From a virus: a DNA stretch of 64,000 nt. The notes beneath the pieces were generated by a model. The model did not search any database, had not been told where the DNA came from, and was given only the letters and a program-made list of their open reading frames with translations. The position numbers and the translations under genes were made by a program. Within the stretch, counting starts at the first letter, position 1; the number at the start of each line of letters is the position of its first letter. Shown here piece after piece: positions 1 to 64,000 of this stretch. The DNA is taken from the IMG/VR virus record IMGVR_UViG_3300029258_003681. One strand, written 5' to 3'.

Positions 1-1
1 T

Positions 2-169
2 GAGTGGATTGGGGAGCATCTTTTTGAGGCTGACATGGATGTTGAGATCGAGGGGAAGCGGGCGAAGCTTCTGCGACCGTACAGTGATATCAAGGGAGGC
101 TGGATCGTCGATCCGCCGATCGAGGGATTTAGGTACTGGAACGAGGATGCGATGAAGGTGGTGAAGTGA
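2..169 (+). CDS. hypothetical protein, 5'-truncated by window edge
   Basis: Open frame from position 2 (EWIGEHLFEAD...KVVK*); its TGA overlaps the next start (GTGA). Confidence 0.6.
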   Translation, partial: EWIGEHLFEADMDVEIEGKRAKLLRPYSDIKGGWIVDPPIEGFRYWNEDAMKVVK

Positions 170-378
170 TGGCTGTTAGAAACATTGAGGTACATCGGGC
201 GCATTGTTGTCGATTTCATGGTTGCAAGTATGGGGCTGAGGATTGCCCTGTGGTGAGCGGGGGAACAGGGCAGTTCTATCCTTGTGAGGTGTGCCGTATG
301 TATGGGATCCTTACCATTGGGCCTTTGAAAAAACGCCCTCATCGAGGGCGTGTGTTAAGGGATGAAAGGGATGACTAA
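166..378 (+). CDS. small Cys/His-rich protein (paralog of 649..912)
   Basis: HCCRFHGCKYGAEDCP...CEVC; 5' part nearly identical to 649..733. Confidence 0.65.
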   Translation: MMAVRNIEVHRAHCCRFHGCKYGAEDCPVVSGGTGQFYPCEVCRMYGILTIGPLKKRPHRGRVLRDERDD

Positions 379-652
379 GAAGGAGTTTTTATTGCGTGTT
401 AGCAAGATGCGATGCCCGCAACTCCATGAGGGGGTTGATTCCGATTGTATTTTTCTTAATAGGTGCTGGTTTGTGGAAGATGAAACCGAGGAAGAATTAA
501 AGAATCGATTTTGGCTGCCTGGTGTGCGATTATCAAGTAGACAATACCGACGAAATGACGCGAGTGTACTTGAAGCTTACTACAGGCGAGAGACTAAGAC
601 ACGTGAGCGTTATGTACGGTGGCTCGCCGAATGTCAGGAAAGCGAGAAGTGA
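362..652 (+). CDS. hypothetical protein
   Basis: ORF track; fits the + strand gene train. Confidence 0.6.
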   Translation: MKGMTKKEFLLRVSKMRCPQLHEGVDSDCIFLNRCWFVEDETEEELKNRFWLPGVRLSSRQYRRNDASVLEAYYRRETKTRERYVRWLAECQESEK

Positions 653-912
653 TGGCTGTTAGAAACATTGAGGTACATCGGGCGCATTGTTGTCGGCTTC
701 ATGGTTGCAAGTACGGGGCTGAGGATTGCCCTGTTGCGATGGGAGAGTTTGTACAATTTTCCCTTTGTGAGGTGTGCTGTCAGGATGGAATTCTTACCAT
801 GTCAGAGCTGAGGGCTGTGACCCTTGGATCTTTGAAAACGTGCCCTCATTGTGGGCATGTGTTGAGGGATCAGGAAAAAGCCGAGCATCAAGAAAGCGAG
901 GGTGAAGTTTGA
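649..912 (+). CDS. small Cys/His-rich, probably Zn-binding protein (paralog of 166..378)
   Basis: GTG start at 649 in frame with ORF 619..912; HCC/CEVC/CPHC motifs. Confidence 0.65.
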   Translation: MMAVRNIEVHRAHCCRLHGCKYGAEDCPVAMGEFVQFSLCEVCCQDGILTMSELRAVTLGSLKTCPHCGHVLRDQEKAEHQESEGEV

Positions 913-1071
913 AATGGATATGCAAAAAGATATGTTCTTGGTTTGGCCATAGTTTCGATCCAATTGATCTACTCATGTTTGAACTAAAGTGCGCGGCTCT
1001 GAACTCGCGGCAGTTAGATCCAAGGATAACTTGTAGGAGGTGCGGTCTTGTAATCAGAAAGCGAGGGTGTT

Positions 1072-1712
1072 GTGATGAGTGAGAGATGTATGATTTGCGG
1101 TGCTGCTCTGACAACTGGAGGCTGTCCTAATTGTTTGGATGCCACACATGTGAGATTACGGGGGCCAGCCAAAGAGCCCAGTGTGCCGTGCCAGTCTTGT
1201 GCGCTCCTTACCACTGCCCTCGCCGAGCGGGACAAGGAGATCGAGCGGTTGCGAATGGCACTACAAACACTGTTGCCTGGAGTTGAGCGTGTAAACGAAA
1301 CAAGCGTTGAAGCACATCTCGCTACTGGTAGGTTTTATCTCAATGTTGCCGGGAACGTAACAATAGTTGAAGGAGACGTGTGTCGAGATCCGAGAAGAGG
1401 GATGGTGTGGACGTCGGACGATATTCAAGAAATTGAAGAGAAGTTCAATGCGCCGATACGTGCTGCGCTGAAGGAAAGCGAGGGGTGATGGCATTACCGA
1501 GTGATCGACAACAGGCGTACAAGCTGCGTATCGAGAATCGTCGATTTGAAGCTGAGAACAAAAAACTCAAGGCTGAGATTGAGCGCTTGCACACTGGTGC
1601 TTTGAAGATGGCGAGGATAATCGCGGCGGACCGCAACAATTGGTCCGAGGTCGGGGTTTCCTTCGACAAAACGCCAGAGGATATTTTGGCCGAATTTGAC
1701 ATGGAGAGGTGA
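1072..1712 (+). other. two hypothetical CDS (1072..1488 with CxxC Zn-ribbon and coiled coil; 1485..1712)
   Basis: ORF track, 4-nt overlap, SD sites. Confidence 0.6.
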
Positions 1713-1713
1713 C

Positions 1714-2697
1714 ATGGATTTCAAGAAAATGGCTCAGGACAATATGATCCTGAAAATACGGGTTGGATCTCATCTTTTCGGGACGAGTACTCCCGACAGC
1801 GATGAGGACTATTTCGGTGTGTTTATGCCGTGCGACGAGACGATCTTTGGGTTTCAGAGATGTGACGAAGTGGATCTCGGCGTGGTGGACAAGGACGACA
1901 CAGGGCGCAACACGGCGGAGGCGGTCGACTTCAAGATCCACGATTACCGAAAGTTTGTGAAGACGGTGATGGAGAATAATCCAAATTTCATGCACGCGAT
2001 CTTTGTGAACGAGGAGAACATCTTGTTCAAGGACGAACTGGGGTTCGCGGATCGGTTGCTGGCGCTGAAGCATCGAATCGTCCACAAGGGGGCGTATCGG
2101 CGATTCATAAAGTACGCTGATTCTCAGCTGCACAAGATGCGGATCAAACCCGCGAACTATGCTGCGCTGGAGCGCGGGTTGGAGCTGTTGGAAGAAGAGT
2201 TCGATCCAGATAACGTGCTGGCTGATGTCACGGCGAGGTACACTGGAACGGACCTGATATTTGTTGACCAGGGCAAGGGAAAGCACGTCAAGTGTGGGGA
2301 TCTGTTTATAGAGCGTGGAACCTTTGTGAAAAAGGCCAAGAAGATGATTCGGCATCGGCTGGCTAACGCGACGAGCAGGCACGTGCTTTTCACGAAATAC
2401 GGCTACGATACAAAGTTCGCGTCGAATCTGATCCATCTTTTGATGACGGGCAGGGAGATCATGGAGACTGGCAGGATCAAGTTTCCATTGACCTACGCCA
2501 ACCACGTTCTCGATGTGAAGCAGGGCAAGTACTCGGTGGATGAGATTGAGAAGTGGGCCGAGCAGCTGAAGGAGGAGGCTCGGGTGGCTTACGAGGAGAC
2601 CGAGGTACGGGCGAAGCCAGCTGCCGATCTTGAGAAGTTCGCCATGCGCGAGCTGTATAAATGGTCGCAACTGACAACGAAACTCAAGGAGGAGTAA
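1714..2697 (+). CDS. DNA polymerase beta-superfamily nucleotidyltransferase (phage RNA-repair type)
   Basis: VGSHLFGTSTPDSDEDYFGVF matches the GS-x10-DxD signature; C-terminal GYDTKFASNLIHLL is typical of this phage family; ATG at 1714 after GAGG. Confidence 0.85.
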   Translation: MDFKKMAQDNMILKIRVGSHLFGTSTPDSDEDYFGVFMPCDETIFGFQRCDEVDLGVVDKDDTGRNTAEAVDFKIHDYRKFVKTVMENNPNFMHAIFVNEENILFKDELGFADRLLALKHRIVHKGAYRRFIKYADSQLHKMRIKPANYAALERGLELLEEEFDPDNVLADVTARYTGTDLIFVDQGKGKHVKCGDLFIERGTFVKKAKKMIRHRLANATSRHVLFTKYGYDTKFASNLIHLLMTGREIMETGRIKFPLTYANHVLDVKQGKYSVDEIEKWAEQLKEEARVAYEETEVRAKPAADLEKFAMRELYKWSQLTTKLKEE

Positions 2698-3977
2698 TGG
2701 ATCCGAACGAGACATTGAGACAGATGCGGCGTTTGGCGAAGCGCATCGTCGAGGATCGTGGTCGGCTTGCTCGGGGGTGGATCACGGAGATGCCGTTAGA
2801 TGATGTTGTCCAATTGGCCGAGTGGTTTGAGAGCTTGGACGAGTGGATGTCGCGGGGAGGATTCCCGCCAGAGGAATGGAAGGGAGGAGCGTGATGAAAG
2901 CTATGTTTATGGTCATGGTCGAGCCGTCTCCTGCTATTCTTGTCCGAGGGGAGGGAGGAGCAGGTCCTCTTCCGTTGCCTAAAGAGACGATGGATGGTGA
3001 CGAGAGTTACGAGGCCAAGGTTGCTGCGGCGATCATGAGTTGGTTGGTCATGGGCTATGATGCTTATGAAAAATTCAAAGAGGTTGTGCGTTTTGCGATG
3101 AAATCCACGCGGGAGTCTGGGATTACAGAATGGAGTATCACTAGTGATGATATTGACGAGTGGGTGGTATTAGGCATGAAGCCGACACGGACATAAAGAG
3201 GAGCGTGAGGATGAAGTGGAAGAAAAAAGGAAAGTATCGCCGTGCTCAGTCAGGCGAAGTTCTTTTTCGTATTCTTGAGGATGGTGGTCAGTGTTTCTTG
3301 AGCTGGCGAGAACCTTCTGGTTCTTGGGGTGGTGGAGAGTCTTTTTCAAGTCGAGCAGAGGCTGAGTTGGTTGCCGAAAGAGTGGCTATTGCTTGTTTGA
3401 AGATCGCGATTAAGAATCAGGAGATTCTCAACAAAAGGCGCGAGGCTGCGGAGAGACTTTCTAATATAGATCCAGCTGACAAAGCACTGATGCGACTGTT
3501 TGATTTATATAAGACTTCTGATTTGAAGACGCGTGAATCTATGCGTCAGGAGATTCCAGACGTTGTAGAAGCCTTTGACAGTATAATTGCTGAGGAAAAA
3601 GGAGGGGTGTGATGTCGAGGAGAATGAAATCAGTTTTGATGAGGATCGGGGGAGTGGTTATTGGATGTGGAATTGGACCGTTATCCCTGTGGCTTGGTTG
3701 GCCCGAGTCGATCATCTGGATTCTGATGGCTGTATCGCTGATGTTTTACTGCTTCAGCATGATCATCCTGTTTGGATTGCCGCTGCCGCCAGCGAAGGGA
3801 TCGATATGCTACATTTGTGGTGCTGAGGCCGAGTATGCGATCCATCACTCTTGGTCGCCTCCCTCGGTCATCAATCCTCCAGAGGCGATTTCGGTCTGCG
3901 AGAATCACAGGGATGCGAGCGCGGCCAGGGGCAGGATATGGGCGGATGGAAAATTTCACTATCTAAATAGGAGTTGA
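2697..3977 (+). other. four hypothetical CDS (2697..2894, 2891..3196, 3211..3612, 3609..3977; the last has two TM helices and a Cys/His motif)
   Basis: Contiguous + strand ORFs with SD sites and overlapping start/stop codons. Confidence 0.6.
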
Positions 3978-4195
3978 ATAGCCCAAAACGAACTCCAGTT
4001 CGCGATTGGCACTGGTGACTAAGTCTGCGTAATCTAAAAGGAATGTCGAATGTTGAAAACAGGGCTTGACTCGGCGCGTATAATTACCCCATATTGCTCT
4101 CCCGTCAATATTCAAAAAATCATCCAAGCTCGAACCAAGGGAACACGGAGAGGGTATTATAGGGGTTAACAAACCCAAAAAAGGCCGTAACAGGG

Positions 4196-4224
4196 TTGAC
4201 AAACGCTGAGAGAGGATTTATGAT
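4196..4224 (+). promoter_or_regulatory. sigma70-like promoter TTGACA-N17-TATGAT
   Basis: Near-consensus hexamers, 17-nt spacer, intergenic, ~50 nt before ATG 4272. Confidence 0.8.
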
Positions 4225-4271
4225 CCTAGCAACCTGGAGATACCGACCGAGATGGTCGGAGGAGGTTCAAG

Positions 4272-4508
4272 ATGGCCAAGGTAAGAATATTTGATAGGCG
4301 TGACGAGGACGAGAAGGAGCTTTTCGTCTCTGTCGAATTCGAACAAGTCGACATACTGGAGTCGGGAAACCTCGGTGCCCTTGGGCGCGAGAAGGAGACG
4401 GCTCTTCTCACGGCACTGGGGAAGGTCACGGCGCTGGAGGCGGAGCTAGTCTCGGCCAAGCGCGCCCTCCTGCTGCAATTGCAGGTTGTTCGTGCAGAAA
4501 ACGAATAG
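4272..4508 (+). CDS. hypothetical protein
   Basis: AGGAGG SD, first gene after the promoter. Confidence 0.65.
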   Translation: MAKVRIFDRRDEDEKELFVSVEFEQVDILESGNLGALGREKETALLTALGKVTALEAELVSAKRALLLQLQVVRAENE

Positions 4509-4519
4509 GGGAGCGTACG

Positions 4520-5164
4520 TTGAAACTGAAAAACAACACTGACTTCCCTGATTGGTTCCTGCGGAGGATGATCTCATGGGTCTGCAAGAACGGGCATATC
4601 GGGTGGTCGACGAAGAAGATCCGAGGGGGCGTTGAGGTCCGCAATCGCAACAAGCGGTACGCGAGCAGTTCTGGGTGTGCATGGCCGAGGGGCGAGCGGA
4701 TGGTTTTGTCGATCGGTACGCTCGATGTCTTCCGTCCTTACCTTCTCGATGAGAATGGGAAGCACATCAAGAACGATGACGGCCATGGTTTCAAAGTTGC
4801 GGACGAACCAGATCGGGCGGCGCGAATCCGTACGCTGGTGGAGCTGACCGCGCACGAGGTCACGCATCTCGCGCAGTGGGAGAAGACTTCGGATAAGGGC
4901 AGGTACTCTGAGAAGGAGGCGGATCGGGTAGCTAGATGGGTGCTGGAGGATTTCAAAAAGGAGGAGGCTGCATTGACGGCGGCTTGGATGGAGCCACCGA
5001 AATACGCGACAAAGCCAAAAAAGGAGAAGCCGACGATCAAGGAGAGGAACGCGGCGAAGGCCAGGGCCAACCTAAAGACCTGGGAGCGCAAGCTGAAGCT
5101 GGCGAAAACCAAATGGAAGAAATACGAACAACAGGTTCGTCGGTACGAGAAGGAGGGGTATTGA
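4520..5164 (+). CDS. HExxH putative zinc metallopeptidase with basic coiled-coil C-terminus
   Basis: AHEVTHLAQWE followed by YSEKEAD (candidate third-ligand Glu). Confidence 0.55.
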   Translation: MKLKNNTDFPDWFLRRMISWVCKNGHIGWSTKKIRGGVEVRNRNKRYASSSGCAWPRGERMVLSIGTLDVFRPYLLDENGKHIKNDDGHGFKVADEPDRAARIRTLVELTAHEVTHLAQWEKTSDKGRYSEKEADRVARWVLEDFKKEEAALTAAWMEPPKYATKPKKEKPTIKERNAAKARANLKTWERKLKLAKTKWKKYEQQVRRYEKEGY

Positions 5165-6181
5165 TGAAAACCGTATGGATTCCTGGCGAGGCGTATTGCC
5201 ACGCCCTCGAATGCATTGATCCTGAGAAATCGGATCTGATGGGCGAGGCGATCCAGACTCGGAACTACAAGCGTGGTAGGTCGAGCCACTTGGTGAAGGC
5301 CACTACAGAGCTGGCAAAGTGGTTCAGAGGCGAGGCTGAGTTCTGGAGTGGCCACGGGGTAGATCCTGATAGCAAATGGCGCGTGCGACCATGCAGGGTT
5401 GCTGCCAAGCGCATCGAGAAGGCGCTGGAGGAGAGATGAAGTTTTATTGTGTGACATATCGAGACGAGTCTGCGCCAGAGGGTATCGGGTTCGACATTTT
5501 TCGATCGAAGGCTGCTGCTAAGTCGTGCGCGGCTGAAATTCGCAGGATTTGCAGGAAGCAGGCGAGGGATTTGCAGGCCCAGGTGGAAGGTAAGGAGTTG
5601 GATTATTCACCTTCCATAGTCGACGAGGAATATACCGACATCGAGGTTGTGGAGATTCCCGAAGGTCTGACGCCGAAGGAGATGATTTTCTGGGCGCTCA
5701 AATGGCAAGTTGTTTGTTGAGGAGGAATATTATGGATGAAACTTTGGTGGAATGGCGCAAACACAAGCGTGAGGCGGTTCATGATTACGATCGGAAGCTG
5801 GAGCTGACGAAGGATGGGATCCCGTGTCCGACTACTGCTCAGATCGGTCTCAAGCTGGTGGAAGCAGGGGATGCGATATCAATCTCGTTGCTGGGTGGTA
5901 TGTCGCACGGCAGCGTGGCATTCACAAAGGACCAGAACAAGGCGTTCGAACGGTGGTTCCCGACGGACGATTCGGAGCCGACTAATGAGTTGGAGCGGGC
6001 CGGATCGTTCCGCAATCTGATGCGGCATGTCGAGGCACACGGGGTGCGCTTGATGGGATTCCTTGCAGGCCGTAGACTATTGGAACCTGGTCGTGATCCC
6101 GTCCTTACGCTCGCGGAGATGCTGGAGGATTACCTGGAGGAGCCCGTTGTGGATTTGACAGAGGAAGAAGAGACAACATGA
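5164..6181 (+). other. three hypothetical CDS (5164..5439, 5436..5720, 5732..6181)
   Basis: Overlapping start/stop codons, SD sites. Confidence 0.6.
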
Positions 6182-6474
6182 GGTGTTTGCGTTGTGGATA
6201 CTGCTGCAAGCGGTCCTGGGTGGTCATCGTTATTGATCCTGCTCTAGGGCCTATTGATAGCAACCTGAAAGCGATAGATCTCATTCAGGATGGTCCTTGT
6301 CCTCACCTTCGAGGAGATAAGCCAGGAGAGCATTCTTGTGCAGTCCATGATGAGCCGTGGTACAAGGAGACACCTTGTTTTAGTCATGGTCAAATCGAAC
6401 GATCGCTAAATGATGAGTGTCGGATGGGTGCTTACATCCTATCCAGGGAAAGTGAGGAAGAAGATGACAATTAG
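6178..6474 (+). CDS. YkgJ-like Fe-S/Zn cysteine-cluster protein
   Basis: CLRCGYCC ... CPHL ... CAVH ... C pattern. Confidence 0.65.
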   Translation: MRCLRCGYCCKRSWVVIVIDPALGPIDSNLKAIDLIQDGPCPHLRGDKPGEHSCAVHDEPWYKETPCFSHGQIERSLNDECRMGAYILSRESEEEDDN

Positions 6475-7416
6475 TTCAGATGGGATATTGTTTTTTGGCA
6501 TCGAGCTGGGTGACGATTATGACAACGAGTGGCCGTGGGAACAGGTAGGAGATGAGGAAGAGTGGGAGGCTTTTGTCGCGGAGAAGCTGGGGGTGAAGAA
6601 GCCCGATGTTCCCTACGAGGGGAACGAGGCAGTTCACAGTGCGTATTGGGATGCCAAGCGTGACATTATCAAGCCGCTGGATTGCGAGATCGGTCTCCAT
6701 TGCAGCTACGATCATGGGATGCTGTATGTAGCTTTGAAGTCCAAGAATTTGACGGCCAGTCGCGGGTCTCCCCAGGTGGTCACGGAGGATTTCATGAAGA
6801 TCACGTCCGAGGACATCCAGAAGCTGAAGGAGTTTTGCAAGCTGGCGGAGATCGAGTGGCAGGAGCCGAAGTGGTATTTGACCAGTTTGTACGGGTAGAA
6901 ATCTAATGAGGCATGAAATTCGAGTCGAGGAATACACGCGAGATGCCGACGGGAAGGTTCTTGTGCAAGTGACCATGTCCGAGTTGGCGGGGGCGGGTAT
7001 GTTTCGCATTGTGAGCCTGGGTCAAACGGTCGAAGAGGCGATGCTTGAATTGGCTCACCGTTTGCGTTTGGTTGCTGACGATGCGGATGATATCGCGGAC
7101 AAAATATTCGATCAATACAGGGTGGAGAATGACGAAAAGGCGAACTCCAGTTCGCAGGAAGGAAAAGAAGAAAATGGACCTAACCTTAGATTGCTCAAAT
7201 GTGACGGTGGAGCCGTGGGGGATGAAGCATGTCCGAGTGACGATGGAGGAGATTGACGAGAATGACATCGATAGCGCGGGCGAGGAATTGCTCGGTGCGA
7301 TCGACTCCGATAAGATTGTGGCCAAAGTGGATGTGGATGATTTCTGCTCGGAGTACGAGGTTGAGGTGGCGGACTGGCTGAAAAACCATGGGTATACGGT
7401 TGAGGAGATTGAATAG
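6464..7416 (+). other. three hypothetical acidic CDS (6464..6898, 6906..7256, 7174..7416)
   Basis: ORF track with starts refined by SD position. Confidence 0.55.
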
Positions 7417-7419
7417 CAG

Positions 7420-7448
7420 TTGAATAACGCGTTGCACTGTGGCAATAT
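7420..7448 (+). promoter_or_regulatory. sigma70-like promoter TTGAAT-N17-CAATAT
   Basis: Same AACGC spacer start as the other phage promoters; intergenic. Confidence 0.55.
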
Positions 7449-7554
7449 GCCCTGGTGATACTCGACGCTGATGTCGGGGAGGAATGAGGAGTAGATGGTA
7501 CGTTACAAAATTCACACAAGGTCAACACATAGTCGAAGGAGTTACAATAATGAG

Positions 7555-8223
7555 ATGAGGGGTGAGGAGGTGCAATCGCTTCTGACCAAGGTTCATTTCA
7601 TGATGTCTATTGCGCTCGCGGTGACAGCGGTGTTTGCCTGGGTGTGCATTGGGCGCGACTTGTTCAGCATCGATCCCGAGACACAAAAGATGATGATGAG
7701 CGAGTATTGGATCGGCGCGCTGGTCGCTGAGATCGTGGTGGTTCTCATCTTGATATTCGGGATCGACCATTTGCACAACGGGGTGGCGGGGCTGCTGTTT
7801 TTCTTTTATGCGGCTCTGAATGGCGTGACAATCGCTCCTGTCGTGGCGGCTTATACGGAGGGGTCGGTGGCTCTTGCCTTTGTGGTAACGGGCGGCACTT
7901 TTCTGGCGATGAGCATCTACGGTGCGACGACGAAGAAGGATCTGGATAGCATCGGGGCGTTTTTGTTCATGGGCTTGTGTGGGTTGATCCTGGCGATGCT
8001 CATGAATTTTTTGTTTCGTAACGAATTGATGGATTTTCTCATCAGTTGTGCGGCGGTGCTGATATTCACTGGGCTGACAGCCTGGGACACGCAGAAAATA
8101 AAAAGTGGCAAGATCCCAGGGGGTCGTGCGGGGAACAAGGTGGTGTTCGGGGCGCTGATGTTGTACCTGGATTTCATCAACCTTTTCTTGCATCTCTTGC
8201 GATTGCTTGGCCAGAAAAAGTAG
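7555..8223 (+). CDS. Bax inhibitor-1/YccA family multi-pass membrane protein
   Basis: About seven hydrophobic helices; TKKDLDSIGAFLFMGL, AWDTQKIK and GALMLYLDFINLFLHLLRLLG are family-typical. Confidence 0.9.
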   Translation: MRGEEVQSLLTKVHFMMSIALAVTAVFAWVCIGRDLFSIDPETQKMMMSEYWIGALVAEIVVVLILIFGIDHLHNGVAGLLFFFYAALNGVTIAPVVAAYTEGSVALAFVVTGGTFLAMSIYGATTKKDLDSIGAFLFMGLCGLILAMLMNFLFRNELMDFLISCAAVLIFTGLTAWDTQKIKSGKIPGGRAGNKVVFGALMLYLDFINLFLHLLRLLGQKK

Positions 8224-8229
8224 GTAACA

Positions 8230-11217
8230 ATGGAATTCAAGACGAAAGATGCTGAGACTGCGTATAGGGAGATGCTGACAGATGTATCCGAGCGTGCGAT
8301 ACGGATGTATGCGGATGTGAAGCGCATGAATTTGGAACCTCATCTAGCATTCTCATTGAATATGGCGGTTGAGCAATTTCAGTATGCGGGGCTTGCTAAG
8401 GCGATCGAAGTTGGGACGAGCGTGGATGCGACATGGGCAGGTTTGAGTGGGAGCATTGCGCTTGCTTCTATGAGAGGGGATTAGCTGATGTCGAGACGCG
8501 AGAGGTTGTCGGATAAATATCGGCGTGAGAATGCTGTTGATCCAGCCGAGAATCAGACGGCCATCTACGATTCTTATGGCGAATCGGATGGGACGTATGT
8601 GGTTGGCGAATTGGTTGATGTGAGGCTTCCGACGGGTGATTGGGTGCTGGGCGCGATAGTCATGATTGACCGTTTTCTGTCGTCTTCTGGAAGTGAATTG
8701 TATGTGAAAATCGTTGTGGTGAAGGGAAATAAAATGTGGGGGGTCGAGGTTAGAAGTCCTCGTGACATTAGGCTCAAGCATCGAATGCGCCCGTTGAAAG
8801 CGTGGCTGAAATACTAGGAGAGAGCATGACAAAGGATAACGGTATCATTCCCATTCCTGGCTTGGTCGAAGAAGAGGAAAGGGACAAGAAATTGGATCTG
8901 GAGCGTTTGAATACGCTGTTGGACACGACCGCAGGGGCGCTTCAGGAGGCCGCTCCTGCCGATCTCAGCCCCGTTGAGCGGTCATTGCAGCTGGCGCGCG
9001 CAAAGAGGCTATCGGGCGAGCTGAAGGGGCATATCGAGGCCCTGTGTGCCGATGTGCCCGAGACGCACATGGTTCGCGTGAGGAATCACGATGGTATCAG
9101 TGAGCAGCATGAAGTCACGTTTCCGATCTACGCCAAGGGGGATAAGCCTGGTGAATACAGGAAGATTGATAGTGAGATGACGGAGATTTCTTTCTCCTCG
9201 GAAAAAAACCCGCATTTCGTGGATCATCACGAAGTGACCAAGAGGCGTATCAATTTTTTAAATGGTGCTGGCGCCGACTACTGGCTCGGGCGCGGGAAGT
9301 ACAAGCTGGACGAGGAGACGTTCGTCAGCGAGACGACTCGCATCGCGTGGGAGATCCTACAGCTCGCTGGGGTGGGTGAAGATGAAGCTGGATCGTGATG
9401 TCTTGATTGTAAATGCCCAGATCCGCGATCCGAAATTGCTGAAGCATATTCGACGCGGTTGGATTAAGAATGTGAGCATGAGCGATCGAGGTGTCCTGAC
9501 GTTTTTGCCAAGTTTTCCGTGGTGGTATCGGTGGTGGTTTGGTATGAGACGCTGGTTCCAGGAGGCGATAAGGGGGAAATGAACCGAGCGACGCGTCAGA
9601 AGTTGTCGGCGCTTCGGGCGCTGGTTGATCATCCTGGGACGCCAGAACATGAACGTGAAAATGCTGAGGTTCGGATTCGTGAGATCGAGGAGCGGGTAAA
9701 GAAGGAGAAGGCTGTTGGTCAGCGCAGGGCGATGCCTACTTCGATGGCGAAGATGGCCGAGCGCATTTCTCGGCAGGGGCTGGCGAGGTTTAAAAATCGG
9801 GTACGGGGAACAGATCTCGAATCCATGATGCCCGAGCCAGAGTTTTATGAGGATTGGCCATTTGGATGGACGGGACCGAGGGAGAAGTTGAAAGAGGTTG
9901 AGATGGGAGATGGCTTCAGGGGAGAGCGTATTATTGGATGGAAGTGTCCCGATTGTGGGGGGCATGTGACTAGGATTGTTACGGGGAAAAAGTTGATTCA
10001 GTTTATGGGGAATCCTCGTGGTTTGAGAGATTATATTGAGCGTATTGTCAGCGCCGAGACCAATCACTTGTGTGTTGATTGTTGGAAGAAATGGGATAAG
10101 CAATGAGTGTTCATGCAGCGGAGCAGCGGATGCGTGTGATGCAGGGGCGGATCGTCGATGCCGCCATGGTCTACTCGACTATTCTGGAGGGAAGCAAGCA
10201 GGAAGTGCAGAGCTATCTGCGGGAGAACTTACAGACTGAGGATTTGCGTGTCGAGGTGTTCATTCGTGGAAACAATCGGAGAAGTTATGGGCAATGGGTC
10301 GAGGTTCGCAACCTGGAGAAGTTTGATGAGGAGAAGTAAAATGCGGAGCCATGTTCCATTGTGGGTGTTGTCGATCGTGTCCGTTGTTATAATTTTGATG
10401 TCGGGCTATTCTTTTTTTCTTATTCGTAAACATAAAAATATGCTGTGGAAAGAGATCGAGAATCTGGGCCGTGTGAATTTAGAATTAAACGATGAGAATT
10501 CATATCTGTTGGAGCGAGAGCATTTGTACGATTGTGATATTCCTTGTGACGAGTTGAATCGATTGTACGAGGCGGCGGTGCGGGATTCGCGTGCCTGGAA
10601 GGAGCAGGCGGCCAATTGTGTCCATGAGACGATCAGGGTGAGGGCCAATTAATGGACGAGAACAAGCTGAAAAAATTGAGGGAGATCGAGTATAGGGTGC
10701 CAGGGTGCTGCGGGCTCTGTGTTAGTTTTCGTGGCAACTGGTCGACGGGATGGGGGACTTGCACCCAGCATCGGTACCAGCACAAGAAGCACGCGGGGGA
10801 CAAGCGTCAGATGAGCGTCTGCATCTACGGGCGTTGTGACGAGTTTTTCGAGGGAGACAAAATGGATCTCGGCAGTTTTGTTGAGTTCCTGGAGGTGCTA
10901 GGAGCATGAGGACACTGACTCTGCCGAGTGACGAGTTGCCTGGTCCGACGGCGCCCCCGTTGGTGGTGATACGAGAAGGTGATGTGCTGGTTCGGGACAG
11001 GACCGCTATCACGTATGTCATGAAAGTGACGGCCATTGGAGAGAAGGCCGCGTTGGTGAAGCCTCTAGGATGGTTTTTCTTCAGAAGCGAAGAGGGTGAC
11101 GTGTCGCAGATGCACCGTCCCTACAGCATTTCCAGTGCGAAAGAGCAACGTCTCACGAGCATGGCGCAGTGGCGTCACTGGGCAGACGTGTATCCGGGAA
11201 AGGAACAACCGCAATGA
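8230..11217 (+). other. run of hypothetical CDS (8230..8484, 8488..8817, 8826..9398, 9382..9582, 9579..10106 with DUF2786-like N-terminus and CPDC, 10103..10339, 10341..10652 TM plus coiled coil, 10652..10909 Cys-rich, 10906..11217)
   Basis: Continuous + strand train with overlapping start/stop codons. Confidence 0.55.
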
Positions 11218-11852
11218 GAGCGTTGACACTTTGGCCAGAGTGGATCTGGTGTATTGATCATTTGGGAAAACGTGTGGAGAATAGAACGTGGAAGCCTCCC
11301 GAGAAATTTATTGGCCATCGGATCGCGCTGCACGCGGGCGCGCATATAGGTGGGCGAGCAGGACGTGCGGCTACTGCTTCTGGCCTTCGGGCTGTGGGAT
11401 CGATGGCAGTCCGTGAGGGCTGGAGTTGGATGCTAGGGGATGAGCTGGACTACATGACTTTTGCTCCTGGGGATCCAGGGATGATGCAGTGTAAACTTCA
11501 AGAGCAGTGCAATACTCATGTTCCTGATTGTTCGCGTCCTTGGGATATGTATGTGAGCAAGAAGGATCGCGAGCTGTCCTCGTCGTGCAAGCCAGTGGTG
11601 AGAAAGGCTATTGTTGGGACGGCGCGGCTGGCGAAGGTGTCAGAAGGGGACTATGTGCCGTGGGGTGTGCCTGGGATGGTTCACTGGCATTTTTCGGATG
11701 TTCTGATCTTTGGTAATCCGATCGCGGCCAGTGGGAAGCAGAAATTGTGGAATGTGGACGAGAATCAGGCTTTGAATATCGCTTTGGAACATCAGTTCTT
11801 GATTGAGCAGTTCGGAGACTCTATTATTGGTATTTTGGAAAGGGGAAGGTGA
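11214..11852 (+). CDS. ASCH-domain protein
   Basis: MRALTLWPEWIWCIDHLGKRVENRTW ... IALHAG ... AIVGTARL ... HWHFSDV ... ASGKQKLW. Confidence 0.8.
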   Translation: MRALTLWPEWIWCIDHLGKRVENRTWKPPEKFIGHRIALHAGAHIGGRAGRAATASGLRAVGSMAVREGWSWMLGDELDYMTFAPGDPGMMQCKLQEQCNTHVPDCSRPWDMYVSKKDRELSSSCKPVVRKAIVGTARLAKVSEGDYVPWGVPGMVHWHFSDVLIFGNPIAASGKQKLWNVDENQALNIALEHQFLIEQFGDSIIGILERGR

Positions 11853-12297
11853 TGGGGACATATCGAAATTTGAAGAGGAGAAAACTCAATCCCTGGTTCT
11901 GCGTCGTGTGTGATCTGATGGCGGGAACAGCAAAGTTGCCGTTAGCGATCGATGATGATCCGCATCCTGACGTTCATCTTTTGGACATAATGATACTGGA
12001 TTCTACTGAATCTGCGCGTTTGTATGTCCGTGCGCCATCTGCTCGGGCTGCCAAGGCGACGGCGAAGCGTCAGTTGTTGGCCTATATGCAGACGCGGGAA
12101 AAGAGAAAAAAGGATGCGGTAGCGGCATGACTGACTACCCTTATATCTGGTATTGGAAGAGCAAATTGCCAGAGCGCAAGGGCCAGAGGTGTCGCGTGCT
12201 TGTTCGTGGCAAGATGAACAGTATTGCTGTTGAGTTTGAGAGTGATGGATATCGGGTTGTGACAAGTCGGTATGCGGTGAGGAAGGCGAAGAAATAA
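11849..12297 (+). other. two small CDS (11849..12130; 12127..12297 MTDYPYIWYW...RKGQRCRVLVRGKMNSIAVEF, not in the ORF track)
   Basis: Manual translation of the 56-aa ORF; ATGA and TAATG overlaps on either side. Confidence 0.6.
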
Positions 12298-12890
12298 TGG
12301 GAAAGTTCAATGTAATTTTGTCGGATTGTCCCTGGCAGTACGATGACAAAGCTGGGAAGCGTGGGGCCGATAAACATTACGCTACATTGAGTATGAAGGA
12401 ATTGATGTTTCTTCGTGTGGGCGATTTGGCGGCCGAGAATTGTGCTCATTTCATGTGGGTGACGGGGCCATTTATGTTGGAGGGTATCCGTCTTCTCAGG
12501 GCCTGGGGTTTTCGGTATCGCAATATTGCATTCACTTGGATCAAGACGAATCGAAAATCGGGGACATTGTTTACTGGCATGGGCCACTATACGCGATCGA
12601 ATCCTGAATTTGTTTTGCTAGGGATAAAGGGCAAGATGGAGCGGAAATCCGCGAGTGTTCATTCCGTGATTATGGCGCCGATGATTTCGCATTCGGCGAA
12701 GCCTCCCGAGATCCGCGACAGGATTGTTGAGTTGTTTGGCGATGTGCCTCGTTTGGAGATGTTTGCCAGGGCTCCATGGGAGGGATGGGAGCAGACGGGG
12801 TTGGAACTAGACAATCTGGACGTGCGAGAATATATTGAGAAGGTGGCTCCTGCGCGAAAGGGCCTATCGGTATTTGGAAAGCGAACTTGA
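12297..12890 (+). CDS. MT-A70 family N6-adenine methyltransferase
   Basis: VILSDCPWQY (DPPW-like), FMWVT, AWGFRY, YTRSNPEFVLLG, HSAKP, RLEMFAR. Confidence 0.9.
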   Translation: MGKFNVILSDCPWQYDDKAGKRGADKHYATLSMKELMFLRVGDLAAENCAHFMWVTGPFMLEGIRLLRAWGFRYRNIAFTWIKTNRKSGTLFTGMGHYTRSNPEFVLLGIKGKMERKSASVHSVIMAPMISHSAKPPEIRDRIVELFGDVPRLEMFARAPWEGWEQTGLELDNLDVREYIEKVAPARKGLSVFGKRT

Positions 12891-12905
12891 GTTCGCAAGG
12901 AGGAT

Positions 12906-13417
12906 ATGATGACGGGCAGAAATCTGGTGTTATATGTGTGGGTGTTTTTGACCTCGTGTTGGACCACTCTTGCTGTTCAGGGTTGTCATGATAGATGCGA
13001 GCCCGAGGCGATGCGGTGCAACGGTGATCGGGTCGAGATTTGCAATACTGAAGAGGATTGGGAAGTGGCATCGAAGGGCAAGTGTGACGAGATCGAAGAT
13101 TTTGGTCTGGGCCTCGAATGGACATGCTGTGTCGATCCCAGTGATGGGTTGCCATCGTGTTTGCCGAAGGACGAATGTGATAATCCTGAAGATGGGTTTG
13201 ATATGGATGCGAGCGTCGGGGATGGTGGTGTTTGATGTCGTGGGCTAGTGAGGTCAGGGTTGATGTGGAGCGAGCGGGGACGAAAGGCAACCTTATCCTG
13301 AAGAAGCCTGGCAAGAAGTATCACATGAAGTGCGTGGGTTGTCGAAAGACATCGACATTTCGTGTGGGGAAGGTTCGTCCGAAGGCGTGTCCGAAATGTG
13401 GAAAGAAAGGGAGGTAG
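12906..13417 (+). other. Cys-rich secreted/lipoprotein-like CDS (12906..13235) and Zn-ribbon CDS (13232..13417)
   Basis: N-terminal hydrophobic segment and paired Cys; CVGC...CPKC. Confidence 0.55.
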
Positions 13418-13420
13418 CTG

Positions 13421-14047
13421 ATGCGAGTAACAGGAAAAGAAGTCAGAGATTTCTGGAAGTACATGTCCAAGAAGTACAATTTCGACATTGTGACGAAGGG
13501 CGATGCCGAGGAGATGAGAATCATTGGCTGGGCGCTCGATCTGATGGACATTCAGAGCCAGAAAGAGTTCATGAAGAAGTACACGACGACCGTCGTCCTT
13601 GGCGAATGGCGCTGTGTATACGTTCCGTTCGAGATTGGCAAGGGGTCACAGGCTCAACTGATCGCGCAGATTGAAATCTGCGTCCATGAATGTCAGCATG
13701 TTGTACAGGCCGATCGTGAGAGAGCGCAGCCCATAAAGTATCTCACAAGTGACGCGAGCCGTGCGTACTACGAGGCGGATGCGTATGGGGCGAGCATGGA
13801 GATGCACTACTTCTTGACTGGCAAGCTTCTGAGTCCGAGATCTCTGGCCAACGATCTCAAGGCGTATTCCATCGGTGCTGGCGACCGGCGCATTGCCGAG
13901 AAGCATCTTGTGGTTACGGCAAAGGTTGTAAAAAGGGGTGGCGTGATGACGGGCGTTTCGAAGGTGTCGATTGCCTGGTGGAAGCGGAGAAAGAAAAATA
14001 CTGTGAAATTCAGAAAGATCTCTCCAATACGCATCTCTCCAATGTAA
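13421..14047 (+). CDS. HExxH putative metallopeptidase
   Basis: VHECQHVVQ followed by YEADAY. Confidence 0.6.
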   Translation: MRVTGKEVRDFWKYMSKKYNFDIVTKGDAEEMRIIGWALDLMDIQSQKEFMKKYTTTVVLGEWRCVYVPFEIGKGSQAQLIAQIEICVHECQHVVQADRERAQPIKYLTSDASRAYYEADAYGASMEMHYFLTGKLLSPRSLANDLKAYSIGAGDRRIAEKHLVVTAKVVKRGGVMTGVSKVSIAWWKRRKKNTVKFRKISPIRISPM

Positions 14048-14109
14048 GTGCCCGAAATCTTGGGCCTATTCCTGCCTGGAATGAAATCGAAAAAAGTCGG
14101 GTCAGGGGG

Positions 14110-14139
14110 TTGACAAACGCCTCTGGAGTGGGCAACTAT
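14110..14139 (+). promoter_or_regulatory. sigma70-like promoter TTGACAAACG...AACTAT
   Basis: Conserved -35 with AACG extension, intergenic. Confidence 0.65.
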
Positions 14140-14197
14140 GTGAGTGCGAGGCAGGCAAACCAAGATGGTCAGGAAGATCCTGGCAGGAGGTTGAAGA

Positions 14198-14713
14198 ATG
14201 AAGAACGCAACAACAATCGCAATAACAAAGGTCGTGTCGGGACGCAGCAAGGCTGCCAAGGAAGCGCGCAAGGCGCTGGAGCCTGGCGAGTATGACATTG
14301 ACACCACGGTCCACATCACGGGCACCCTGAAGGTCGGCGAGGATCACACGATCGCACCGACGGCCTCCTTGCTCAATCAGGAATTTTTGGCCCTGGTCCT
14401 CCACCACGCGGGCATCACGCGCGACGCGGCAGCGAACGTCATCAAGAAGGTTGCGGACGATTACCTGGTCAACTGGACGGGCAGCGACGAGGACAAGGCG
14501 AGCGCCAAGGAAGAGCGCAAGGCGCTGGTTGCGGCTTTTGATCCCGAAGGCAAGATCGAAGGCATCTTTGCCGAGTTCAAGGACACGCTGCCGCAGATCC
14601 CGAGCAAGGGCAAAGTGACATGGAAGGGCAACGCCGAGGAGGTCGCCGCCGACGCTCCTGCGGAGATCGAGATTGGCGACCTTGCCGAGGCCGCTGAAAA
14701 AGAAACCGCCTAA
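14198..14713 (+). CDS. hypothetical protein
   Basis: AGGAGG SD; strong C/G third-position codon bias suggests high expression. Confidence 0.75.
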   Translation: MKNATTIAITKVVSGRSKAAKEARKALEPGEYDIDTTVHITGTLKVGEDHTIAPTASLLNQEFLALVLHHAGITRDAAANVIKKVADDYLVNWTGSDEDKASAKEERKALVAAFDPEGKIEGIFAEFKDTLPQIPSKGKVTWKGNAEEVAADAPAEIEIGDLAEAAEKETA

Positions 14714-14772
14714 TTACATCCAACCCCATCCAGGAGGGTAACGGTTTGGCCGACCCTCCTCGGCCAGTAGAG

Positions 14773-14801
14773 AAGGGATCGATCTGATGGTCGGTCCCTT
14801 T
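14773..14801 (+). terminator. 12-bp hairpin, probable terminator or processing stem
   Basis: AAGGGATCGATC-TGAT-GGTCGGTCCCTT followed by a T-rich tail. Confidence 0.5.
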
Positions 14802-14879
14802 GTCCTTGTGTGCTCCAGGATGGTCTGCTAGGATCAACTTGAGAAAATGCGTGAGCTAATAGAACAGAGGAGGGCGCAG

Positions 14880-15266
14880 ATGAAGACTCTCCCCGCGATG
14901 GATTCGGACTTCGAGAGTTCGAATGTTCATTCAATAGGCTATGATGAGCCAACAATGACTCTATTTGTTCGGTTCTGGCAGTTGAGCAAAAGCAAACGTT
15001 CTCAGATCCCTGGTCCAGTCTACAAATATTTCAATGTGGAGAAGAAGGTCTATTTGCAGATGTACTATGCTGCCAGCAAAGGGAAATTTGTGTGGGAGCG
15101 TCTGCGGAATAGATATCGGTATGCCATGATGGGCCGTCGCGGATGGCGTGGTCCGATGACGAAAGTAAACCGTCCGAATGCCAAGAATCCTGCTCGTCAG
15201 GAGAGGAGAATGGCTCCTCCCAAGAAGCGCAGATCGGGTTCCAAGAGACCAGCTGCCGCCAGGTAG
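14880..15266 (+). CDS. KTSC-domain protein with basic C-terminal tail
   Basis: ESSNVHSIGYD..TMTLFVRF...YKYFNV...Y..MYYAASKGKF. Confidence 0.8.
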   Translation: MKTLPAMDSDFESSNVHSIGYDEPTMTLFVRFWQLSKSKRSQIPGPVYKYFNVEKKVYLQMYYAASKGKFVWERLRNRYRYAMMGRRGWRGPMTKVNRPNAKNPARQERRMAPPKKRRSGSKRPAAAR

Positions 15267-15348
15267 TTCGGACTCTAACAGTTGACAAACTCTCTTTATG
15301 CCTTAATCATTGTCATAAGAGGATTATCCAGCGAGGATAATCAAGGAG

Positions 15349-16416
15349 GTGGCAATGAGATGGTTTTTGATTGCATCTATTTTGGTATTGGGATGTGGCG
15401 GTGAATATCCTTTATTGGAGGAGGAGGACGCAGGGGGTGTACAATGGGGAGGACAGAGTATGGGGGATGGAGGGGGAGATAGTGACACAGAAAGTGGAGA
15501 AGAGAATACCGAGGATGATGCGGGCGCTGACGTAAAAGATGGAGGATTAGATGATGACACTGATGCTGACGTTGATACCGATGCTGATAGCGGCGCTGAT
15601 ACTGATGTTGATATTGACGCTGATATTGATGCAGATGGAGACGCAGACACGGATGCAGACGGTGATAGTGATGGGGATAGCGATAGTGATACTGACTCTG
15701 ATGCTGATAATGATACAGATGTGGATGTAGACACCGACACTGATACCGACACCGACTCAGACGCCGACTCGGATACTGATACCGACACCGACACCGATAT
15801 TGATAGCGACACTGACAGCGACACTGACACTGATACGGATGCGGACGGGGATGTGCCATGCGAGTATTTCTGCGGACCGAGTCAGGTTTGGTGTTTGGGA
15901 ACTGGAAACATTGAACATCCTGAGCAGACTTGTCCTGGCACGGACTTTTGTTGCGACATTTCTGGGGGAGGTGACGCCGACTCTGATACCGATACGGACA
16001 CGGATACGGACGCTGATAGTGATACTGATGCGGATGCCGACCCGAGGGCGTGTGACGGTGGACGGAAGTTGGAATCTGGAGGCACAGAGTATTGTTGGCA
16101 GCAGTATCCAGCTTCAGCGAGGCCACTAGCTAACGCCATGACGTACTGCGACAATATTGGGCTGGGTGGTCACACGGACTGGGATCTTCCAAACTCTGTA
16201 GAGGCGCAGATGTTGTTTGACAATTGCGTCAACACAGCCCCTGGGATCTACGACTGCGATTCTTGCGCTGACAGCTACAATTGTTCGGAGATGTTTCCAG
16301 GTGACACGGAAACCTACTGGCTGGCGGGTCCTGTTGTGAAATTCTTCACTGGCGTGATTACTTACTCGGGAGGCAGCTCCAGCGAGTACAAGGTGAGATG
16401 TGTCCGCGAGATTTAA
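15349..16416 (+). CDS. lipoprotein with Asp/Thr/Ser repeats and C-terminal DUF1566 (Lcl-like) domain
   Basis: Lipobox LVLGC; (DT/DA/DS)n tracts; YCDNIGLGGHTDWDLPN and terminal VRCVR. Confidence 0.75.
   Translation: MAMRWFLIASILVLGCGGEYPLLEEEDAGGVQWGGQSMGDGGGDSDTESGEENTEDDAGADVKDGGLDDDTDADVDTDADSGADTDVDIDADIDADGDADTDADGDSDGDSDSDTDSDADNDTDVDVDTDTDTDTDSDADSDTDTDTDTDIDSDTDSDTDTDTDADGDVPCEYFCGPSQVWCLGTGNIEHPEQTCPGTDFCCDISGGGDADSDTDTDTDTDADSDTDADADPRACDGGRKLESGGTEYCWQQYPASARPLANAMTYCDNIGLGGHTDWDLPNSVEAQMLFDNCVNTAPGIYDCDSCADSYNCSEMFPGDTETYWLAGPVVKFFTGVITYSGGSSSEYKVRCVREI
15570..16038 (+). repeat. low-complexity GAY-RCN hexamer repeats encoding DTDTD/DADAD (two tracts separated by a Cys-rich spacer)
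   Basis: Direct inspection; synonymous positions vary between repeat units. Confidence 0.85.
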
Positions 16417-16432
16417 CGAGCTTGAGTTCGCG

Positions 16433-16455
16433 CTCTATGTGCGGTAGGGTTTTTT
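16433..16455 (+). terminator. intrinsic terminator
   Basis: CTCTAT-GTGCG-GTAGGG followed by a T run. Confidence 0.55.
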
Positions 16456-16468
16456 ATCGGAGGGAGCT

Positions 16469-17210
16469 ATGGATCTTTATTTAGTGAGCAAGGCGTCGCA
16501 GGACGAGACACGAACGGGTGTGGTAGAGGTTGCCGAGATGACGGTGTTTGGCGTTTTCACGAGTTCGTCGCGCGCGGCTGATATTGCAGCGAAGCATGAT
16601 GCGACAGTGACGGAGTTCGATGCGGACAAAGAGGTTTCGCAAACGGTGCAGCGTTGGTTGAATCCTGGCTATGTCTCGGGTTGATAAATTTTTTTTAATA
16701 TGGTAAGTCCGTCTAAAAGATATCGCCGATAGATGGCGGGGGATGGACGATGAAAGAAAATATTTCTGAGGTAATTACTTTGTGGGCAGAGCATGCGGCG
16801 CAACCTTTCCAGGGGATGGCAAAAGAGAAAATTGAAAAGCATTTATCCATTGCGATCGGTACTGCGATCCGAAATGGTGTAGTCGCATTTGAGGGGCTTG
16901 CCGATGTGGTGTTCGCGTACAAGTGGAGCAACAAAAATCGGATTACTGTCGAGTTGGATCCGTCGAAGTTTACTGGGGACATGCTCATTATCAGGAGTAA
17001 AGAGTGGGTGGAATAGGGATGCTGGAAGCCTTCGAGCTGGCAGAGGCCGTCGGCGATAAGGCATTGACGATTGATGAGTTATTGTTTGTGGCAGATGCGC
17101 GAAAGCGGAAGGGATGCCGCACTTTGAAATCTGCGTTATCCGCCGATGAACGTCGGCGAGTGATGAATCTTGGGTTGAAATGCAAAGCGTGGAAGGAAGA
17201 AAACCGATGA
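16469..17210 (+). other. three hypothetical CDS (16469..16684, 16750..17016, 17019..17210)
   Basis: ORF track and SD sites. Confidence 0.55.
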
Positions 17211-17542
17211 AGAAAAAAGCCGAGAAAAAGAGTGCAAAGAAGAGTGTTGCGAAGAAAAATGTTGTGGAAAAATCTGTGTTTCGTCCATTGCATGACAACG
17301 TAGTCATCGAGAAGGACACGGCCAATACTGAGGACAAGGTAACAAAGGGCGGTCTTTTCATTCCTGGCTCGGCTACTCAGCCGCCGAATACTGCGAAAGT
17401 GATCGCTGTTGGTCCTGCGGTAGAGGGCCTCAAGGCTAACGATGTCATTGTTGTTGGTACTTTCTCGGGGACGAAGGTAGTGGTCAATGACGAGGAATAT
17501 GTGGTTATCAAATTTGATGATGTCCTGGGCTTGTACGAATAG
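17207..17542 (+). CDS. groES: co-chaperonin GroES (Cpn10) with short basic N-terminal extension
   Basis: FRPLHDNVVIE, TKGGLFIPG, AKVIAVGP, SGTKV..EEYVVIKFDDVLG. Confidence 0.9.
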   Translation: MKKKAEKKSAKKSVAKKNVVEKSVFRPLHDNVVIEKDTANTEDKVTKGGLFIPGSATQPPNTAKVIAVGPAVEGLKANDVIVVGTFSGTKVVVNDEEYVVIKFDDVLGLYE

Positions 17543-17555
17543 TGCAACGACCCTG

Positions 17556-17584
17556 TTGACAAACGCCGCAGCAGCCTTTAACAT
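17556..17584 (+). promoter_or_regulatory. sigma70-like promoter TTGACA-N17-TAACAT
   Basis: Near-consensus hexamers, intergenic. Confidence 0.75.
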
Positions 17585-17620
17585 GTTGGTAGATACTGGA
17601 CGCGATGCCAGGAGGCGGAT

Positions 17621-18962
17621 ATGAGGTTAAAACACGAGAGCAAGTTGGTTCTTCCGTGGGAGGAGAAGCGCAAGCGGGTACCGACACCGATCAAGGCGGT
17701 TTGGTTCCTGCTTTTGACCATGGCATTTGTTGGGATCTTTTTGAATCAATGTACAGTCCCAGAGGCGAAGGCGCATCCAGATGTGTCTGGAGAGCGTGAG
17801 GTGATTCAGCTGCGTCGGAGGGAGATCAAGGCGCTGGAATCAATAGCTTTGTCGTTGAAGGCTATAGCGAGATCGCAAGGGGGACGATAGTGGGTGCGAA
17901 TACGAAGTATGGTTTTTGTCGAGGATGCAAGAAGTGGGTTCCCCGTGATGAGATGCTCTCGATAAATGTGAGTGTGTACGATGCCCAAAATAACGAGCGT
18001 CGAATTCCTTTGCGGTTCTGTCCATCTTGTCACAAGAAAAAGATAGAGGAGACAGAGGAGCTGAGGTGGGACAATGTTCTGAAGATTGAGGTAGAGATCA
18101 AAACCAACAAGGATCTGGCGGCTCAGTCGGACCTTGAATTCGATCCAAATATTGATGTGAGTGAAATTGCTGCGGCGTGGAGCAGGGATGCTGCTAGGCA
18201 AATTGTCAGACCAGTACCGAAGGCAATTCCTGCGGAGTCTGCGAGGGTGGAAAGGCCCGAAAAGAAGAAGGAAGGAAAACCAAAGCGGCGAAAGTTGGAC
18301 CCGAAGGATGATTCCGAGGCGGCCATGCGTCGGCGAGGAAAAAGGGTGGATATAAACTACTAGTTTTATTTCCCAATTGATACGTCGCGGGATGCGGCGA
18401 GGGAGGATTCATGGAAAGGTTGGAAGTGTTCAAAGAGGAGATCTTGTCGATGAATGCCCGTAAGCGGAGACTTCAAGATGAGATCGATAAAATTGACGGT
18501 CGTATCCAGGTTCTCAGGGAGATCATCAATGATGGCTCGACAACGGAGCGGTCGCGGGTGAGGGCTGGGTTGTTTCCTCGGGGTGAGCTTCCTACGCACT
18601 TGCTGGCTGTTGTGGAGGAGTCGGATCGGCCCCTTGATTCAAAAGAAGTCGCGAAGATCTTAAAGATGCGCCATTCGTGTCTGAAGGATGTTCCCCTGAA
18701 AAACATTGAGCAGGCTGCGTCGTCGGGCCTGTCGGATTTGTGCAAGAGGCACCGTCGTTTGAAGGCAGAAAAGGGGCCTGGTCGTCTGCTTCGTTACTCG
18801 GCGGCGCTTCCTCCTCTTGACGGCACTCTTGTTGTGTCTCACGATCACATTGGGATGATCCCCCCAATGCCTCACGATGAGAAAGCCCCACAGACCGACG
18901 AGGATGGCTTTGTGGACCCCGACTCGGTCCTTGGCGCCCCTGATGAGGGGCAGCATGAGTAA
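17621..18962 (+). other. three hypothetical CDS (17621..17890 single TM; 17890..18363 two CxxC; 18411..18962 coiled coil plus possible winged HTH)
   Basis: ORF track, SD sites. Confidence 0.55.
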
Positions 18963-20139
18963 GCCCAAAATACTGGTCACAGGGGGGCCTGTCGCGGCCA
19001 ATCTGGATGCGGTGAAGCTCATCACGAATCGCTTCAAGGGTGGGCGCATGATGGGCTTGGCGCATAGTCTTGGCAATCGGGGAGCCAATGTTACGTATCT
19101 CGCCAGCGAGCTTCCGAAATATGACGGTCCACTTAGTAGCAATGTGGAGTGGATAAAGCATAGTGGGTTCGATCACTACATGAATATTGTGCAGGTCCAT
19201 GCGCGCGATTATAACGTGATCGTCCTTGGGGCAGCGGTGGCGAATCTGATCCCCGATAAGCGGTGGCAGGAGCTGATGCTCAAAGATGGCAAGTTTCCCT
19301 CGCACAATTATGAGGAGGACGATCCTGTGCCGATTCTTTTTCGGATCGCGCCGAGGATTATCAATCGTGTGCGCGAGGTGGCTCCTTACGCGAAGCTGGT
19401 CGGTTTCAAGCTTCTCAGCGGGGTTGCTCATGACGAGCTTATTCGTGCGGCGCAGCTGACCCAGAGGGAGGCGAGGGCGCATCTTGTGGTTGCCAATGAC
19501 GCGAAGAATCTTAATGAGAAATTCGGAGTGACGCCAGAGGGCGGAGAGTTTTGCATTGAGAATCTTGCCGAAACCATTTACGACATGGCGAAAGATAAGC
19601 ATTATACGTCTGTACCTGCCAGCTTGGATCTTGGGTCTTTTTACGATGAGGGGCTTGAGCATGAGGAGCCTGTGGTTGATGCTTTGAATCGTCTGAAGGA
19701 TGTTGCAGAGGGATATGAGCCAGAGCTGCTCATGGGAAAGCAGTCCAATGGAATGATATTTGGCTGCGTTGCTGTTCGCGTGATGGATGGCACAGGGCGC
19801 TTTGTGATCTCTGCCCGAGGCAAAAAGAACATCAAAGAGGCGACGGTTGTTTGTCGGGTGGATCACGAGAAGCGAAGATTGGTAGTGGGGGGTGGCACGG
19901 CCAAAGCGTCGTTGAATGCTCCGTTGATTGATCAAATCTTCAAGAAGGTTCCCGATGCGAATGTAGTGGTTCACTGGCACGATCATGGATCTGATTCAGC
20001 TGCCTTTTCATACAGCTTGCCATATGCACAGCCAGGAACGGTACGAGATTCGCTTCGGGATTTCCCAGTGGAATGGGGGGATGATGGGCGCATTTGGTTC
20101 GCGATTGCTGGGCATGGTGAGTTTAGGGTGATGAAATGA
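18955..20139 (+). CDS. fusion of a CoaB/DFP-like (phosphopantothenate-cysteine ligase) domain and a class II aldolase/adducin-like domain
   Basis: N-part KILVTGGP..NLDAVKLITNRFKGG, LGAAVAN, LVGFKL, VVAND; C-part FGCVAVR..FVISARG..KASLNAPLIDQIF..ANVVVHWH. Confidence 0.7.
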   Translation: MSKPKILVTGGPVAANLDAVKLITNRFKGGRMMGLAHSLGNRGANVTYLASELPKYDGPLSSNVEWIKHSGFDHYMNIVQVHARDYNVIVLGAAVANLIPDKRWQELMLKDGKFPSHNYEEDDPVPILFRIAPRIINRVREVAPYAKLVGFKLLSGVAHDELIRAAQLTQREARAHLVVANDAKNLNEKFGVTPEGGEFCIENLAETIYDMAKDKHYTSVPASLDLGSFYDEGLEHEEPVVDALNRLKDVAEGYEPELLMGKQSNGMIFGCVAVRVMDGTGRFVISARGKKNIKEATVVCRVDHEKRRLVVGGGTAKASLNAPLIDQIFKKVPDANVVVHWHDHGSDSAAFSYSLPYAQPGTVRDSLRDFPVEWGDDGRIWFAIAGHGEFRVMK

Positions 20140-20855
20140 TAAATGATTTCATAAACATGGATGCTCCTGACTACGAGCGGTTGTACGCCAGATTTCTGAA
20201 ACGCCCCATTGATGATCTGCTTTTGGCTGTTGGGCCGATCGAGGGCAAGCGAGTGCTTGACCTGTGCGCGGGAGGGTTGCGCGCGAGCGTGCGCGCGAAG
20301 GAGCTGGGTGCCGCATATGTTTGTGCTGTTGACATCTCGTCATCAATGTTGTGGTCGCCTAGCATAGAGAACCGATGGAAGGCTGAGAGCCTCCCCGATG
20401 TGCGTGTGGTTGCGGACATTTCGAAGTGGGGACGGACGGAGTCTTTCTCTCCATATTTGAGCAATACTTTATTTTTTGATTTGGTTGTTTGCCAGCAGGG
20501 GGTGAATTATTGGTGGGGCAAATATGCCGTGGCGAATATTGCGGCATCTATGAAGGAAGACGGGTGTTTTGTTTTCAATACGTTTGTCCAGCGTCCTGAC
20601 GAGGTCCCCAAGAGGAGAGAGTATGAGATTGATGGGCGATCCTATACTGAAGTGAGCTGGCTCGTTGGCGACATCGTTGTGCATGTCCAAACGTGTGAAG
20701 GCGAGTCGCACTCCTCAACCTTTCGCTGGATTCCTCATGGTGAGTTCGTGGATGTTTTGAAGATGCATTTTTCGGATATTGAGACTCTCTATGATGATAG
20801 GTGCCGCTCCATAATTTATGTTTGTCGGAAGGGGTTGACTAACGCAGGCGACTAG
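20136..20855 (+). CDS. class I SAM-dependent methyltransferase
   Basis: RVLDLCAGG motif I, AVDIS motif II, FDLVVCQQG, GCFVFN. Confidence 0.85.
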   Translation: MINDFINMDAPDYERLYARFLKRPIDDLLLAVGPIEGKRVLDLCAGGLRASVRAKELGAAYVCAVDISSSMLWSPSIENRWKAESLPDVRVVADISKWGRTESFSPYLSNTLFFDLVVCQQGVNYWWGKYAVANIAASMKEDGCFVFNTFVQRPDEVPKRREYEIDGRSYTEVSWLVGDIVVHVQTCEGESHSSTFRWIPHGEFVDVLKMHFSDIETLYDDRCRSIIYVCRKGLTNAGD

Positions 20856-20862
20856 GTAATAT
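20835..20862 (+). promoter_or_regulatory. sigma70-like promoter TTGACT-N16-TAATAT
   Basis: TTGACTAACG variant, overlaps the end of the methyltransferase gene. Confidence 0.65.
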
Positions 20863-20906
20863 GGTGGCGTTGCGAAGATACTCGCTAAGATGGCGAGGAG
20901 GAGGAT

Positions 20907-21872
20907 TTGATGGGTAGGCCAGTCCAGGAAGTGGAAAAAATTGACACATTGATGCATGAGGACTCAAGAGAGACGCACCCAGCGTTTGGTCAGATCCTCG
21001 TTTCCAAGCGTCAGCATGGCGGGAATTGCAGGCTCTACGGCACCCCGCTCGATTTTCATCCGACTACAGTGTGCATCACCGTCAAGCGATCCGAGCGTAT
21101 TCACGGGCTCTCCTATGACCGATACCATGGAAGACTCAGGGATCAGCTGATCGAGGTCGAGATGTCGGCGGCGCAGTTCACTGAGATGCTAATGGGGATG
21201 AACGAGGGGGACGGTATCCCCTGCACGATTCGTTCGACGGAAACCGAGCCGATGGTTCCTGGGATTCCTGATCATGACATGAACGAGGTCGAGCGGATCG
21301 AGGAGCAGTTCACGGCCGAAGTTGGGGAACTGAGCGCCAAAGTTGATGAGATGGAGAATCGTGCCAGGGATATCCTTTCGCAGCCTCGACTCAAGAAGGC
21401 GGATCGCCAGGAGTTGCTTGGGATCATTGGCCGCATTACGCAGTTTTACGGCAGCCACTCTCCGTTCGTGATGAAGCAATTCCGTGAGGCGGTGCAGAAG
21501 GGTGTCAATGTGGCGAAGCGTGAGCTGGACGCCTTCATTGGCGTAGTGGCGGCAGAGACGGGACTGGAGGCTCTTCGGAAGCTTTCGGTGCCTGATCAGA
21601 TACGAAAGTTGACAGGAAAAACGGTGGACGAGGAGGAGTAGATGCAGCTGAAGTGTCCACGATGTCGGAAGCGTATTTTGAGTTGGAAGATGATAGGTGG
21701 AATGCGTCTTCTTCATAGCTATAAGAATGGGAAGCTTTTCTATCAGGTTACGTGTTCCAAATGTGGCAGTTGGAAGATGAGTCAAAAGACCGAACAAAAG
21801 CTCCGAGCGAGAGCCGAGAGCATAGAACAACGCTGCAAATGCTGTGGTGTTAAGAAAGGAAAAAGAAGATGA
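20907..21872 (+). other. hypothetical coiled-coil CDS (20907..21641) and Zn-ribbon CDS (21642..21872)
   Basis: ORF track; CPRC, CSKC and CKCC motifs. Confidence 0.6.
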
Positions 21873-22669
21873 AGAGTGTACATCTGTTACTGATCGACCC
21901 TCAGTTTGACTTCTGTGACCCTGCGGGATCCCTCTGCGTTCCTGGTGCGGATCAGGACATGGATCGAGTGGCCGAGATGATCAGGCGGGTCGGCGGCAAG
22001 TTGGCGGATATCCATGTCACATTGGATCAGCATCATCTTCTGGATGTCGCCCATCCGCTGATGTGGCGCGACAAGGATGGCAACCCGCCACCTCCCTTCA
22101 CGATCATCACAGCGAAGGACATCGAGGAAGGAAACTGGACGCCAGTTCGTCCTTCTTTCACGCGCAAGATGATCGAGTATGCCAAGGGGTTGGAGTTTAG
22201 TGGACGCTATCCTCTTTGTATCTGGCCTCCGCACTGCTTGATCGGGACTCTTGGCGCGACGATGGTGGATTCGATTCGTGTGGCTCTTGATGCATGGGTC
22301 AACGACAGCCCAGCGATCGTGGACTTCGTGTCCAAGGGATCCAACATCTGGACCGAGCACTACTCGGGCGTGAAGGCCGAGGTTCCCGATCCTGGCGATC
22401 CGAGCACTCAGCTCAATACGCGGCTGATTCAGACGCTGGAGGAGGCCGACGAGATCCTGATTGCGGGAGAGGCGGGATCGCACTGCCTGGCGAACACGGT
22501 GCGGGATATCGCAGATGGTTTTTCCGACGACAGTCTCATTGCCAAGTTTGTGCTGATCACGGACGGCACGAGCCCCGTTCCTGGGTTCGAGAATTTGCAG
22601 GGCGATTTCATCACCGAGATGACGGGGCGTGGCATGAGGACGATCACGGCAGACGAGGTGTTGAGATAA
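21869..22669 (+). CDS. pncA: nicotinamidase / isochorismatase-family cysteine hydrolase
   Basis: LLLIDPQFDFC, TLDQHH, WPPHC, SKG..EHYS, GEAGSHC (Asp-Lys-Cys triad and metal ligands); adjacent pncB/nadE. Confidence 0.8.
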   Translation: MKSVHLLLIDPQFDFCDPAGSLCVPGADQDMDRVAEMIRRVGGKLADIHVTLDQHHLLDVAHPLMWRDKDGNPPPPFTIITAKDIEEGNWTPVRPSFTRKMIEYAKGLEFSGRYPLCIWPPHCLIGTLGATMVDSIRVALDAWVNDSPAIVDFVSKGSNIWTEHYSGVKAEVPDPGDPSTQLNTRLIQTLEEADEILIAGEAGSHCLANTVRDIADGFSDDSLIAKFVLITDGTSPVPGFENLQGDFITEMTGRGMRTITADEVLR

Positions 22670-22721
22670 GCGGTTGAAAACCAAGGACGGTTCCCGAGGG
22701 AGCCTTGTGAAAGGATGAAAG

Positions 22722-23477
22722 ATGCCAAAGTTGAATGATGACAGTTTGATGGAGGAGCGGACGCTCCCCAATGCTTCCTTCGGGTACAGCGCGACTCGAA
22801 TCGAGGAGCTAGGCGCAACAGAATACACGACGGTCGACCTGATCGTGGATGTGAGCGGCAGCGTGGATGCTTACGCGAAAGACATGGAGAAGGCGATCCA
22901 GGAGATCGTCAATGCCTGCAAACTCTCGCCACGGGCTGACAACCTGATGATCCGTTTCGTGACTTTCAACCAGCGGATGGCCGAAATTCACGGCTACAAG
23001 TTGCTGGAGAATTGCAACCTTTCCGACTACGACAATGTTCTCTCTTGCTACGGCGGGACGGCCCTGTTTGACGCGGCAGAGAACGCGGTTCTGTCGGCGG
23101 TCGACTATGCTAAGAGCCTCACCGACAACGACTTCGCGGTGAACAGCATCGTGTTTTTCCTCACGGACGGGGACGACAATAGCTCGGCGGTGAGCGCGAA
23201 CGCGGTGAAGATGGCCCTGGAAGAGGCGACTCGATCTGAGGCGACAGAGAGCATGGTGTCGATTCTGATCGGTGTCGGCGTGGGAGGATATGCTGACATA
23301 AGCAAGTTCCTGAAGAAGTTCGAGCAGGATGCGGAGCTGACTCAGTACGTCGAGACCAAGGATGCGAACGCGAAGACGCTGGCCAAGCTTGCCGAGTTTG
23401 TGAGCAAGTCAATCAGCGCGCAAAGTCAAGCGCTTGGAACAGGTGGGCCGTCGCAGCCCACTTCGTTGAGCATCTGA
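22722..23477 (+). CDS. vWA-domain protein (TerY-like)
   Basis: MIDAS motif DVSGS, GGTALFDA, FFLTDGDDNSS. Confidence 0.85.
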   Translation: MPKLNDDSLMEERTLPNASFGYSATRIEELGATEYTTVDLIVDVSGSVDAYAKDMEKAIQEIVNACKLSPRADNLMIRFVTFNQRMAEIHGYKLLENCNLSDYDNVLSCYGGTALFDAAENAVLSAVDYAKSLTDNDFAVNSIVFFLTDGDDNSSAVSANAVKMALEEATRSEATESMVSILIGVGVGGYADISKFLKKFEQDAELTQYVETKDANAKTLAKLAEFVSKSISAQSQALGTGGPSQPTSLSI

Positions 23478-24383
23478 TGGCCAAGAAAAAATACCAGCCT
23501 GAATTCACCGATCTGACCGCGATCACGCGAAACGCGGATCGGCAGAGGACTGTAGTGATCCTGGAGGACCCACACCGAGACAACCGCATGAAGTGGCTGG
23601 AATTCGGAGAGTGTCGGTTGCGTCGGATCGAGGGGCGTGAGCATGCCGAGTACGAGCTGCACGCGTTTCTGATGCGGGGGGTGACCGATGGCGAGCACGA
23701 CTCCGCGTGCGCTGTAAACCTGCCCCTGATCGGGGTGGAGTTCAGGGGGATCGAATACCAGCAGGCGACAATCACGGCGTTTGTGTCCCTGGAGGGTGGC
23801 GAGCCATATCCCAACTTCCGAGTGCCGAGGCCAGGGTACAATCCGATGGAGCAAGAGGATGCGGCGCCGTGCGACAGCAAGCACTGCAAGGACGATCCGC
23901 ACATCATCGTGTCCGATAGGTTCTATATGCCAGATTTCGATCCCGAGTTGTACGCGGCGGTTGCTGGGAGGCGCGTGAGGATCTCGATTGGTCCGAATCC
24001 GAATGAGAAGGAGGATGAGGTGCGGCGATTGACCAGGGAGATGATTTTCTTCAGGCATCTCGCAGGGGATATGGCGCTTGAAATCAGGGGGCTGAGAAGC
24101 ACCGAGCCTGACCCAGGCGTAGTCATCAAGCAGTACATACAGAGGGCTGCGGAGAGGGGTATTTTTCTCAACGGGAGAGATGAAGATGCAGACTAATTTG
24201 GTACAGATTGCTCGCTGCGAGGCTTTCGACATCGTTCCCACCGAGGATGATGCGGAGGATGTGCGGTGCTCGAACATGGGGGTGAGGATCTTGGAGACCA
24301 ACGAGTTCGGGCATCTACGACTGCGGTACGTTTGCAGGGATCACGGCTACGAGACGGGATTGGAGTACACCGATGCAAGCTGA
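23477..24383 (+). other. two hypothetical CDS (23477..24196, 24180..24383)
   Basis: ORF track; translationally coupled within the cluster. Confidence 0.55.
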
Positions 24384-25230
24384 TCACGCATTTACAATTG
24401 GGCATTCGCACAAGGTTTGTGAGGACTACGCGAGATCTGGTGTGACTCCTCCTTATTCGGGATGTTCGACTGCGTATGCTTTCGTGTCCGACGGATGTTC
24501 CGGTAGCAAGGACACGGATGTTGGCGCAAGAATTCTGGTTTCTGGAGTCGAGCAGAGTCTATTTGCAGGTCGACGGGTCAAGGCGACGGATGACATTTGT
24601 GCGATTATCTATTCCTGTGTTCCCGTGCAGCGGTTGTTGGGTCTTGATGAGGCGTGTCTGGATGCGACGCTTCTTGGGGTCTATGTTGACACCCGTATCA
24701 ATGTCTTTGGGATGGGTGACGGTGTGATCGCGTTCAAGATGCATTCTGGTGATCTGGTGGCGTTCGACATTCTTTCGCCATCTGGGTTCCCACTTTATCC
24801 GTCCTACTTCTTGAACCGCTCTCGTCTGATCGGCGTCCAGGAAGAGATGCGGCAGGATCCAGAGCGCGGGTGGCGCGTGGACTATATCCGCGAGAAGGGG
24901 GACACGATCGAACGCGAAGAGCGGTGCTTTTGGAGTAGGGGTCTGGATCTGTTTGTGCAGAGCTACTCGCGGGGCGACGAGGATCCAAGCTGCGTGGACG
25001 ATGACGATTTTATCGAGACAGTGGCGGTGTTTTCTGACGGGGTAGGCAGTTTTGTCGATGAGAACCGCCAGAGCGTGTCCCAGCTGGATGTGGTCCGCGA
25101 GCTGATGGCCTTCAAAGGCTACAAGGGGGAGTTTGTGAAGCGGCGACTCCAGGGCTTCCTGCGCGCGTGTGCGAAGCGCGGGTGGAAGCATGATGATGAT
25201 CTCTCGATGGGCGCGGTTTACTTGGGTTGA
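24373..25230 (+). CDS. PP2C-like protein phosphatase
   Basis: CEDY, FVSDGCSGS, GDG, VFSDG, HDDDLS metal-ligand motifs. Confidence 0.85.
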   Translation: MQADHAFTIGHSHKVCEDYARSGVTPPYSGCSTAYAFVSDGCSGSKDTDVGARILVSGVEQSLFAGRRVKATDDICAIIYSCVPVQRLLGLDEACLDATLLGVYVDTRINVFGMGDGVIAFKMHSGDLVAFDILSPSGFPLYPSYFLNRSRLIGVQEEMRQDPERGWRVDYIREKGDTIEREERCFWSRGLDLFVQSYSRGDEDPSCVDDDDFIETVAVFSDGVGSFVDENRQSVSQLDVVRELMAFKGYKGEFVKRRLQGFLRACAKRGWKHDDDLSMGAVYLG

Positions 25231-25254
25231 CAAACGCGCAGGAGTGCTTAGAGT
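25227..25254 (+). promoter_or_regulatory. sigma70-like promoter TTGACA-N16-TAGAGT
   Basis: TTGACAAACG motif upstream of pncB. Confidence 0.65.
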
Positions 25255-25295
25255 GTGTGCTGATGGCCGTCGAGATGACGGCAGGAGGAGACTAA

Positions 25296-26486
25296 ATGGC
25301 CACTGTTGACGATCCAATCATCACGAGTCTTTTAGACAACGATCTCTACAAATTCTCAATGCAGAATGCTGTGTTTCGGTTGTTCCCAGATGCTTGCGTG
25401 GAGTACAGCTTCATTGATCGGGGTCAGACGAAATGGAGTCCAATGGGAGAGAGCCTGAAGGATCAGATTCAGGCATATTGCGAACTCCAGTTCGCCGAGG
25501 CCGAGATTGATTTTCTCCGACGGAAGTGCCCTTATCTCTCGAAGCATTACCTGGAGTGGCTCCAGGGATATCGGCCCGATCCCGACGAGGTTTCCCTCAA
25601 ATGGGACGGTAGCCTTCGGAATCTGACTGTCCGTGGGCCATGGTATCGGACGATCCTCTGGGAGGTGCCTTTGATGGCTATGATCTCGGAGCAGTATTAT
25701 CGTTCGGATCCTCAGATGGATGGCAAGATCCTGGACCGCAGCCGAGACATCGAGAAAGCTCGTCGCATGGGGCGGATTGCTCCGTACTCAGACTTTGGGA
25801 CGCGGCGCAGGTTTTCGAGGGAGAATCACGAGCGTATTGTGCAGATCCACAAAAAGCACGGGGGCAGAAGATTTCAGGGGACCAGCAACGTCTGGATGGC
25901 GATGAAATATGACCTGGATCCCAGGGGGACGATGGCCCACGAATGGATCATGTTTCATGCGGCGGCCTACGGCTATCGGAGCGCGAATGAGATGGCTCTG
26001 CGAAATTGGTACGATGTCTACAAAGGGGAGCTGGGGATTGCCCTGACCGACACGTACACGTCGCTGCGGTTTTTCCGTGATATGGATGTTGACCTGGCGC
26101 AGATCTACGACGGCTTGAGGCACGATAGCGGTGATCCGATCGCGTTTGCATACGAGGCGGCTGATTTTTATATCGAGAACGGGATCCAGCCGAGTTCTAA
26201 GAAAATAGTATTTTCGGATGGGCTGACGGTTGATCGAGCTGAGGAGATTTACGAGGCTTGCAAGGGGGTGACGAAACCCTCTTTTGGAATTGGAACTCAT
26301 TTCACGAATGACCTTGGGGTGCCCGCGTTAAATATGGTCATCAAAATGACGAAGGCTTCCTTGGAGGGGGAGGACTATTTCATCCCGACGGTGAAATTGT
26401 CGGATGTTTCGGGCAAGCACACGGGATCCAAGGAGTCGGTGTATTCGTGCAAAATACAGCTGGGATTGGCTGAGACAGGAGTTTGA
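25296..26486 (+). CDS. pncB: nicotinate phosphoribosyltransferase
   Basis: SLLDNDLYKFSM, DFGTRRRFS, GTSNV, GTMAHEW, ALTDTY, RHDSGDP, FSDGL, FGIGT, VKLSD. Confidence 0.95.
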   Translation: MATVDDPIITSLLDNDLYKFSMQNAVFRLFPDACVEYSFIDRGQTKWSPMGESLKDQIQAYCELQFAEAEIDFLRRKCPYLSKHYLEWLQGYRPDPDEVSLKWDGSLRNLTVRGPWYRTILWEVPLMAMISEQYYRSDPQMDGKILDRSRDIEKARRMGRIAPYSDFGTRRRFSRENHERIVQIHKKHGGRRFQGTSNVWMAMKYDLDPRGTMAHEWIMFHAAAYGYRSANEMALRNWYDVYKGELGIALTDTYTSLRFFRDMDVDLAQIYDGLRHDSGDPIAFAYEAADFYIENGIQPSSKKIVFSDGLTVDRAEEIYEACKGVTKPSFGIGTHFTNDLGVPALNMVIKMTKASLEGEDYFIPTVKLSDVSGKHTGSKESVYSCKIQLGLAETGV

Positions 26487-26487
26487 T

Positions 26488-27309
26488 GTGAGGGAAGAAA
26501 TTGACAAAGTAGTAAAGTGGATCGGTGACTTTGTGGTTCAGGCTAAAGCTGACGGGGTTGTAGTTGGTCTGAGCGGTGGGGTGGATTCGGCGGTTGTGTG
26601 TGCTCTTGCGGTTGAGGCTCTAGGTGCTGAAAATGTGATTTGTCTTGCGATTCCGATCGAATCAGATCCCAGGGACATACTGGATGCCGAGCGTGTTTCC
26701 CAGCATCTTGGGATTGGAACGGTGTCGGTCTGCGATCTTGGCGCGGCATTCCAGGTGATGGCGATGACTCTTGACATGCGGTGCGGTTCGCGACGTGGGG
26801 ACGGTATTGGACCAGACACTGTGCGGACTTCCCGTTCGCTTTGCCTCGCAAATATGAAGGCTCGACTTCGGATGACGACTCTCTACAATGAGGCGGCGAT
26901 GTGCAACTATCTCGTGATCGGCACTGGCAACAAGAGTGAGTTGATGCTTGGCTACGTCACGAAATGGGGGGACAATGCTTGCGACTTTGAGCCTCTCGGT
27001 GAGTTTTACAAGACCGAGGTGGTCGAGATGGCTCGCGAGCTGGGATTACCAGAAGACATTTGCACGCGGGAGCCGAGTCCTGGCTTGGAGCTTGGGGTTA
27101 CCGATCGAGTAGAGCTTGGTGGCGGTTATGATGAGATTGACCCGATTCTTAAATTTATCGCGGGAGGGGGGCGTTGGGAGTCGTTCGTTGATTGTAACGA
27201 TGGGATTGGCTTTACGAAGGAGGACCAAGCGGATTACGAGCGGGTCCTGACTATGTACAGAAGGGCTGCGCACAAGAAGAAAATGCCGCCTATGTTCCAG
27301 AGGGGGTAG
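26488..27309 (+). CDS. nadE: NH3-dependent NAD+ synthetase
   Basis: VVGLSGGVDS, NMKARLRM, GTGNKSE, GYVTKWGD, KTEV, PSPGL; GTG start after AGGAG. Confidence 0.92.
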   Translation: MREEIDKVVKWIGDFVVQAKADGVVVGLSGGVDSAVVCALAVEALGAENVICLAIPIESDPRDILDAERVSQHLGIGTVSVCDLGAAFQVMAMTLDMRCGSRRGDGIGPDTVRTSRSLCLANMKARLRMTTLYNEAAMCNYLVIGTGNKSELMLGYVTKWGDNACDFEPLGEFYKTEVVEMARELGLPEDICTREPSPGLELGVTDRVELGGGYDEIDPILKFIAGGGRWESFVDCNDGIGFTKEDQADYERVLTMYRRAAHKKKMPPMFQRG

Positions 27310-27310
27310 A

Positions 27311-27499
27311 ATGAAGATCCAATTTGATATGGGAGAGGTTTTGTCTCTGTTACTCGAATACATTTTAATAGTGGACAATGAGAGATTCAGGAAATTTCTT
27401 CGTCTGAAGCTCAAGGAAAATGAATACCCAGAGACGGCAGCGCTGATCCTTGGGGCTGTCGAAGCAGCGGAATATAGAGATAAGGGGTTGTCGGGATGA
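27311..27499 (+). CDS. hypothetical protein
   Basis: ORF track, coupled to the kinase gene. Confidence 0.5.
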   Translation: MKIQFDMGEVLSLLLEYILIVDNERFRKFLRLKLKENEYPETAALILGAVEAAEYRDKGLSG

Positions 27500-29175
27500 A
27501 GCTGAAAATTGTAGGAGGGGGGCAAGTCAACCTGTCGAAGCGTGATTTTGTCGGCTCGGGCGGTGAGGGCAGCGTGTATGTACGGGGTGATACTGCTTAC
27601 AAGATTTACGCGAAGTCTGATCGCGTGATCCCCGAGGGGAAGCTTCGTGATTTGTCTGGCATCAAGAACCCGAACGTGATTCGTCCGTTGAATATGTTGA
27701 TGTCGCTCAAGAATAAGCCAGTCGGTTATACGATGAAATTCGTTCAGGGTGGTGTGCCGATTTGCCAGATGTTTACGAAGGCGTACAAAAAGCGCAATGG
27801 AATCGATCCTCAGATGGTTCTTGGGATTGTCCAGGATATGCAGGAGGGTCTTCGGAGTATTCATGCGGCGGATGTTCTTGTGGTGGATCTCAATGAGATG
27901 AATCTGCTTGTGAAATCTTCGGATGTTTTCTGGATCGATGTGGACAGCTACGAGACACGGAACTATCCAGCGACGGCGATCATGGATAGCATCAGAGACT
28001 GGCATGCCAATGGAAAGTGGTCTCGCGAGACGGACTGGTTTTCATGGGGGATTGTGAGTTTCCAGATGTTCATGGGGATTCATCCCTACAAGGGCAAACA
28101 TCAGTCTGTGAAAAAGATGCCAGATCGGATGAAGCAGAATCTCTCGGTTTTTAATCAGGAGGTCAAGGTTCCGAAGATGGTCCCGAGCTTTGATACGATT
28201 CCTGAGGCATATCGCCGCTGGTATCATGCGGTTTTTGAGGAGGGGCGTCGGGTGCCTCCTCCGAAGGATTTGGCTGCGGTGGTTGTGCTTGCGACGCCTC
28301 GTCAGATTTCGAGTACCGACAAGATTAAAATCTCGGAAATAAATTCGTTTGACATGGATGTCCTGCGGTACGCGAGATTAGGGGGGCTTGATCTTGTGGC
28401 GATGGATGGTGGCATTGTTTGCCTCACGAATGGGCGCGGAACGCCGATCACCCTGCGGGGAGATGGTCATTTTGGGCACACGGAGGCCAAGGCGCCCTTG
28501 TACGGCCGCTGGAAAGGTGGCGAGGCAATCCTGGTCGATCCACGAACAGGCGGCGCTGTGGGCCATCCTGTGCCCTGTCAGTCGATGATGGCGTATGAAG
28601 GACATTTTTATGTTCATCAAGGTGATAACATAATCGAAATGACAGCTAAGGAGGTGGGAGGTGCGACCATGCTTTTCCCACACCCAGTGGCGAATGTGAT
28701 GCCGAAGGCGACCCAGTTGTTTGACGGTGTGGCGATCCAGAACATGCTGGGGACCTGGTACGCTTCGGTGTTTCCTGCTTCGAAGCGCAGCTACCAGGTT
28801 CGTCTGGCTGATTTGGACGGCTACAGGGTGGTGGACGCCAAGCATGATCGTGGTGTGTTGATTGTGATCGGGACGAAGAATGGCCAGTACGACAAGTTCG
28901 TCTACCGCTTCGAGCGGGATTACACTCGGACGATCCTTTTCTGGAAGGACGAAGATGTGGTCTATTCGGGGGTCAATTTTGTGACTTTGGACAAGGGGGT
29001 GTGCGCGCATATTGATGAGGCTGAGGATCTTGTTTTGTTTGGCTCTTCGCCATCGGCGGATGGAGTAAAAAGGATCTCGGATCCAGTGCTCGGTGGGGAT
29101 ATGAGATTGTTTCGGCGAGACAATGATGTGGTCTTTGCGCGGGGCAAGCAATTGTTCAAACTGGCGACGAAGTGA
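27496..29175 (+). CDS. Ser/Thr protein kinase-like protein with long beta-rich C-terminal region
   Basis: GSGGEGSVY, AYKIY, VVDLNEMNLLV, WIDVDSY, TDWFSWGIVSFQMFMGIHPY. Confidence 0.85.
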   Translation: MKLKIVGGGQVNLSKRDFVGSGGEGSVYVRGDTAYKIYAKSDRVIPEGKLRDLSGIKNPNVIRPLNMLMSLKNKPVGYTMKFVQGGVPICQMFTKAYKKRNGIDPQMVLGIVQDMQEGLRSIHAADVLVVDLNEMNLLVKSSDVFWIDVDSYETRNYPATAIMDSIRDWHANGKWSRETDWFSWGIVSFQMFMGIHPYKGKHQSVKKMPDRMKQNLSVFNQEVKVPKMVPSFDTIPEAYRRWYHAVFEEGRRVPPPKDLAAVVVLATPRQISSTDKIKISEINSFDMDVLRYARLGGLDLVAMDGGIVCLTNGRGTPITLRGDGHFGHTEAKAPLYGRWKGGEAILVDPRTGGAVGHPVPCQSMMAYEGHFYVHQGDNIIEMTAKEVGGATMLFPHPVANVMPKATQLFDGVAIQNMLGTWYASVFPASKRSYQVRLADLDGYRVVDAKHDRGVLIVIGTKNGQYDKFVYRFERDYTRTILFWKDEDVVYSGVNFVTLDKGVCAHIDEAEDLVLFGSSPSADGVKRISDPVLGGDMRLFRRDNDVVFARGKQLFKLATK

Positions 29176-29178
29176 GCG

Positions 29179-29207
29179 TTGACAAACGGCACTGGGTTCG
29201 GCATTAT
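29179..29207 (+). promoter_or_regulatory. sigma70-like promoter TTGACA-N17-CATTAT
   Basis: TTGACAAACG motif immediately after the kinase stop. Confidence 0.75.
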
Positions 29208-29245
29208 ATGCGAGATGGCCGCGAGGATTGTGGCAGGAGGAGATT

Positions 29246-29578
29246 ATGGATACGAGGGATGAAGAACAGGGGCCACGTGAACTAAGAGTTTATCAGCGAT
29301 GCCAGGCTGATAGGAAGAGTTTTGCTATAGCTATCCCATCCTCGTCTGATTCAGGCACAGTTTACGAGATAAAGGGTTCGTTTATTCGAGGGGAGATTAG
29401 CTGTACTTGTCCAGGTTTTCAGTTTCGTGAGAACTGCAAACATCTCCGACTGGAGGTGACGGAGTGCGGATGGAGCGCATTGACGTCCCCAGAACCTCAG
29501 ACGATGGAGCAGAAGAAAGATCATATCTGCCCACTTTGCGGGAGTGCGACGGTTGATGCGGCCTCTGGAGATTTTTGA
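29246..29578 (+). CDS. SWIM zinc-finger protein
   Basis: CTCPGFQFRENCKH (CxC-xn-CxH). Confidence 0.8.
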   Translation: MDTRDEEQGPRELRVYQRCQADRKSFAIAIPSSSDSGTVYEIKGSFIRGEISCTCPGFQFRENCKHLRLEVTECGWSALTSPEPQTMEQKKDHICPLCGSATVDAASGDF

Positions 29579-29660
29579 CGACTGAACGATCTCTGGAGTA
29601 TAATGCCTTGTTTCAAGCTGGATGGTTTGGAATCGAGGCAGTGTTCGCCAGGAGGATAAG

Positions 29661-30500
29661 ATGAAGAAAGTGATAGTTTTGATTGCGATGGTCGTAATTT
29701 TAGGTATTGGCATGTTGGCAGCGGGGTTGTGTCCTCGCGTAGGGATAGTGGCAGCTGAACCAAAGGAGATAATTGAGGAAGTAGTTTTTTGTGGCACGGA
29801 TATTTTTGATGCGGATCCATATCCGATGACTGAGTGGAGGGGGCCAGTAGCGAAAAAAGCTCCGTCCTTCCCCAATGCGCACCAATTGAAGCTGATTGGT
29901 CGTCTGGCCGAAGGGATCGCCAAATATAAAGGGGGGAGTTGGTGGGAGTGCGGACGTGAGATGGTTCAGCAAGAGGAGATCGAGGATCGTGCGCTGTTCT
30001 ATGCATACGAAATTGTGAGAGCCGCTGATGAAGTCTCCGACCATGAAGAGAACGCCAAATTCACGCTGAATCCGTGGGGTCTTGCTGGGGTGATTCGTAA
30101 CGAATCCCAGTTTGATCGGTGTGCTTTGGGGACGCATCCACGGCGTACTGCGTATCGATTGGGTCTTCTCAAAAAGCAGAAGCGCTGCATTTCGCATACG
30201 GAGGAGGAGGTTCTTGCGGTAGTTCAAAACGAGGATATGAACACATATTTTAAGCGATCGGGCTTCGATCTTGGGACGGCGCAGTTGTTGTCACGGTTTT
30301 ATGCAGATCCCAAGGATTTCAAGGCGATGCTTTCTGTTCGTGGAAGCACGACAGAGGCTGCCTATGCCATGCGGAGGCGTGGTCGGATTTTCGGCACGAA
30401 GAGACCGTGGCTATATTGGCGTGGATATCATTGCCAATGGTATGATGATAAGATTTCTCGCTGGGCTAGGCAGTTGGGGGCATTGCGTGGCGAGATATGA
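29661..30500 (+). CDS. lysozyme-like / lytic transglycosylase-like protein with N-terminal signal anchor
   Basis: LAGVIRNESQFDRCA (catalytic ES) and DLGTAQL; hydrophobic N-terminus. Confidence 0.55.
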   Translation: MKKVIVLIAMVVILGIGMLAAGLCPRVGIVAAEPKEIIEEVVFCGTDIFDADPYPMTEWRGPVAKKAPSFPNAHQLKLIGRLAEGIAKYKGGSWWECGREMVQQEEIEDRALFYAYEIVRAADEVSDHEENAKFTLNPWGLAGVIRNESQFDRCALGTHPRRTAYRLGLLKKQKRCISHTEEEVLAVVQNEDMNTYFKRSGFDLGTAQLLSRFYADPKDFKAMLSVRGSTTEAAYAMRRRGRIFGTKRPWLYWRGYHCQWYDDKISRWARQLGALRGEI

Positions 30501-30587
30501 GTTTGCTACTCGACCATTTGTGGTCTGGTGCCCTCCTCCCAGTATTGATCACAGGCGGTCGAGTAGTTTTTTGTTGAAAGTGAAAAG

Positions 30588-31640
30588 TTGATGGCTGACG
30601 AAAAACCGAATATTGCGACGATGGAGCCGCTGGAATATATCGAAGCTCGAATGGCTCAATTACCGGACACTGCGAAGAGAGTGTTGGGCTTTGAGGATCC
30701 CGCGATCAAGTCGCAGATTGCTCATATGTTTTCAGTGGAGTATATCCGTCTTAGGCATACCATGCTGGAGGGGAATTGCCGCGAGCTTTACCGTCGGTAT
30801 ATGGGTGCGATGAAGGCTCTGGAGAAGGCTGTGGGCGTGGATGATGCGAGACGTTTGTTTTTGGAGAGCATGGATCATGTTTCCGAAGACATTGGGGAGG
30901 TTCCGCAATTATGAAGTCGGAAGAAGAGAAGTTCGAGAGGTTGCTTAGTGAGGGACCGAATCTCACGACAATTCCCACGTGGCAGGAGATTGATGCGGAG
31001 TTGCGTGCGGGTGGATTGCCAGGGATAACAGCGAAGATTGAAATTGGTCAGCACGATTTGTATTTAAAAACAGCATGGTATAAAGGACGTATTGTTCGGC
31101 TTGATATTACATTGTCGCGTGGGCGTGAGCCTGGTGATGATTTGCCGAAGACGCATCACATGATTACACTGGAGACGACGCGGTTTGATTTGGCACGTTC
31201 ATGGGTCGAAAATGAATGTCGTATGGCGTCGAATCTTCTTCAGACGGGGCAGGCTGGCATCGGTACAATTCTCGATGAGTGGGTGGGGGTCGAGGGATAT
31301 CCGTCGGGTTTTTGTCCTCAATTACCTGGAGTGAATCCAGAGACTGGTTTGTCTGGGCCAACATATCAGAAGGGGCCATTGCACGCTGCTGCGATGTTGA
31401 TTCGGAGCAGGCTGGTTGCATGGTCTGAATTTGTACAAAGGAACCGTTATGCAGATTGAATATTTGGTTTTGTTTGGGGGAGGGGTGTTGACTGGAGTAT
31501 TGATGGTGGGATGGTTTGCGTGGAAGAATGTGCGAATGTACCGTCTCTTGTGGGAAAACGAGAAGGCGGGGAATGTTCTGTTGACGAGGCGTGCAATGGC
31601 TCTTGAGGAAGAGCGTATGGATTACGGAGGAGAAGACTGA
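30588..31640 (+). other. three hypothetical CDS (30588..30914, 30911..31459, 31449..31640)
   Basis: ORF track and overlaps. Confidence 0.55.
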
Positions 31641-32710
31641 TGGCTGGAAAGAGAAAAGGTGGAAAAGTTCGGCGGTTGGATCGGAACAAGTTGGCTGCTC
31701 CGATGACGGGATTTGCTCGTGTCCCAAATCCCGAAGGGGCTGACGAGGTGGGTGTCTTAGCGACGTTTGAAAATAACAAGTATGGAGTTTTTCTCAAGCA
31801 GTCGGTGTCGCATGGGTTTTCGGTGCCTGGTCCTGACGGGCAGCCCCGACCGATGGAGATCCTTCAATTGATTATTGTTCGGCTTGATAAAAAGCGTATT
31901 GAGATTCCGTGGGCGGAGAAGCAGGCCATTAAGAATGAACTACTGGGGCCGATGACTGAGGCGATGGAGCTGTTTCCGTCGGAGATGCGTCGGATGACTA
32001 CCATTGCTGGTCATCAGACGCACCTATGGGCTCTTCCTCCTGGGGCTACGATTCCTGTCGGTTTGGTTCCGAAAGCGATGCAGGAGATGGGCCGTGCGGA
32101 TCAGCTAGAGAAGCTGAAGGTTACTCCTGAAGAGTTGGAGGTGTATGCGGTCGATGATGATGGCGTGACTCAGATTTTCGAGTCCGAGGCTGAGGCCAAG
32201 AAATTGTATGAGGAGGCAGGAAACGAGCTGGAGGGTGGTTCTGTTGTTTCATTGGCTGAGGCTTTGACTGAGGAGAAGGGGGCTGTTTGGTCGAACGTGG
32301 CGAAAGTCAAGATGGCGAACGCTCTGGAGAAAGCGTCTGTTTTGAGCAATTTAATGGATCCTGACGCTGCGCCTGGCGGAGAGGCGACGAAGATTAATAC
32401 GAATGGGCCGCACACGGATCAAGATGATCTGGAGGATTCGATGGGGGTGGTTGACGAGTCTCCTAATGGCGATGAGGAGAACGTCATGATGCCTGAGTTT
32501 ATGAAACTGGGCATGGAGAAGATGCAGGTTGACAGACATCTTGCGATAGAGGATGCGGTAGCGAAGCTGAGGGCCAAGATGGAATCGGACAAAGAGGCGT
32601 CTGAGGTTAATGCCAAGGCGGAGGCGGAAGCAGAGGAAGCCGCTGGCGATGAGTTGGCCGCTATGCGCGAGAAGGCGCGACAGGAGCGAAAGAAGGCCGA
32701 GGAGAAGTAG
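31640..32710 (+). CDS. phage protein with conserved W.EKQAIKNEL.G...A.ELFP...HLW domain and acidic C-terminal half
   Basis: Motif recognised from a widespread uncharacterised phage family; function unknown. Confidence 0.6.
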   Translation: MAGKRKGGKVRRLDRNKLAAPMTGFARVPNPEGADEVGVLATFENNKYGVFLKQSVSHGFSVPGPDGQPRPMEILQLIIVRLDKKRIEIPWAEKQAIKNELLGPMTEAMELFPSEMRRMTTIAGHQTHLWALPPGATIPVGLVPKAMQEMGRADQLEKLKVTPEELEVYAVDDDGVTQIFESEAEAKKLYEEAGNELEGGSVVSLAEALTEEKGAVWSNVAKVKMANALEKASVLSNLMDPDAAPGGEATKINTNGPHTDQDDLEDSMGVVDESPNGDEENVMMPEFMKLGMEKMQVDRHLAIEDAVAKLRAKMESDKEASEVNAKAEAEAEEAAGDELAAMREKARQERKKAEEK

Positions 32711-33577
32711 TGGATGAGAAATTGAGCCAGGTCGATAAAATGCGGATCGACCTTTGGACGGCTCATGATATGACTTTTGTGATCAGCAGGAAGAAGGGGA
32801 TTGGTACAATCCCTCGTTTTACTCCGTGCGTCAAGATTCCATATACAAATAAAATCAAGCGACATCTTCAGCAAATGGAGGAGCGCAACAAGGCCCTGCA
32901 TGTGTCTGGTTCGAAGGCCGTCTGTGTGAAGTTGCTGGGGATGCTGCGTTATGTCTGGCGGACTGATGTCCTCACCAAGGAGGAATATGAAAAAGTCAAA
33001 GAAAAAGAAAGAAAGAGTGCAGTTGGAGTATTTGGCACGAAGTCCAAAAGGTCTGTGGGTAAAGGGGATTCGTGACGAAGTTGCGATTGAGATTTTTTGG
33101 AAGCCCGTTTTTCAATATGAGAAGAGTGTGGTTACTGTTCTTGACTTCAATGGAGACGTTGAAAAGACGATCCCTGCTGGTGAGATTGAATGGGGGGAGG
33201 AGTGGCGGTCGCTTGGGAGGATTGAGTTGGTCGACGAGATGGTCGTTATGTCTGGCTTGGAGCATTTTGAGGAGTTTGCCTTTGGTTTGATGCGCCAGGG
33301 TGTCCGCCTTCTCACATGTGGGTATGGGGAGGTGCCCGAGGATGTGCTTGCGTGGTTTTCTGATTTTGGCGAGCGCAATTTTGTCGTAGAGGACGAATAT
33401 CAGGTGATCCGCAGCCATGGAGAGTTTCAGGAGCTGGAGGGATGCAGGATACGTGTGAGTCGTGCCGATGATGGATCTTTGACTGGAAAGTTGGCTGTCG
33501 GCGATGCTGAATTTGAGTTTAACCTTAATGATTCTGATGTCTTTACTTCTTTTGTGATTGCTACGGTGCCCGTATGA
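32710..33577 (+). other. two hypothetical CDS (32710..33075, 32987..33577)
   Basis: ORF track; AGGAGG before ATG 32987. Confidence 0.5.
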
Positions 33578-33629
33578 GTTTGAAAACTGGCTCCTTTTCT
33601 GACTCGTTTTAAAAAAGTGCTAATTAAAG

Positions 33630-33658
33630 TTGACTCTGCAAAACAGCGGATTTAAGCT
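33630..33658 (+). promoter_or_regulatory. sigma70-like promoter TTGACT-N17-TAAGCT
   Basis: Intergenic, upstream of the DUF932 gene. Confidence 0.65.
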
Positions 33659-33706
33659 GTCCTTAGCAAACGATCCCAGCAAGATGCTGGAGAAAAGGAG
33701 CCAACC

Positions 33707-34747
33707 ATGACAGAGAACACCGAGATTCAAAAAACCGACGATATTGTGATCGAGATGCCCTGGCAGGGCACCGGAGTGGCCGTGAGCGAGGACGAGGTCA
33801 AGACGGCACAGAGCTTGATGGCCGAGGCGAACCTCGACTGGGAGGTCGTCGAGCGTCCGCTGAGGTTCACGCCCGATCTGAGCAATCCCATGCGTGAGGT
33901 CCAGGTCGACACCCACAAGATGATCATGCGCGAGACCGACGAGGCTCCCCTCGGGGTTGTTGGAGTCGGTTGGAGGCCCCTCCAGAATCACGAAGCTTTC
34001 GACTTTGTTGATCAGCTGATCGAGGCGGGAGCGCTCAAGTACCACAGCGCTGGCTCTTTTAAAAACGGTAAAGTGATCTGGATCCAGGCCGAGTTCGCGG
34101 AGAGCGAGATCCTCCCGAATGACCCCCACAAGAAGTACTTGATGCTGGTTAGCGCCTTCGACGGCACCTTCTCGGTGCGGATCGGCGAGACCGACATACG
34201 GATCGCCTGCTGGAACACTTTCCGTATGGCCCTGATCGACTTGGCGCGCGAAGAGGAGAACGCGATGAAGGAAATTCGTATCCGCCATACGCAGACGCTC
34301 AAGGAGAAGATCAAGGCGGCGCAGAAGGCGATCAAGCAGGCCCATCAGCGGAGCAAGCGTACTGACAACTTCATGAAGGCCCTGACGCGCCTGACCATGA
34401 GCGGCGAAATGTGGAAAGAGTACACACATACCTTGATCCCTGACCCAGGCGAGGGCAAGCGCAACACTCGTGCAGAGAAGGCCAGGAACGCGATCATGAG
34501 TCTTGCGCTCACAGGCAAGGGCCAGGACATCCCTGGGGTCGCGGGGACGGGTTACGCGGCGCTGAACGCGGTCACCGAGTACGTCAACTTCAAGCGTAGC
34601 AGCCGAGGCAAGGACGATCTCACGAAGCAGGGGAATCGCTTCCGCAGCACTCTTTTCGGGCAGAGCGCCAAGATGATCACCGAGAGCGCCAGTATCCTCA
34701 ACAGATTCCTGGTTGATCACGCCATCCAAGTCGAGACCGTCCTCTAG
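33707..34747 (+). CDS. DUF932 / phage-plasmid TIGR03299-like protein
   Basis: ANLDWEV, LGVVG..W.PLQN.EAFDF, SAGSFKNGKVIW, SAFDG, RIACWNT, IRHT, YAALNAVTEY. Confidence 0.85.
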   Translation: MTENTEIQKTDDIVIEMPWQGTGVAVSEDEVKTAQSLMAEANLDWEVVERPLRFTPDLSNPMREVQVDTHKMIMRETDEAPLGVVGVGWRPLQNHEAFDFVDQLIEAGALKYHSAGSFKNGKVIWIQAEFAESEILPNDPHKKYLMLVSAFDGTFSVRIGETDIRIACWNTFRMALIDLAREEENAMKEIRIRHTQTLKEKIKAAQKAIKQAHQRSKRTDNFMKALTRLTMSGEMWKEYTHTLIPDPGEGKRNTRAEKARNAIMSLALTGKGQDIPGVAGTGYAALNAVTEYVNFKRSSRGKDDLTKQGNRFRSTLFGQSAKMITESASILNRFLVDHAIQVETVL

Positions 34748-34875
34748 CCTCACCTTCCCCCTCTATCCTTGACATGACGAACTCCAGTTCGCACTACTCC
34801 ACCCACTTCGCGTTTGACAACCCTTCATAAAATGATCTATAAAAGGGAGGTCTGATCGATTGCTGAAGGGTTGAT

Positions 34876-35193
34876 ATGTTTGAGCTGATGACGGTTGCAG
34901 AGATTCTGCGAGATTTACGAAGCGTAAAAGTTCCACCAGACATACGTGGTTTTATCGATCGTACTCGTGTGTATTTCGAGACCGAGGGAGATCTCCCTTC
35001 AAGCACTCAGAAGCGTTTGCGCCAAATTTGCAATCAGTACGGTAAGCAATTGAAAGAGCTGCATGCTTCCCGTGCAAGGGCGCGCAGAACAAACGGTCTG
35101 AAGGCGCTCGGGATTTCGCGGCAGGAGGCTGCTCGCAGGGTGGAAATGCGGCGTGCTGCGGTTGCTGCGCGAAAGAACGACGTTGGATTTTGA
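34876..35193 (+). CDS. hypothetical basic protein
   Basis: ORF track; candidate promoter TTGACA at 34814. Confidence 0.6.
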   Translation: MFELMTVAEILRDLRSVKVPPDIRGFIDRTRVYFETEGDLPSSTQKRLRQICNQYGKQLKELHASRARARRTNGLKALGISRQEAARRVEMRRAAVAARKNDVGF

Positions 35194-35202
35194 GAGGTTA
35201 AT

Positions 35203-35517
35203 ATGGGGACTACTCGGGTCGGACCAGAAATCATTTCAGCTGTAAAAGATGTTGTAGGGATCGTTCGGCATTTTGTTGATCATCCAGAGGGGGTCGAGGT
35301 GAATATTCGGCCTGGCCCGTATCGGGTTACTGCCGAATTGTACACGGCTCCAGAGGATGTGGGGCAGGTTGTGGGGCGAAACGGATATTTGATGTCGTCG
35401 CTTCGGGCTTTCCTGGCGGCTCTTGCTGGAAAACACCGCATCAAGATTGACCTCGATTACGTTACCGAAGAGGACAATGCGCGAAGTTCCAGTAAAAAGA
35501 GGGCGTCTTCGAGTTGA
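35203..35517 (+). CDS. khpA: KH-domain RNA-binding protein, KhpA (YlqC)-like
   Basis: IVRHFVDHPEGVEV...ELYTAPEDVGQVVGRNG (GxxG loop)...SLRAFL. Confidence 0.85.
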   Translation: MGTTRVGPEIISAVKDVVGIVRHFVDHPEGVEVNIRPGPYRVTAELYTAPEDVGQVVGRNGYLMSSLRAFLAALAGKHRIKIDLDYVTEEDNARSSSKKRASSS

Positions 35518-35591
35518 CTCTTTTTGCTTTTTGAGTGATCATCATCTTTGTTGAAACCATGATCGCCCAGCAGATCTGGGAGGAGGGTTTG

Positions 35592-36639
35592 ATGGAGATC
35601 CAGGAACCTATTGAATTGAGAGTGCCTCCAGTAGGCAAAGTTGAGGCGCAGGTTACAGGACCAACGTCGATGATCAGATGGGCACCCGGCAACGGGGTCG
35701 TTTACCAGTTGCTCGTGACGCCAGTTTCTGATGAGATAAAGGCGTGGACTGGGGGCGGAGTTTTGTTGTCGATCATGAGGAGCGATGGCCAGAGTTATGC
35801 GACCTATCCTGGTAACCCGAGCGGCCTCTATCATCGCACTTTTGTGGATGAGAAGTGGGGCAAAGATCTCAGCGAGGAAGGGGTGTTTTACTTGACGGCC
35901 TTGTTGAATTGGACGGTGCTCGATGGCGACGTGGCCTCGCGGTACGCGAAAGAGAACTTCGAGGAAGCCAAGCAGCGATGGGTATAGTGGACGGACAGCT
36001 TGCGATTGCTTTGCCTCCTGAGAGTGAGTTGGATCTGGGTTGTCTCGTTCTTTTGGGGATGGCAGAGACAATGCATAAGTTTCGTGTTCTGGGCGGAACG
36101 GATCGTCCTGTTGTGGATCTCGGGGATGATGTCAAAATCACAATTGAAGAGCAGGATGCCTGTCAACCGTGGAGGGAGCGCCTTGTGAGCCTCCAGGATT
36201 GCGTGTGTGCCGTTGTTGAGGCTCATCCCGAGCTGGAGCCCGACGAGGTTTGTAAGGCGCTCTTGGAGGCCGACGGGTGGTCTTGGACGCCTGTTACATT
36301 TCGTACGCCTCTCTGGATGGTAGATTATGATGAGGTTTTGCGATCTGTGGTGGTTCAAGAGTTTGAGGTGTTGAAATGGCTCGCTCGATCTTCAAGGGTG
36401 ACAGAGTAAGGACTCCATTTGGTGATGGGATTATTGTTGATGCACAATCTTGGCGAGAAAAACTTCTTGACATGAGTGATGCTGAAGCGCGTGAATTTTC
36501 GGATCAGTGTCGTGTTGAGGTGGGCCTTAATTTCATGGAAGAGTGGGTCGAATTGCTGGTGAAAACCAAGCATGGTATGCGTAGGATGCTAGGTCACCAG
36601 GTGACTGTATTGGAGGGGCGTAATGGGAAGACCGATTAA
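35592..36639 (+). other. three hypothetical CDS (35592..35987, 35978..36409, 36376..36639)
   Basis: ORF track, SD sites. Confidence 0.55.
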
Positions 36640-37189
36640 GTTGAGTGTGTTGACCAAACGGATAAAGGAGAGCAAGGAAAAGACCAGCGTAGCCCGAGAG
36701 TCAAAGAGGAAGCGTCAGGCGGCAAGGAAAGCTGTGGCCGTTCAGGAAACACTCCCTAATTTCGATCGAGAGCATTCTGATTGTGGACAAACTCCTAAAG
36801 AGGTGTTAAACTGTTATCATGTTCAGCAATGGTTTCGTGATGCGATCACGACGCGCATTAGCTGGAGCGTGACCCTTCCACCCAATAGTAAGTGGTGGGG
36901 GGGCAAGCAGCTGTCGTTGGCTAAGACGCTGCTTGAAGCTTACGGAGGTGAGCTTGTAAAAAAGGCGATCTTCTACCTCTGCGATAATTGGGAGGAGATG
37001 ATCAAGGTTGACACGGGGCTGTCGGGTATTCCGACGGTTGAGTTTCTTTGGGGCGGCCGAGATCGCATTTTCCCAATGGCAGAGCGCGGAGCGCCGTTTG
37101 TTGGTGCTAAGAAGAGGACTATGCGTACGTGTCGGGATGCGGATGAGTATGTGGAGCCAGAGGATGACGCGGTAGGGCATGGCTGGTGA
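36623..37189 (+). CDS. hypothetical protein, possible replication initiator
   Basis: Position directly upstream of the loader and helicase; basic N-terminus. Function inferred from synteny only. Confidence 0.4.
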   Translation: MGRPIKLSVLTKRIKESKEKTSVARESKRKRQAARKAVAVQETLPNFDREHSDCGQTPKEVLNCYHVQQWFRDAITTRISWSVTLPPNSKWWGGKQLSLAKTLLEAYGGELVKKAIFYLCDNWEEMIKVDTGLSGIPTVEFLWGGRDRIFPMAERGAPFVGAKKRTMRTCRDADEYVEPEDDAVGHGW

Positions 37190-37851
37190 CAAAGATGGGA
37201 CAGCTTGTGGAATTGAGACGTAGAAAATTAACAGAGAAGGATCTTATTCGGATGCGTCTTCCGAAGCGATATTGGGAAGTGAATTGTGACGGTGTTTCGG
37301 ATGTGTCTGATAGTAAGGAGGGGAAGAGCCCGCGTGATATCCTGACAAGATACCTGCGTCAGATCGAGAGCATGCGAGAGCAGGGTCTGGGGATGTTATT
37401 GTGGGGAGCAAACGGGACAGGCAAAACGTCGATAGCTGCGATTATTGCGAAGGAATATCGACGCCGGTTTAATCCCGTTCTGTTTATCGAGGCGGCGAGC
37501 TTGAAGAGTTTGGTTGTTAGCAAGGAGCATTTTGACGAGGATGAGACATATTGGCAGCGTGCTATGTCAGTGGATGTTTTGGTGCTAGATGATCTGGGGA
37601 AGGGTACTCAGGATAGCACAGGCTTTGGCGAACGGTTGATCGATGAGTTGATTCGCACACGGAATGCAAACAAGCTGGTGACGATCATCACGACCAATGC
37701 GGTGCCCCGAGGAAAGGGTGAGGCTTTGACGGATATCCTCAAACCGTCTACACTTCATTCTTTGAAGGAGCATGTAATGGCGATCCATGTGCGTGGAGTT
37801 GATCAGCGAGAAGAGATATACAAGAAAGCCATTCGGCAAATAGCAGATTAG
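37186..37851 (+). CDS. DnaC/IstB-like AAA+ ATPase (helicase loader)
   Basis: RLPKRY, LLWGANGTGKT (Walker A), VLVLDDLG (Walker B), TIITTN. Confidence 0.88.
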   Translation: MTKMGQLVELRRRKLTEKDLIRMRLPKRYWEVNCDGVSDVSDSKEGKSPRDILTRYLRQIESMREQGLGMLLWGANGTGKTSIAAIIAKEYRRRFNPVLFIEAASLKSLVVSKEHFDEDETYWQRAMSVDVLVLDDLGKGTQDSTGFGERLIDELIRTRNANKLVTIITTNAVPRGKGEALTDILKPSTLHSLKEHVMAIHVRGVDQREEIYKKAIRQIAD

Positions 37852-37867
37852 ACGAGGGAGAGGCAGA

Positions 37868-39208
37868 GTGGATCAACGCGACCTTGACGGGAGAGTACCC
37901 CCTTATAGCAAGGAAGCAGAGGGGGCAGTCCTTGGGGGGATTCTGCTGAATAACGAGGCTCTTGTTATTGTTGAGGGCATCCTTTCACAGTCAGACTTTT
38001 ATATGGAGCCGAGTCGTCGGATCTATGCGGCGATGAGGAATTTGGCCGATGACAAGACGCCGATCGATCATATTACACTCGCAGAGCAGCTCAAAAAGAA
38101 CGGTGATTATGAAAAGATTGGGGGCGCAGCGACGTTATCCAGGCTCACTGACTTGGTGGTGACGACTGCGAATATTGATCATTATGCGGGGATCATCCGT
38201 GAGAAGTCAGCCATTCGTGGTGTAGTGCATGCCTCTCAGGAGGCGGCGGCTCATGGGTTTTCTTCTGAAGATCCCGAGACACTTAATGCGAGTGTTTTGT
38301 CGATTGTCGAAGCTTCGCATGCTCTTGCGCGCACGCGCATGCCTATGTCGATGTTTGAGCTTGGCGATGGTGTGTTGGAAATGTATCGCAAGGTGGCGGG
38401 GGGTTATCGTGGGATTCCGTTGCCGTGGCCGACATTGGATAATATGACAGCGGGGATGTGGCCCAAGACGGTCACGATGTTTGTGGCGCGACCTGGAGTT
38501 GGCAAGACCTTCGTTGCTGTGATTGCGGCTCGGCATGCGTGGCAGCAGGGGTGCAGGACATTGATCGTGTCGCCTGAAATGAGTAAGGAGGAGATCGCAG
38601 AGCGGTTTTTTGTTGTCGAAGCGGATGTCAGTTATTTGGATGTGATGCGTGGGCAGCTTTCTGATTTTTCATTGCCAAAACTTGAGGATACGATTGAGCG
38701 TTCGAGGACGAAGGAAAATTTATGGATCATGGATTCGAATGATGATCTATCTCTTCGTGGGATTGAGGCTGCGGTTCGTGCGTGTCGTCCCCACTTGGTT
38801 GCGGTTGATTCCATTTACGATTTGAAGATCTCTGGTGATCGGAGAGAGCGTGCGCTTGCGGCGCTGGAGTGGATGAAGCGTGGGGCGAAGGCCCTTGATT
38901 TTGCTTGCGTAGGATTCGCACAGCAGAACAGAGCGGCCGAGTTGAGTGAGAAAAAGGGTGGTGGGGCTCGTCTTGGCACAATTGCGCTGGCTGATGAAAT
39001 TGGGCAGGATGTCCATGCTGTATATGCCTTGGAGCAGTCGAAGGATGACAAGGCGGATAAGGTTTTACGATTCAAGACGCTCAAGCTTCGGCGAGGACAT
39101 ATTTTAAGGGAAGTTGTTCGAGCGAATTGGGATTTTGATGGCATGAATTATGATGAGATTCCAGAGAAGGACGAGGGGTATGATGACAATGAACCCGTCC
39201 CATTCTAA
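37868..39208 (+). CDS. dnaB: replicative DNA helicase
   Basis: RVPPYSKEAEGAVLGGIL N-domain; ARPGVGKT, SPEM, VAVDSIY, AQQNR, IGQDV. Confidence 0.92.
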   Translation: MDQRDLDGRVPPYSKEAEGAVLGGILLNNEALVIVEGILSQSDFYMEPSRRIYAAMRNLADDKTPIDHITLAEQLKKNGDYEKIGGAATLSRLTDLVVTTANIDHYAGIIREKSAIRGVVHASQEAAAHGFSSEDPETLNASVLSIVEASHALARTRMPMSMFELGDGVLEMYRKVAGGYRGIPLPWPTLDNMTAGMWPKTVTMFVARPGVGKTFVAVIAARHAWQQGCRTLIVSPEMSKEEIAERFFVVEADVSYLDVMRGQLSDFSLPKLEDTIERSRTKENLWIMDSNDDLSLRGIEAAVRACRPHLVAVDSIYDLKISGDRRERALAALEWMKRGAKALDFACVGFAQQNRAAELSEKKGGGARLGTIALADEIGQDVHAVYALEQSKDDKADKVLRFKTLKLRRGHILREVVRANWDFDGMNYDEIPEKDEGYDDNEPVPF

Positions 39209-39212
39209 TCTG

Positions 39213-39241
39213 TTGACAAACGTCTCAGTGTGATGCATTAT
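39213..39241 (+). promoter_or_regulatory. sigma70-like promoter TTGACA-N17-CATTAT
   Basis: TTGACAAACG motif upstream of the SSB gene. Confidence 0.75.
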
Positions 39242-39326
39242 CTCAGAAGGCTAGTCACCTGATCTAAATAGATCGTGAGACTCTATTGGTGCTCAAAGAC
39301 ACAACAAGAGCACAAAAGGAGGTAAG

Positions 39327-40223
39327 ATGATGGGTAAGTATGGTCAGCCAGGTTGGGATCTTCCAGACGATGACGATGAAGGTGGAGGAGGCGAAGGTGG
39401 GAAATACACCGAAGAGGAGCGTCTCTTTCGTTTCCGCTTCAAGATGCCCGAGGCCGCAAAGAATCCTCTGGAGGTAGGTCGTCCAGTCACGCACAGGATA
39501 TTGTTTTTGAACGGAGCACCGTTTTCGTTTTACGAGCATGGCTTGTACAAGTGGCGCGGGTGTGGTCATTGGACGGCGCTTTGTTTGAAGAAGAATGATA
39601 TCGATGATCGCGGATGTCCACTTTGTGACAAGGCGGGTGGTGATGATTGGCCCGCTTATGTTGGTCTGTTTGGTATCATTGACATGGGCCAAGTCGAATA
39701 TGTCCGACAGGAGGGTGATAATAAGGACGAGATTAGCGGTATCAAGCTTCACCACAGGACATGGACCGACAAAGATGGTGAAGTCCATGAGGATGCTTTC
39801 CCTCGTATCCTTCTCGGCGCAAAAAAGGGCAGCAAGAAGAGTCCTGGTGTCCTCAAGAAACTGTTGTGGCAGGCCGAGAGGCGCGGCAACAGCCTGGAAG
39901 GGACAGTCTGGGATACGAGCAGGAGTGGTGACAAGGAAGCTGGCGTGGGCGAGTCGTGGGAGTATGTCGATCGTATTGCGCCCGAGGATTACGTGAAATA
40001 CTTGCAGAAGTATGGTGCGGATCCCGAGAAGTTGAATGTTGAGCCGGTCAGTAATTGGCGTGAGATTTGTAAAGCTCTTTCATATGAGCAGCTTGCGCAG
40101 ATTGTTGGGCTGGGTGGCTCTGGTGGGCAGAGGAGCGAGGCGAGATCAGAAGGGGCCGATTACGAAGGTGGTCAGGAGTCTGGACAGCAGGGCTTCAGTG
40201 ACAATGACGATATCCCCTTCTGA
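39327..40223 (+). CDS. single-stranded DNA-binding protein (gp32-like, Zn-binding)
   Basis: FYEH..C..CPLC; acidic C-terminal tail ending DNDDIPF; replication-cluster context. Confidence 0.7.
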   Translation: MMGKYGQPGWDLPDDDDEGGGGEGGKYTEEERLFRFRFKMPEAAKNPLEVGRPVTHRILFLNGAPFSFYEHGLYKWRGCGHWTALCLKKNDIDDRGCPLCDKAGGDDWPAYVGLFGIIDMGQVEYVRQEGDNKDEISGIKLHHRTWTDKDGEVHEDAFPRILLGAKKGSKKSPGVLKKLLWQAERRGNSLEGTVWDTSRSGDKEAGVGESWEYVDRIAPEDYVKYLQKYGADPEKLNVEPVSNWREICKALSYEQLAQIVGLGGSGGQRSEARSEGADYEGGQESGQQGFSDNDDIPF

Positions 40224-40254
40224 TCGTAGACGGTTGTTTGTTGGAGGTTGAGGG

Positions 40255-43128
40255 TTGCAAGTTATCATTTCAGGAATGGTCTGGCTCCCGCGTGGGGAAT
40301 TGAACAATTATCAGATCAACAACATCAAGCAGGACCTGACGATTCAGCCTCGCAAGACAACTGATATTCAGACGAAAGAAAACCCCGCTCCTATTTTCCT
40401 GTTCGAGGAGGATGAGGAGCGGGGGATGATTGGTGTTCCTCGTCATTATTATCTGGAGAAGAAGACTAGTGATCACGAGGAGGTGTTGGACGTTTCATAT
40501 GGTCGTCCGATGCGTGATTTGCAGACGAATTTCAAGGCCGATGGTCCATATGCTGAACAGTTGGATGCGCTTGATGAGTTGACCCTTGCTTTGGAGGGCC
40601 GCAAGTGGGGTGGTGTGTTGTTGAGGGGGGCGCCTGGTTTCGGGAAGACGATTGCATCGTTGGAGTTTGCGCGTCGGATTGGTCGAAAGACGCTGATCTT
40701 GGTTCACAAGGATTTTCTGGTTCGACAATGGAAGAAGCGTCTTCTTTGGTTGATGCCAGATGCTCGGGTGGGAATTATCAAGCAGAAGGTGTGTGAGTTT
40801 GACGAGTTGCAATCAAACGGGGAGGCGCCCGATTTTGTGATTGCTCTTTTGCAGTCGCTCTCCCGTGATGATGGGTTCAAGTATCCCGATCAACTATACT
40901 CGGCCTTCGGGACGATCATTTCTGATGAGTCGTTGCCATGCGATTCGATGATTCTGACGGAGGATGGTCCACGCAAGATTGGTGAATTAGTGGCTGAGGA
41001 TCGTCCACTGCGTGTTGTGGCTTATGATCGTGGGTCGAAACAGTTTTCACTGAAGAGGGTGACTAGGAGATGGGCGCATCCTCCGAAGTGTCGAATGGTC
41101 GAAGTTGTGCATGAGTGTGGTTCATTCCGATGTACGGAAAACCATGTTATTGTTACACCTTTGGGGGATGTTCGTGCGAAAGACCTCGCTGTTGGAGTGG
41201 ATTCTGTGGTATGCTATCGGCATGGAGATTCCAAACGAAACGTACAGAAAAAAGATGGAGTTGATCGTCGGATCGACGATGGGAGACGGTTGTCTTTCGA
41301 AGTTGCCAAGGAGTGCGAAGGCGCGTTTTCGTGTATCGCAGGGAGTCGCGCAGCGAGAACTTGTGCTGGCGAAGTTCGATGTGCTGCGAGAGTGGGTGAA
41401 GACGCCACCGAAGGAAGTGCCAAATATGGGGTGGGGGAAGACGCTTTGTGTGTTCTCAACTCTTGGCAGGGAGGACCTGGAGCATGTACGCCTTGCGTTC
41501 TATCCAGGGGGGCGGAAGAGGCCGAGCATGGAATTGCTGGAGGAGTTCTGGTCACCTCAGCTCCTGGCGTGGTGGCTGATGGACGACGGCAGTCATGCGG
41601 GGCCAGTCCTTCGCCTACACACGGAAGGGTTCGATCGGGAAGATGTAGAGCAGCTGGCGGCATGGTTGACGGATCGTGGGCTGGAAGCGCATGCGAGTCC
41701 GACGAAGAAGTATTGGCTGGTTGCATTTTCGAACCAGGGATCGCGGGACGCGGCTCGGATGGTCCATTCGTTCATGATTCCATCCTTGGCATACAAGACA
41801 GAACCTCTTCTGCGCTTACCGAGGCCGACAATTTGCGTGGTTTGTGGGGCGAAGATTCCGCGCGAAGAGTCGGAGCGTCCCAAGAGAAAATATTGCCATT
41901 TGGAATTTTGCCAGACGGTGAGGCTGGCCGTGTCGTCAGGGTATTGGGGGAACGATCCTGTGAGAATTGCGGAGATGTATCGAGGGAGGGTATGTCGAGT
42001 CTGCGGGGTGTCTCTTCCATTGAATGTAGGGAAGGGTCGGAATCGGAAGATATGCGATTCTCCGTTTTGTCAGAGGGCGCGGGCTATAGCGAGATCGCAG
42101 ATGCAGTACTACGGGATTCAGAAGGAGAGCTTGCAGGAGATCCGTTCGCGTCTCGTATCTTGAGTGTTGTGCCAGTGGCCACGCCAGATCTGGTATATGA
42201 TTTATCGGTGGAGGGTCTTCATAATTTTATTGCAGATGGGGTGGTCGTTCATAATTGTCATCGCGTGGGCGCGGGCACGTGGGCGGGCATTATGCCAAGG
42301 TTCAATGCTGCATGGCGCCTGGGTGTTACTGCGACCCCTCGTCGCAAGGACGGCGCTCAGGATGTGTTTTTCAGGCACATCTCGCCGATTACCTATTCTG
42401 CTCACACGCAGATGATGCGTCCGAAGCTTCGCAGGGTTTTTACTGATTCTGTGCTGAAACCTATATCGAGAGGAAAATACCAGGTTTCGGTTTCCAATCT
42501 CAACAGCGGTCAGGTCATTAATCAGCTCGCTGCGGATAAATTTCGTACCAGGCATATCGTGGACGATATGGTCAAGGGCGTGGTGGCTGGCAGGAAGCTT
42601 ATTGTGGTCAGTGAACGGCTGGGACATCTCAAAGCAATGGCGGAGCAGCTTGGGGCGATTCTGTTTGGTATGGATCTTCCGTTTGTTCCTCGTCTCGATT
42701 TCTACACTGGGGATTGGTTCTCGGGAGAAAAATGGGAAGCAACAAAGCGTGGGAGGAAGGGTAAAATTCTGCATCGTAAAGGAGATCCGAAGTTCAAAAA
42801 AAGATCTGATGCAGATTTGGAGAAGGCTGAGTCGGCTAACGTCATATTCGCAACCAAGCAGATGGTGGAGGAGGCGCTGGATATCCCGCCGATTGATGTG
42901 TTGGTGATGGCGACGCCTCTTGGCGATGTTGAGCAGCTTGTTGGACGGAGTCAGAGGTGGTGTTTTCCAGAGGAGAAGAAGTGCAAGACCTTGTGTCCTT
43001 GGCGTGCGGGGAAATGCAAGAAGAAGTCTCAGCCGATTATAGTTGATGTAGTGGATGAGAACATTGATCAGTTGCGTCCTAAATATAATAGGCGCTTGCG
43101 TTTTTACAAGAAAGTGGGGGCGATTTAG
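40255..43128 (+). CDS. SF2 DEAH-box helicase (UvsW-like) interrupted by an intein
   Basis: GAPGFGKT; IISDE|intein|CHR (DECH after splicing); GVTATPRR; DIPPID; EQLVGRSQR. Confidence 0.9.
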   Translation: MQVIISGMVWLPRGELNNYQINNIKQDLTIQPRKTTDIQTKENPAPIFLFEEDEERGMIGVPRHYYLEKKTSDHEEVLDVSYGRPMRDLQTNFKADGPYAEQLDALDELTLALEGRKWGGVLLRGAPGFGKTIASLEFARRIGRKTLILVHKDFLVRQWKKRLLWLMPDARVGIIKQKVCEFDELQSNGEAPDFVIALLQSLSRDDGFKYPDQLYSAFGTIISDESLPCDSMILTEDGPRKIGELVAEDRPLRVVAYDRGSKQFSLKRVTRRWAHPPKCRMVEVVHECGSFRCTENHVIVTPLGDVRAKDLAVGVDSVVCYRHGDSKRNVQKKDGVDRRIDDGRRLSFEVAKECEGAFSCIAGSRAARTCAGEVRCAARVGEDATEGSAKYGVGEDALCVLNSWQGGPGACTPCVLSRGAEEAEHGIAGGVLVTSAPGVVADGRRQSCGASPSPTHGRVRSGRCRAAGGMVDGSWAGSACESDEEVLAGCIFEPGIAGRGSDGPFVHDSILGIQDRTSSALTEADNLRGLWGEDSARRVGASQEKILPFGILPDGEAGRVVRVLGERSCENCGDVSREGMSSLRGVSSIECREGSESEDMRFSVLSEGAGYSEIADAVLRDSEGELAGDPFASRILSVVPVATPDLVYDLSVEGLHNFIADGVVVHNCHRVGAGTWAGIMPRFNAAWRLGVTATPRRKDGAQDVFFRHISPITYSAHTQMMRPKLRRVFTDSVLKPISRGKYQVSVSNLNSGQVINQLAADKFRTRHIVDDMVKGVVAGRKLIVVSERLGHLKAMAEQLGAILFGMDLPFVPRLDFYTGDWFSGEKWEATKRGRKGKILHRKGDPKFKKRSDADLEKAESANVIFATKQMVEEALDIPPIDVLVMATPLGDVEQLVGRSQRWCFPEEKKCKTLCPWRAGKCKKKSQPIIVDVVDENIDQLRPKYNRRLRFYKKVGAI
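40930..42255 (+). mobile_element. intein (442 aa) inserted in helicase motif II
   Basis: Block A SLPCDSMILTEDG (Ser1), block B FRCTENH, blocks F/G VYDLSVEGLHNFIADGVVVHN followed by Cys+1. Confidence 0.92.
41222..42163 (+). CDS. LAGLIDADG homing endonuclease with C-terminal Cys4 zinc fingers, nested out of frame (+1) in the intein
   Basis: LIVGSTMGDGCL and LAWWLMDDGS motifs; CVVC..YCHLEFC and CRVC..ICDSPFC; start position uncertain. Confidence 0.85.
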   Translation: MEIPNETYRKKMELIVGSTMGDGCLSKLPRSAKARFRVSQGVAQRELVLAKFDVLREWVKTPPKEVPNMGWGKTLCVFSTLGREDLEHVRLAFYPGGRKRPSMELLEEFWSPQLLAWWLMDDGSHAGPVLRLHTEGFDREDVEQLAAWLTDRGLEAHASPTKKYWLVAFSNQGSRDAARMVHSFMIPSLAYKTEPLLRLPRPTICVVCGAKIPREESERPKRKYCHLEFCQTVRLAVSSGYWGNDPVRIAEMYRGRVCRVCGVSLPLNVGKGRNRKICDSPFCQRARAIARSQMQYYGIQKESLQEIRSRLVS

Positions 43129-43186
43129 AAAGTGTTGAGAAAACGCAAAGAAGGGTGTAAGATAGTGGTTCTTCGAGAGGGTGTTT

Positions 43187-43702
43187 ATGGCTGAACCGAC
43201 AGAAAAAAAGGATCGAAAAGCGTACTTCCAATTCTATTATGCGGAGCGTAAGGCGGATCTTTCTCAAAAGCGCAAGGATCGATATCAGGCTGATCCTGAG
43301 TATCGCGAGCGAGCAAAGGAAGCTGCTCGCGCATATCGGAGGCGCAAGAAAGAGGAGAGGGAGAGGTTGCGCGCATCGGGAGAGTTGCCTCCTGCTCGGC
43401 CCAAGGGTCCGAGGAAACCAGTGGATGTCATGATAAGGGGAGAGCGTTGTCAAGCGTACACGGTGACGGTGACGGCACAACGATTGAATCGGTCGGTGGA
43501 CACTATCAATTACTGGACGAAGGTGGGTTTGTTGCCGCCGACTCCGATCCGTTCGAAGCGAGGTGATAGGCTCTATACGGATGCCATGATCGTTGTTATG
43601 CAGACAGCGATTTCTAGGCGCGGAAAAGTTGCATTGAAGGATACGGCATTTTGCCAGGAGATACTGGACGGTTGGCGCGAGGCAGGGGTTTATTCTAGTT
43701 GA
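43187..43702 (+). CDS. MerR-like HTH DNA-binding protein
   Basis: TVTVTAQRLNRSVDTINYWTKVGLLP...RGDRLYT. Confidence 0.75.
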   Translation: MAEPTEKKDRKAYFQFYYAERKADLSQKRKDRYQADPEYRERAKEAARAYRRRKKEERERLRASGELPPARPKGPRKPVDVMIRGERCQAYTVTVTAQRLNRSVDTINYWTKVGLLPPTPIRSKRGDRLYTDAMIVVMQTAISRRGKVALKDTAFCQEILDGWREAGVYSS

Positions 43703-43726
43703 CTAACGGCCTGAATGCTGTAATAT
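43699..43726 (+). promoter_or_regulatory. sigma70-like promoter TTGACT-N16-TAATAT
   Basis: Same form as the promoter at 20835. Confidence 0.7.
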
Positions 43727-43767
43727 GAACACTCGAAACGCAGCAAGATGCTGTGGGAGGTTGAAAG

Positions 43768-44328
43768 ATGGGCGAACGCAGAAGCGAAGGTAAGGATAAC
43801 TTGGTTCATACAGTGGGGAAGGATCCTGGGGTGCTCTTAAAAGAGGAGACGGGGAACGATGGGAAATTTAGGAGCCAGACGGATGCGGATACAGAGAATT
43901 TGTCAGCGTCGTTTGGCCGCACGATTCATTTAGGGAATTTTGAATTTGCCAGGGTGAATTGTGGCATAAAAGCGGGTCTTTTGTATCCTGTTGAGCAGGA
44001 GCAACGAGAGGCGACATACAAGCGGATGCACGATGCGATCGAGGAGGTTTTGGATCGCGAAGAGGCGTTTATCCGAGGACAGGATCGTGAGTTCAAGCCG
44101 ATCGATCTGACGGATCTCGGTGTGCAGCTTTCGATCTGGGTGGACTATGGAATGACGTTCAAGAATAAGGGCATGGACAGCAACAAGGTTGATGTTTCTG
44201 CTTCGCGTCGTTTGGCTGATGGTTCGGATTTTGAGACGCAGCTGACCATCTTGTCGGAAGAGGTTGGCGAGCGAATTGGCGCCTACAAGGCTCGGGTCTT
44301 GGGGACTGATGGGGATGTAGGGCTTTAG
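43768..44328 (+). CDS. hypothetical protein with two internally similar halves
   Basis: SFGRTIHLGNFEFARVNCG resembles DYGMTFKNKGMDSNKVDVS. Confidence 0.6.
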   Translation: MGERRSEGKDNLVHTVGKDPGVLLKEETGNDGKFRSQTDADTENLSASFGRTIHLGNFEFARVNCGIKAGLLYPVEQEQREATYKRMHDAIEEVLDREEAFIRGQDREFKPIDLTDLGVQLSIWVDYGMTFKNKGMDSNKVDVSASRRLADGSDFETQLTILSEEVGERIGAYKARVLGTDGDVGL

Positions 44329-44545
44329 GGATGTTAAACGAACTTGGGTTCGCAACCAGGGTGTGTATAGCCCTGATGTGATAGACGTGGCGCTTTGGGA
44401 AAGGTCTATGTTTTGCGGTGACATAGGCATATCGCGTGTTTGACGACGGTTGAGCAAGAGGAAGTGCATGACTGAAGACGTTCGGTTGGACAGGTTTGAG
44501 GAGGCCACGACGCTACCTGGCGTTGTTGTGCGACGTGGCAATTTT

Positions 44546-44686
44546 GGGTGAGTGGCGACAAGGTAGTCGCACCGAGCATGGAGCACGGCGATTGCTCTGA
44601 GTCAGTATCGGCCACGGAAGTGGTGCTGTAGTTACGGCTTAGAAAACATGCTCGGATCGCTGTTGGGTTCGATTCCCTCTCGCCCG
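44546..44686 (+). ncRNA. tRNA-like RNA with the anticodon loop replaced by a ~66-nt structured insert
   Basis: Acceptor GGGTGAG/CTCGCCC, D-arm GCGAC-AAGGTA-GTCGC, 9-bp stem CCGAGCATG/CATGCTCGG, T-loop GGG-TTCGATT-CCC. Confidence 0.55.
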
Positions 44687-44732
44687 CTTGAACGATCACG
44701 AGATGGATTCTCGTGTTGCTGAAGGAGTTGAA

Positions 44733-45842
44733 ATGATTTTGTTGGGTTTGTTGGCTATCCCCTTGATCATCGGGGTGGTGGCGATGATTTTTGGAAAAGG
44801 CGAGCTGACGTGGAAGGAATTTCTTGTCCAGGAGGGTGTGATTCTCTTGCTTGTGGGGGGAGGCTACGGAGCGTCTGTGGCTATTACACGCTGGAGCGCG
44901 TCGGACGATACGGAGATTTGGAACGGGCGCGTAGCGGACAAGAAAAAAGGCACTGAGCACTGCTGTCATTCGTATCAATGCAATCCGCATCCGTGTATGT
45001 GTGATAGCAAGGGGAGATGCTCGACGTGTTGGGATACTTGCTACCGTCATGCGTGGGATGTCGTGTGGAGTGCAAGATCTACGAATGGAGAGACGATTTA
45101 CCGCAATGGGTGTAATCCGCCTGGTACGAGTACGCCTGCGAGGTGGACCACGATTGTCAAGGGCGAACCGACTGCTTTTGGCCACAGCTACACGAATTAC
45201 ATCAAGGCGAATCCTGAGAGTATTATGCGGAGGACAGGGGCGGCGAAGAAGTTCGCGGGGCTGTTGCCTGGATATCCGCAGGTCTATGACCACTATCGAG
45301 TGAGGCAGTTTCTCTTTATGAAGGTCAAGGTTGACAAGTCGCTGAAACAGTGGCTCGACGAAAAGCTCATGGATATCAACGGAGATATTGGTGCGCGCAA
45401 GCAGCTTAACATCATTGTGGTGGTTGCTGCTACCGACGATCCGCAGTACGTCGAGGCGCTTCGTGAGCACTGGCTCGGAGGGAAGAAGAATGATCTTGTG
45501 GTGGTGATTGGCGCGAAGCATTTTCCAGAGCTGTCGTTTGTGGGGACGGTCACGTGGTCGCGCAGTGAGGAAATGAAGCTGGCGATCCGCGACCGCATCA
45601 TGGAGACGGAGAAGTTCGACCACGAGAAGATCTTGTCGATAATTCAGGATGAGGCTTCGAATAAGTTTGTCAGGCAGGAGATGAAGGAGTACGAGTATCT
45701 GATGTCGAATGTGGAACCTCCCTGGTGGTTGCTGCTGATACTTTTTGTGCTCGGGCTTGCTGCCTCGATAGTCATGACAGTGTATTTCATCAGAAACGAT
45801 CCGTTTAAAAAAGGGTTTCGGCGTTTCCGTCGGTACTATTGA
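44733..45842 (+). CDS. membrane protein (two N-terminal TM, Cys-rich loop, TPM-like periplasmic domain, C-terminal TM)
   Basis: Hydropathy pattern; LNIIVVV..LREHWLGGKKNDLVVVIG. Confidence 0.6.
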   Translation: MILLGLLAIPLIIGVVAMIFGKGELTWKEFLVQEGVILLLVGGGYGASVAITRWSASDDTEIWNGRVADKKKGTEHCCHSYQCNPHPCMCDSKGRCSTCWDTCYRHAWDVVWSARSTNGETIYRNGCNPPGTSTPARWTTIVKGEPTAFGHSYTNYIKANPESIMRRTGAAKKFAGLLPGYPQVYDHYRVRQFLFMKVKVDKSLKQWLDEKLMDINGDIGARKQLNIIVVVAATDDPQYVEALREHWLGGKKNDLVVVIGAKHFPELSFVGTVTWSRSEEMKLAIRDRIMETEKFDHEKILSIIQDEASNKFVRQEMKEYEYLMSNVEPPWWLLLILFVLGLAASIVMTVYFIRNDPFKKGFRRFRRYY

Positions 45843-45855
45843 AAGGAGAAGGAAA

Positions 45856-46425
45856 ATGGGTAGAGGAGCGATTGTTGTGTTGTCTATTGTTGGGGTTTTG
45901 GTGGTGTTCGTTTTCGGGATCTCGTGCAGCGCCCTGAACTATCGCCAGGATTGTGTCAAGTCGGAGGCTGGGATCAAAGCCCAGTACAAGCAGAACCAGA
46001 ACAACTACGATAACATGTGGAAGAAGTTCAAGGAGGTTGCTGCCGTCCCGTCGATGTATGCTAACGACCTGAAGAAGTTGTGGTCTAAGGCGATGGATGC
46101 ACGGTATGGCAACGAGGGCCAGACGATGTTCCGATGGATCCAGGAGCAGAATCCCAATCTCGATCCAGCCGTGTACAAGCAGTTGCAGCGGACTTTGGAG
46201 GCGGGCAGGAATTCATTTGAAGCCGACCAGAAGCAGCTGGTGGACAAGAAGCGCCAGTATGAGGTGATGCTCAAGGGGACAAGATCTCTGTTTTTCAACT
46301 GGTTCTTTATGTTCCCTCGTATGGATTTGGACAAGTACGATATTGTGACTTCGGACAAGACCGAGAAGGTGTTCGAGGGCAAGAAGGACAACGGGGTGTT
46401 GTTCGAGACTCCGTCTGAGGGGTGA
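45856..46425 (+). CDS. LemA-like membrane-anchored protein
   Basis: N-terminal TM followed by an amphipathic helical bundle (IKAQYKQNQNNYDNMWKK...EAGRNSF); adjacent to the TPM-like gene. Confidence 0.55.
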   Translation: MGRGAIVVLSIVGVLVVFVFGISCSALNYRQDCVKSEAGIKAQYKQNQNNYDNMWKKFKEVAAVPSMYANDLKKLWSKAMDARYGNEGQTMFRWIQEQNPNLDPAVYKQLQRTLEAGRNSFEADQKQLVDKKRQYEVMLKGTRSLFFNWFFMFPRMDLDKYDIVTSDKTEKVFEGKKDNGVLFETPSEG

Positions 46426-46433
46426 GGTAGATG

Positions 46434-46508
46434 GCCTCTGTAGCTCAATTGGCAGAGCGGCAGGCTTTCAATCCTGGTCGGTTCTAGGTTCGAGTCCTAG
46501 TGGGGGCG
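46434..46508 (+). tRNA. atypical tRNA with 8-nt anticodon loop CTTTCAAT (TTC Glu or TCA reading)
   Basis: Acceptor GCCTCTG/TGGGGGC (three G-U pairs), D-arm GCTC/GAGC, T-arm CTAGG-TTCGAGT-CCTAG, 4-bp anticodon stem CAGG/CCTG. Confidence 0.7.
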
Positions 46509-46530
46509 CAGAAAGGAGCAGTCTGGTCTC

Positions 46531-46845
46531 ATGAGAGAACTCAAATTTATCATTGTAGAGGACGGAGAAGAGAGAATTGTGCGATTAGGAGATTCTTTTC
46601 CTGTAGGAACTCCTGCATTTCAGTACACTGATCGCAAGGACAAAAATGGGGTTGAGCTGTATGAGGGAGACATTTTGGCCATTCCTCCACATCTGGGATT
46701 GATAGGCGATATAGAGGAGGAGGTCATCCTTAAATTCAAGAAAGGCCACCTGAACGTTGATCTGGATATTGAGGGTTGCTGTTGGGTCATTGGAAATATC
46801 CGTAAGGACCCTGAGCGCGTGAAAGAATTCATGTCGAAGGAGTAG
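46531..46845 (+). CDS. YopX-family protein
   Basis: QYTDRKDKNGVELYEGDIL ... VIGNI. Confidence 0.75.
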   Translation: MRELKFIIVEDGEERIVRLGDSFPVGTPAFQYTDRKDKNGVELYEGDILAIPPHLGLIGDIEEEVILKFKKGHLNVDLDIEGCCWVIGNIRKDPERVKEFMSKE

Positions 46846-46848
46846 ATT

Positions 46849-48484
46849 ATGAAGAAGCTACATTTAGTGACGCAGCGAGGGCAGCCGTATGGAAGTCAGA
46901 GGCAGTGTTGTGAGCGCTGCGGCTTATCGATATATGAGATGGACGGTCTTGTGGATGGGTATGTCACAGACGAGAGGAAATATAGAGAGCCGCCAGGGGG
47001 CTGGGCTAAATGTGCTGACGCTTCGAAGGAGGTCGAAACAAACACTGAAAAGGAGATGTTATGAGCGAGTACAGAAATGAGATGAGAGAAGTCCACAGAG
47101 AGGCGCGGTGGACATTCTGGAAGTTCCTTCCGTTGCTGATTGTGGTCCTCGTAGTTTTCGCTGCAATTGGTTTCGGATTAAACAGTGTGGGCCTTTTCGG
47201 GAAGACTGTTGTTGAGCGGAAAGTGTTCGAGCAGTCCTACCAGCGGAGCGAAGCCATCAAGGCCCAGATTGCAACGGACGAAGCCGTGCTGGTCGAGATC
47301 GAGAGGAAGTTGATGAATCCAAAGCTAGATGAATCGATTCGTCATAACTTGGAAGCGCAAGCGGCGGCGGCCCGTGTCCGTATCGCCACAGCGAAAGGAA
47401 GACAGTAATGAAAAGATGTCTGATTGTATTTGTGATTATGTTGTTCTTGGCAGGGTGTGTTGTTTCTCCTGAAGAAACGACTGAAAGCAGAGATGCCCAA
47501 CGGGTGTCCCAGCAGCAATCCCAATACGAAAAAGGACAACCAATTCCAGCATTCGATTGGTCGCTGGAGAGACACCTTGTGATCGAGTTGTACAGGGTGC
47601 GGAACCAGAAGGCCGCGACTCACTCAGTCTGGAGATCAGATCGTGGAATGATCGAAGGGGACTGTCCATCTTATGGTTACGGTATTCCTTATGACACGAG
47701 TTTGACCAACCCATTGGTTGCAACAGATATTGATAACCAAGGGGAAGAACACAGCTATCAGGGAGGTGCTTTGGCTTCTATTGAACAAGCAGAGCCCAAC
47801 GGCATCTTCGCTTCCAAGAACACGGCGGCGACGTGGGTGATGTGTCTTGGGGAGGCTGGCAACATCGAGCCTGTGTACGTGGAGACGAAAGTCACGGTAT
47901 ACCCTGGCCCTGTCAAGGTGCACTACGATAGTAATCGGGTCATTCGAAGTGGAGCTGCCACGGTGCTGATCAAGAAGAAGTAAGCGGTTGACACCATTAA
48001 TGACCGTGATTAGGATGCTGGCATGACAAGATTCACCTGAATGCAGCGGTGCTAGAGCCCCACCCTAATAATCTTTCTCTGTTTGATGGCTGAAACAACC
48101 AGAAGGAGGAAGGTTATGAACGAGCGATTGATTCATCTAAGAGTAAAGATCAAGAACCTGGCTGACGAGGCGAGGACTATCCGTGAGGAGGCCGCGAAGG
48201 TCAGCGGGATGGCGAAGTGGAATCTAAACCATCATCGAAAGACGGTGGTGCGGCAGGCGGCCAGGGAGAACTTACTGGCCTACGGACTGCTGCGGAGGAT
48301 GCCCTACGAGGCGATAGAACGGCATACGAGCGCGTCTCCAAACTTCTCCAAGGTCAAGGCCCATGCGATGCGGTTCGGCGCCACGGAGGAGGAGGTGGTC
48401 GCGTGGATCGATGAGGCGAAAGCCTATCTGGAAAAGCAGGCGAAGAAAGAAGTTGACAAACGCCAAATGAGGATGGCAGTATAG
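46849..48484 (+). other. four CDS (46849..47064; 47061..47408 TM protein; 47408..47983 lipoprotein with LAGC lipobox; 48116..48484)
   Basis: ORF track; promoter TTGACA-N17-TAGGAT at 47988..48016 precedes the last. Confidence 0.6.
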
Positions 48485-48490
48485 CCGTTG

Positions 48491-48632
48491 GCGCTGAGAA
48501 CTGGAGAGAGACTTCAGCATTTTGGGATACAACCCGAAGGTTCCAGGTTCGAATCCTGGACTCCCCAATTTTACGGGGAGTTGGCTCAACGGCAGAGCAT
48601 CGTGCATCGTTTCTCGCGACTTCCCTCGGCGC
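48491..48632 (+). ncRNA. Y-RNA-like (YrlA-type) RNA with a circularly permuted tRNA domain
   Basis: T-arm 48543-59 precedes an acceptor stem closed by a loop (48560-81) and the D-arm (48584-98); terminal stems GCGCTGAG/CTCGGCGC and GAGAGAC/GTTTCTC; T run follows; TTGACAAACG promoter at 48453. Confidence 0.75.
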
Positions 48633-48643
48633 ATTTTTTTAAA

Positions 48644-48999
48644 GGGCTCGACACGGTTTCGACGTGGATCGACGAGATTAGGGTCTGCGTGCCCCGGATT
48701 CCGGTCGCCGGGTTAAAAAGGCTGGAAAACACAACTGGCGAAAATATGCCACTCCAGGAGGCCGCTTAGAGCTTCCTCGTCCTGCCCGCAAGGCTGCATA
48801 GCGGGGTCGTGGGCGTCATTATGCAGCGAACCTTGTTATGCTGTTGCCCATGTGCAGCGAGCATTGTAAGATCGAACATGAGGCATCCTCGGCGCTTTGT
48901 TCGTGGGCGAAGGGGTCAAAGAGTTGACGCGAACCACGCGCGTGGATGAGGACTTTGATTGAGGATTTGCGGACGGCGGTTCGACTCCGCCCGAGTCCA
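48644..48999 (+). ncRNA. ssrA: tmRNA; predicted tag (A)GENMPLQEAA*
   Basis: 5' GGGCTCG..TTCGAC and 3' GGTTCGACTCCGCCCGAGTCCA with G3-U70; tag ORF 48737..48769 ends in AA-stop; 356 nt. Confidence 0.92.
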
Positions 49000-49146
49000 A
49001 TTGGCCTTGGGATGGCCACAAAAAAGCACCCTGGTGTAGACGGTGGGCTTTGGCCTGCAACGCGACTCGGGATGTCGTAAAAAGCGCCCTGGTGGAGGCG
49101 TTGGGAAACCAACATTTACGAAGGCGGGTGTAGCAACCCGCCATAT

Positions 49147-49218
49147 AGCGGGGTGATGCAGTGGTAGCAATCAGGTCTCATAAGCCTGAAGTCATCGGTT
49201 CGAATCCGGTCCCCGCTA
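49147..49218 (+). tRNA. tRNA with CAT anticodon (elongator Met or Ile2)
   Basis: Full cloverleaf, loop CTCATAA; lacks the initiator 1:72 mismatch and the three consecutive G-C pairs. Confidence 0.9.
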
Positions 49219-49221
49219 CCC

Positions 49222-49526
49222 AGAGGTCTGAACGGAGGCGTGACCAGTATGAGCTTGACGAGTGAAGGCGATAATCGTAGCGAGGGTGGGTACCATGAAA
49301 AAGAGCCCTCACGCCACAACGGGGCAAGGAACAGTGCGAAATAGCGTCCGTGACTGAGGACGGAGAGACGTCCCATAAATGGGTGAAACGCCCTACGAAG
49401 CCAGGTCAACGTGACCATGCCGCGTCTGGCGGGGAAAGGTATGGAGGGAGATGTCAGGTCCGCCGATAAATAGGGACAGGCAAGCCGAGGAACAACGGAC
49501 GGGCGGGTGGAAGGCCCGCTGTTTTT
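49222..49526 (+). ncRNA. unidentified ~300-nt structured RNA ending in a terminator
   Basis: No SD-led ORF; multiple helices (GGCGTG/CACGCC, GAGGGT/GCCCTC, CGTCC/GGACG, GGTCA/TGACC, CCATGCC/GGTATGG); terminator GCGGG-N7-CCCGC plus T run. Confidence 0.5.
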
Positions 49527-49569
49527 ACAGAAAGGAGGACTAAATGGCTAGATAGAAAGGAGGTGTTTC

Positions 49570-49773
49570 ATGTCGCACCACAAACGGCGCAAGCCGCGAA
49601 GCCAGAGGGCAGGATGCAAGATGTGTAAACCTTGGAAGATTAATGGAATAGGAAAGAACACATCAATTTCAGAGGCTTTCTCGGACTACAAACGTAGGCA
49701 ATTCCAGCGTCGAGATATGGAAGAGGATATGATGAGCACTGATAGCTCAACTGGTAGAGCCGTCGGTCGATAA
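49570..49773 (+). CDS. small basic protein with CKMCKP motif
   Basis: AGGAGG SD; 3' end overlaps the next tRNA. Confidence 0.55.
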   Translation: MSHHKRRKPRSQRAGCKMCKPWKINGIGKNTSISEAFSDYKRRQFQRRDMEEDMMSTDSSTGRAVGR

Positions 49774-49808
49774 CCGACAGGTCGTTGGTTCAAATCCAAC
49801 TCAGTGCA
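49736..49808 (+). tRNA. tRNA-Ile(GAT) with C33
   Basis: GCACTGA/TCAGTGC; loop TC-GAT-AA; T-arm GTTGG-TTCAAAT-CCAAC. Confidence 0.9.
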
Positions 49809-49814
49809 CAGAAG

Positions 49815-49892
49815 GGGTCAGTAGCGCAAAGGCAGTCGCGGCAGGCCGTTAACCTGTGTCTTATGTAGGTTCGAATCCTACCTGGCCCGCCA
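49815..49892 (+). tRNA. tRNA-Asn(GTT) with C33, encoded CCA
   Basis: GGGTCAG/CTGGCCC, G73 then CCA; loop CC-GTT-AA; T-arm GTAGG-TTCGAAT-CCTAC. Confidence 0.85.
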
Positions 49893-49930
49893 AAAACGAT
49901 GGCGCTGATGATTGGCGCAGGAGGTGATAG

Positions 49931-50356
49931 ATGAATGAGAAACCAAAAACTCTGGGCGACGTGATGGGGAAAGATCTTCCTGGTTGGAAGATGGTGCAGG
50001 GATATTGTCTTGCTTTGAGTCATGGCCTGATGGGATTCTTTCCTGCTGTTACAAATGATGAATCCGATGATGGCAGGGGCGAGATTGTTGTGTGTATCGA
50101 GAAGATACAGCTCAAGCGTGTCTGGGATAAGTTGCGTCGCAGGAAGGCGCATGTGGACTCGTTTCAACTGCTGGTCAATGAGGAGATGCGGATCGGGTTC
50201 GATGTTAAGGGTGGGGCTGACATGAAGTCTTTGCGGGTGTTTCTGGAGAGAGATCTTGATGAAATGTGTGCTATGGAAGATCCTTTTCGATGGGCACGAG
50301 GGTTGTTGAGCTTTTCCGAGTGTCCCGAAGACTTTTCCCCTGATTTTGGGGATTGA
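49931..50356 (+). CDS. hypothetical protein
   Basis: AGGAGG SD, ORF track. Confidence 0.6.
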   Translation: MNEKPKTLGDVMGKDLPGWKMVQGYCLALSHGLMGFFPAVTNDESDDGRGEIVVCIEKIQLKRVWDKLRRRKAHVDSFQLLVNEEMRIGFDVKGGADMKSLRVFLERDLDEMCAMEDPFRWARGLLSFSECPEDFSPDFGD

Positions 50357-50497
50357 AGGGATAGGACTGTTGCGAACTGGAGTTCGCGGGGGCTGACTTC
50401 CGAGATGACGGCGGGGATAAAATAGGTTGACAAACTTGCGATAGGGAGTAATATAGCCAGTGTGGATCGCAGCAAGATGCTGCTGGTTGGAGCGAGA

Positions 50498-50935
50498 ATG
50501 AATCTGAGGTTTTACACAAGGGAGACATTGCAGGAATCGATGCGGTGTTTCTTCGATTACGAGCGTGGAACTTTTTCAATGGAGGACAAAATGAATGACT
50601 CTCTTTTAAGCGAAGGTAACGTGGTGAGGGTGGAGGCTCTCAAGGAGTTGACGATCATGGTGGCGGCGCCAGGAGCCACTCGGGACAATACGACTGTCCA
50701 CACGGACGTCGGTTCTGATGGCAATGGTGGCGGTACGATCCATCTGAGCGTGGGCAAGCCCGACGTGTCCGAGGACTTGCAGGAGAGGGTCGATCTTTCG
50801 TTCGACGTGACTCATACGGTGCCGTCCCAGTATGATCTCAAGACGATCAAGGTCGGCATCAAGGACGGACTGATCTTCATGAAAATCAAGGCTTCGAAGG
50901 ACAGGATCTCTGCTGTCGTGATCGACGAGGAGTAG
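50498..50935 (+). CDS. small heat-shock protein (Hsp20/alpha-crystallin domain)
   Basis: TIMVAAPG, SFDVTHTVPSQYDLKTIKVGIKDGLIFMKI; promoter TTGACA at 50427. Confidence 0.7.
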   Translation: MNLRFYTRETLQESMRCFFDYERGTFSMEDKMNDSLLSEGNVVRVEALKELTIMVAAPGATRDNTTVHTDVGSDGNGGGTIHLSVGKPDVSEDLQERVDLSFDVTHTVPSQYDLKTIKVGIKDGLIFMKIKASKDRISAVVIDEE

Positions 50936-50939
50936 GTCG

Positions 50940-51956
50940 GTGGCTGACATCATCAGATACGGAATGGGGCGCAATTATCTTCCTGACTGGGGGTTTGCCG
51001 AGGCTCTGCGTGAGATCTATCAGAACTTCAGAGACTTCGGGGATTTTCAGCAGGGGGTTACGGCCCTTGCAGACTCCGATCTTTGTGAAGTCACGATGGT
51101 GAATGGCTTCATGCCAGAGGGTCATAACTTCATGAAGATCGGCGAGTCTGCGAAGCGAGGAGTGGCGTCGAAAGTTGGCGAGCATGGTGAGGGGCTGAAG
51201 ATGGCCTCGCTGGTTCTGAGGAGAAATGGGTGCAAAGTCGTAGTGCGATATGGCAATACTGAGCTGGCTGGGACGTTTTATGATGACCCGTACCTCGGGG
51301 AGTGTTTCGGTTTTGTGGTCTGCCCAACTACATGGATGGATGGGTTCAGGCTCACGTTCCAGGTTCCCAGGGAGGAATTCAAGATCTACGAGGAGTCGCA
51401 GCTGGATCCTGACAAGGACGTCATTCACTCTTCGACTTGCGGTGATCTCCTGGATAGGCCCAAGGGCGAAGTCTATGTGGGTGGTCATTTTGTGTCGGTG
51501 GTTGATGGGTTGCAGTATGCTTACAACTTTAATCCCAAGTTTGTGTCGCTGGACAGGGATAGAAAAGTTCCTCGTGATTTCGATGTGAATTGGGCGGCTT
51601 CGCAGATCCTTCAAGGCTGGGACGGTATGAAGGTCAAGGATATGGTTGAGCGGGATGCGTCATATATCGATCGGGTACCGCCTAAGATTGCGAAGAAGTT
51701 CAGACCCGCGTTGGCCAAGGGGGGAGCGGTTGTCTTTCGTGCTCAGAACATCCAGGCTCCTGACAAGGTTGCCAAGAAGCTTATGGAGATGCCTGTGAAT
51801 CAGAAGCGGGTTGCCAAGCTGAAGTTCAGTATGAGCCGCAAGCGGACACCTCATTCTATCCTTAAGGAATTCATGGATAAATATCGTCGTCATCTTCCTG
51901 CGGAGGGGAAGGCTGATGCGGTTGTTGTTTTGAAGAAGGCGAAGGGTTGGAAGTAG
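50940..51956 (+). CDS. GHKL (Hsp90/MORC-like) ATPase-domain protein
   Basis: ALREIYQNFRD (N box), IGESAKR..VGEHGEGLKMASLVL (G boxes). Confidence 0.75.
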   Translation: MADIIRYGMGRNYLPDWGFAEALREIYQNFRDFGDFQQGVTALADSDLCEVTMVNGFMPEGHNFMKIGESAKRGVASKVGEHGEGLKMASLVLRRNGCKVVVRYGNTELAGTFYDDPYLGECFGFVVCPTTWMDGFRLTFQVPREEFKIYEESQLDPDKDVIHSSTCGDLLDRPKGEVYVGGHFVSVVDGLQYAYNFNPKFVSLDRDRKVPRDFDVNWAASQILQGWDGMKVKDMVERDASYIDRVPPKIAKKFRPALAKGGAVVFRAQNIQAPDKVAKKLMEMPVNQKRVAKLKFSMSRKRTPHSILKEFMDKYRRHLPAEGKADAVVVLKKAKGWK

Positions 51957-51981
51957 TTTGAAAAAAAGTTGAAGAAAGGTG

Positions 51982-52009
51982 TTGACAAATGCTGTGGGGG
52001 AGTTACTAT
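51982..52009 (+). promoter_or_regulatory. sigma70-like promoter TTGACA-N16-TACTAT
   Basis: Predicts a start site just at the 5' end of the 52014 RNA. Confidence 0.7.
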
Positions 52010-52013
52010 CCCC

Positions 52014-52144
52014 AGCGTACCGAGAACTGGAGAGACATTCCAGACAAATAGCTCATTTGGTAGAGCATTGGTATACGGAACCAACGGTAGCAGGTTCAAT
52101 TCCTGTTTTGTTTACCCAGATGTTTCGCAAATTCTCTCGGTGCT
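52014..52144 (+). ncRNA. Y-RNA-like RNA enclosing a complete colinear tRNA cloverleaf (anticodon ACG)
   Basis: Cloverleaf 52042-52113; outer helices ACCGAGA/TCTCGGT and GAGACAT/ATGTTTC; T7 run follows; ends homologous to 48491..48632. Confidence 0.7.
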
Positions 52145-52160
52145 TTTTTTGACAAGATCG

Positions 52161-52225
52161 TTCGAGGACTGTGAAGTCGTTTCAGTCTGATGGTGACAAC
52201 GACCCGACTCCCAGACTCCCTCGGA
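52161..52225 (+). ncRNA. short Y-RNA-like stem-loop without a tRNA domain
   Basis: TTCGAGG/CCTCGGA and AGTCG/CGACT helices, GAGGACTG motif, T run follows. Confidence 0.45.
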
Positions 52226-52267
52226 TTTTTTCCTCGCAGCATTCACAATAACCTAAACGGGAGGTGC

Positions 52268-53887
52268 ATGATGAAGGACATCACGCCAGCAAGAGGATTG
52301 TGGAAAATTAACGGTGAACTCGCGCCAGCTGACGCCAGCAAGACGGTCTGTTCGTTTCTGGACACGGCGACGACCTCGTATGGTCGGGCGACTCACTACA
52401 ATACTCGCGAGGAGCAGAAACAGGCCGAGCTTGCGGTTCATGGCGATTTGTTTGTGATGTGCCGTGACATTTATTTGGCGCTCCTGTTGCTCCCAGGCGT
52501 GACCGATCATGCGCGGCAAATCGGCATCGGGAGTCTGTTGTCGAATCCTCGCGGGACGGACGCGGACATTTTTCTGAATGCGCGGATGGAGCGGGAGGTT
52601 TTGGTTCATCTCGTGAGCCATATTTCTCCGCCAAGGATGTTCAAGTTGTTCGACGCGTTCCGTGGACGCGGGGGTGAGTTCGGCGTGACGAAGGCAAATA
52701 ACGCACGGACGCGGAAGCTGATTCTGTCCACGCTTCTCGGGGCGAAGCGACTCGATCTGTGGGCAGTGAAGTATCGCTCCAAGATGTCGCGCGTGCTCGC
52801 GCATGCGTGGGGTCAGCGTCGGGCCAGCATCATTGGGTCGATCGTGCAGAAGGATCGGCGGACCTGGACGGCCAAGGAAAAGGCGATCATCAAGGAACAT
52901 GTCTTCAAGTTCCGTGGTGGGAACCAGGAGAAGTATGTGGTGGAGTGCATGGCCTTTGTCGCAGGGAAGCGAGAGGGGTTGACGATCCGTCTGCTCAAAG
53001 CGTTCGTGGATGCCAGAGTGGATATCAAGGCTGGGGAGAAGCTTCCGACCGAGGTCCTGGAAGGGATCCGCAGCACATATCACCCAGGGATCAAGCCCGA
53101 GGAGTTGATCAAGGTGAAGGCCGAGTCGGGCACGATGACGACTTGTGAGAAGCGTGTGGTCCAGAAGAGGGCGAAGTCGGCAGGCGTCGAGGTGGCGATG
53201 GATCCATTGCGGTACGACCCCGTGGAGTTGTACATCTACGCCTTTGAGAACGGAGCCGACGAGAAGGTGTTCGAGGCATTGGACCAGAAGGCCCAGGCTG
53301 CTGCTGCGGCTCTTCCGATGAGCTACAGTAAGATTGGTATCCTTGTGGATGGCTCGGGATCCATGGCTGGGGATCGAACTCAGCATTTGCGGCCTTTGGC
53401 GACGACATTGGCTCTTCGGGATATGCTGGCGAAGTCGGCTGACCAGAGTGAGATCGTGTACTGCGGTGGTGTCCTCGGGGATGACCAGCGGATAGTTCGG
53501 CCGCAGGGTGATACTTCGCTTGCAGAGGGCCTCTTGCACGCTCTGGGCCGCGAGCCCGAGGCTGTGTATGTCCTCTCGGATGGATACGAGAACGCTCCTG
53601 CTGGGCGCTTCCAGGACGTTCTGGTGGCTGCTCGGGGGATTGGTATCGATGTGCCAGTGTTCCATATGAACCCTGTGTTCGCGGCAGAGGGGGGCGCTGT
53701 GCGGCAGCTGTGCGACGAGGTGGAGGGTGCAGCGACGATGCCAGTACGGACTCCAGCTGCGCTTGCAACGTCCATGTTGCGTGGGTTGCTGGAGACAGAT
53801 CCTGAGACGGGGATCAATGCCCTGGTTCGGGGTGCGCTGCGAGGTTCGACGATTGAGAGCCTTGCTTTAATTGGAGGTGAAGCATGA
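52268..53887 (+). CDS. helical TROVE-like plus vWA protein (Ro60/Rsr-like architecture)
   Basis: C-terminal vWA MIDAS IGILVDGSGSM and VLSDGYEN; long basic helical N-part. TROVE homology is inferred, not verified. Confidence 0.6.
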   Translation: MMKDITPARGLWKINGELAPADASKTVCSFLDTATTSYGRATHYNTREEQKQAELAVHGDLFVMCRDIYLALLLLPGVTDHARQIGIGSLLSNPRGTDADIFLNARMEREVLVHLVSHISPPRMFKLFDAFRGRGGEFGVTKANNARTRKLILSTLLGAKRLDLWAVKYRSKMSRVLAHAWGQRRASIIGSIVQKDRRTWTAKEKAIIKEHVFKFRGGNQEKYVVECMAFVAGKREGLTIRLLKAFVDARVDIKAGEKLPTEVLEGIRSTYHPGIKPEELIKVKAESGTMTTCEKRVVQKRAKSAGVEVAMDPLRYDPVELYIYAFENGADEKVFEALDQKAQAAAAALPMSYSKIGILVDGSGSMAGDRTQHLRPLATTLALRDMLAKSADQSEIVYCGGVLGDDQRIVRPQGDTSLAEGLLHALGREPEAVYVLSDGYENAPAGRFQDVLVAARGIGIDVPVFHMNPVFAAEGGAVRQLCDEVEGAATMPVRTPAALATSMLRGLLETDPETGINALVRGALRGSTIESLALIGGEA

Positions 53888-54867
53888 CACGGAGAGACAA
53901 TGTGTCGATGGAGGACATTCTGTTCGGAGTCGGACATGGGCGTCCACAGAGCGTTGGCAATATGGAGGTCATCCCTCTTGTTGACGAGGGGGGGATCCAG
54001 GATCAGGGTTTTGATCCGCCTGATGGAGTGCAGGTTGGAACTTCCAACTATGGGACAGTGAACCTGCGGCATGAGGGTTCCAGGCCGACGATCATTCCGC
54101 CTGGTGCTGGTTGGGTGGTCAAGGAGGCTGCACAGGACCATGCGATCGGGAGCGGTGCGTTCATCCCTGGCGGCGGATCCAAGAAAATCGACACGGCCAT
54201 GTGCATCCAGTCGAACCAGGGCGGCACCATTTCTCAGGCTGCTCACGAGATGTTGATCCTCCCTGTCAGCTTGCGGGCTCCAGCTTTGGCTCTTCGCAAG
54301 AAGAAGGAATATGGGAAGCTGTGGAAGGATATTGGAACATTCAACAAGGGTTACGGTATTCGGTCGGAGCAGCAGTTGGCCTATTTCCTGAAGAACTTCG
54401 GCAAGCAGCTGGACCAGTTCGTTGCGGAATTTGAGTTGGTGCCGAAGCAGATCGGGGCGATCATCATGGTCAACGGCAAGTTGGTCGGTGTTGAGATGGC
54501 GCCAACGGTTGATTTTTGGGCAGCGATCTGGTCTCCGCTGATCCGTGTTTGCTACGGATCGTTCGCGGTGCGTCATGCTGATGATGCACAGCTGAACCGT
54601 GAGCCGTTGCAGATCGAAGAGCCGACTTTGGATGGGATCCAGGCGGCTTTGGATGTATCGCAGCGTGCGAGGGCCGAGCGGACTGATCGGTTGATTGAGC
54701 AGGTTCGATCTGATCAGTTTTCTCTTGGAACGGTCGATGGCAAGATGGCTGGCTATCGATTGATCACGGTCGGATCTCCAGGCGCGGTTCCGCTGGCGGG
54801 GCAGCTTGTCCTGTCCGAGGCGGCGAGGACGGCTCCTTACCTTTCCGTGTGTGTGAATGCCCGATAA
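53884..54867 (+). CDS. ARPP-1 / DUF6569-like protein
   Basis: GNMEVIPL, AQDHAI..AMCIQ, VPKQIGAIIMVNGKLVGVE..W..IW..LIR.CY. Confidence 0.6.
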   Translation: MTRRDNVSMEDILFGVGHGRPQSVGNMEVIPLVDEGGIQDQGFDPPDGVQVGTSNYGTVNLRHEGSRPTIIPPGAGWVVKEAAQDHAIGSGAFIPGGGSKKIDTAMCIQSNQGGTISQAAHEMLILPVSLRAPALALRKKKEYGKLWKDIGTFNKGYGIRSEQQLAYFLKNFGKQLDQFVAEFELVPKQIGAIIMVNGKLVGVEMAPTVDFWAAIWSPLIRVCYGSFAVRHADDAQLNREPLQIEEPTLDGIQAALDVSQRARAERTDRLIEQVRSDQFSLGTVDGKMAGYRLITVGSPGAVPLAGQLVLSEAARTAPYLSVCVNAR

Positions 54868-54944
54868 TAGTCGCGGTTTGAGGATGAAACCGTCCTTCTC
54901 TCCCTTGATAGAATCTTTCCAAAAAGGTAGAATGTTGGTCCTGC

Positions 54945-56300
54945 ATGGAGGTGTTTTGGATGAGAGCTAATATTCTGAAAGCATTCAAGAAATCGGTCAA
55001 TAGTAAGCACGGTAAAACGATGGGGCTTGCCTCCAATATGAAGCCACATGATATCCCTCGATTGTCTACGGGAAGTTTGAGTTTTGACATGGCCCTTGGG
55101 GGTGGTGTTCCGATTGGGCGGTTGACAATGTTTCGGGGATCTGAATCGTCTGGGAAAACGACGGCAGCTCTTCGCGTTGGTGCTCTCGCGCAGGGTCTGT
55201 GTGCGAATTGTTTGCGACCAGCGACTAATCTCGAAGTGGTTGAGAGCGGTTTTGATGAGGAGACAGGAGAGGTGGAATATGAGGCGCATGCGTTTTGTGA
55301 TTGTTACGAGAAGGGGCTTTTTAAGCCTCAGCCTTATCCCGACGAGTACTCTGATCGTGAAAAGGGCACGATGAAGCAGATTAAGATCGAGGTGGTGGAC
55401 GAGAAGACGGGCAAGACCAAGGAGAAAAAGACCACAGCATTTGCAGAGCGTCTTCGGCGTTATGAGGAGAATTCATACGAAGAATACCGTGTGGCGTTTT
55501 TTGATTATGAGCATACGTTGGATCTGGCCTGGGCACGAGATGTGGGAGTGGAAACGCGTTTGCTCGTTGTGGTTCAGCCTGCGACTGCGGAAGAGGGGAT
55601 TGATATTTACGATGAGCTGATGCGGACGGGCACGATTGATCTGTTCCTTCTGGATTCTGTTGCGGCGATGACGCCGAGCATCGAGGTGGAGGCCAGCACG
55701 GAGGACGAGCAGCGTGCGGCCCAGGCGAAGTTGGTCAATAAATTTGTGCGGAAGGCGACGGCTTCGGTTATTGATGGCGGACGGGATTATGGAAAATGTC
55801 CGACTCAAATCTGGATCAACCAGGAACGCGCGTCTATGGAGACGGGCTTTGGACCAAAGTCCATTATGCCAGCGGGCCAGGGACAGAAGTTTGGATCTTC
55901 TGTTATTGTTTCGATGTGGGCGAGCAAATGGGAAAAAGAGGTGGTTGATGCTGAGTTGAAAAAGGAATTTCGTCTGGAGATCGGCAAGGAAGTCCGCATG
56001 AATTTCAAGGTGGTCAAAAATAAAACGGCAGCTGCCCAGGCGATGGGCGGGTATATAATGCGTGTTGTTGGGACGCGAAGAGGGCATATTGATGAGTTGA
56101 AATATGTTCTTGATCAGGCTCAGAAATATGAATTGTACCGCGAGGTCAAAGAAAAGAATAAGAAAACGTGGTTTGTTGGAGATGAAGAATTTACCAAGAA
56201 GGGGTCGGCGCTGGCCCGAATCGAGGAGCCTGCTGTATTTGAGGCGATGAAAAAGTCGCTGTTGAAGCGGATGCTCGATGGGTTTGGCGCGGAGAAGTAA
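54945..56300 (+). CDS. recA: RecA-family recombinase with a large insertion
   Basis: STGSLSFDMALGGGVPIGR, GSESSGKTT, FFDYEHTLD, LLDSVAAM, INQER, GGQ-like GQGQKF, KVVKNK. Confidence 0.93.
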   Translation: MEVFWMRANILKAFKKSVNSKHGKTMGLASNMKPHDIPRLSTGSLSFDMALGGGVPIGRLTMFRGSESSGKTTAALRVGALAQGLCANCLRPATNLEVVESGFDEETGEVEYEAHAFCDCYEKGLFKPQPYPDEYSDREKGTMKQIKIEVVDEKTGKTKEKKTTAFAERLRRYEENSYEEYRVAFFDYEHTLDLAWARDVGVETRLLVVVQPATAEEGIDIYDELMRTGTIDLFLLDSVAAMTPSIEVEASTEDEQRAAQAKLVNKFVRKATASVIDGGRDYGKCPTQIWINQERASMETGFGPKSIMPAGQGQKFGSSVIVSMWASKWEKEVVDAELKKEFRLEIGKEVRMNFKVVKNKTAAAQAMGGYIMRVVGTRRGHIDELKYVLDQAQKYELYREVKEKNKKTWFVGDEEFTKKGSALARIEEPAVFEAMKKSLLKRMLDGFGAEK

Positions 56301-56748
56301 TGGCAAAAGGAAGAAGAAAGCGTGTCGGGGATTTCAGGGTCAATGATGAGGTGGTTTTAAAGGGGCGAAAGGATGGGCGGAGATTTACGATTGGTGGTTT
56401 TCCTTCCCGTCGGACGGTGATTGTCAATGCGATCAATCCCGAGAGTGGGCTACCATCTTCGGTCAAGTGTGCCCTTGGCGATATTGAAAAGGTTGTGTGA
56501 TGAAGCTCAGAATAACGAGGGTTTTCGAGGGGGATTCGATTACTAAGTATTTGGGTTTGTGTGGGTGTGTTGGGGTTCTTGCGCCAGAAGATGGTTTGTT
56601 GATTCAGGAAGAGGGGCGCTCAAAAGTGTATGTTCGTGCGTCAGATCTGGAGGCTGCGTTGAAGCTTGATGCTTCTGACGTGGTGGAAGTTGATCCGTGG
56701 AGGAAAGATGACGAGGCATCGGCCGAGCAAATACCTACCGAAGAATGA
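56300..56748 (+). other. two small hypothetical CDS (56300..56500, 56497..56748)
   Basis: ORF track, overlaps. Confidence 0.5.
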
Positions 56749-57097
56749 TGGGTCTCCTGATGATCAGGAACGTCGTGTTGCGCGCAGGCTTGGAGGGAAG
56801 AAGGTAGCGGGCTCAGGATCCTCGATGTATTCGAAGGGGGACGTGCGCGATGTTTCGGCCATTTCCGAGGCGGATTCTGCTGACTCTGTAGAGTTCTTGA
56901 TTGAGTGCAAGCAGACGATCCATGCGAGTCTTTCGGTGAAATGGTCATGGTTGACAAAGATTACGCGGGAGGCGAATGCTGTGCAGAAGGAGCCTGCCTT
57001 GGCGATCGAGATTCAGGGCGGTAAGAATGATCCCATGTGCGACAGAGATTGGGTTTTGCTCCCAGCCCGTACGTTTGAGAGATTAACGAAGGGGTAG
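56708..57097 (+). CDS. PD-(D/E)xK nuclease, Holliday junction resolvase-like
   Basis: ERRVARRLGG..AGSGS..KGDV..LIECKQT. Confidence 0.75.
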   Translation: MTRHRPSKYLPKNDGSPDDQERRVARRLGGKKVAGSGSSMYSKGDVRDVSAISEADSADSVEFLIECKQTIHASLSVKWSWLTKITREANAVQKEPALAIEIQGGKNDPMCDRDWVLLPARTFERLTKG

Positions 57098-57124
57098 TGC
57101 GAACTGGAGTTCGCGGGAGATGAA

Positions 57125-58021
57125 ATGGACCCTAATGATCCGTATGTTTGGCTGCCTCGGGAGTTGTGGGACAATGTGGTGGTCTTTTCTGGGATTGTGA
57201 ATGCTGATGTTTATGCGGTTTTGTACAACGCGATTCGTGGGCATTTGAAGATGCACAGCGAGAAGTGGACCCAGGAGCAAAAGGATCGATTTGCTGAGTT
57301 GCTTCAGTTGCGAAAGAAGGACAGGGGAGAGTGCGATGCCGACGTTGGATGAAATTCTTGATGGTGAGGTCGGTCCTCGATGGAAGGCCAAGGGTCGCGG
57401 CCAGATGCTTGTGCCCGAGCAGATGCTGCGGCAGTGGCGACTGCATCCGCGCGAGATGTATAAGATATTCCAGCTGTTCGAGGAGTCCATGAACAATGAT
57501 GGTTTTCGGTACGAAGCGATCACGCCTGATCTGCTCCTTGGCAAGCTTCCGATGATTATGCATAGGACATGGTTTGAGGCGATGAACAAGGGGTGGGTTG
57601 TTGGTGAGATTCCTCCATTTAGGTTCGAGCAGAACTCGATAAACCCGAGCCATATCGGGCTCGTTTGGGAGGGGCGCATGGTCTCTGTGAATTTCGATCC
57701 TGACGGTTGATAAACGCTGCGTGGCATGGTAATGTGCTGTTGTTGATTGCTGCTGAGATGGCGGCATGGGAGGGTTGAATGCTGTTCGATTTCATTCTGA
57801 GAATTCCTTATTATCTTGTGCGATTTTTCGTGCCGAGGTCCGTGTGGGATGGGTGGTTGGCATCTTTTCGGGAGTTGGAGGCGGGTATCGATCGGCGCAA
57901 GCGTGATGATGGGGTGCCGAATAATTATGTAGAACATAGAAAATGGGAGAATAAAAATTGTACGTGGCGACGGTCTATCAGGTGGAAGCTGATCAAAAAG
58001 CGCTGGCCGTTATCGATCTGA
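57125..58021 (+). other. three hypothetical CDS (57125..57352, 57336..57710, 57779..58021); promoter TTGATA-N17-TAATGT at 57707..57735
   Basis: ORF track, SD sites. Confidence 0.55.
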
Positions 58022-58028
58022 GAGGGAG

Positions 58029-59402
58029 ATGATGTTTGAGATCAGAGGGAAGTACGCGAGGGCTGATGTGTTTGCTGATCAGGTTGAGGAGACATGCCTC
58101 GGGCAGATCACGAAGATGGTGAATCATCCAGCGTTCGATTTGGGCGGCAGTGAAGAGAAGCACATTGCTATTATGCCCGACACTCATGCTGGCAAGGGAT
58201 CGGTGATCGGGTTCACGATGCCGCTTCAGAGGCGTGTCGTCGCGAATGTCGTTGGTGTTGATATTGGTTGCGGGATGAGCGGCTCGAAATTTATCCCCGC
58301 AGGGACATTGGATCTTCCCGAGGTGGACAAGAGGATCCGTGAGGCGGTTCCCTTGGGGCACGAGGTGAACGAGAAATCGCAGCACAGTCTGTACGAGTTT
58401 CACAATGGTGGACCGAAGTCTATTTTCTTTTCCTATCTCCAGACGTACGCTCGGGTGGTGTGGGGTTTCTTGGTTCGTGGTGGGCATAGCAAGGAGGCTG
58501 CAAAACCACCGTTGTTTAACATAGAGTGGTATGAGCAGCTCTGCGATCGGGTCGGAATGAAGTTCGGGCGCGCGCAGGCCAGCGTGGGATCCCTCGGTGG
58601 TGGAAACCATTTTATAGAGGTGGGGATCAACGATGATGGCCATTACTGGGTGATTGTTCATTCGGGGTCGCGCCAGCTCGGCGAGAAGGTTTGTCGGTAT
58701 TGGCAGCGACTTGCGAGCCAGAGACGGGCGGAGAAGGTAGGCGCCGAGTATGAGGCTGCGGTTCGTAGCATACGGGACAGGACCAAGGATCGTTCGCAGA
58801 TACCAAAACGTATCAAGGAGCTGCGTCAACGGATGGGGGTGTACGGTGGACCGAAAGAGCTGGACTTTCTTGAGGGCGACGATTTCTACGGCTACATATG
58901 GGACATGTACTTTGCCCAGCAGTATGCCTCGGCGAACCGTGGAACGATCATGGCCGAGTGCATGAATGTGCTCTGTCCGACGTTTCCGACTGGCCCGCAG
59001 GTATTGGAGATGGGGACTACGTATGCCGAGACGGTCCACAACTACATTGACTACGATGATCTGGTGATTCGCAAGGGGGCCGTGCGCGCCCACAAGGACG
59101 AGACTTTCATTTTGCCGTTCAACATGCGGGACGGCACGCTGATCTGCAAGGGTCTGGGCAACAAGGACTGGAATCAATCTGCTCCTCACGGGGCGGGGAG
59201 GCTCTTGCCTCGTGGCGTGGCCAAGCGGACCCTGGACGCGACTGAGGCGGAGAAACAGATGGAAGGCATTTACACCTCGATGATTCCATTGGACGAGGCT
59301 CCAGGGGCGTACAAGCCCGCACAGGCGATCGAGGAGGCGATTGCGCCGACGGCGAAGATCGTAGAACGCATAAAGCCAGTGCTCAACATAAAGGCGGGGT
59401 AG
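58029..59402 (+). CDS. rtcB: RNA 3'-phosphate/5'-OH ligase RtcB
   Basis: MPDTHAG, VGVDIGCG, SLGGGNHFIE, HSGSR, HNY, RKGA, PFNM, SAPHGAGR, DEAPGAYK. Confidence 0.96.
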   Translation: MMFEIRGKYARADVFADQVEETCLGQITKMVNHPAFDLGGSEEKHIAIMPDTHAGKGSVIGFTMPLQRRVVANVVGVDIGCGMSGSKFIPAGTLDLPEVDKRIREAVPLGHEVNEKSQHSLYEFHNGGPKSIFFSYLQTYARVVWGFLVRGGHSKEAAKPPLFNIEWYEQLCDRVGMKFGRAQASVGSLGGGNHFIEVGINDDGHYWVIVHSGSRQLGEKVCRYWQRLASQRRAEKVGAEYEAAVRSIRDRTKDRSQIPKRIKELRQRMGVYGGPKELDFLEGDDFYGYIWDMYFAQQYASANRGTIMAECMNVLCPTFPTGPQVLEMGTTYAETVHNYIDYDDLVIRKGAVRAHKDETFILPFNMRDGTLICKGLGNKDWNQSAPHGAGRLLPRGVAKRTLDATEAEKQMEGIYTSMIPLDEAPGAYKPAQAIEEAIAPTAKIVERIKPVLNIKAG

Positions 59403-59406
59403 AAGG

Positions 59407-60599
59407 ATGGAGCTAGACAAAGATTCTGTAGAGAGATTTCGTGCTGGGGATGGAGTTTGTCCATTTTGCGGAGGAGAGGTTGAAACAGAGAGAGGGCAAA
59501 AGGACGATGATGATATTGGGATATATGTCCAGCCATATTGGTGTCTGAGTGAGGGGTGTGAGCGGGAGTGGGAATGTACATATACGCTCACTAGCATAGA
59601 GGAAACTACCGAAGTATTCGACGAAGATTGAGATGAGCAAGCGGAAGATATTTGATATGGGAAGGAGCCTCGTGCGGGGACAGGATGTATTTCGTCTGAT
59701 TTATGATGATATGGGGTTTCTCCAGGAGCCTCGTCAGGTTGGCGAGGTTTGTGGCATAAAGATTTTTGAGGATCCAGAGATCCCGTCTGGCGAGGTTCAC
59801 TTCAAGGACTCTATTGATGGTCGATTGCTTGGTCGTATTATTGGATGGAAGGGTGAAGATGGAGTGTAAAGTGCCAGGCGGTAAGATTAGGCAAATGTGT
59901 GAATGCAATTCGTTTAATTGCAGGTTGTTCACTGATGTTCCGATTGAAGAGGCGAAGGAAATCAAACATCAACGATGGGTCATTATCGTTTTTGGTTGCC
60001 GTCATGGGCCTGATCCTACGGATACAAGAGTGGCGGAGCGGCGTGGATATACGATCTATCGGGAAGGAAAATGAAATGGATGTTCTCAAGGGCTATTTTG
60101 TGACGATGCCAGACGGGTCGAAATGGAGAGTTCCGTTGTTGGTAATTGCTCGGGATCGGGCCAAATCATACGCTCCTGAATTTGGCAACGATGTGATCCG
60201 AAGTCTCAAAGAGGACACTCTTCCGTTGTTCGAGTCGGATCCTGGCGAGTGTGCGGACTGGGCCAAGAACAACATGAACTGGGACGACGTGAAGGATAAA
60301 GCAGTACAGGTCAGCCCGAGTGAGTCACTTGATTACCAGGAGGGCTGGGTCAACGGAGAGTGGGAGATCCAATGACTGATGAAGTCAAAGGATACATCCT
60401 GGGTGTGGTAAGGGACTTGGTGAGTGATTTTCTCTATTACGATCGCAAGGAGGATGAGGAACTGGCCCTTGGCGAGATCGAGGTTGCGATTGCGAATGGT
60501 GTCATTGGCACACAGGATATAGTTGACGAGTTCGAGAGGGTGCTGAAAAAAGAGCTAATCGAGGTATGCAAAGATTGTTCGAAACATATCCGTGTTTAA
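59407..60599 (+). other. five small hypothetical CDS (59407..59631, 59633..59869, 59859..60074, 60076..60375, 60372..60599)
   Basis: ORF track with refined starts. Confidence 0.5.
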
Positions 60600-60616
60600 A
60601 AGGAGGGACGTAGGCG

Positions 60617-61426
60617 ATGAAGGATGCACTCGGCGATCGAATGAAGGACTACGAGTCTCGCGAGGCAGGGCGGAAGTTCATTCCTTTGATGCCTGTGGTG
60701 GCGCGGCTCGACGGTCGGGCATTTCACTCTTTTTGCAAGGGGATGGATCGGCCCTACGATCCTGATTTCCTTGGGGCTATGGATGAGACGGCGAAATATC
60801 TGGTCGCGGAAACGCGGGCATTGATGTCGTATGTCCAGTCGGATGAGATCACGTTGTTGTGGTATTCCGAGGACTACAGGAGCCAGATCTTTTTCGATGG
60901 CAAGATACAGAAGATGGTATCGATCCTTGCTTCGATGGCTTCTGTGTTTTTCGGCTCGGAGATCGCCAAGGCGTATCCCGAGAAGGCACATCATTTTCCT
61001 GTGTTTGATTGTCGTGTGTGGCAGGTCCCCAACAAGACGGAGGCTGTGAATACTTTTATTTGGCGCGAGAAGGATGCGATACGAAACTCGATCCAGTCTC
61101 TTGCTCAGTCGCTATATTCTCCTGCGGAGTTGCACGGGAAGAGCACGGCGGAGCAAAAGGGTATGGCATTTTACAAGGGGACCAATTGGGATGGTTTGCC
61201 AGAGAGGATCAGGAAGGGTGCATTTTTCTGGCGCCGAAAGAAGCTCCGAAAGTTCTCAAGTGAGGAGCTTGACAGGCTTCCTGCGAGGCACGCGGCGCGG
61301 ACTGATCCTGATTTGATGGTTGAGCGATACGGGATTGAAGAGTTGAAGACACATCCGTTGCCGTTGGTTGAGAACCGTGAGGCAGTCTTTTTTGAGGGTG
61401 CGGATCCAGAGATCAAGGAGGGTTAG
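60617..61426 (+). CDS. tRNA-His guanylyltransferase Thg1-like (3'-5' polymerase)
   Basis: GDRMKDYE, VARLDGRAFHSF, YVQSDEITLL, FDCR, WREKDAIRNS. Confidence 0.92.
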   Translation: MKDALGDRMKDYESREAGRKFIPLMPVVARLDGRAFHSFCKGMDRPYDPDFLGAMDETAKYLVAETRALMSYVQSDEITLLWYSEDYRSQIFFDGKIQKMVSILASMASVFFGSEIAKAYPEKAHHFPVFDCRVWQVPNKTEAVNTFIWREKDAIRNSIQSLAQSLYSPAELHGKSTAEQKGMAFYKGTNWDGLPERIRKGAFFWRRKKLRKFSSEELDRLPARHAARTDPDLMVERYGIEELKTHPLPLVENREAVFFEGADPEIKEG

Positions 61427-62121
61427 ATGAAAGGTTGGCAAAAAGGGTATCCTGAGAAGAAGGGGTGGTATCGTGCGGTCGTGAAATATAATCTCTCCAA
61501 AGAGGAAAATATACGACATGAGTTTGTGGAGGTCCTTGATACGGTAGCGGATGCTGATCATCGTTATCAGGTGGTGGGTCTTGAGGCAGCTATTTCCTAT
61601 GAAGACCATCGCGAGTGTGAGATTTTATATTTCTGGTCAGAGCCAGAATTGACGTTCACGATTCCATATGAGCAGAAGTATAAAGATATGGCTGCTTTGG
61701 AACGTGATATTGCCATATTGCAGGACGCGATGAGCGAGGGTAATTATGGTTTGGTGTGGAATATGGTGGGGCGAGAATATCATGGTGAGACTGACGAGGG
61801 GGAGGTTCGGGCCAGGATTGTTGCTGTTGAGCCAGCAAAGGGACGGATTCATGTTGATCGCGTGAGTGAGGGGACAAAACTTCCTGAGTACATTAAGGTT
61901 AATTTTCAGGGGTGAGAGGAATGAGACTTAAGATTACACCTCCGTTATGTGAGTGCGGAACGAAGATGAAGAAAAAGATTAGTGATAATGTATACGCGCA
62001 GAAGGAGGCTGTTGGATATTATTGGAGATGTCCTAATTGTGCCCAGCGGAAATTTGGGGATGATAATTGGACAGTTCGACCCAGGAATTTTGGGATTGAA
62101 GGTAAAGACTTTGATTGTTGA
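61427..62121 (+). other. two hypothetical CDS (61427..61915; 61912..62121 Zn ribbon)
   Basis: ORF track. Confidence 0.5.
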
Positions 62122-62140
62122 GGAGTGAAAGGGGAAATCC

Positions 62141-62389
62141 ATGGATCGCAGAACTGGGGATATTATTGATGCTGAGGCGTATGACGCGCTGAAAAAGGAG
62201 AAGCCCGAGGTGGCCCAGCAATTTTTCGCGCCTGTCCGTACCCCGCTTACGCCCTATCAGCGCGAGACCAAGAAGATAGGTCGCAATGATCCGTGCGTGT
62301 GCGGGAGCGGCAAGAAGTTCAAAAAGTGTTGTTATCTGAAGCCCGAGGAAGAGGCTGATGAGCAAGCGGACAAGAAGCCAGGTGAATGA
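62141..62389 (+). CDS. SEC-C motif protein
   Basis: [20 protein letters not shown]. Confidence 0.85.
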
Positions 62390-63999
62390 AGCTTGCTTGC
62401 CCACTGTGCGGGAAGATGGTGACGACGAAGAAGTTGGTGCCGATCCAAGGTTCGTTTTTCAAAGGACGGATCGCGCGCTGTTGCCGTGAGTGTTTCGACA
62501 AGCCAGACGAGGAGCACAGGGAGGAGTACGAGCGCGAATGCGAGGAGTACGAAAAGGGAAGGTGAAGCCGATGATCAATTTGGTGGATATCGAGAGCATC
62601 AATCAGATCCCTGGGCGCGGGACGGTGATTGCTGTCGACACGCGCAAGTACGCTGTCCCGTTTGATGTCGGGATGATGGTGAACCACGAGGGTTTGATTT
62701 TCCTGGTTGATGGGATCGAAACGGGTGCTGGCTCGATTGTCGGGTTGCAGGTATCGGCGCTCAAGGCCGCTCCAGGGAAGCACGCGTGGCGTTTTAGTCC
62801 GATTTGTCCGTGGTGCGGGGAGGGGGTTCCGATTCCGCATCCGGTGTTTGGCGCAGATGCCCCAGAGTGCCCATCGTGCAATCAGAATTATGTGCTCAAT
62901 ACCGAGTTGGTGTACCAGACGGCGCGGGTTGAGAAATTTGTTGAGAGCAGTGAGATCGAGGGCTCTTGTACGGGGGCCTGTGGATGTAGTGACATAGGGT
63001 CAGACAATGTGAAAGAGGGGTAGGCCAAGGGGCTGTTATGAGCAACACAATAAAGGGTGTTCGGTTATCAGGATTGTCAAATGATGTTCTGGAAGTGGAT
63101 GTGGAAGTTGATGATCCGATGGTTTGCAAGTGGATAAAACGCGGGTGGGTTACGGGTGTGTCCACCTCTCATAATGTTAGTTCCCAAACAGGGGAATGTT
63201 TGTCGATGTGTGGGCAGTTGAGTTTCCTTTATGCTTTTCCTTGGTGGTACAGGATTTATTTGTGGGTGTTGAAGAAGGTCAGGCGTCTCACCAGGAAGCA
63301 AGCGGTTATTCAGGTGACTCGCAAGGAGGATTAGAAAATCAAGGCGACGAGATGAAATAAGGAGTGGCAATGACGGATGAGAAAAAAGACAAGGTTGAGA
63401 TTCATATAGTTCTGGAAGGGAGCGGCGTGACAGAGATCTCGGGTTTGGTCAAAAAGGTCTTTGGAGTTGAGAGGGGAGAGATCCCTGGTGGACTGCCGAT
63501 TACCCCAGCGTCGAGCGTGGATGAGTATGTAGAAGTAAAGAACGAGGTGTGTCCCGCTTGTGGCTTTTTGCCGGTGTTCGACTTTGATGATAATATTGAC
63601 CATGATTCAAGCCACGTGAAGACCTGTGTGTACTACAAGGGAAAGTAATCTGGCATGATCAAATGTCCACGATGCAAGACGACCGAAGGGATCACGGCTG
63701 TTAGGTGGAGGGGGCCACGGGATGCGATCTCGTTTCAGTTCAACTGCTCGGCCTGCGGGGTGATGTGGAAGCGGAGTTGGGGAGTTCGTCGGCGCGAGAT
63801 CGCGGAGCAGCGGCGCAAGGAGATGGAGAACGTCGAGATCGTCAAGAGCCGTCTTGACCGCAAACTTGACGAGGATCGTGCAAAGATGAAGCGCGGAGAG
63901 TGCCCTCGTTGTGGTGGCAAATTGACTGTCGTGGTTGATGAGGAGCGGTCGTGCGAGAGATTGGTCAGGTCAGACACGACATGTGATGGGTGCGATTTT
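62386..63999 (+). other. five small mostly Cys-rich CDS (62386..62565, 62571..63023, 63038..63334, 63364..63648, 63655..edge, 3'-truncated)
   Basis: ORF track plus manual translation of 62386..62565 and 63655..end. Confidence 0.5.
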
Positions 64000-64000
64000 A

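Follow-up and report, generated by a model that had tools for sequence, protein, structure and literature searches.

In phage T4, RegA and RegB respond to a class-wide signal at the ribosome-binding sites of many early messages; their targets are unstructured sequence (AU-rich around the AUG; GGAG), and RegB cleaves the GGAG of early Shine-Dalgarno (SD) sites. Lambda-type nut sites number two per phage, have conserved stems and a boxA partner and are not linked to an SD, their boxB being a promoter-proximal RNA hairpin of roughly 15-17 nt with a 5-6 bp stem, conserved within a phage, and a purine-rich pentaloop bound by N. Message-stabilising 5' stem-loops are known from E. coli ompA (hp1), the T7 gene 10 leader and the B. 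subtilis aprE leader, in which a stable stem-loop only a few bases from the mRNA 5' end precedes a strong SD, and the SELEX consensus of CsrA is RUACARGGAUGU. In the promoter-early stem-loops (PeSLs) of T4-type phages, the stem-loop is a transcription terminator placed 5' of the promoter boxes or overlapping them, and its stem is conserved as Gn-loop-Cn or A3-4G3-loop-C3T3-4 (Arbiol et al. 2010, PMC2839356; Comeau et al. 2014, PMC4122927).

Here we describe a small RNA leader module at the start of about twenty genes in a large uncultured T4-type phage with a 194.9-kb (194,905-bp) genome, and which relatives of this phage share. PeSL cassettes are the nearest published concept, although their layout differs. 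Like PeSLs, the module is present in many copies per T4-type genome, combines a repeated near-consensus sigma-70 early promoter with a stem-loop, SD and start codon, and is concentrated in non-structural, plastic regions ahead of small genes without assigned function. Unlike PeSLs, its hairpin lies 6-43 nt downstream of the -10, adjoins the SD and lacks a U-tract, and its stems are free while the loop and a 5' GAU are fixed. A PeSL terminator or attenuator of upstream transcription does not describe a hairpin located 3' of the -10 and followed by purines, nor does a conserved recombination stem describe one in which all six stem pairs vary. An intrinsic terminator or attenuator is likewise a poor match, as there is no U-tract and positions 24-30, past the stem, are A or G in >90% of copies.

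The remaining systems share single features with the module. As with RegA and RegB, early messages carry a common signal at the ribosome-binding site that would allow class-wide post-transcriptional control, but here the signal is a hairpin with two GAUs, and this is not a RegA/RegB regulon as the phage encodes neither protein (no match to PF01818 or PF10715 at E <= 1 in the whole phage genome). Lambda nut sites share the small promoter-proximal hairpin with a purine-rich pentaloop, but differ from the about 20 copies seen here with free stems, a fixed SD register and no boxA-like block. A boxB with conserved stem and GNRA-like pentaloop does not fit because the loop is not G...A and the stems vary, and a boxA-like block with RBS-independent position does not fit because only GAU is conserved in the 10 nt upstream and the SD register is fixed. 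The 5' stabilisers may resemble the module, whose predicted 5' overhang is about 4-5 nt in most copies; they are, however, single cases without a conserved loop, whereas the module forms a family of 20 copies in which the triplets of loop and flank are invariant. CsrA/RsmA sites are also short hairpins with a purine triplet in the loop, near or overlapping the SD, at which a dimer reads two sites (GGA loop and GGA SD), and the CsrA consensus resembles R-A-GAUG. The invariant triplet here is GAU, however, with GGA in a minority of loops (loop position 14 is G in 7/69), and no CsrA gene was found in the phage.

Layout of the module and its copies in the window

The module comprises, in order, a GTTGAC(A/T)AAC promoter, a -10, WWGAU-R, a GC-rich 6-bp stem of free sequence enclosing an R-M-GAU loop, (A)GGAGG, 5-9 nt and AUG. 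The loop R-M-G-A-U is closed by C-G with GAU on its 3' side, and the SD AGGAGG starts 0-1 nt past the stem. Another conserved GAU precedes the loop GAU by 12 nt (11-13); it forms a single-stranded GAU(R) just 5' of the stem and in most copies falls at the predicted transcript start or a few bases from it. Among 69 copies, G, A and U are conserved in 69, 67 and 69 at the loop and in 68, 67 and 61 at the upstream site. Predicted folds have a median stem probability of 0.95 and a free energy of about -8 kcal/mol, with both GAUs and the SD mostly unpaired. The initial annotation had described an N(A/G)GAU pentaloop; the loop letters and the loop GAU stand, but it missed the second GAU upstream, and the loop N and U are able to pair (A-U or G.U), so that the loop may instead be a triloop RGA.

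The hairpin family described initially is confirmed, and the case for it is stronger than first stated. The window, by which we mean the whole 64-kb stretch of DNA analysed, contains all 11 hairpins listed in that annotation, with positions and sequences as given there, a 12th good copy that it had overlooked (49896-49925) and three degenerate copies, all on the plus strand. The first copy, GAGAUA-CCGACC-GAGAU-GGUCGG-AGGAGG (4237..4266; ATG 4272; R1 35.2 bits), lies downstream of a GTTGACAAACG promoter at 4195. It is followed by AAGAUG-GUCAGG-AAGAU-CCUGGC-AGGAGG (14162..14191; ATG 14198; R1 35.4 bits), whose stems differ in the orthologous copies of G001, G002 and G019, by UUGAUA-CGUCGC-GGGAU-GCGGCG-AGGGAGG (18377..18406; ATG 18411; R1 29.2 bits), upstream of which no clear TTGAC promoter was found, and by AAGAUA-CUCGCU-AAGAU-GGCGAG-GAGGAGG (20875..20904; ATG 20910; R1 30.9 bits) with a GTTGACTAACG promoter. 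The copy CUGAUG-GCCGUC-GAGAU-GACGGC-AGGAGG (25260..25289; R1 36.0 bits) precedes a gene identified by Pfam as NAPRTase (ATG 25296), and its G002 ortholog differs by two compensatory pair changes. Two G.U pairs, readable on the sense strand only, occur in GAGAUG-GCCGCG-AGGAU-UGUGGC-AGGAGG (29212..29241; R1 29.2 bits) ahead of a SWIM-finger gene (ATG 29246).

A copy with a 5-bp stem, ACGAUC-CCAGC-AAGAU-GCUGG-AGAAAAGGAG (33669..33698), precedes a DUF932 gene (ATG 33707) and scores only 12.9 bits with R1 because of its 11-nt spacing; its G001 ortholog has the compensatory stem CCGGU/GCCGG. Similarly, AUGAUC-(G)CCCAG-CAGAU-CUGGG-AGGAGG (35559..35588; ATG 35592; R1 27.0 bits) has the compensatory stem CCCGG/CCGGG in G001. 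The first site reads GAA in UCGAAA-CGCAGC-AAGAU-GCUGUG-GGAGG (43733..43762; ATG 43768; R1 27.8 bits), and both GAA and hairpin are kept by the orthologs in G001, G002, G009 and G026. The additional copy, ACGAUG-GCGCUG-AUGAU-UGGCGC-AGGAGG (49896..49925; ATG 49931; R1 27.9 bits), has no promoter and starts 6 nt past the 3' end of tRNA-Asn (49815-49892), its G001 ortholog likewise lying directly behind a tRNA. The last two are GUGGAUC-GCAGC-AAGAU-GCUGC-UGGUUGGAG (50462..50491; ATG near 50498; R1 23.9 bits), with a GTTGACAAACT promoter upstream at 50426, and UUGAUU-GCUGCU-GAGAU-GGCGGC-AUGGGAGG (57743..57772; ATG 57779; R1 27.8 bits), with a GTTGATAAACG promoter. The three degenerate copies of the initial annotation fared unequally. 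GUGAUA-CUCGAC-GCUGAU-GUCGGG-GAGGAA (7455..7485), with a 6-nt loop, and UAGAUA-CUGG-ACGCGAU-GCCAGG-AGG (17590..17619), with a 7-nt loop and a GTTGACAAACG promoter ahead of it, reach only 16.1 bits (E 0.13) and 13.9 bits (E 0.56) with R1, while the weak AAGAUAU-CGCCG-AUAGAU-GGCGG-GGGAUGG (16717..16745), seen by eye in the sequence, has no R1 match up to E = 10.

The element is selected as a sense-strand RNA structure

Stem statistics for this element come from copies picked or aligned with a hairpin in mind, which makes these numbers lean towards structure; two tests are free of that bias. Firstly, across the complete genome of 194,905 bp, we tallied the loop-ending triplets of plus-strand hairpins that have 5 bp or more in the stem, a 5-nt loop and an adjoining SD and start codon. 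GAT ended the loop 19 times and the runner-up triplet 5 times, compared with 1.3 +/- 1.0 GAT-ending loops (maximum 4) in 100-nt block shuffles of the genome. Secondly, a hairpin-free pattern, GAT-N9-GAT-N6-RGRRG, matched the window 7 times vs 0.98 +/- 0.91 times in dinucleotide shuffles, and six of the seven matches are the hairpins. Within the bias noted, 97.5% of stem cells are paired in 20 seed copies, with 6/6 pairs changing on both sides, and 97.0% are paired in 67 copies from 7 phage records, in which each position shows 4-6 pair types, all six pairs covary and the covariation score is 1.108 vs 0.265 for shuffled and at most 0.20 for slid controls. Among 102 stem pairs, G.U occurs 17 times and A.C once, which identifies a sense-strand RNA element, and compensatory stem changes separate orthologous copies in G001, G002 and G019. 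The element is thus selected as a sense-strand RNA structure, in agreement with the earlier proposal of a recurrent hairpin with variable, covarying stems and a fixed GAU loop.

The same observations bear on a DNA-level explanation, of which there are two versions. In one, a DNA-binding repressor would occupy GAT-N9-GAT as its operator across the start site; in the other, the whole cassette would be a recombination module of the PeSL kind, its copies kept alike by gene conversion. A direct repeat with a 12-bp spacing does overlie the predicted start of most copies, the promoter, leader and SD recur together as a cassette in the manner of T4-type PeSLs (PMC2839356, PMC4122927), and in G001 the conserved cassette is separated from the NAPRTase gene by a small gene, an insertion or deletion of the sort seen with PeSLs. 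We nevertheless regard this explanation as very improbable, since the 17:1 ratio of G.U to A.C and the compensatory stem changes would be meaningless in a duplex DNA site, both GAUs are kept in copies without promoters, and gene conversion would homogenise stems that in fact all differ.

The genome-wide nature of the element, also claimed initially, holds for the phage, which carries 20-21 copies (four on the minus strand, each oriented with its own gene), and for its relatives, with 19 copies in G001, 9 in G002, 7 in G019, 6 in G026 and 3 in G009. GAT is the dominant loop ending of SD-adjoining hairpins in G000, G001, G019 and G026, a comparison without model bias. As motif-bearing phages range from 34% to 64% GC, the element is conserved across a family of uncultured T4-type phages of very different base composition. 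Ten unrelated contigs matching the bare pattern had 0 hairpin copies. The complete 157-kb genome of the relative G028 shares the promoter consensus and has no such hairpins, indicating that the motif is dispensable for this phage type. A scan of the window against Rfam 15 at gathering score, with models that reach very short motifs poorly, reported only tmRNA and tRNAs and no family for the hairpin, as the initial annotation had anticipated. This testable 30-nt RNA motif, which recurs about 20 times per genome, covaries strongly and is found in at least 7 phage records, is a candidate new Rfam family.

Register with the ribosome-binding site

All copies adjoin an SD, with 0-1 nt between stem end and (A)GGAGG, and each is followed by an SD and ATG, the distance from loop A to AUG being 16-24 nt (mode 20-21). 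By comparison, the first GAU can be as close as 6 nt or as far as 43 nt from the -10. The placement described initially, between a TTGAC-type promoter and the first GGAGG of a transcription unit, applies to the 52 of 69 copies with GTTGAC(A/T)AAC, a 16-18 nt spacer and a TANNNT-like -10 upstream. About 15% of copies have no promoter, for example the one at 49896 after the tRNA and an intercistronic copy at genome position 10129 on the minus strand, and no hairpin follows promoters of this class when they drive tRNAs or other RNAs. The element is thus tied to the ribosome-binding site and not to the promoter. Some of the conservation of the first GAU could be a promoter or start-site effect since it partly overlaps the predicted start; however, promoter-less copies keep this GAU too, so it is more than a start-site feature. 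No copy falls inside the gp20/gp23/sheath virion block, and the hairpin is most likely a shared control tag of early phage messages. It marks one temporal gene class in large uncultured T4-type phages without known regulation, and gives an immediate means of annotating start codons and early transcription units in these metagenomic genomes, as well as a compact natural 'promoter + insulated RBS' part.

Of the three functions proposed initially, antitermination fits worst, while translation control and 5'-end protection stay compatible with the data. A nascent hairpin through which a factor is brought to RNA polymerase, letting early transcription pass terminators as at nut/boxB, would account for a promoter-proximal hairpin of lambda boxB size with a purine-rich pentaloop in many transcription units. 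It is highly unlikely given that the hairpin register follows the SD and not the promoter, that the hairpin is found without promoters and is missing where this promoter class drives tRNAs, that conservation does not extend to any boxA-like companion and that stems vary freely, unlike those of boxB.

A possible though rather unlikely explanation is that the leader works without any dedicated factor, the hairpin alone capping the message against 5'-end-dependent decay and insulating the SD from misfolding, as in the known message-stabilising leaders. It may further stack coaxially on the SD/anti-SD helix and speed initiation. Conservation of the GAUs would then reflect the choice of start site and the geometry of the loop, or direct reading by the ribosome. 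Consistent with this, 32 of the 52 promoter-linked copies have a gap of 6-10 nt from the -10 to the first GAU and a predicted start about 4-5 unpaired nt ahead of the stem, and the post-tRNA copy would likewise sit at a processed 5' end. The stem adjoins an SD that is mostly unpaired in predicted folds, a second class of hairpins adjoins SD sites too, and occurrence in phages of 34% to 64% GC, presumably with different hosts, favours universal machinery. This explanation leaves unexplained why the loop GAU and a second one at a fixed 12 nt are invariant in 67-69 copies while all stem positions vary, and copies that are intercistronic or have 14-43 unpaired leader bases would cap no 5' end.

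Candidate readers of the two GAU sites

We tentatively favour a cis-acting 5'-UTR module of early (sigma-70-type promoter) messages that is read by a sequence-specific factor near the ribosome-binding site. Its partner would recognise the two invariant unpaired GAUs through two binding sites, the simplest such partner being an RNA-binding protein that dimerises or has two domains. Bound beside the SD, this protein would govern ribosome access, decay or both, simultaneously for every message of the early class. Such a role would be that of RegA and RegB on T4 early messages, in a phage without either, and the hairpin itself may, in addition, protect the 5' end and leave the SD free of pairing.

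The first candidate for this partner is a KhpA-like KH-domain RNA-binding protein of 104 aa with a GRNG motif (35203..35517, plus strand; Pfam KH_KhpA-B 5.3e-12; PDB 7xqc KhpA 2.8e-7). All large motif-bearing records encode it, its GXXG motif intact, with 49-84% identity in G001, G002, G009, G016, G019 and G026. It is also 66% identical in the motif-less G028, so the KH protein has no need of the motif, and the co-occurrence of KH gene and motif is no more than expected from shared ancestry alone. Gene presence and absence over motif-rich, motif-poor and motif-less relatives yielded no better candidate, the genes that track the motif being RNA-repair-like or without assigned function. Among the binders suggested initially, the KhpA gene was recovered; ASCH and KTSC proteins were not located, and the Ro60/TROVE-like ORF had no Pfam match in the scan. 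No bS21 gene was found in the phage. KhpA has no known RNA sequence preference (preprint 10.64898/2026.10.12.757534). The KhpA-like KH protein is the leading candidate reader of the hairpin. The more specific proposal, that hairpin and GAUs form the operator of a phage-encoded global translational regulator, a KhpA-like KH-domain dimer that turns the entire early class on or off at the ribosome-binding site, we consider doubtful. If the phage KH protein does read the two GAUs, the KhpA family, which is poorly understood, would gain its first sequence-specific target; were the operator proposal to hold, this would also be the first RNA recognition motif defined for a KhpA-type protein, in a RegA-like circuit assembled from unrelated parts.

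The reader could instead be an endoribonuclease, of phage or host, that cuts at or near the GAUs. Cleavage could have one of two outcomes: a leader cut back to a stable end capped by the hairpin, or an opened loop that inactivates early messages at the switch to later expression, in function like T4 RegB. The fixed structure displays two identical unpaired triplets beside the SD of early genes only, T4 uses RegB cleavage while this phage is without RegB, and leaders with 14-28 extra 5' bases could be cut back to the first GAU. We consider a nuclease improbable, as no nuclease candidate emerged and we know of no nuclease with GAU specificity. The second class of SD-adjoining hairpins in this phage is unrelated to the one described here, and its position hints that a hairpin set against the SD may matter in itself.

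A hairpin with two GAU triplets at the Shine-Dalgarno site

All 11 hairpins described in the initial annotation are present at the positions and with the sequences it reported. Its characterisation of the family by an N(A/G)GAU pentaloop was incomplete, as it omitted a further GAU that precedes the loop GAU by 12 nt (11-13) irrespective of stem length. Two controls were chosen so as not to presuppose a GAU family. Firstly, final loop triplets were tallied over the + strand of the whole phage genome (G000) for stems of at least 5 bp with a 5-nt loop abutting a Shine-Dalgarno (SD) sequence and start codon; GAT ended 19 loops and the runner-up triplet 5, while 100-nt block shuffles gave 1.3 +/- 1.0 GAT loops. 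The same tally in relatives again placed GAT ahead of the next triplet (20 vs 6 in G001, 10 vs 3 in G026 and 5 vs 3 in G019). Secondly, the pairing-free pattern GAT-N9-GAT-N6-RGRRG matched the window 7 times compared with 0.98 +/- 0.91 in dinucleotide shuffles, and GAU hairpins account for six of the seven matches.

An ungapped alignment of 20 copies and a base profile of 69 copies give a consensus consisting of W-W-G-A-U-R, a 6-bp stem, the loop R-M-G-A-U, the 3' stem (its first base mostly G) and (A)GGAGG. Base counts in the 69 copies are G 68, A 67 and U 61 for the first GAU, which is GAA in a few orthologous copies, and G 69, A 67 and U 69 for the loop GAU. Loop positions 1 and 5 are able to pair (A-U or G.U), which may close the loop to a triloop RGA. 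The SD begins 0-1 nt past the end of the 3' stem, and 16-24 nt (mode 20-21) separate the loop A from the start codon.

Several other accounts of the conserved triplets were rejected. An upstream ORF or leader peptide initiated at AUGs within GAUG is ruled out by the lack of a frame preference, the true start falling in frames 0, 1 and 2 of the loop AUG 23, 18 and 23 times; moreover, an AUG is present in only 51/69 second sites and 37/69 first sites. Mimicry of start-codon context is not distinctive, AGAUG occurring at the true start of 24% of hairpin genes vs 16% of all genes. Pairing of GAU with the AUC of the 16S 3' tail GAUCACCUCC has the wrong geometry because it would require GAU to lie 3' of the SD. 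As judged on sequence, the conserved bases also misfit a sigma-dependent pause element or consensus pause, and they are kept in copies without a promoter.

Stem sequences differ from copy to copy, but the proportion of paired stem cells is 97.5% in 20 copies and 97.0% in 67 copies, in alignments selected or fitted with structure in mind so that these numbers lean towards structure. Both-side changes occur at every stem pair, with slid and shuffled controls much lower, and G.U outnumbers A.C by 17 to 1, a ratio independent of the alignment bias. Each of the four copies on the minus strand (genome 6765, 10129, 10353 and 47530) is oriented with its own gene. Orthologous copies differ by compensatory changes, including CCGACC/GGUCGG vs CCGGCU/GGCCGG, CCCAG/CUGGG vs CCCGG/CCGGG, GCCGUC/GACGGC vs GCUGCC/GGCAGC and, in a 34%-GC relative, GUCAGG/CCUGGC vs CCUAAC/GUUAGG. 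In most copies the stem is part of the predicted fold, with a median probability of 0.95 and about -8 kcal/mol, and both GAUs are left mostly unpaired. We therefore conclude that the GAU hairpin is a sense-strand RNA element, and consider DNA-level readings less likely.

Distribution in the phage genome and its relatives

The window corresponds to positions 48424-112423 of one virus record, which is 194,905 bp long and has direct terminal repeats. It differs from this record at 257 of 64,000 positions, with coordinates unshifted and the checked hairpin sequences unaffected. The genome has a GC content of 52% and nearly all genes on the + strand. Its genes at 148-185 kb for a T4-type Gp23 major capsid protein, Gp20 portal, prohead protease and tail sheath identify it as an uncultured T4-type phage. 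A megablast search with 20 kb found no match among GenBank phages and tblastn of the helicase just distant ones (<=30% identity), hence no close GenBank phage. The phage carries its own tmRNA (window 48644-49002; tag GENMPLQEAA) and several tRNAs within window 46434-52116, one of them called with a 4-base anticodon (ttca). An intein that includes an HNH endonuclease domain is present in the portal gene (genome 148520-151213, outside the window; Pfam Intein_splicing and HNH_3).

A covariance model of the hairpin (R1) recovered 20-21 copies in the phage genome, all within 6.7-10.4 kb and 39.8-132 kb and none in the virion gene block. Among relatives, the syntenic 176-kb G001 (~65-70% protein identity) has 19 copies, G002 9, G019 (GC 34%) 7, G026 (GC 64%) 6, and G009 and G021 3 each; further fragments (G008, G010, G013, G016, G022 and G025) also carry some. 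The count is 0-1 in ten unrelated contigs picked up by the bare DNA pattern and in three distant jumbo phages. G028, a complete 157-kb family member reached via its KH-domain protein and not via the motif, has no copies and no GAT enrichment despite the same promoter consensus; its orthologous leaders are unstructured or bear a different hairpin of G4-AAAA-C4 type away from the SD. At its loci L133-L140 (e.g. 121892 and 154010) the GTTGACAAAC promoter is kept, and in some leaders a G4-5-AAAA-C4-5 hairpin lies ~12 nt before the SD, recalling the Gn-loop-Cn stem of RB49 PeSLs.

A weak copy (13 bits) at window 32421-32449, CGGAUC-AAGAU-GAUCUG-GAGGAUUCG-AUG, lies within a 356-aa ORF (31640-32710) with its AUG at 32444 in frame, and is possibly an internal start or a chance match. 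A second hairpin class of fixed sequence, RCGAACU-NN-AGUUCGY, has about 29 copies genome-wide, including window 3990, 7142, 12883, 25482, 34779, 44340, 50374 and 57101. Many end right at the SD, as GCGAACUGGAGUUCGC-GGGAGG does at genome 158652 and 188480, for the most part before non-early genes. This class shares the placement of the GAU hairpin relative to the SD but has a conserved stem, and may be its later-class counterpart.

Promoter relations and possible function

The promoter GTTGAC(A/T)AAC(G), with a 16-18 nt spacer and a TANNNT-like -10, lies upstream of 52/69 copies. In 32 of these 52 the -10 is 6-10 nt from the first GAU, so the transcript would start about 4-5 nt before the stem. 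A second group of copies, bearing a CAGCAGGCAA-like leader, has a gap of 14-18 nt, and a few copies one of 24-43 nt. In one leader subclass a conserved C/A-rich block, (A)CCAGCAGGCAA, separates the -10 from the first GAU and makes the 5' leader ~8-10 nt longer (genome 47530(-) and 10353(-); L029 and L043 in G001; L094 in G010). A recognisable promoter is lacking in about 15% of copies, among them window 49896-49925, which begins 6 nt past a tRNA, its G001 ortholog, likewise just behind a tRNA, and genome 10129 (minus strand), at the second gene of an operon. Conversely, the hairpin is absent at same-class promoters driving tRNAs or other RNAs (window 48453 and 51982).

The fixed register with SD and start codon, loose promoter relation, promoter-less copies and absence from RNA-gene promoters argue that function lies at the ribosome-binding site of messages and not with the transcription machinery; the same observations make nut/boxB-like antitermination less likely. 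Two unpaired triplets that are invariant and keep a fixed spacing, set against a freely varying stem, speak for sequence-specific reading, in which a partner with two sites would bind both GAUs; a purely structural stabiliser would have no need of them. We tentatively propose, at somewhat less than even confidence, that the hairpin acts on the early messages as a class, as a translational operator or a signal for decay; protection of the 5' end and exposure of the SD would be a second effect built into it. The closest rival, which we consider somewhat less likely, is that no dedicated factor exists and ribosome or start-site requirements account for the GAUs; it is favoured by the carrier phages' span from 34% to 64% GC and by the presence in this genome of another, unrelated class of hairpins that abut the SD. 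A RegB-like cleavage signal appears improbable.

The module resembles the PeSL cassettes of T4-type phages in combining a repeated early promoter, stem-loop and SD in plastic regions (PMC2839356, PMC4122927). In PeSLs, however, the stem-loop is situated before the promoter or overlaps with it, is conserved in sequence (Gn/Cn type) and serves as a transcription terminator (PMC2839356, PMC4122927). Of the three features that define PeSLs, the GAU module thus shares the repeated early promoter with SD and lacks two, a terminating stem-loop at or upstream of the promoter and a conserved stem sequence. In G001 a small gene is inserted, relative to G000, between a conserved cassette and the NAPRTase gene, recalling PeSL-type shuffling. 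Identification as a terminator, boxB/nut site or CsrA site was rejected, and no Rfam family matches. We class the element as a putative 5'-UTR regulatory hairpin at the ribosome-binding site.

Candidate readers of the GAU sites

The phage encodes none of CsrA, RegA, RegB or bS21. A KhpA-like KH-domain protein with an intact GRNG motif is encoded at window 35203-35517, with a paralogous KH region at genome 125110; the gene upstream of it (34888-35193) specifies a conserved protein of 101 aa. KH domains bind ~4 single-stranded bases and KhpA proteins work as dimers, which would fit two GAU(R) sites, although no sequence preference for KhpA is known in the literature. Every large record that bears the motif encodes the protein, at 49-84% identity, but so does motif-less G028, at 66%. 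Shared ancestry alone would predict such co-occurrence of gene and motif inside a single phage family, and a wider search of viral contigs for relatives of the protein, with alignment, found just this family and so no independent case of co-occurrence.

Phyletic profiling of G000 proteins against motif-rich G001, G002, G019 and G026, motif-poor G009 and motif-less G028 revealed no protein that tracks the motif convincingly and no better candidate than the KH protein. G001 and G002 both have a Ro60-like/ARPP-1 pair and an RlaP-like gene, which G009 and G028 lack, but copies of the motif still occur in G009, and G019 and G026 are fragments. The ARPP-1 domain protein (window 53884-54864) adjoins the Ro60-like ORF, and the RlaP-like RNA-repair nucleotidyltransferase is encoded at window 1714-2697.
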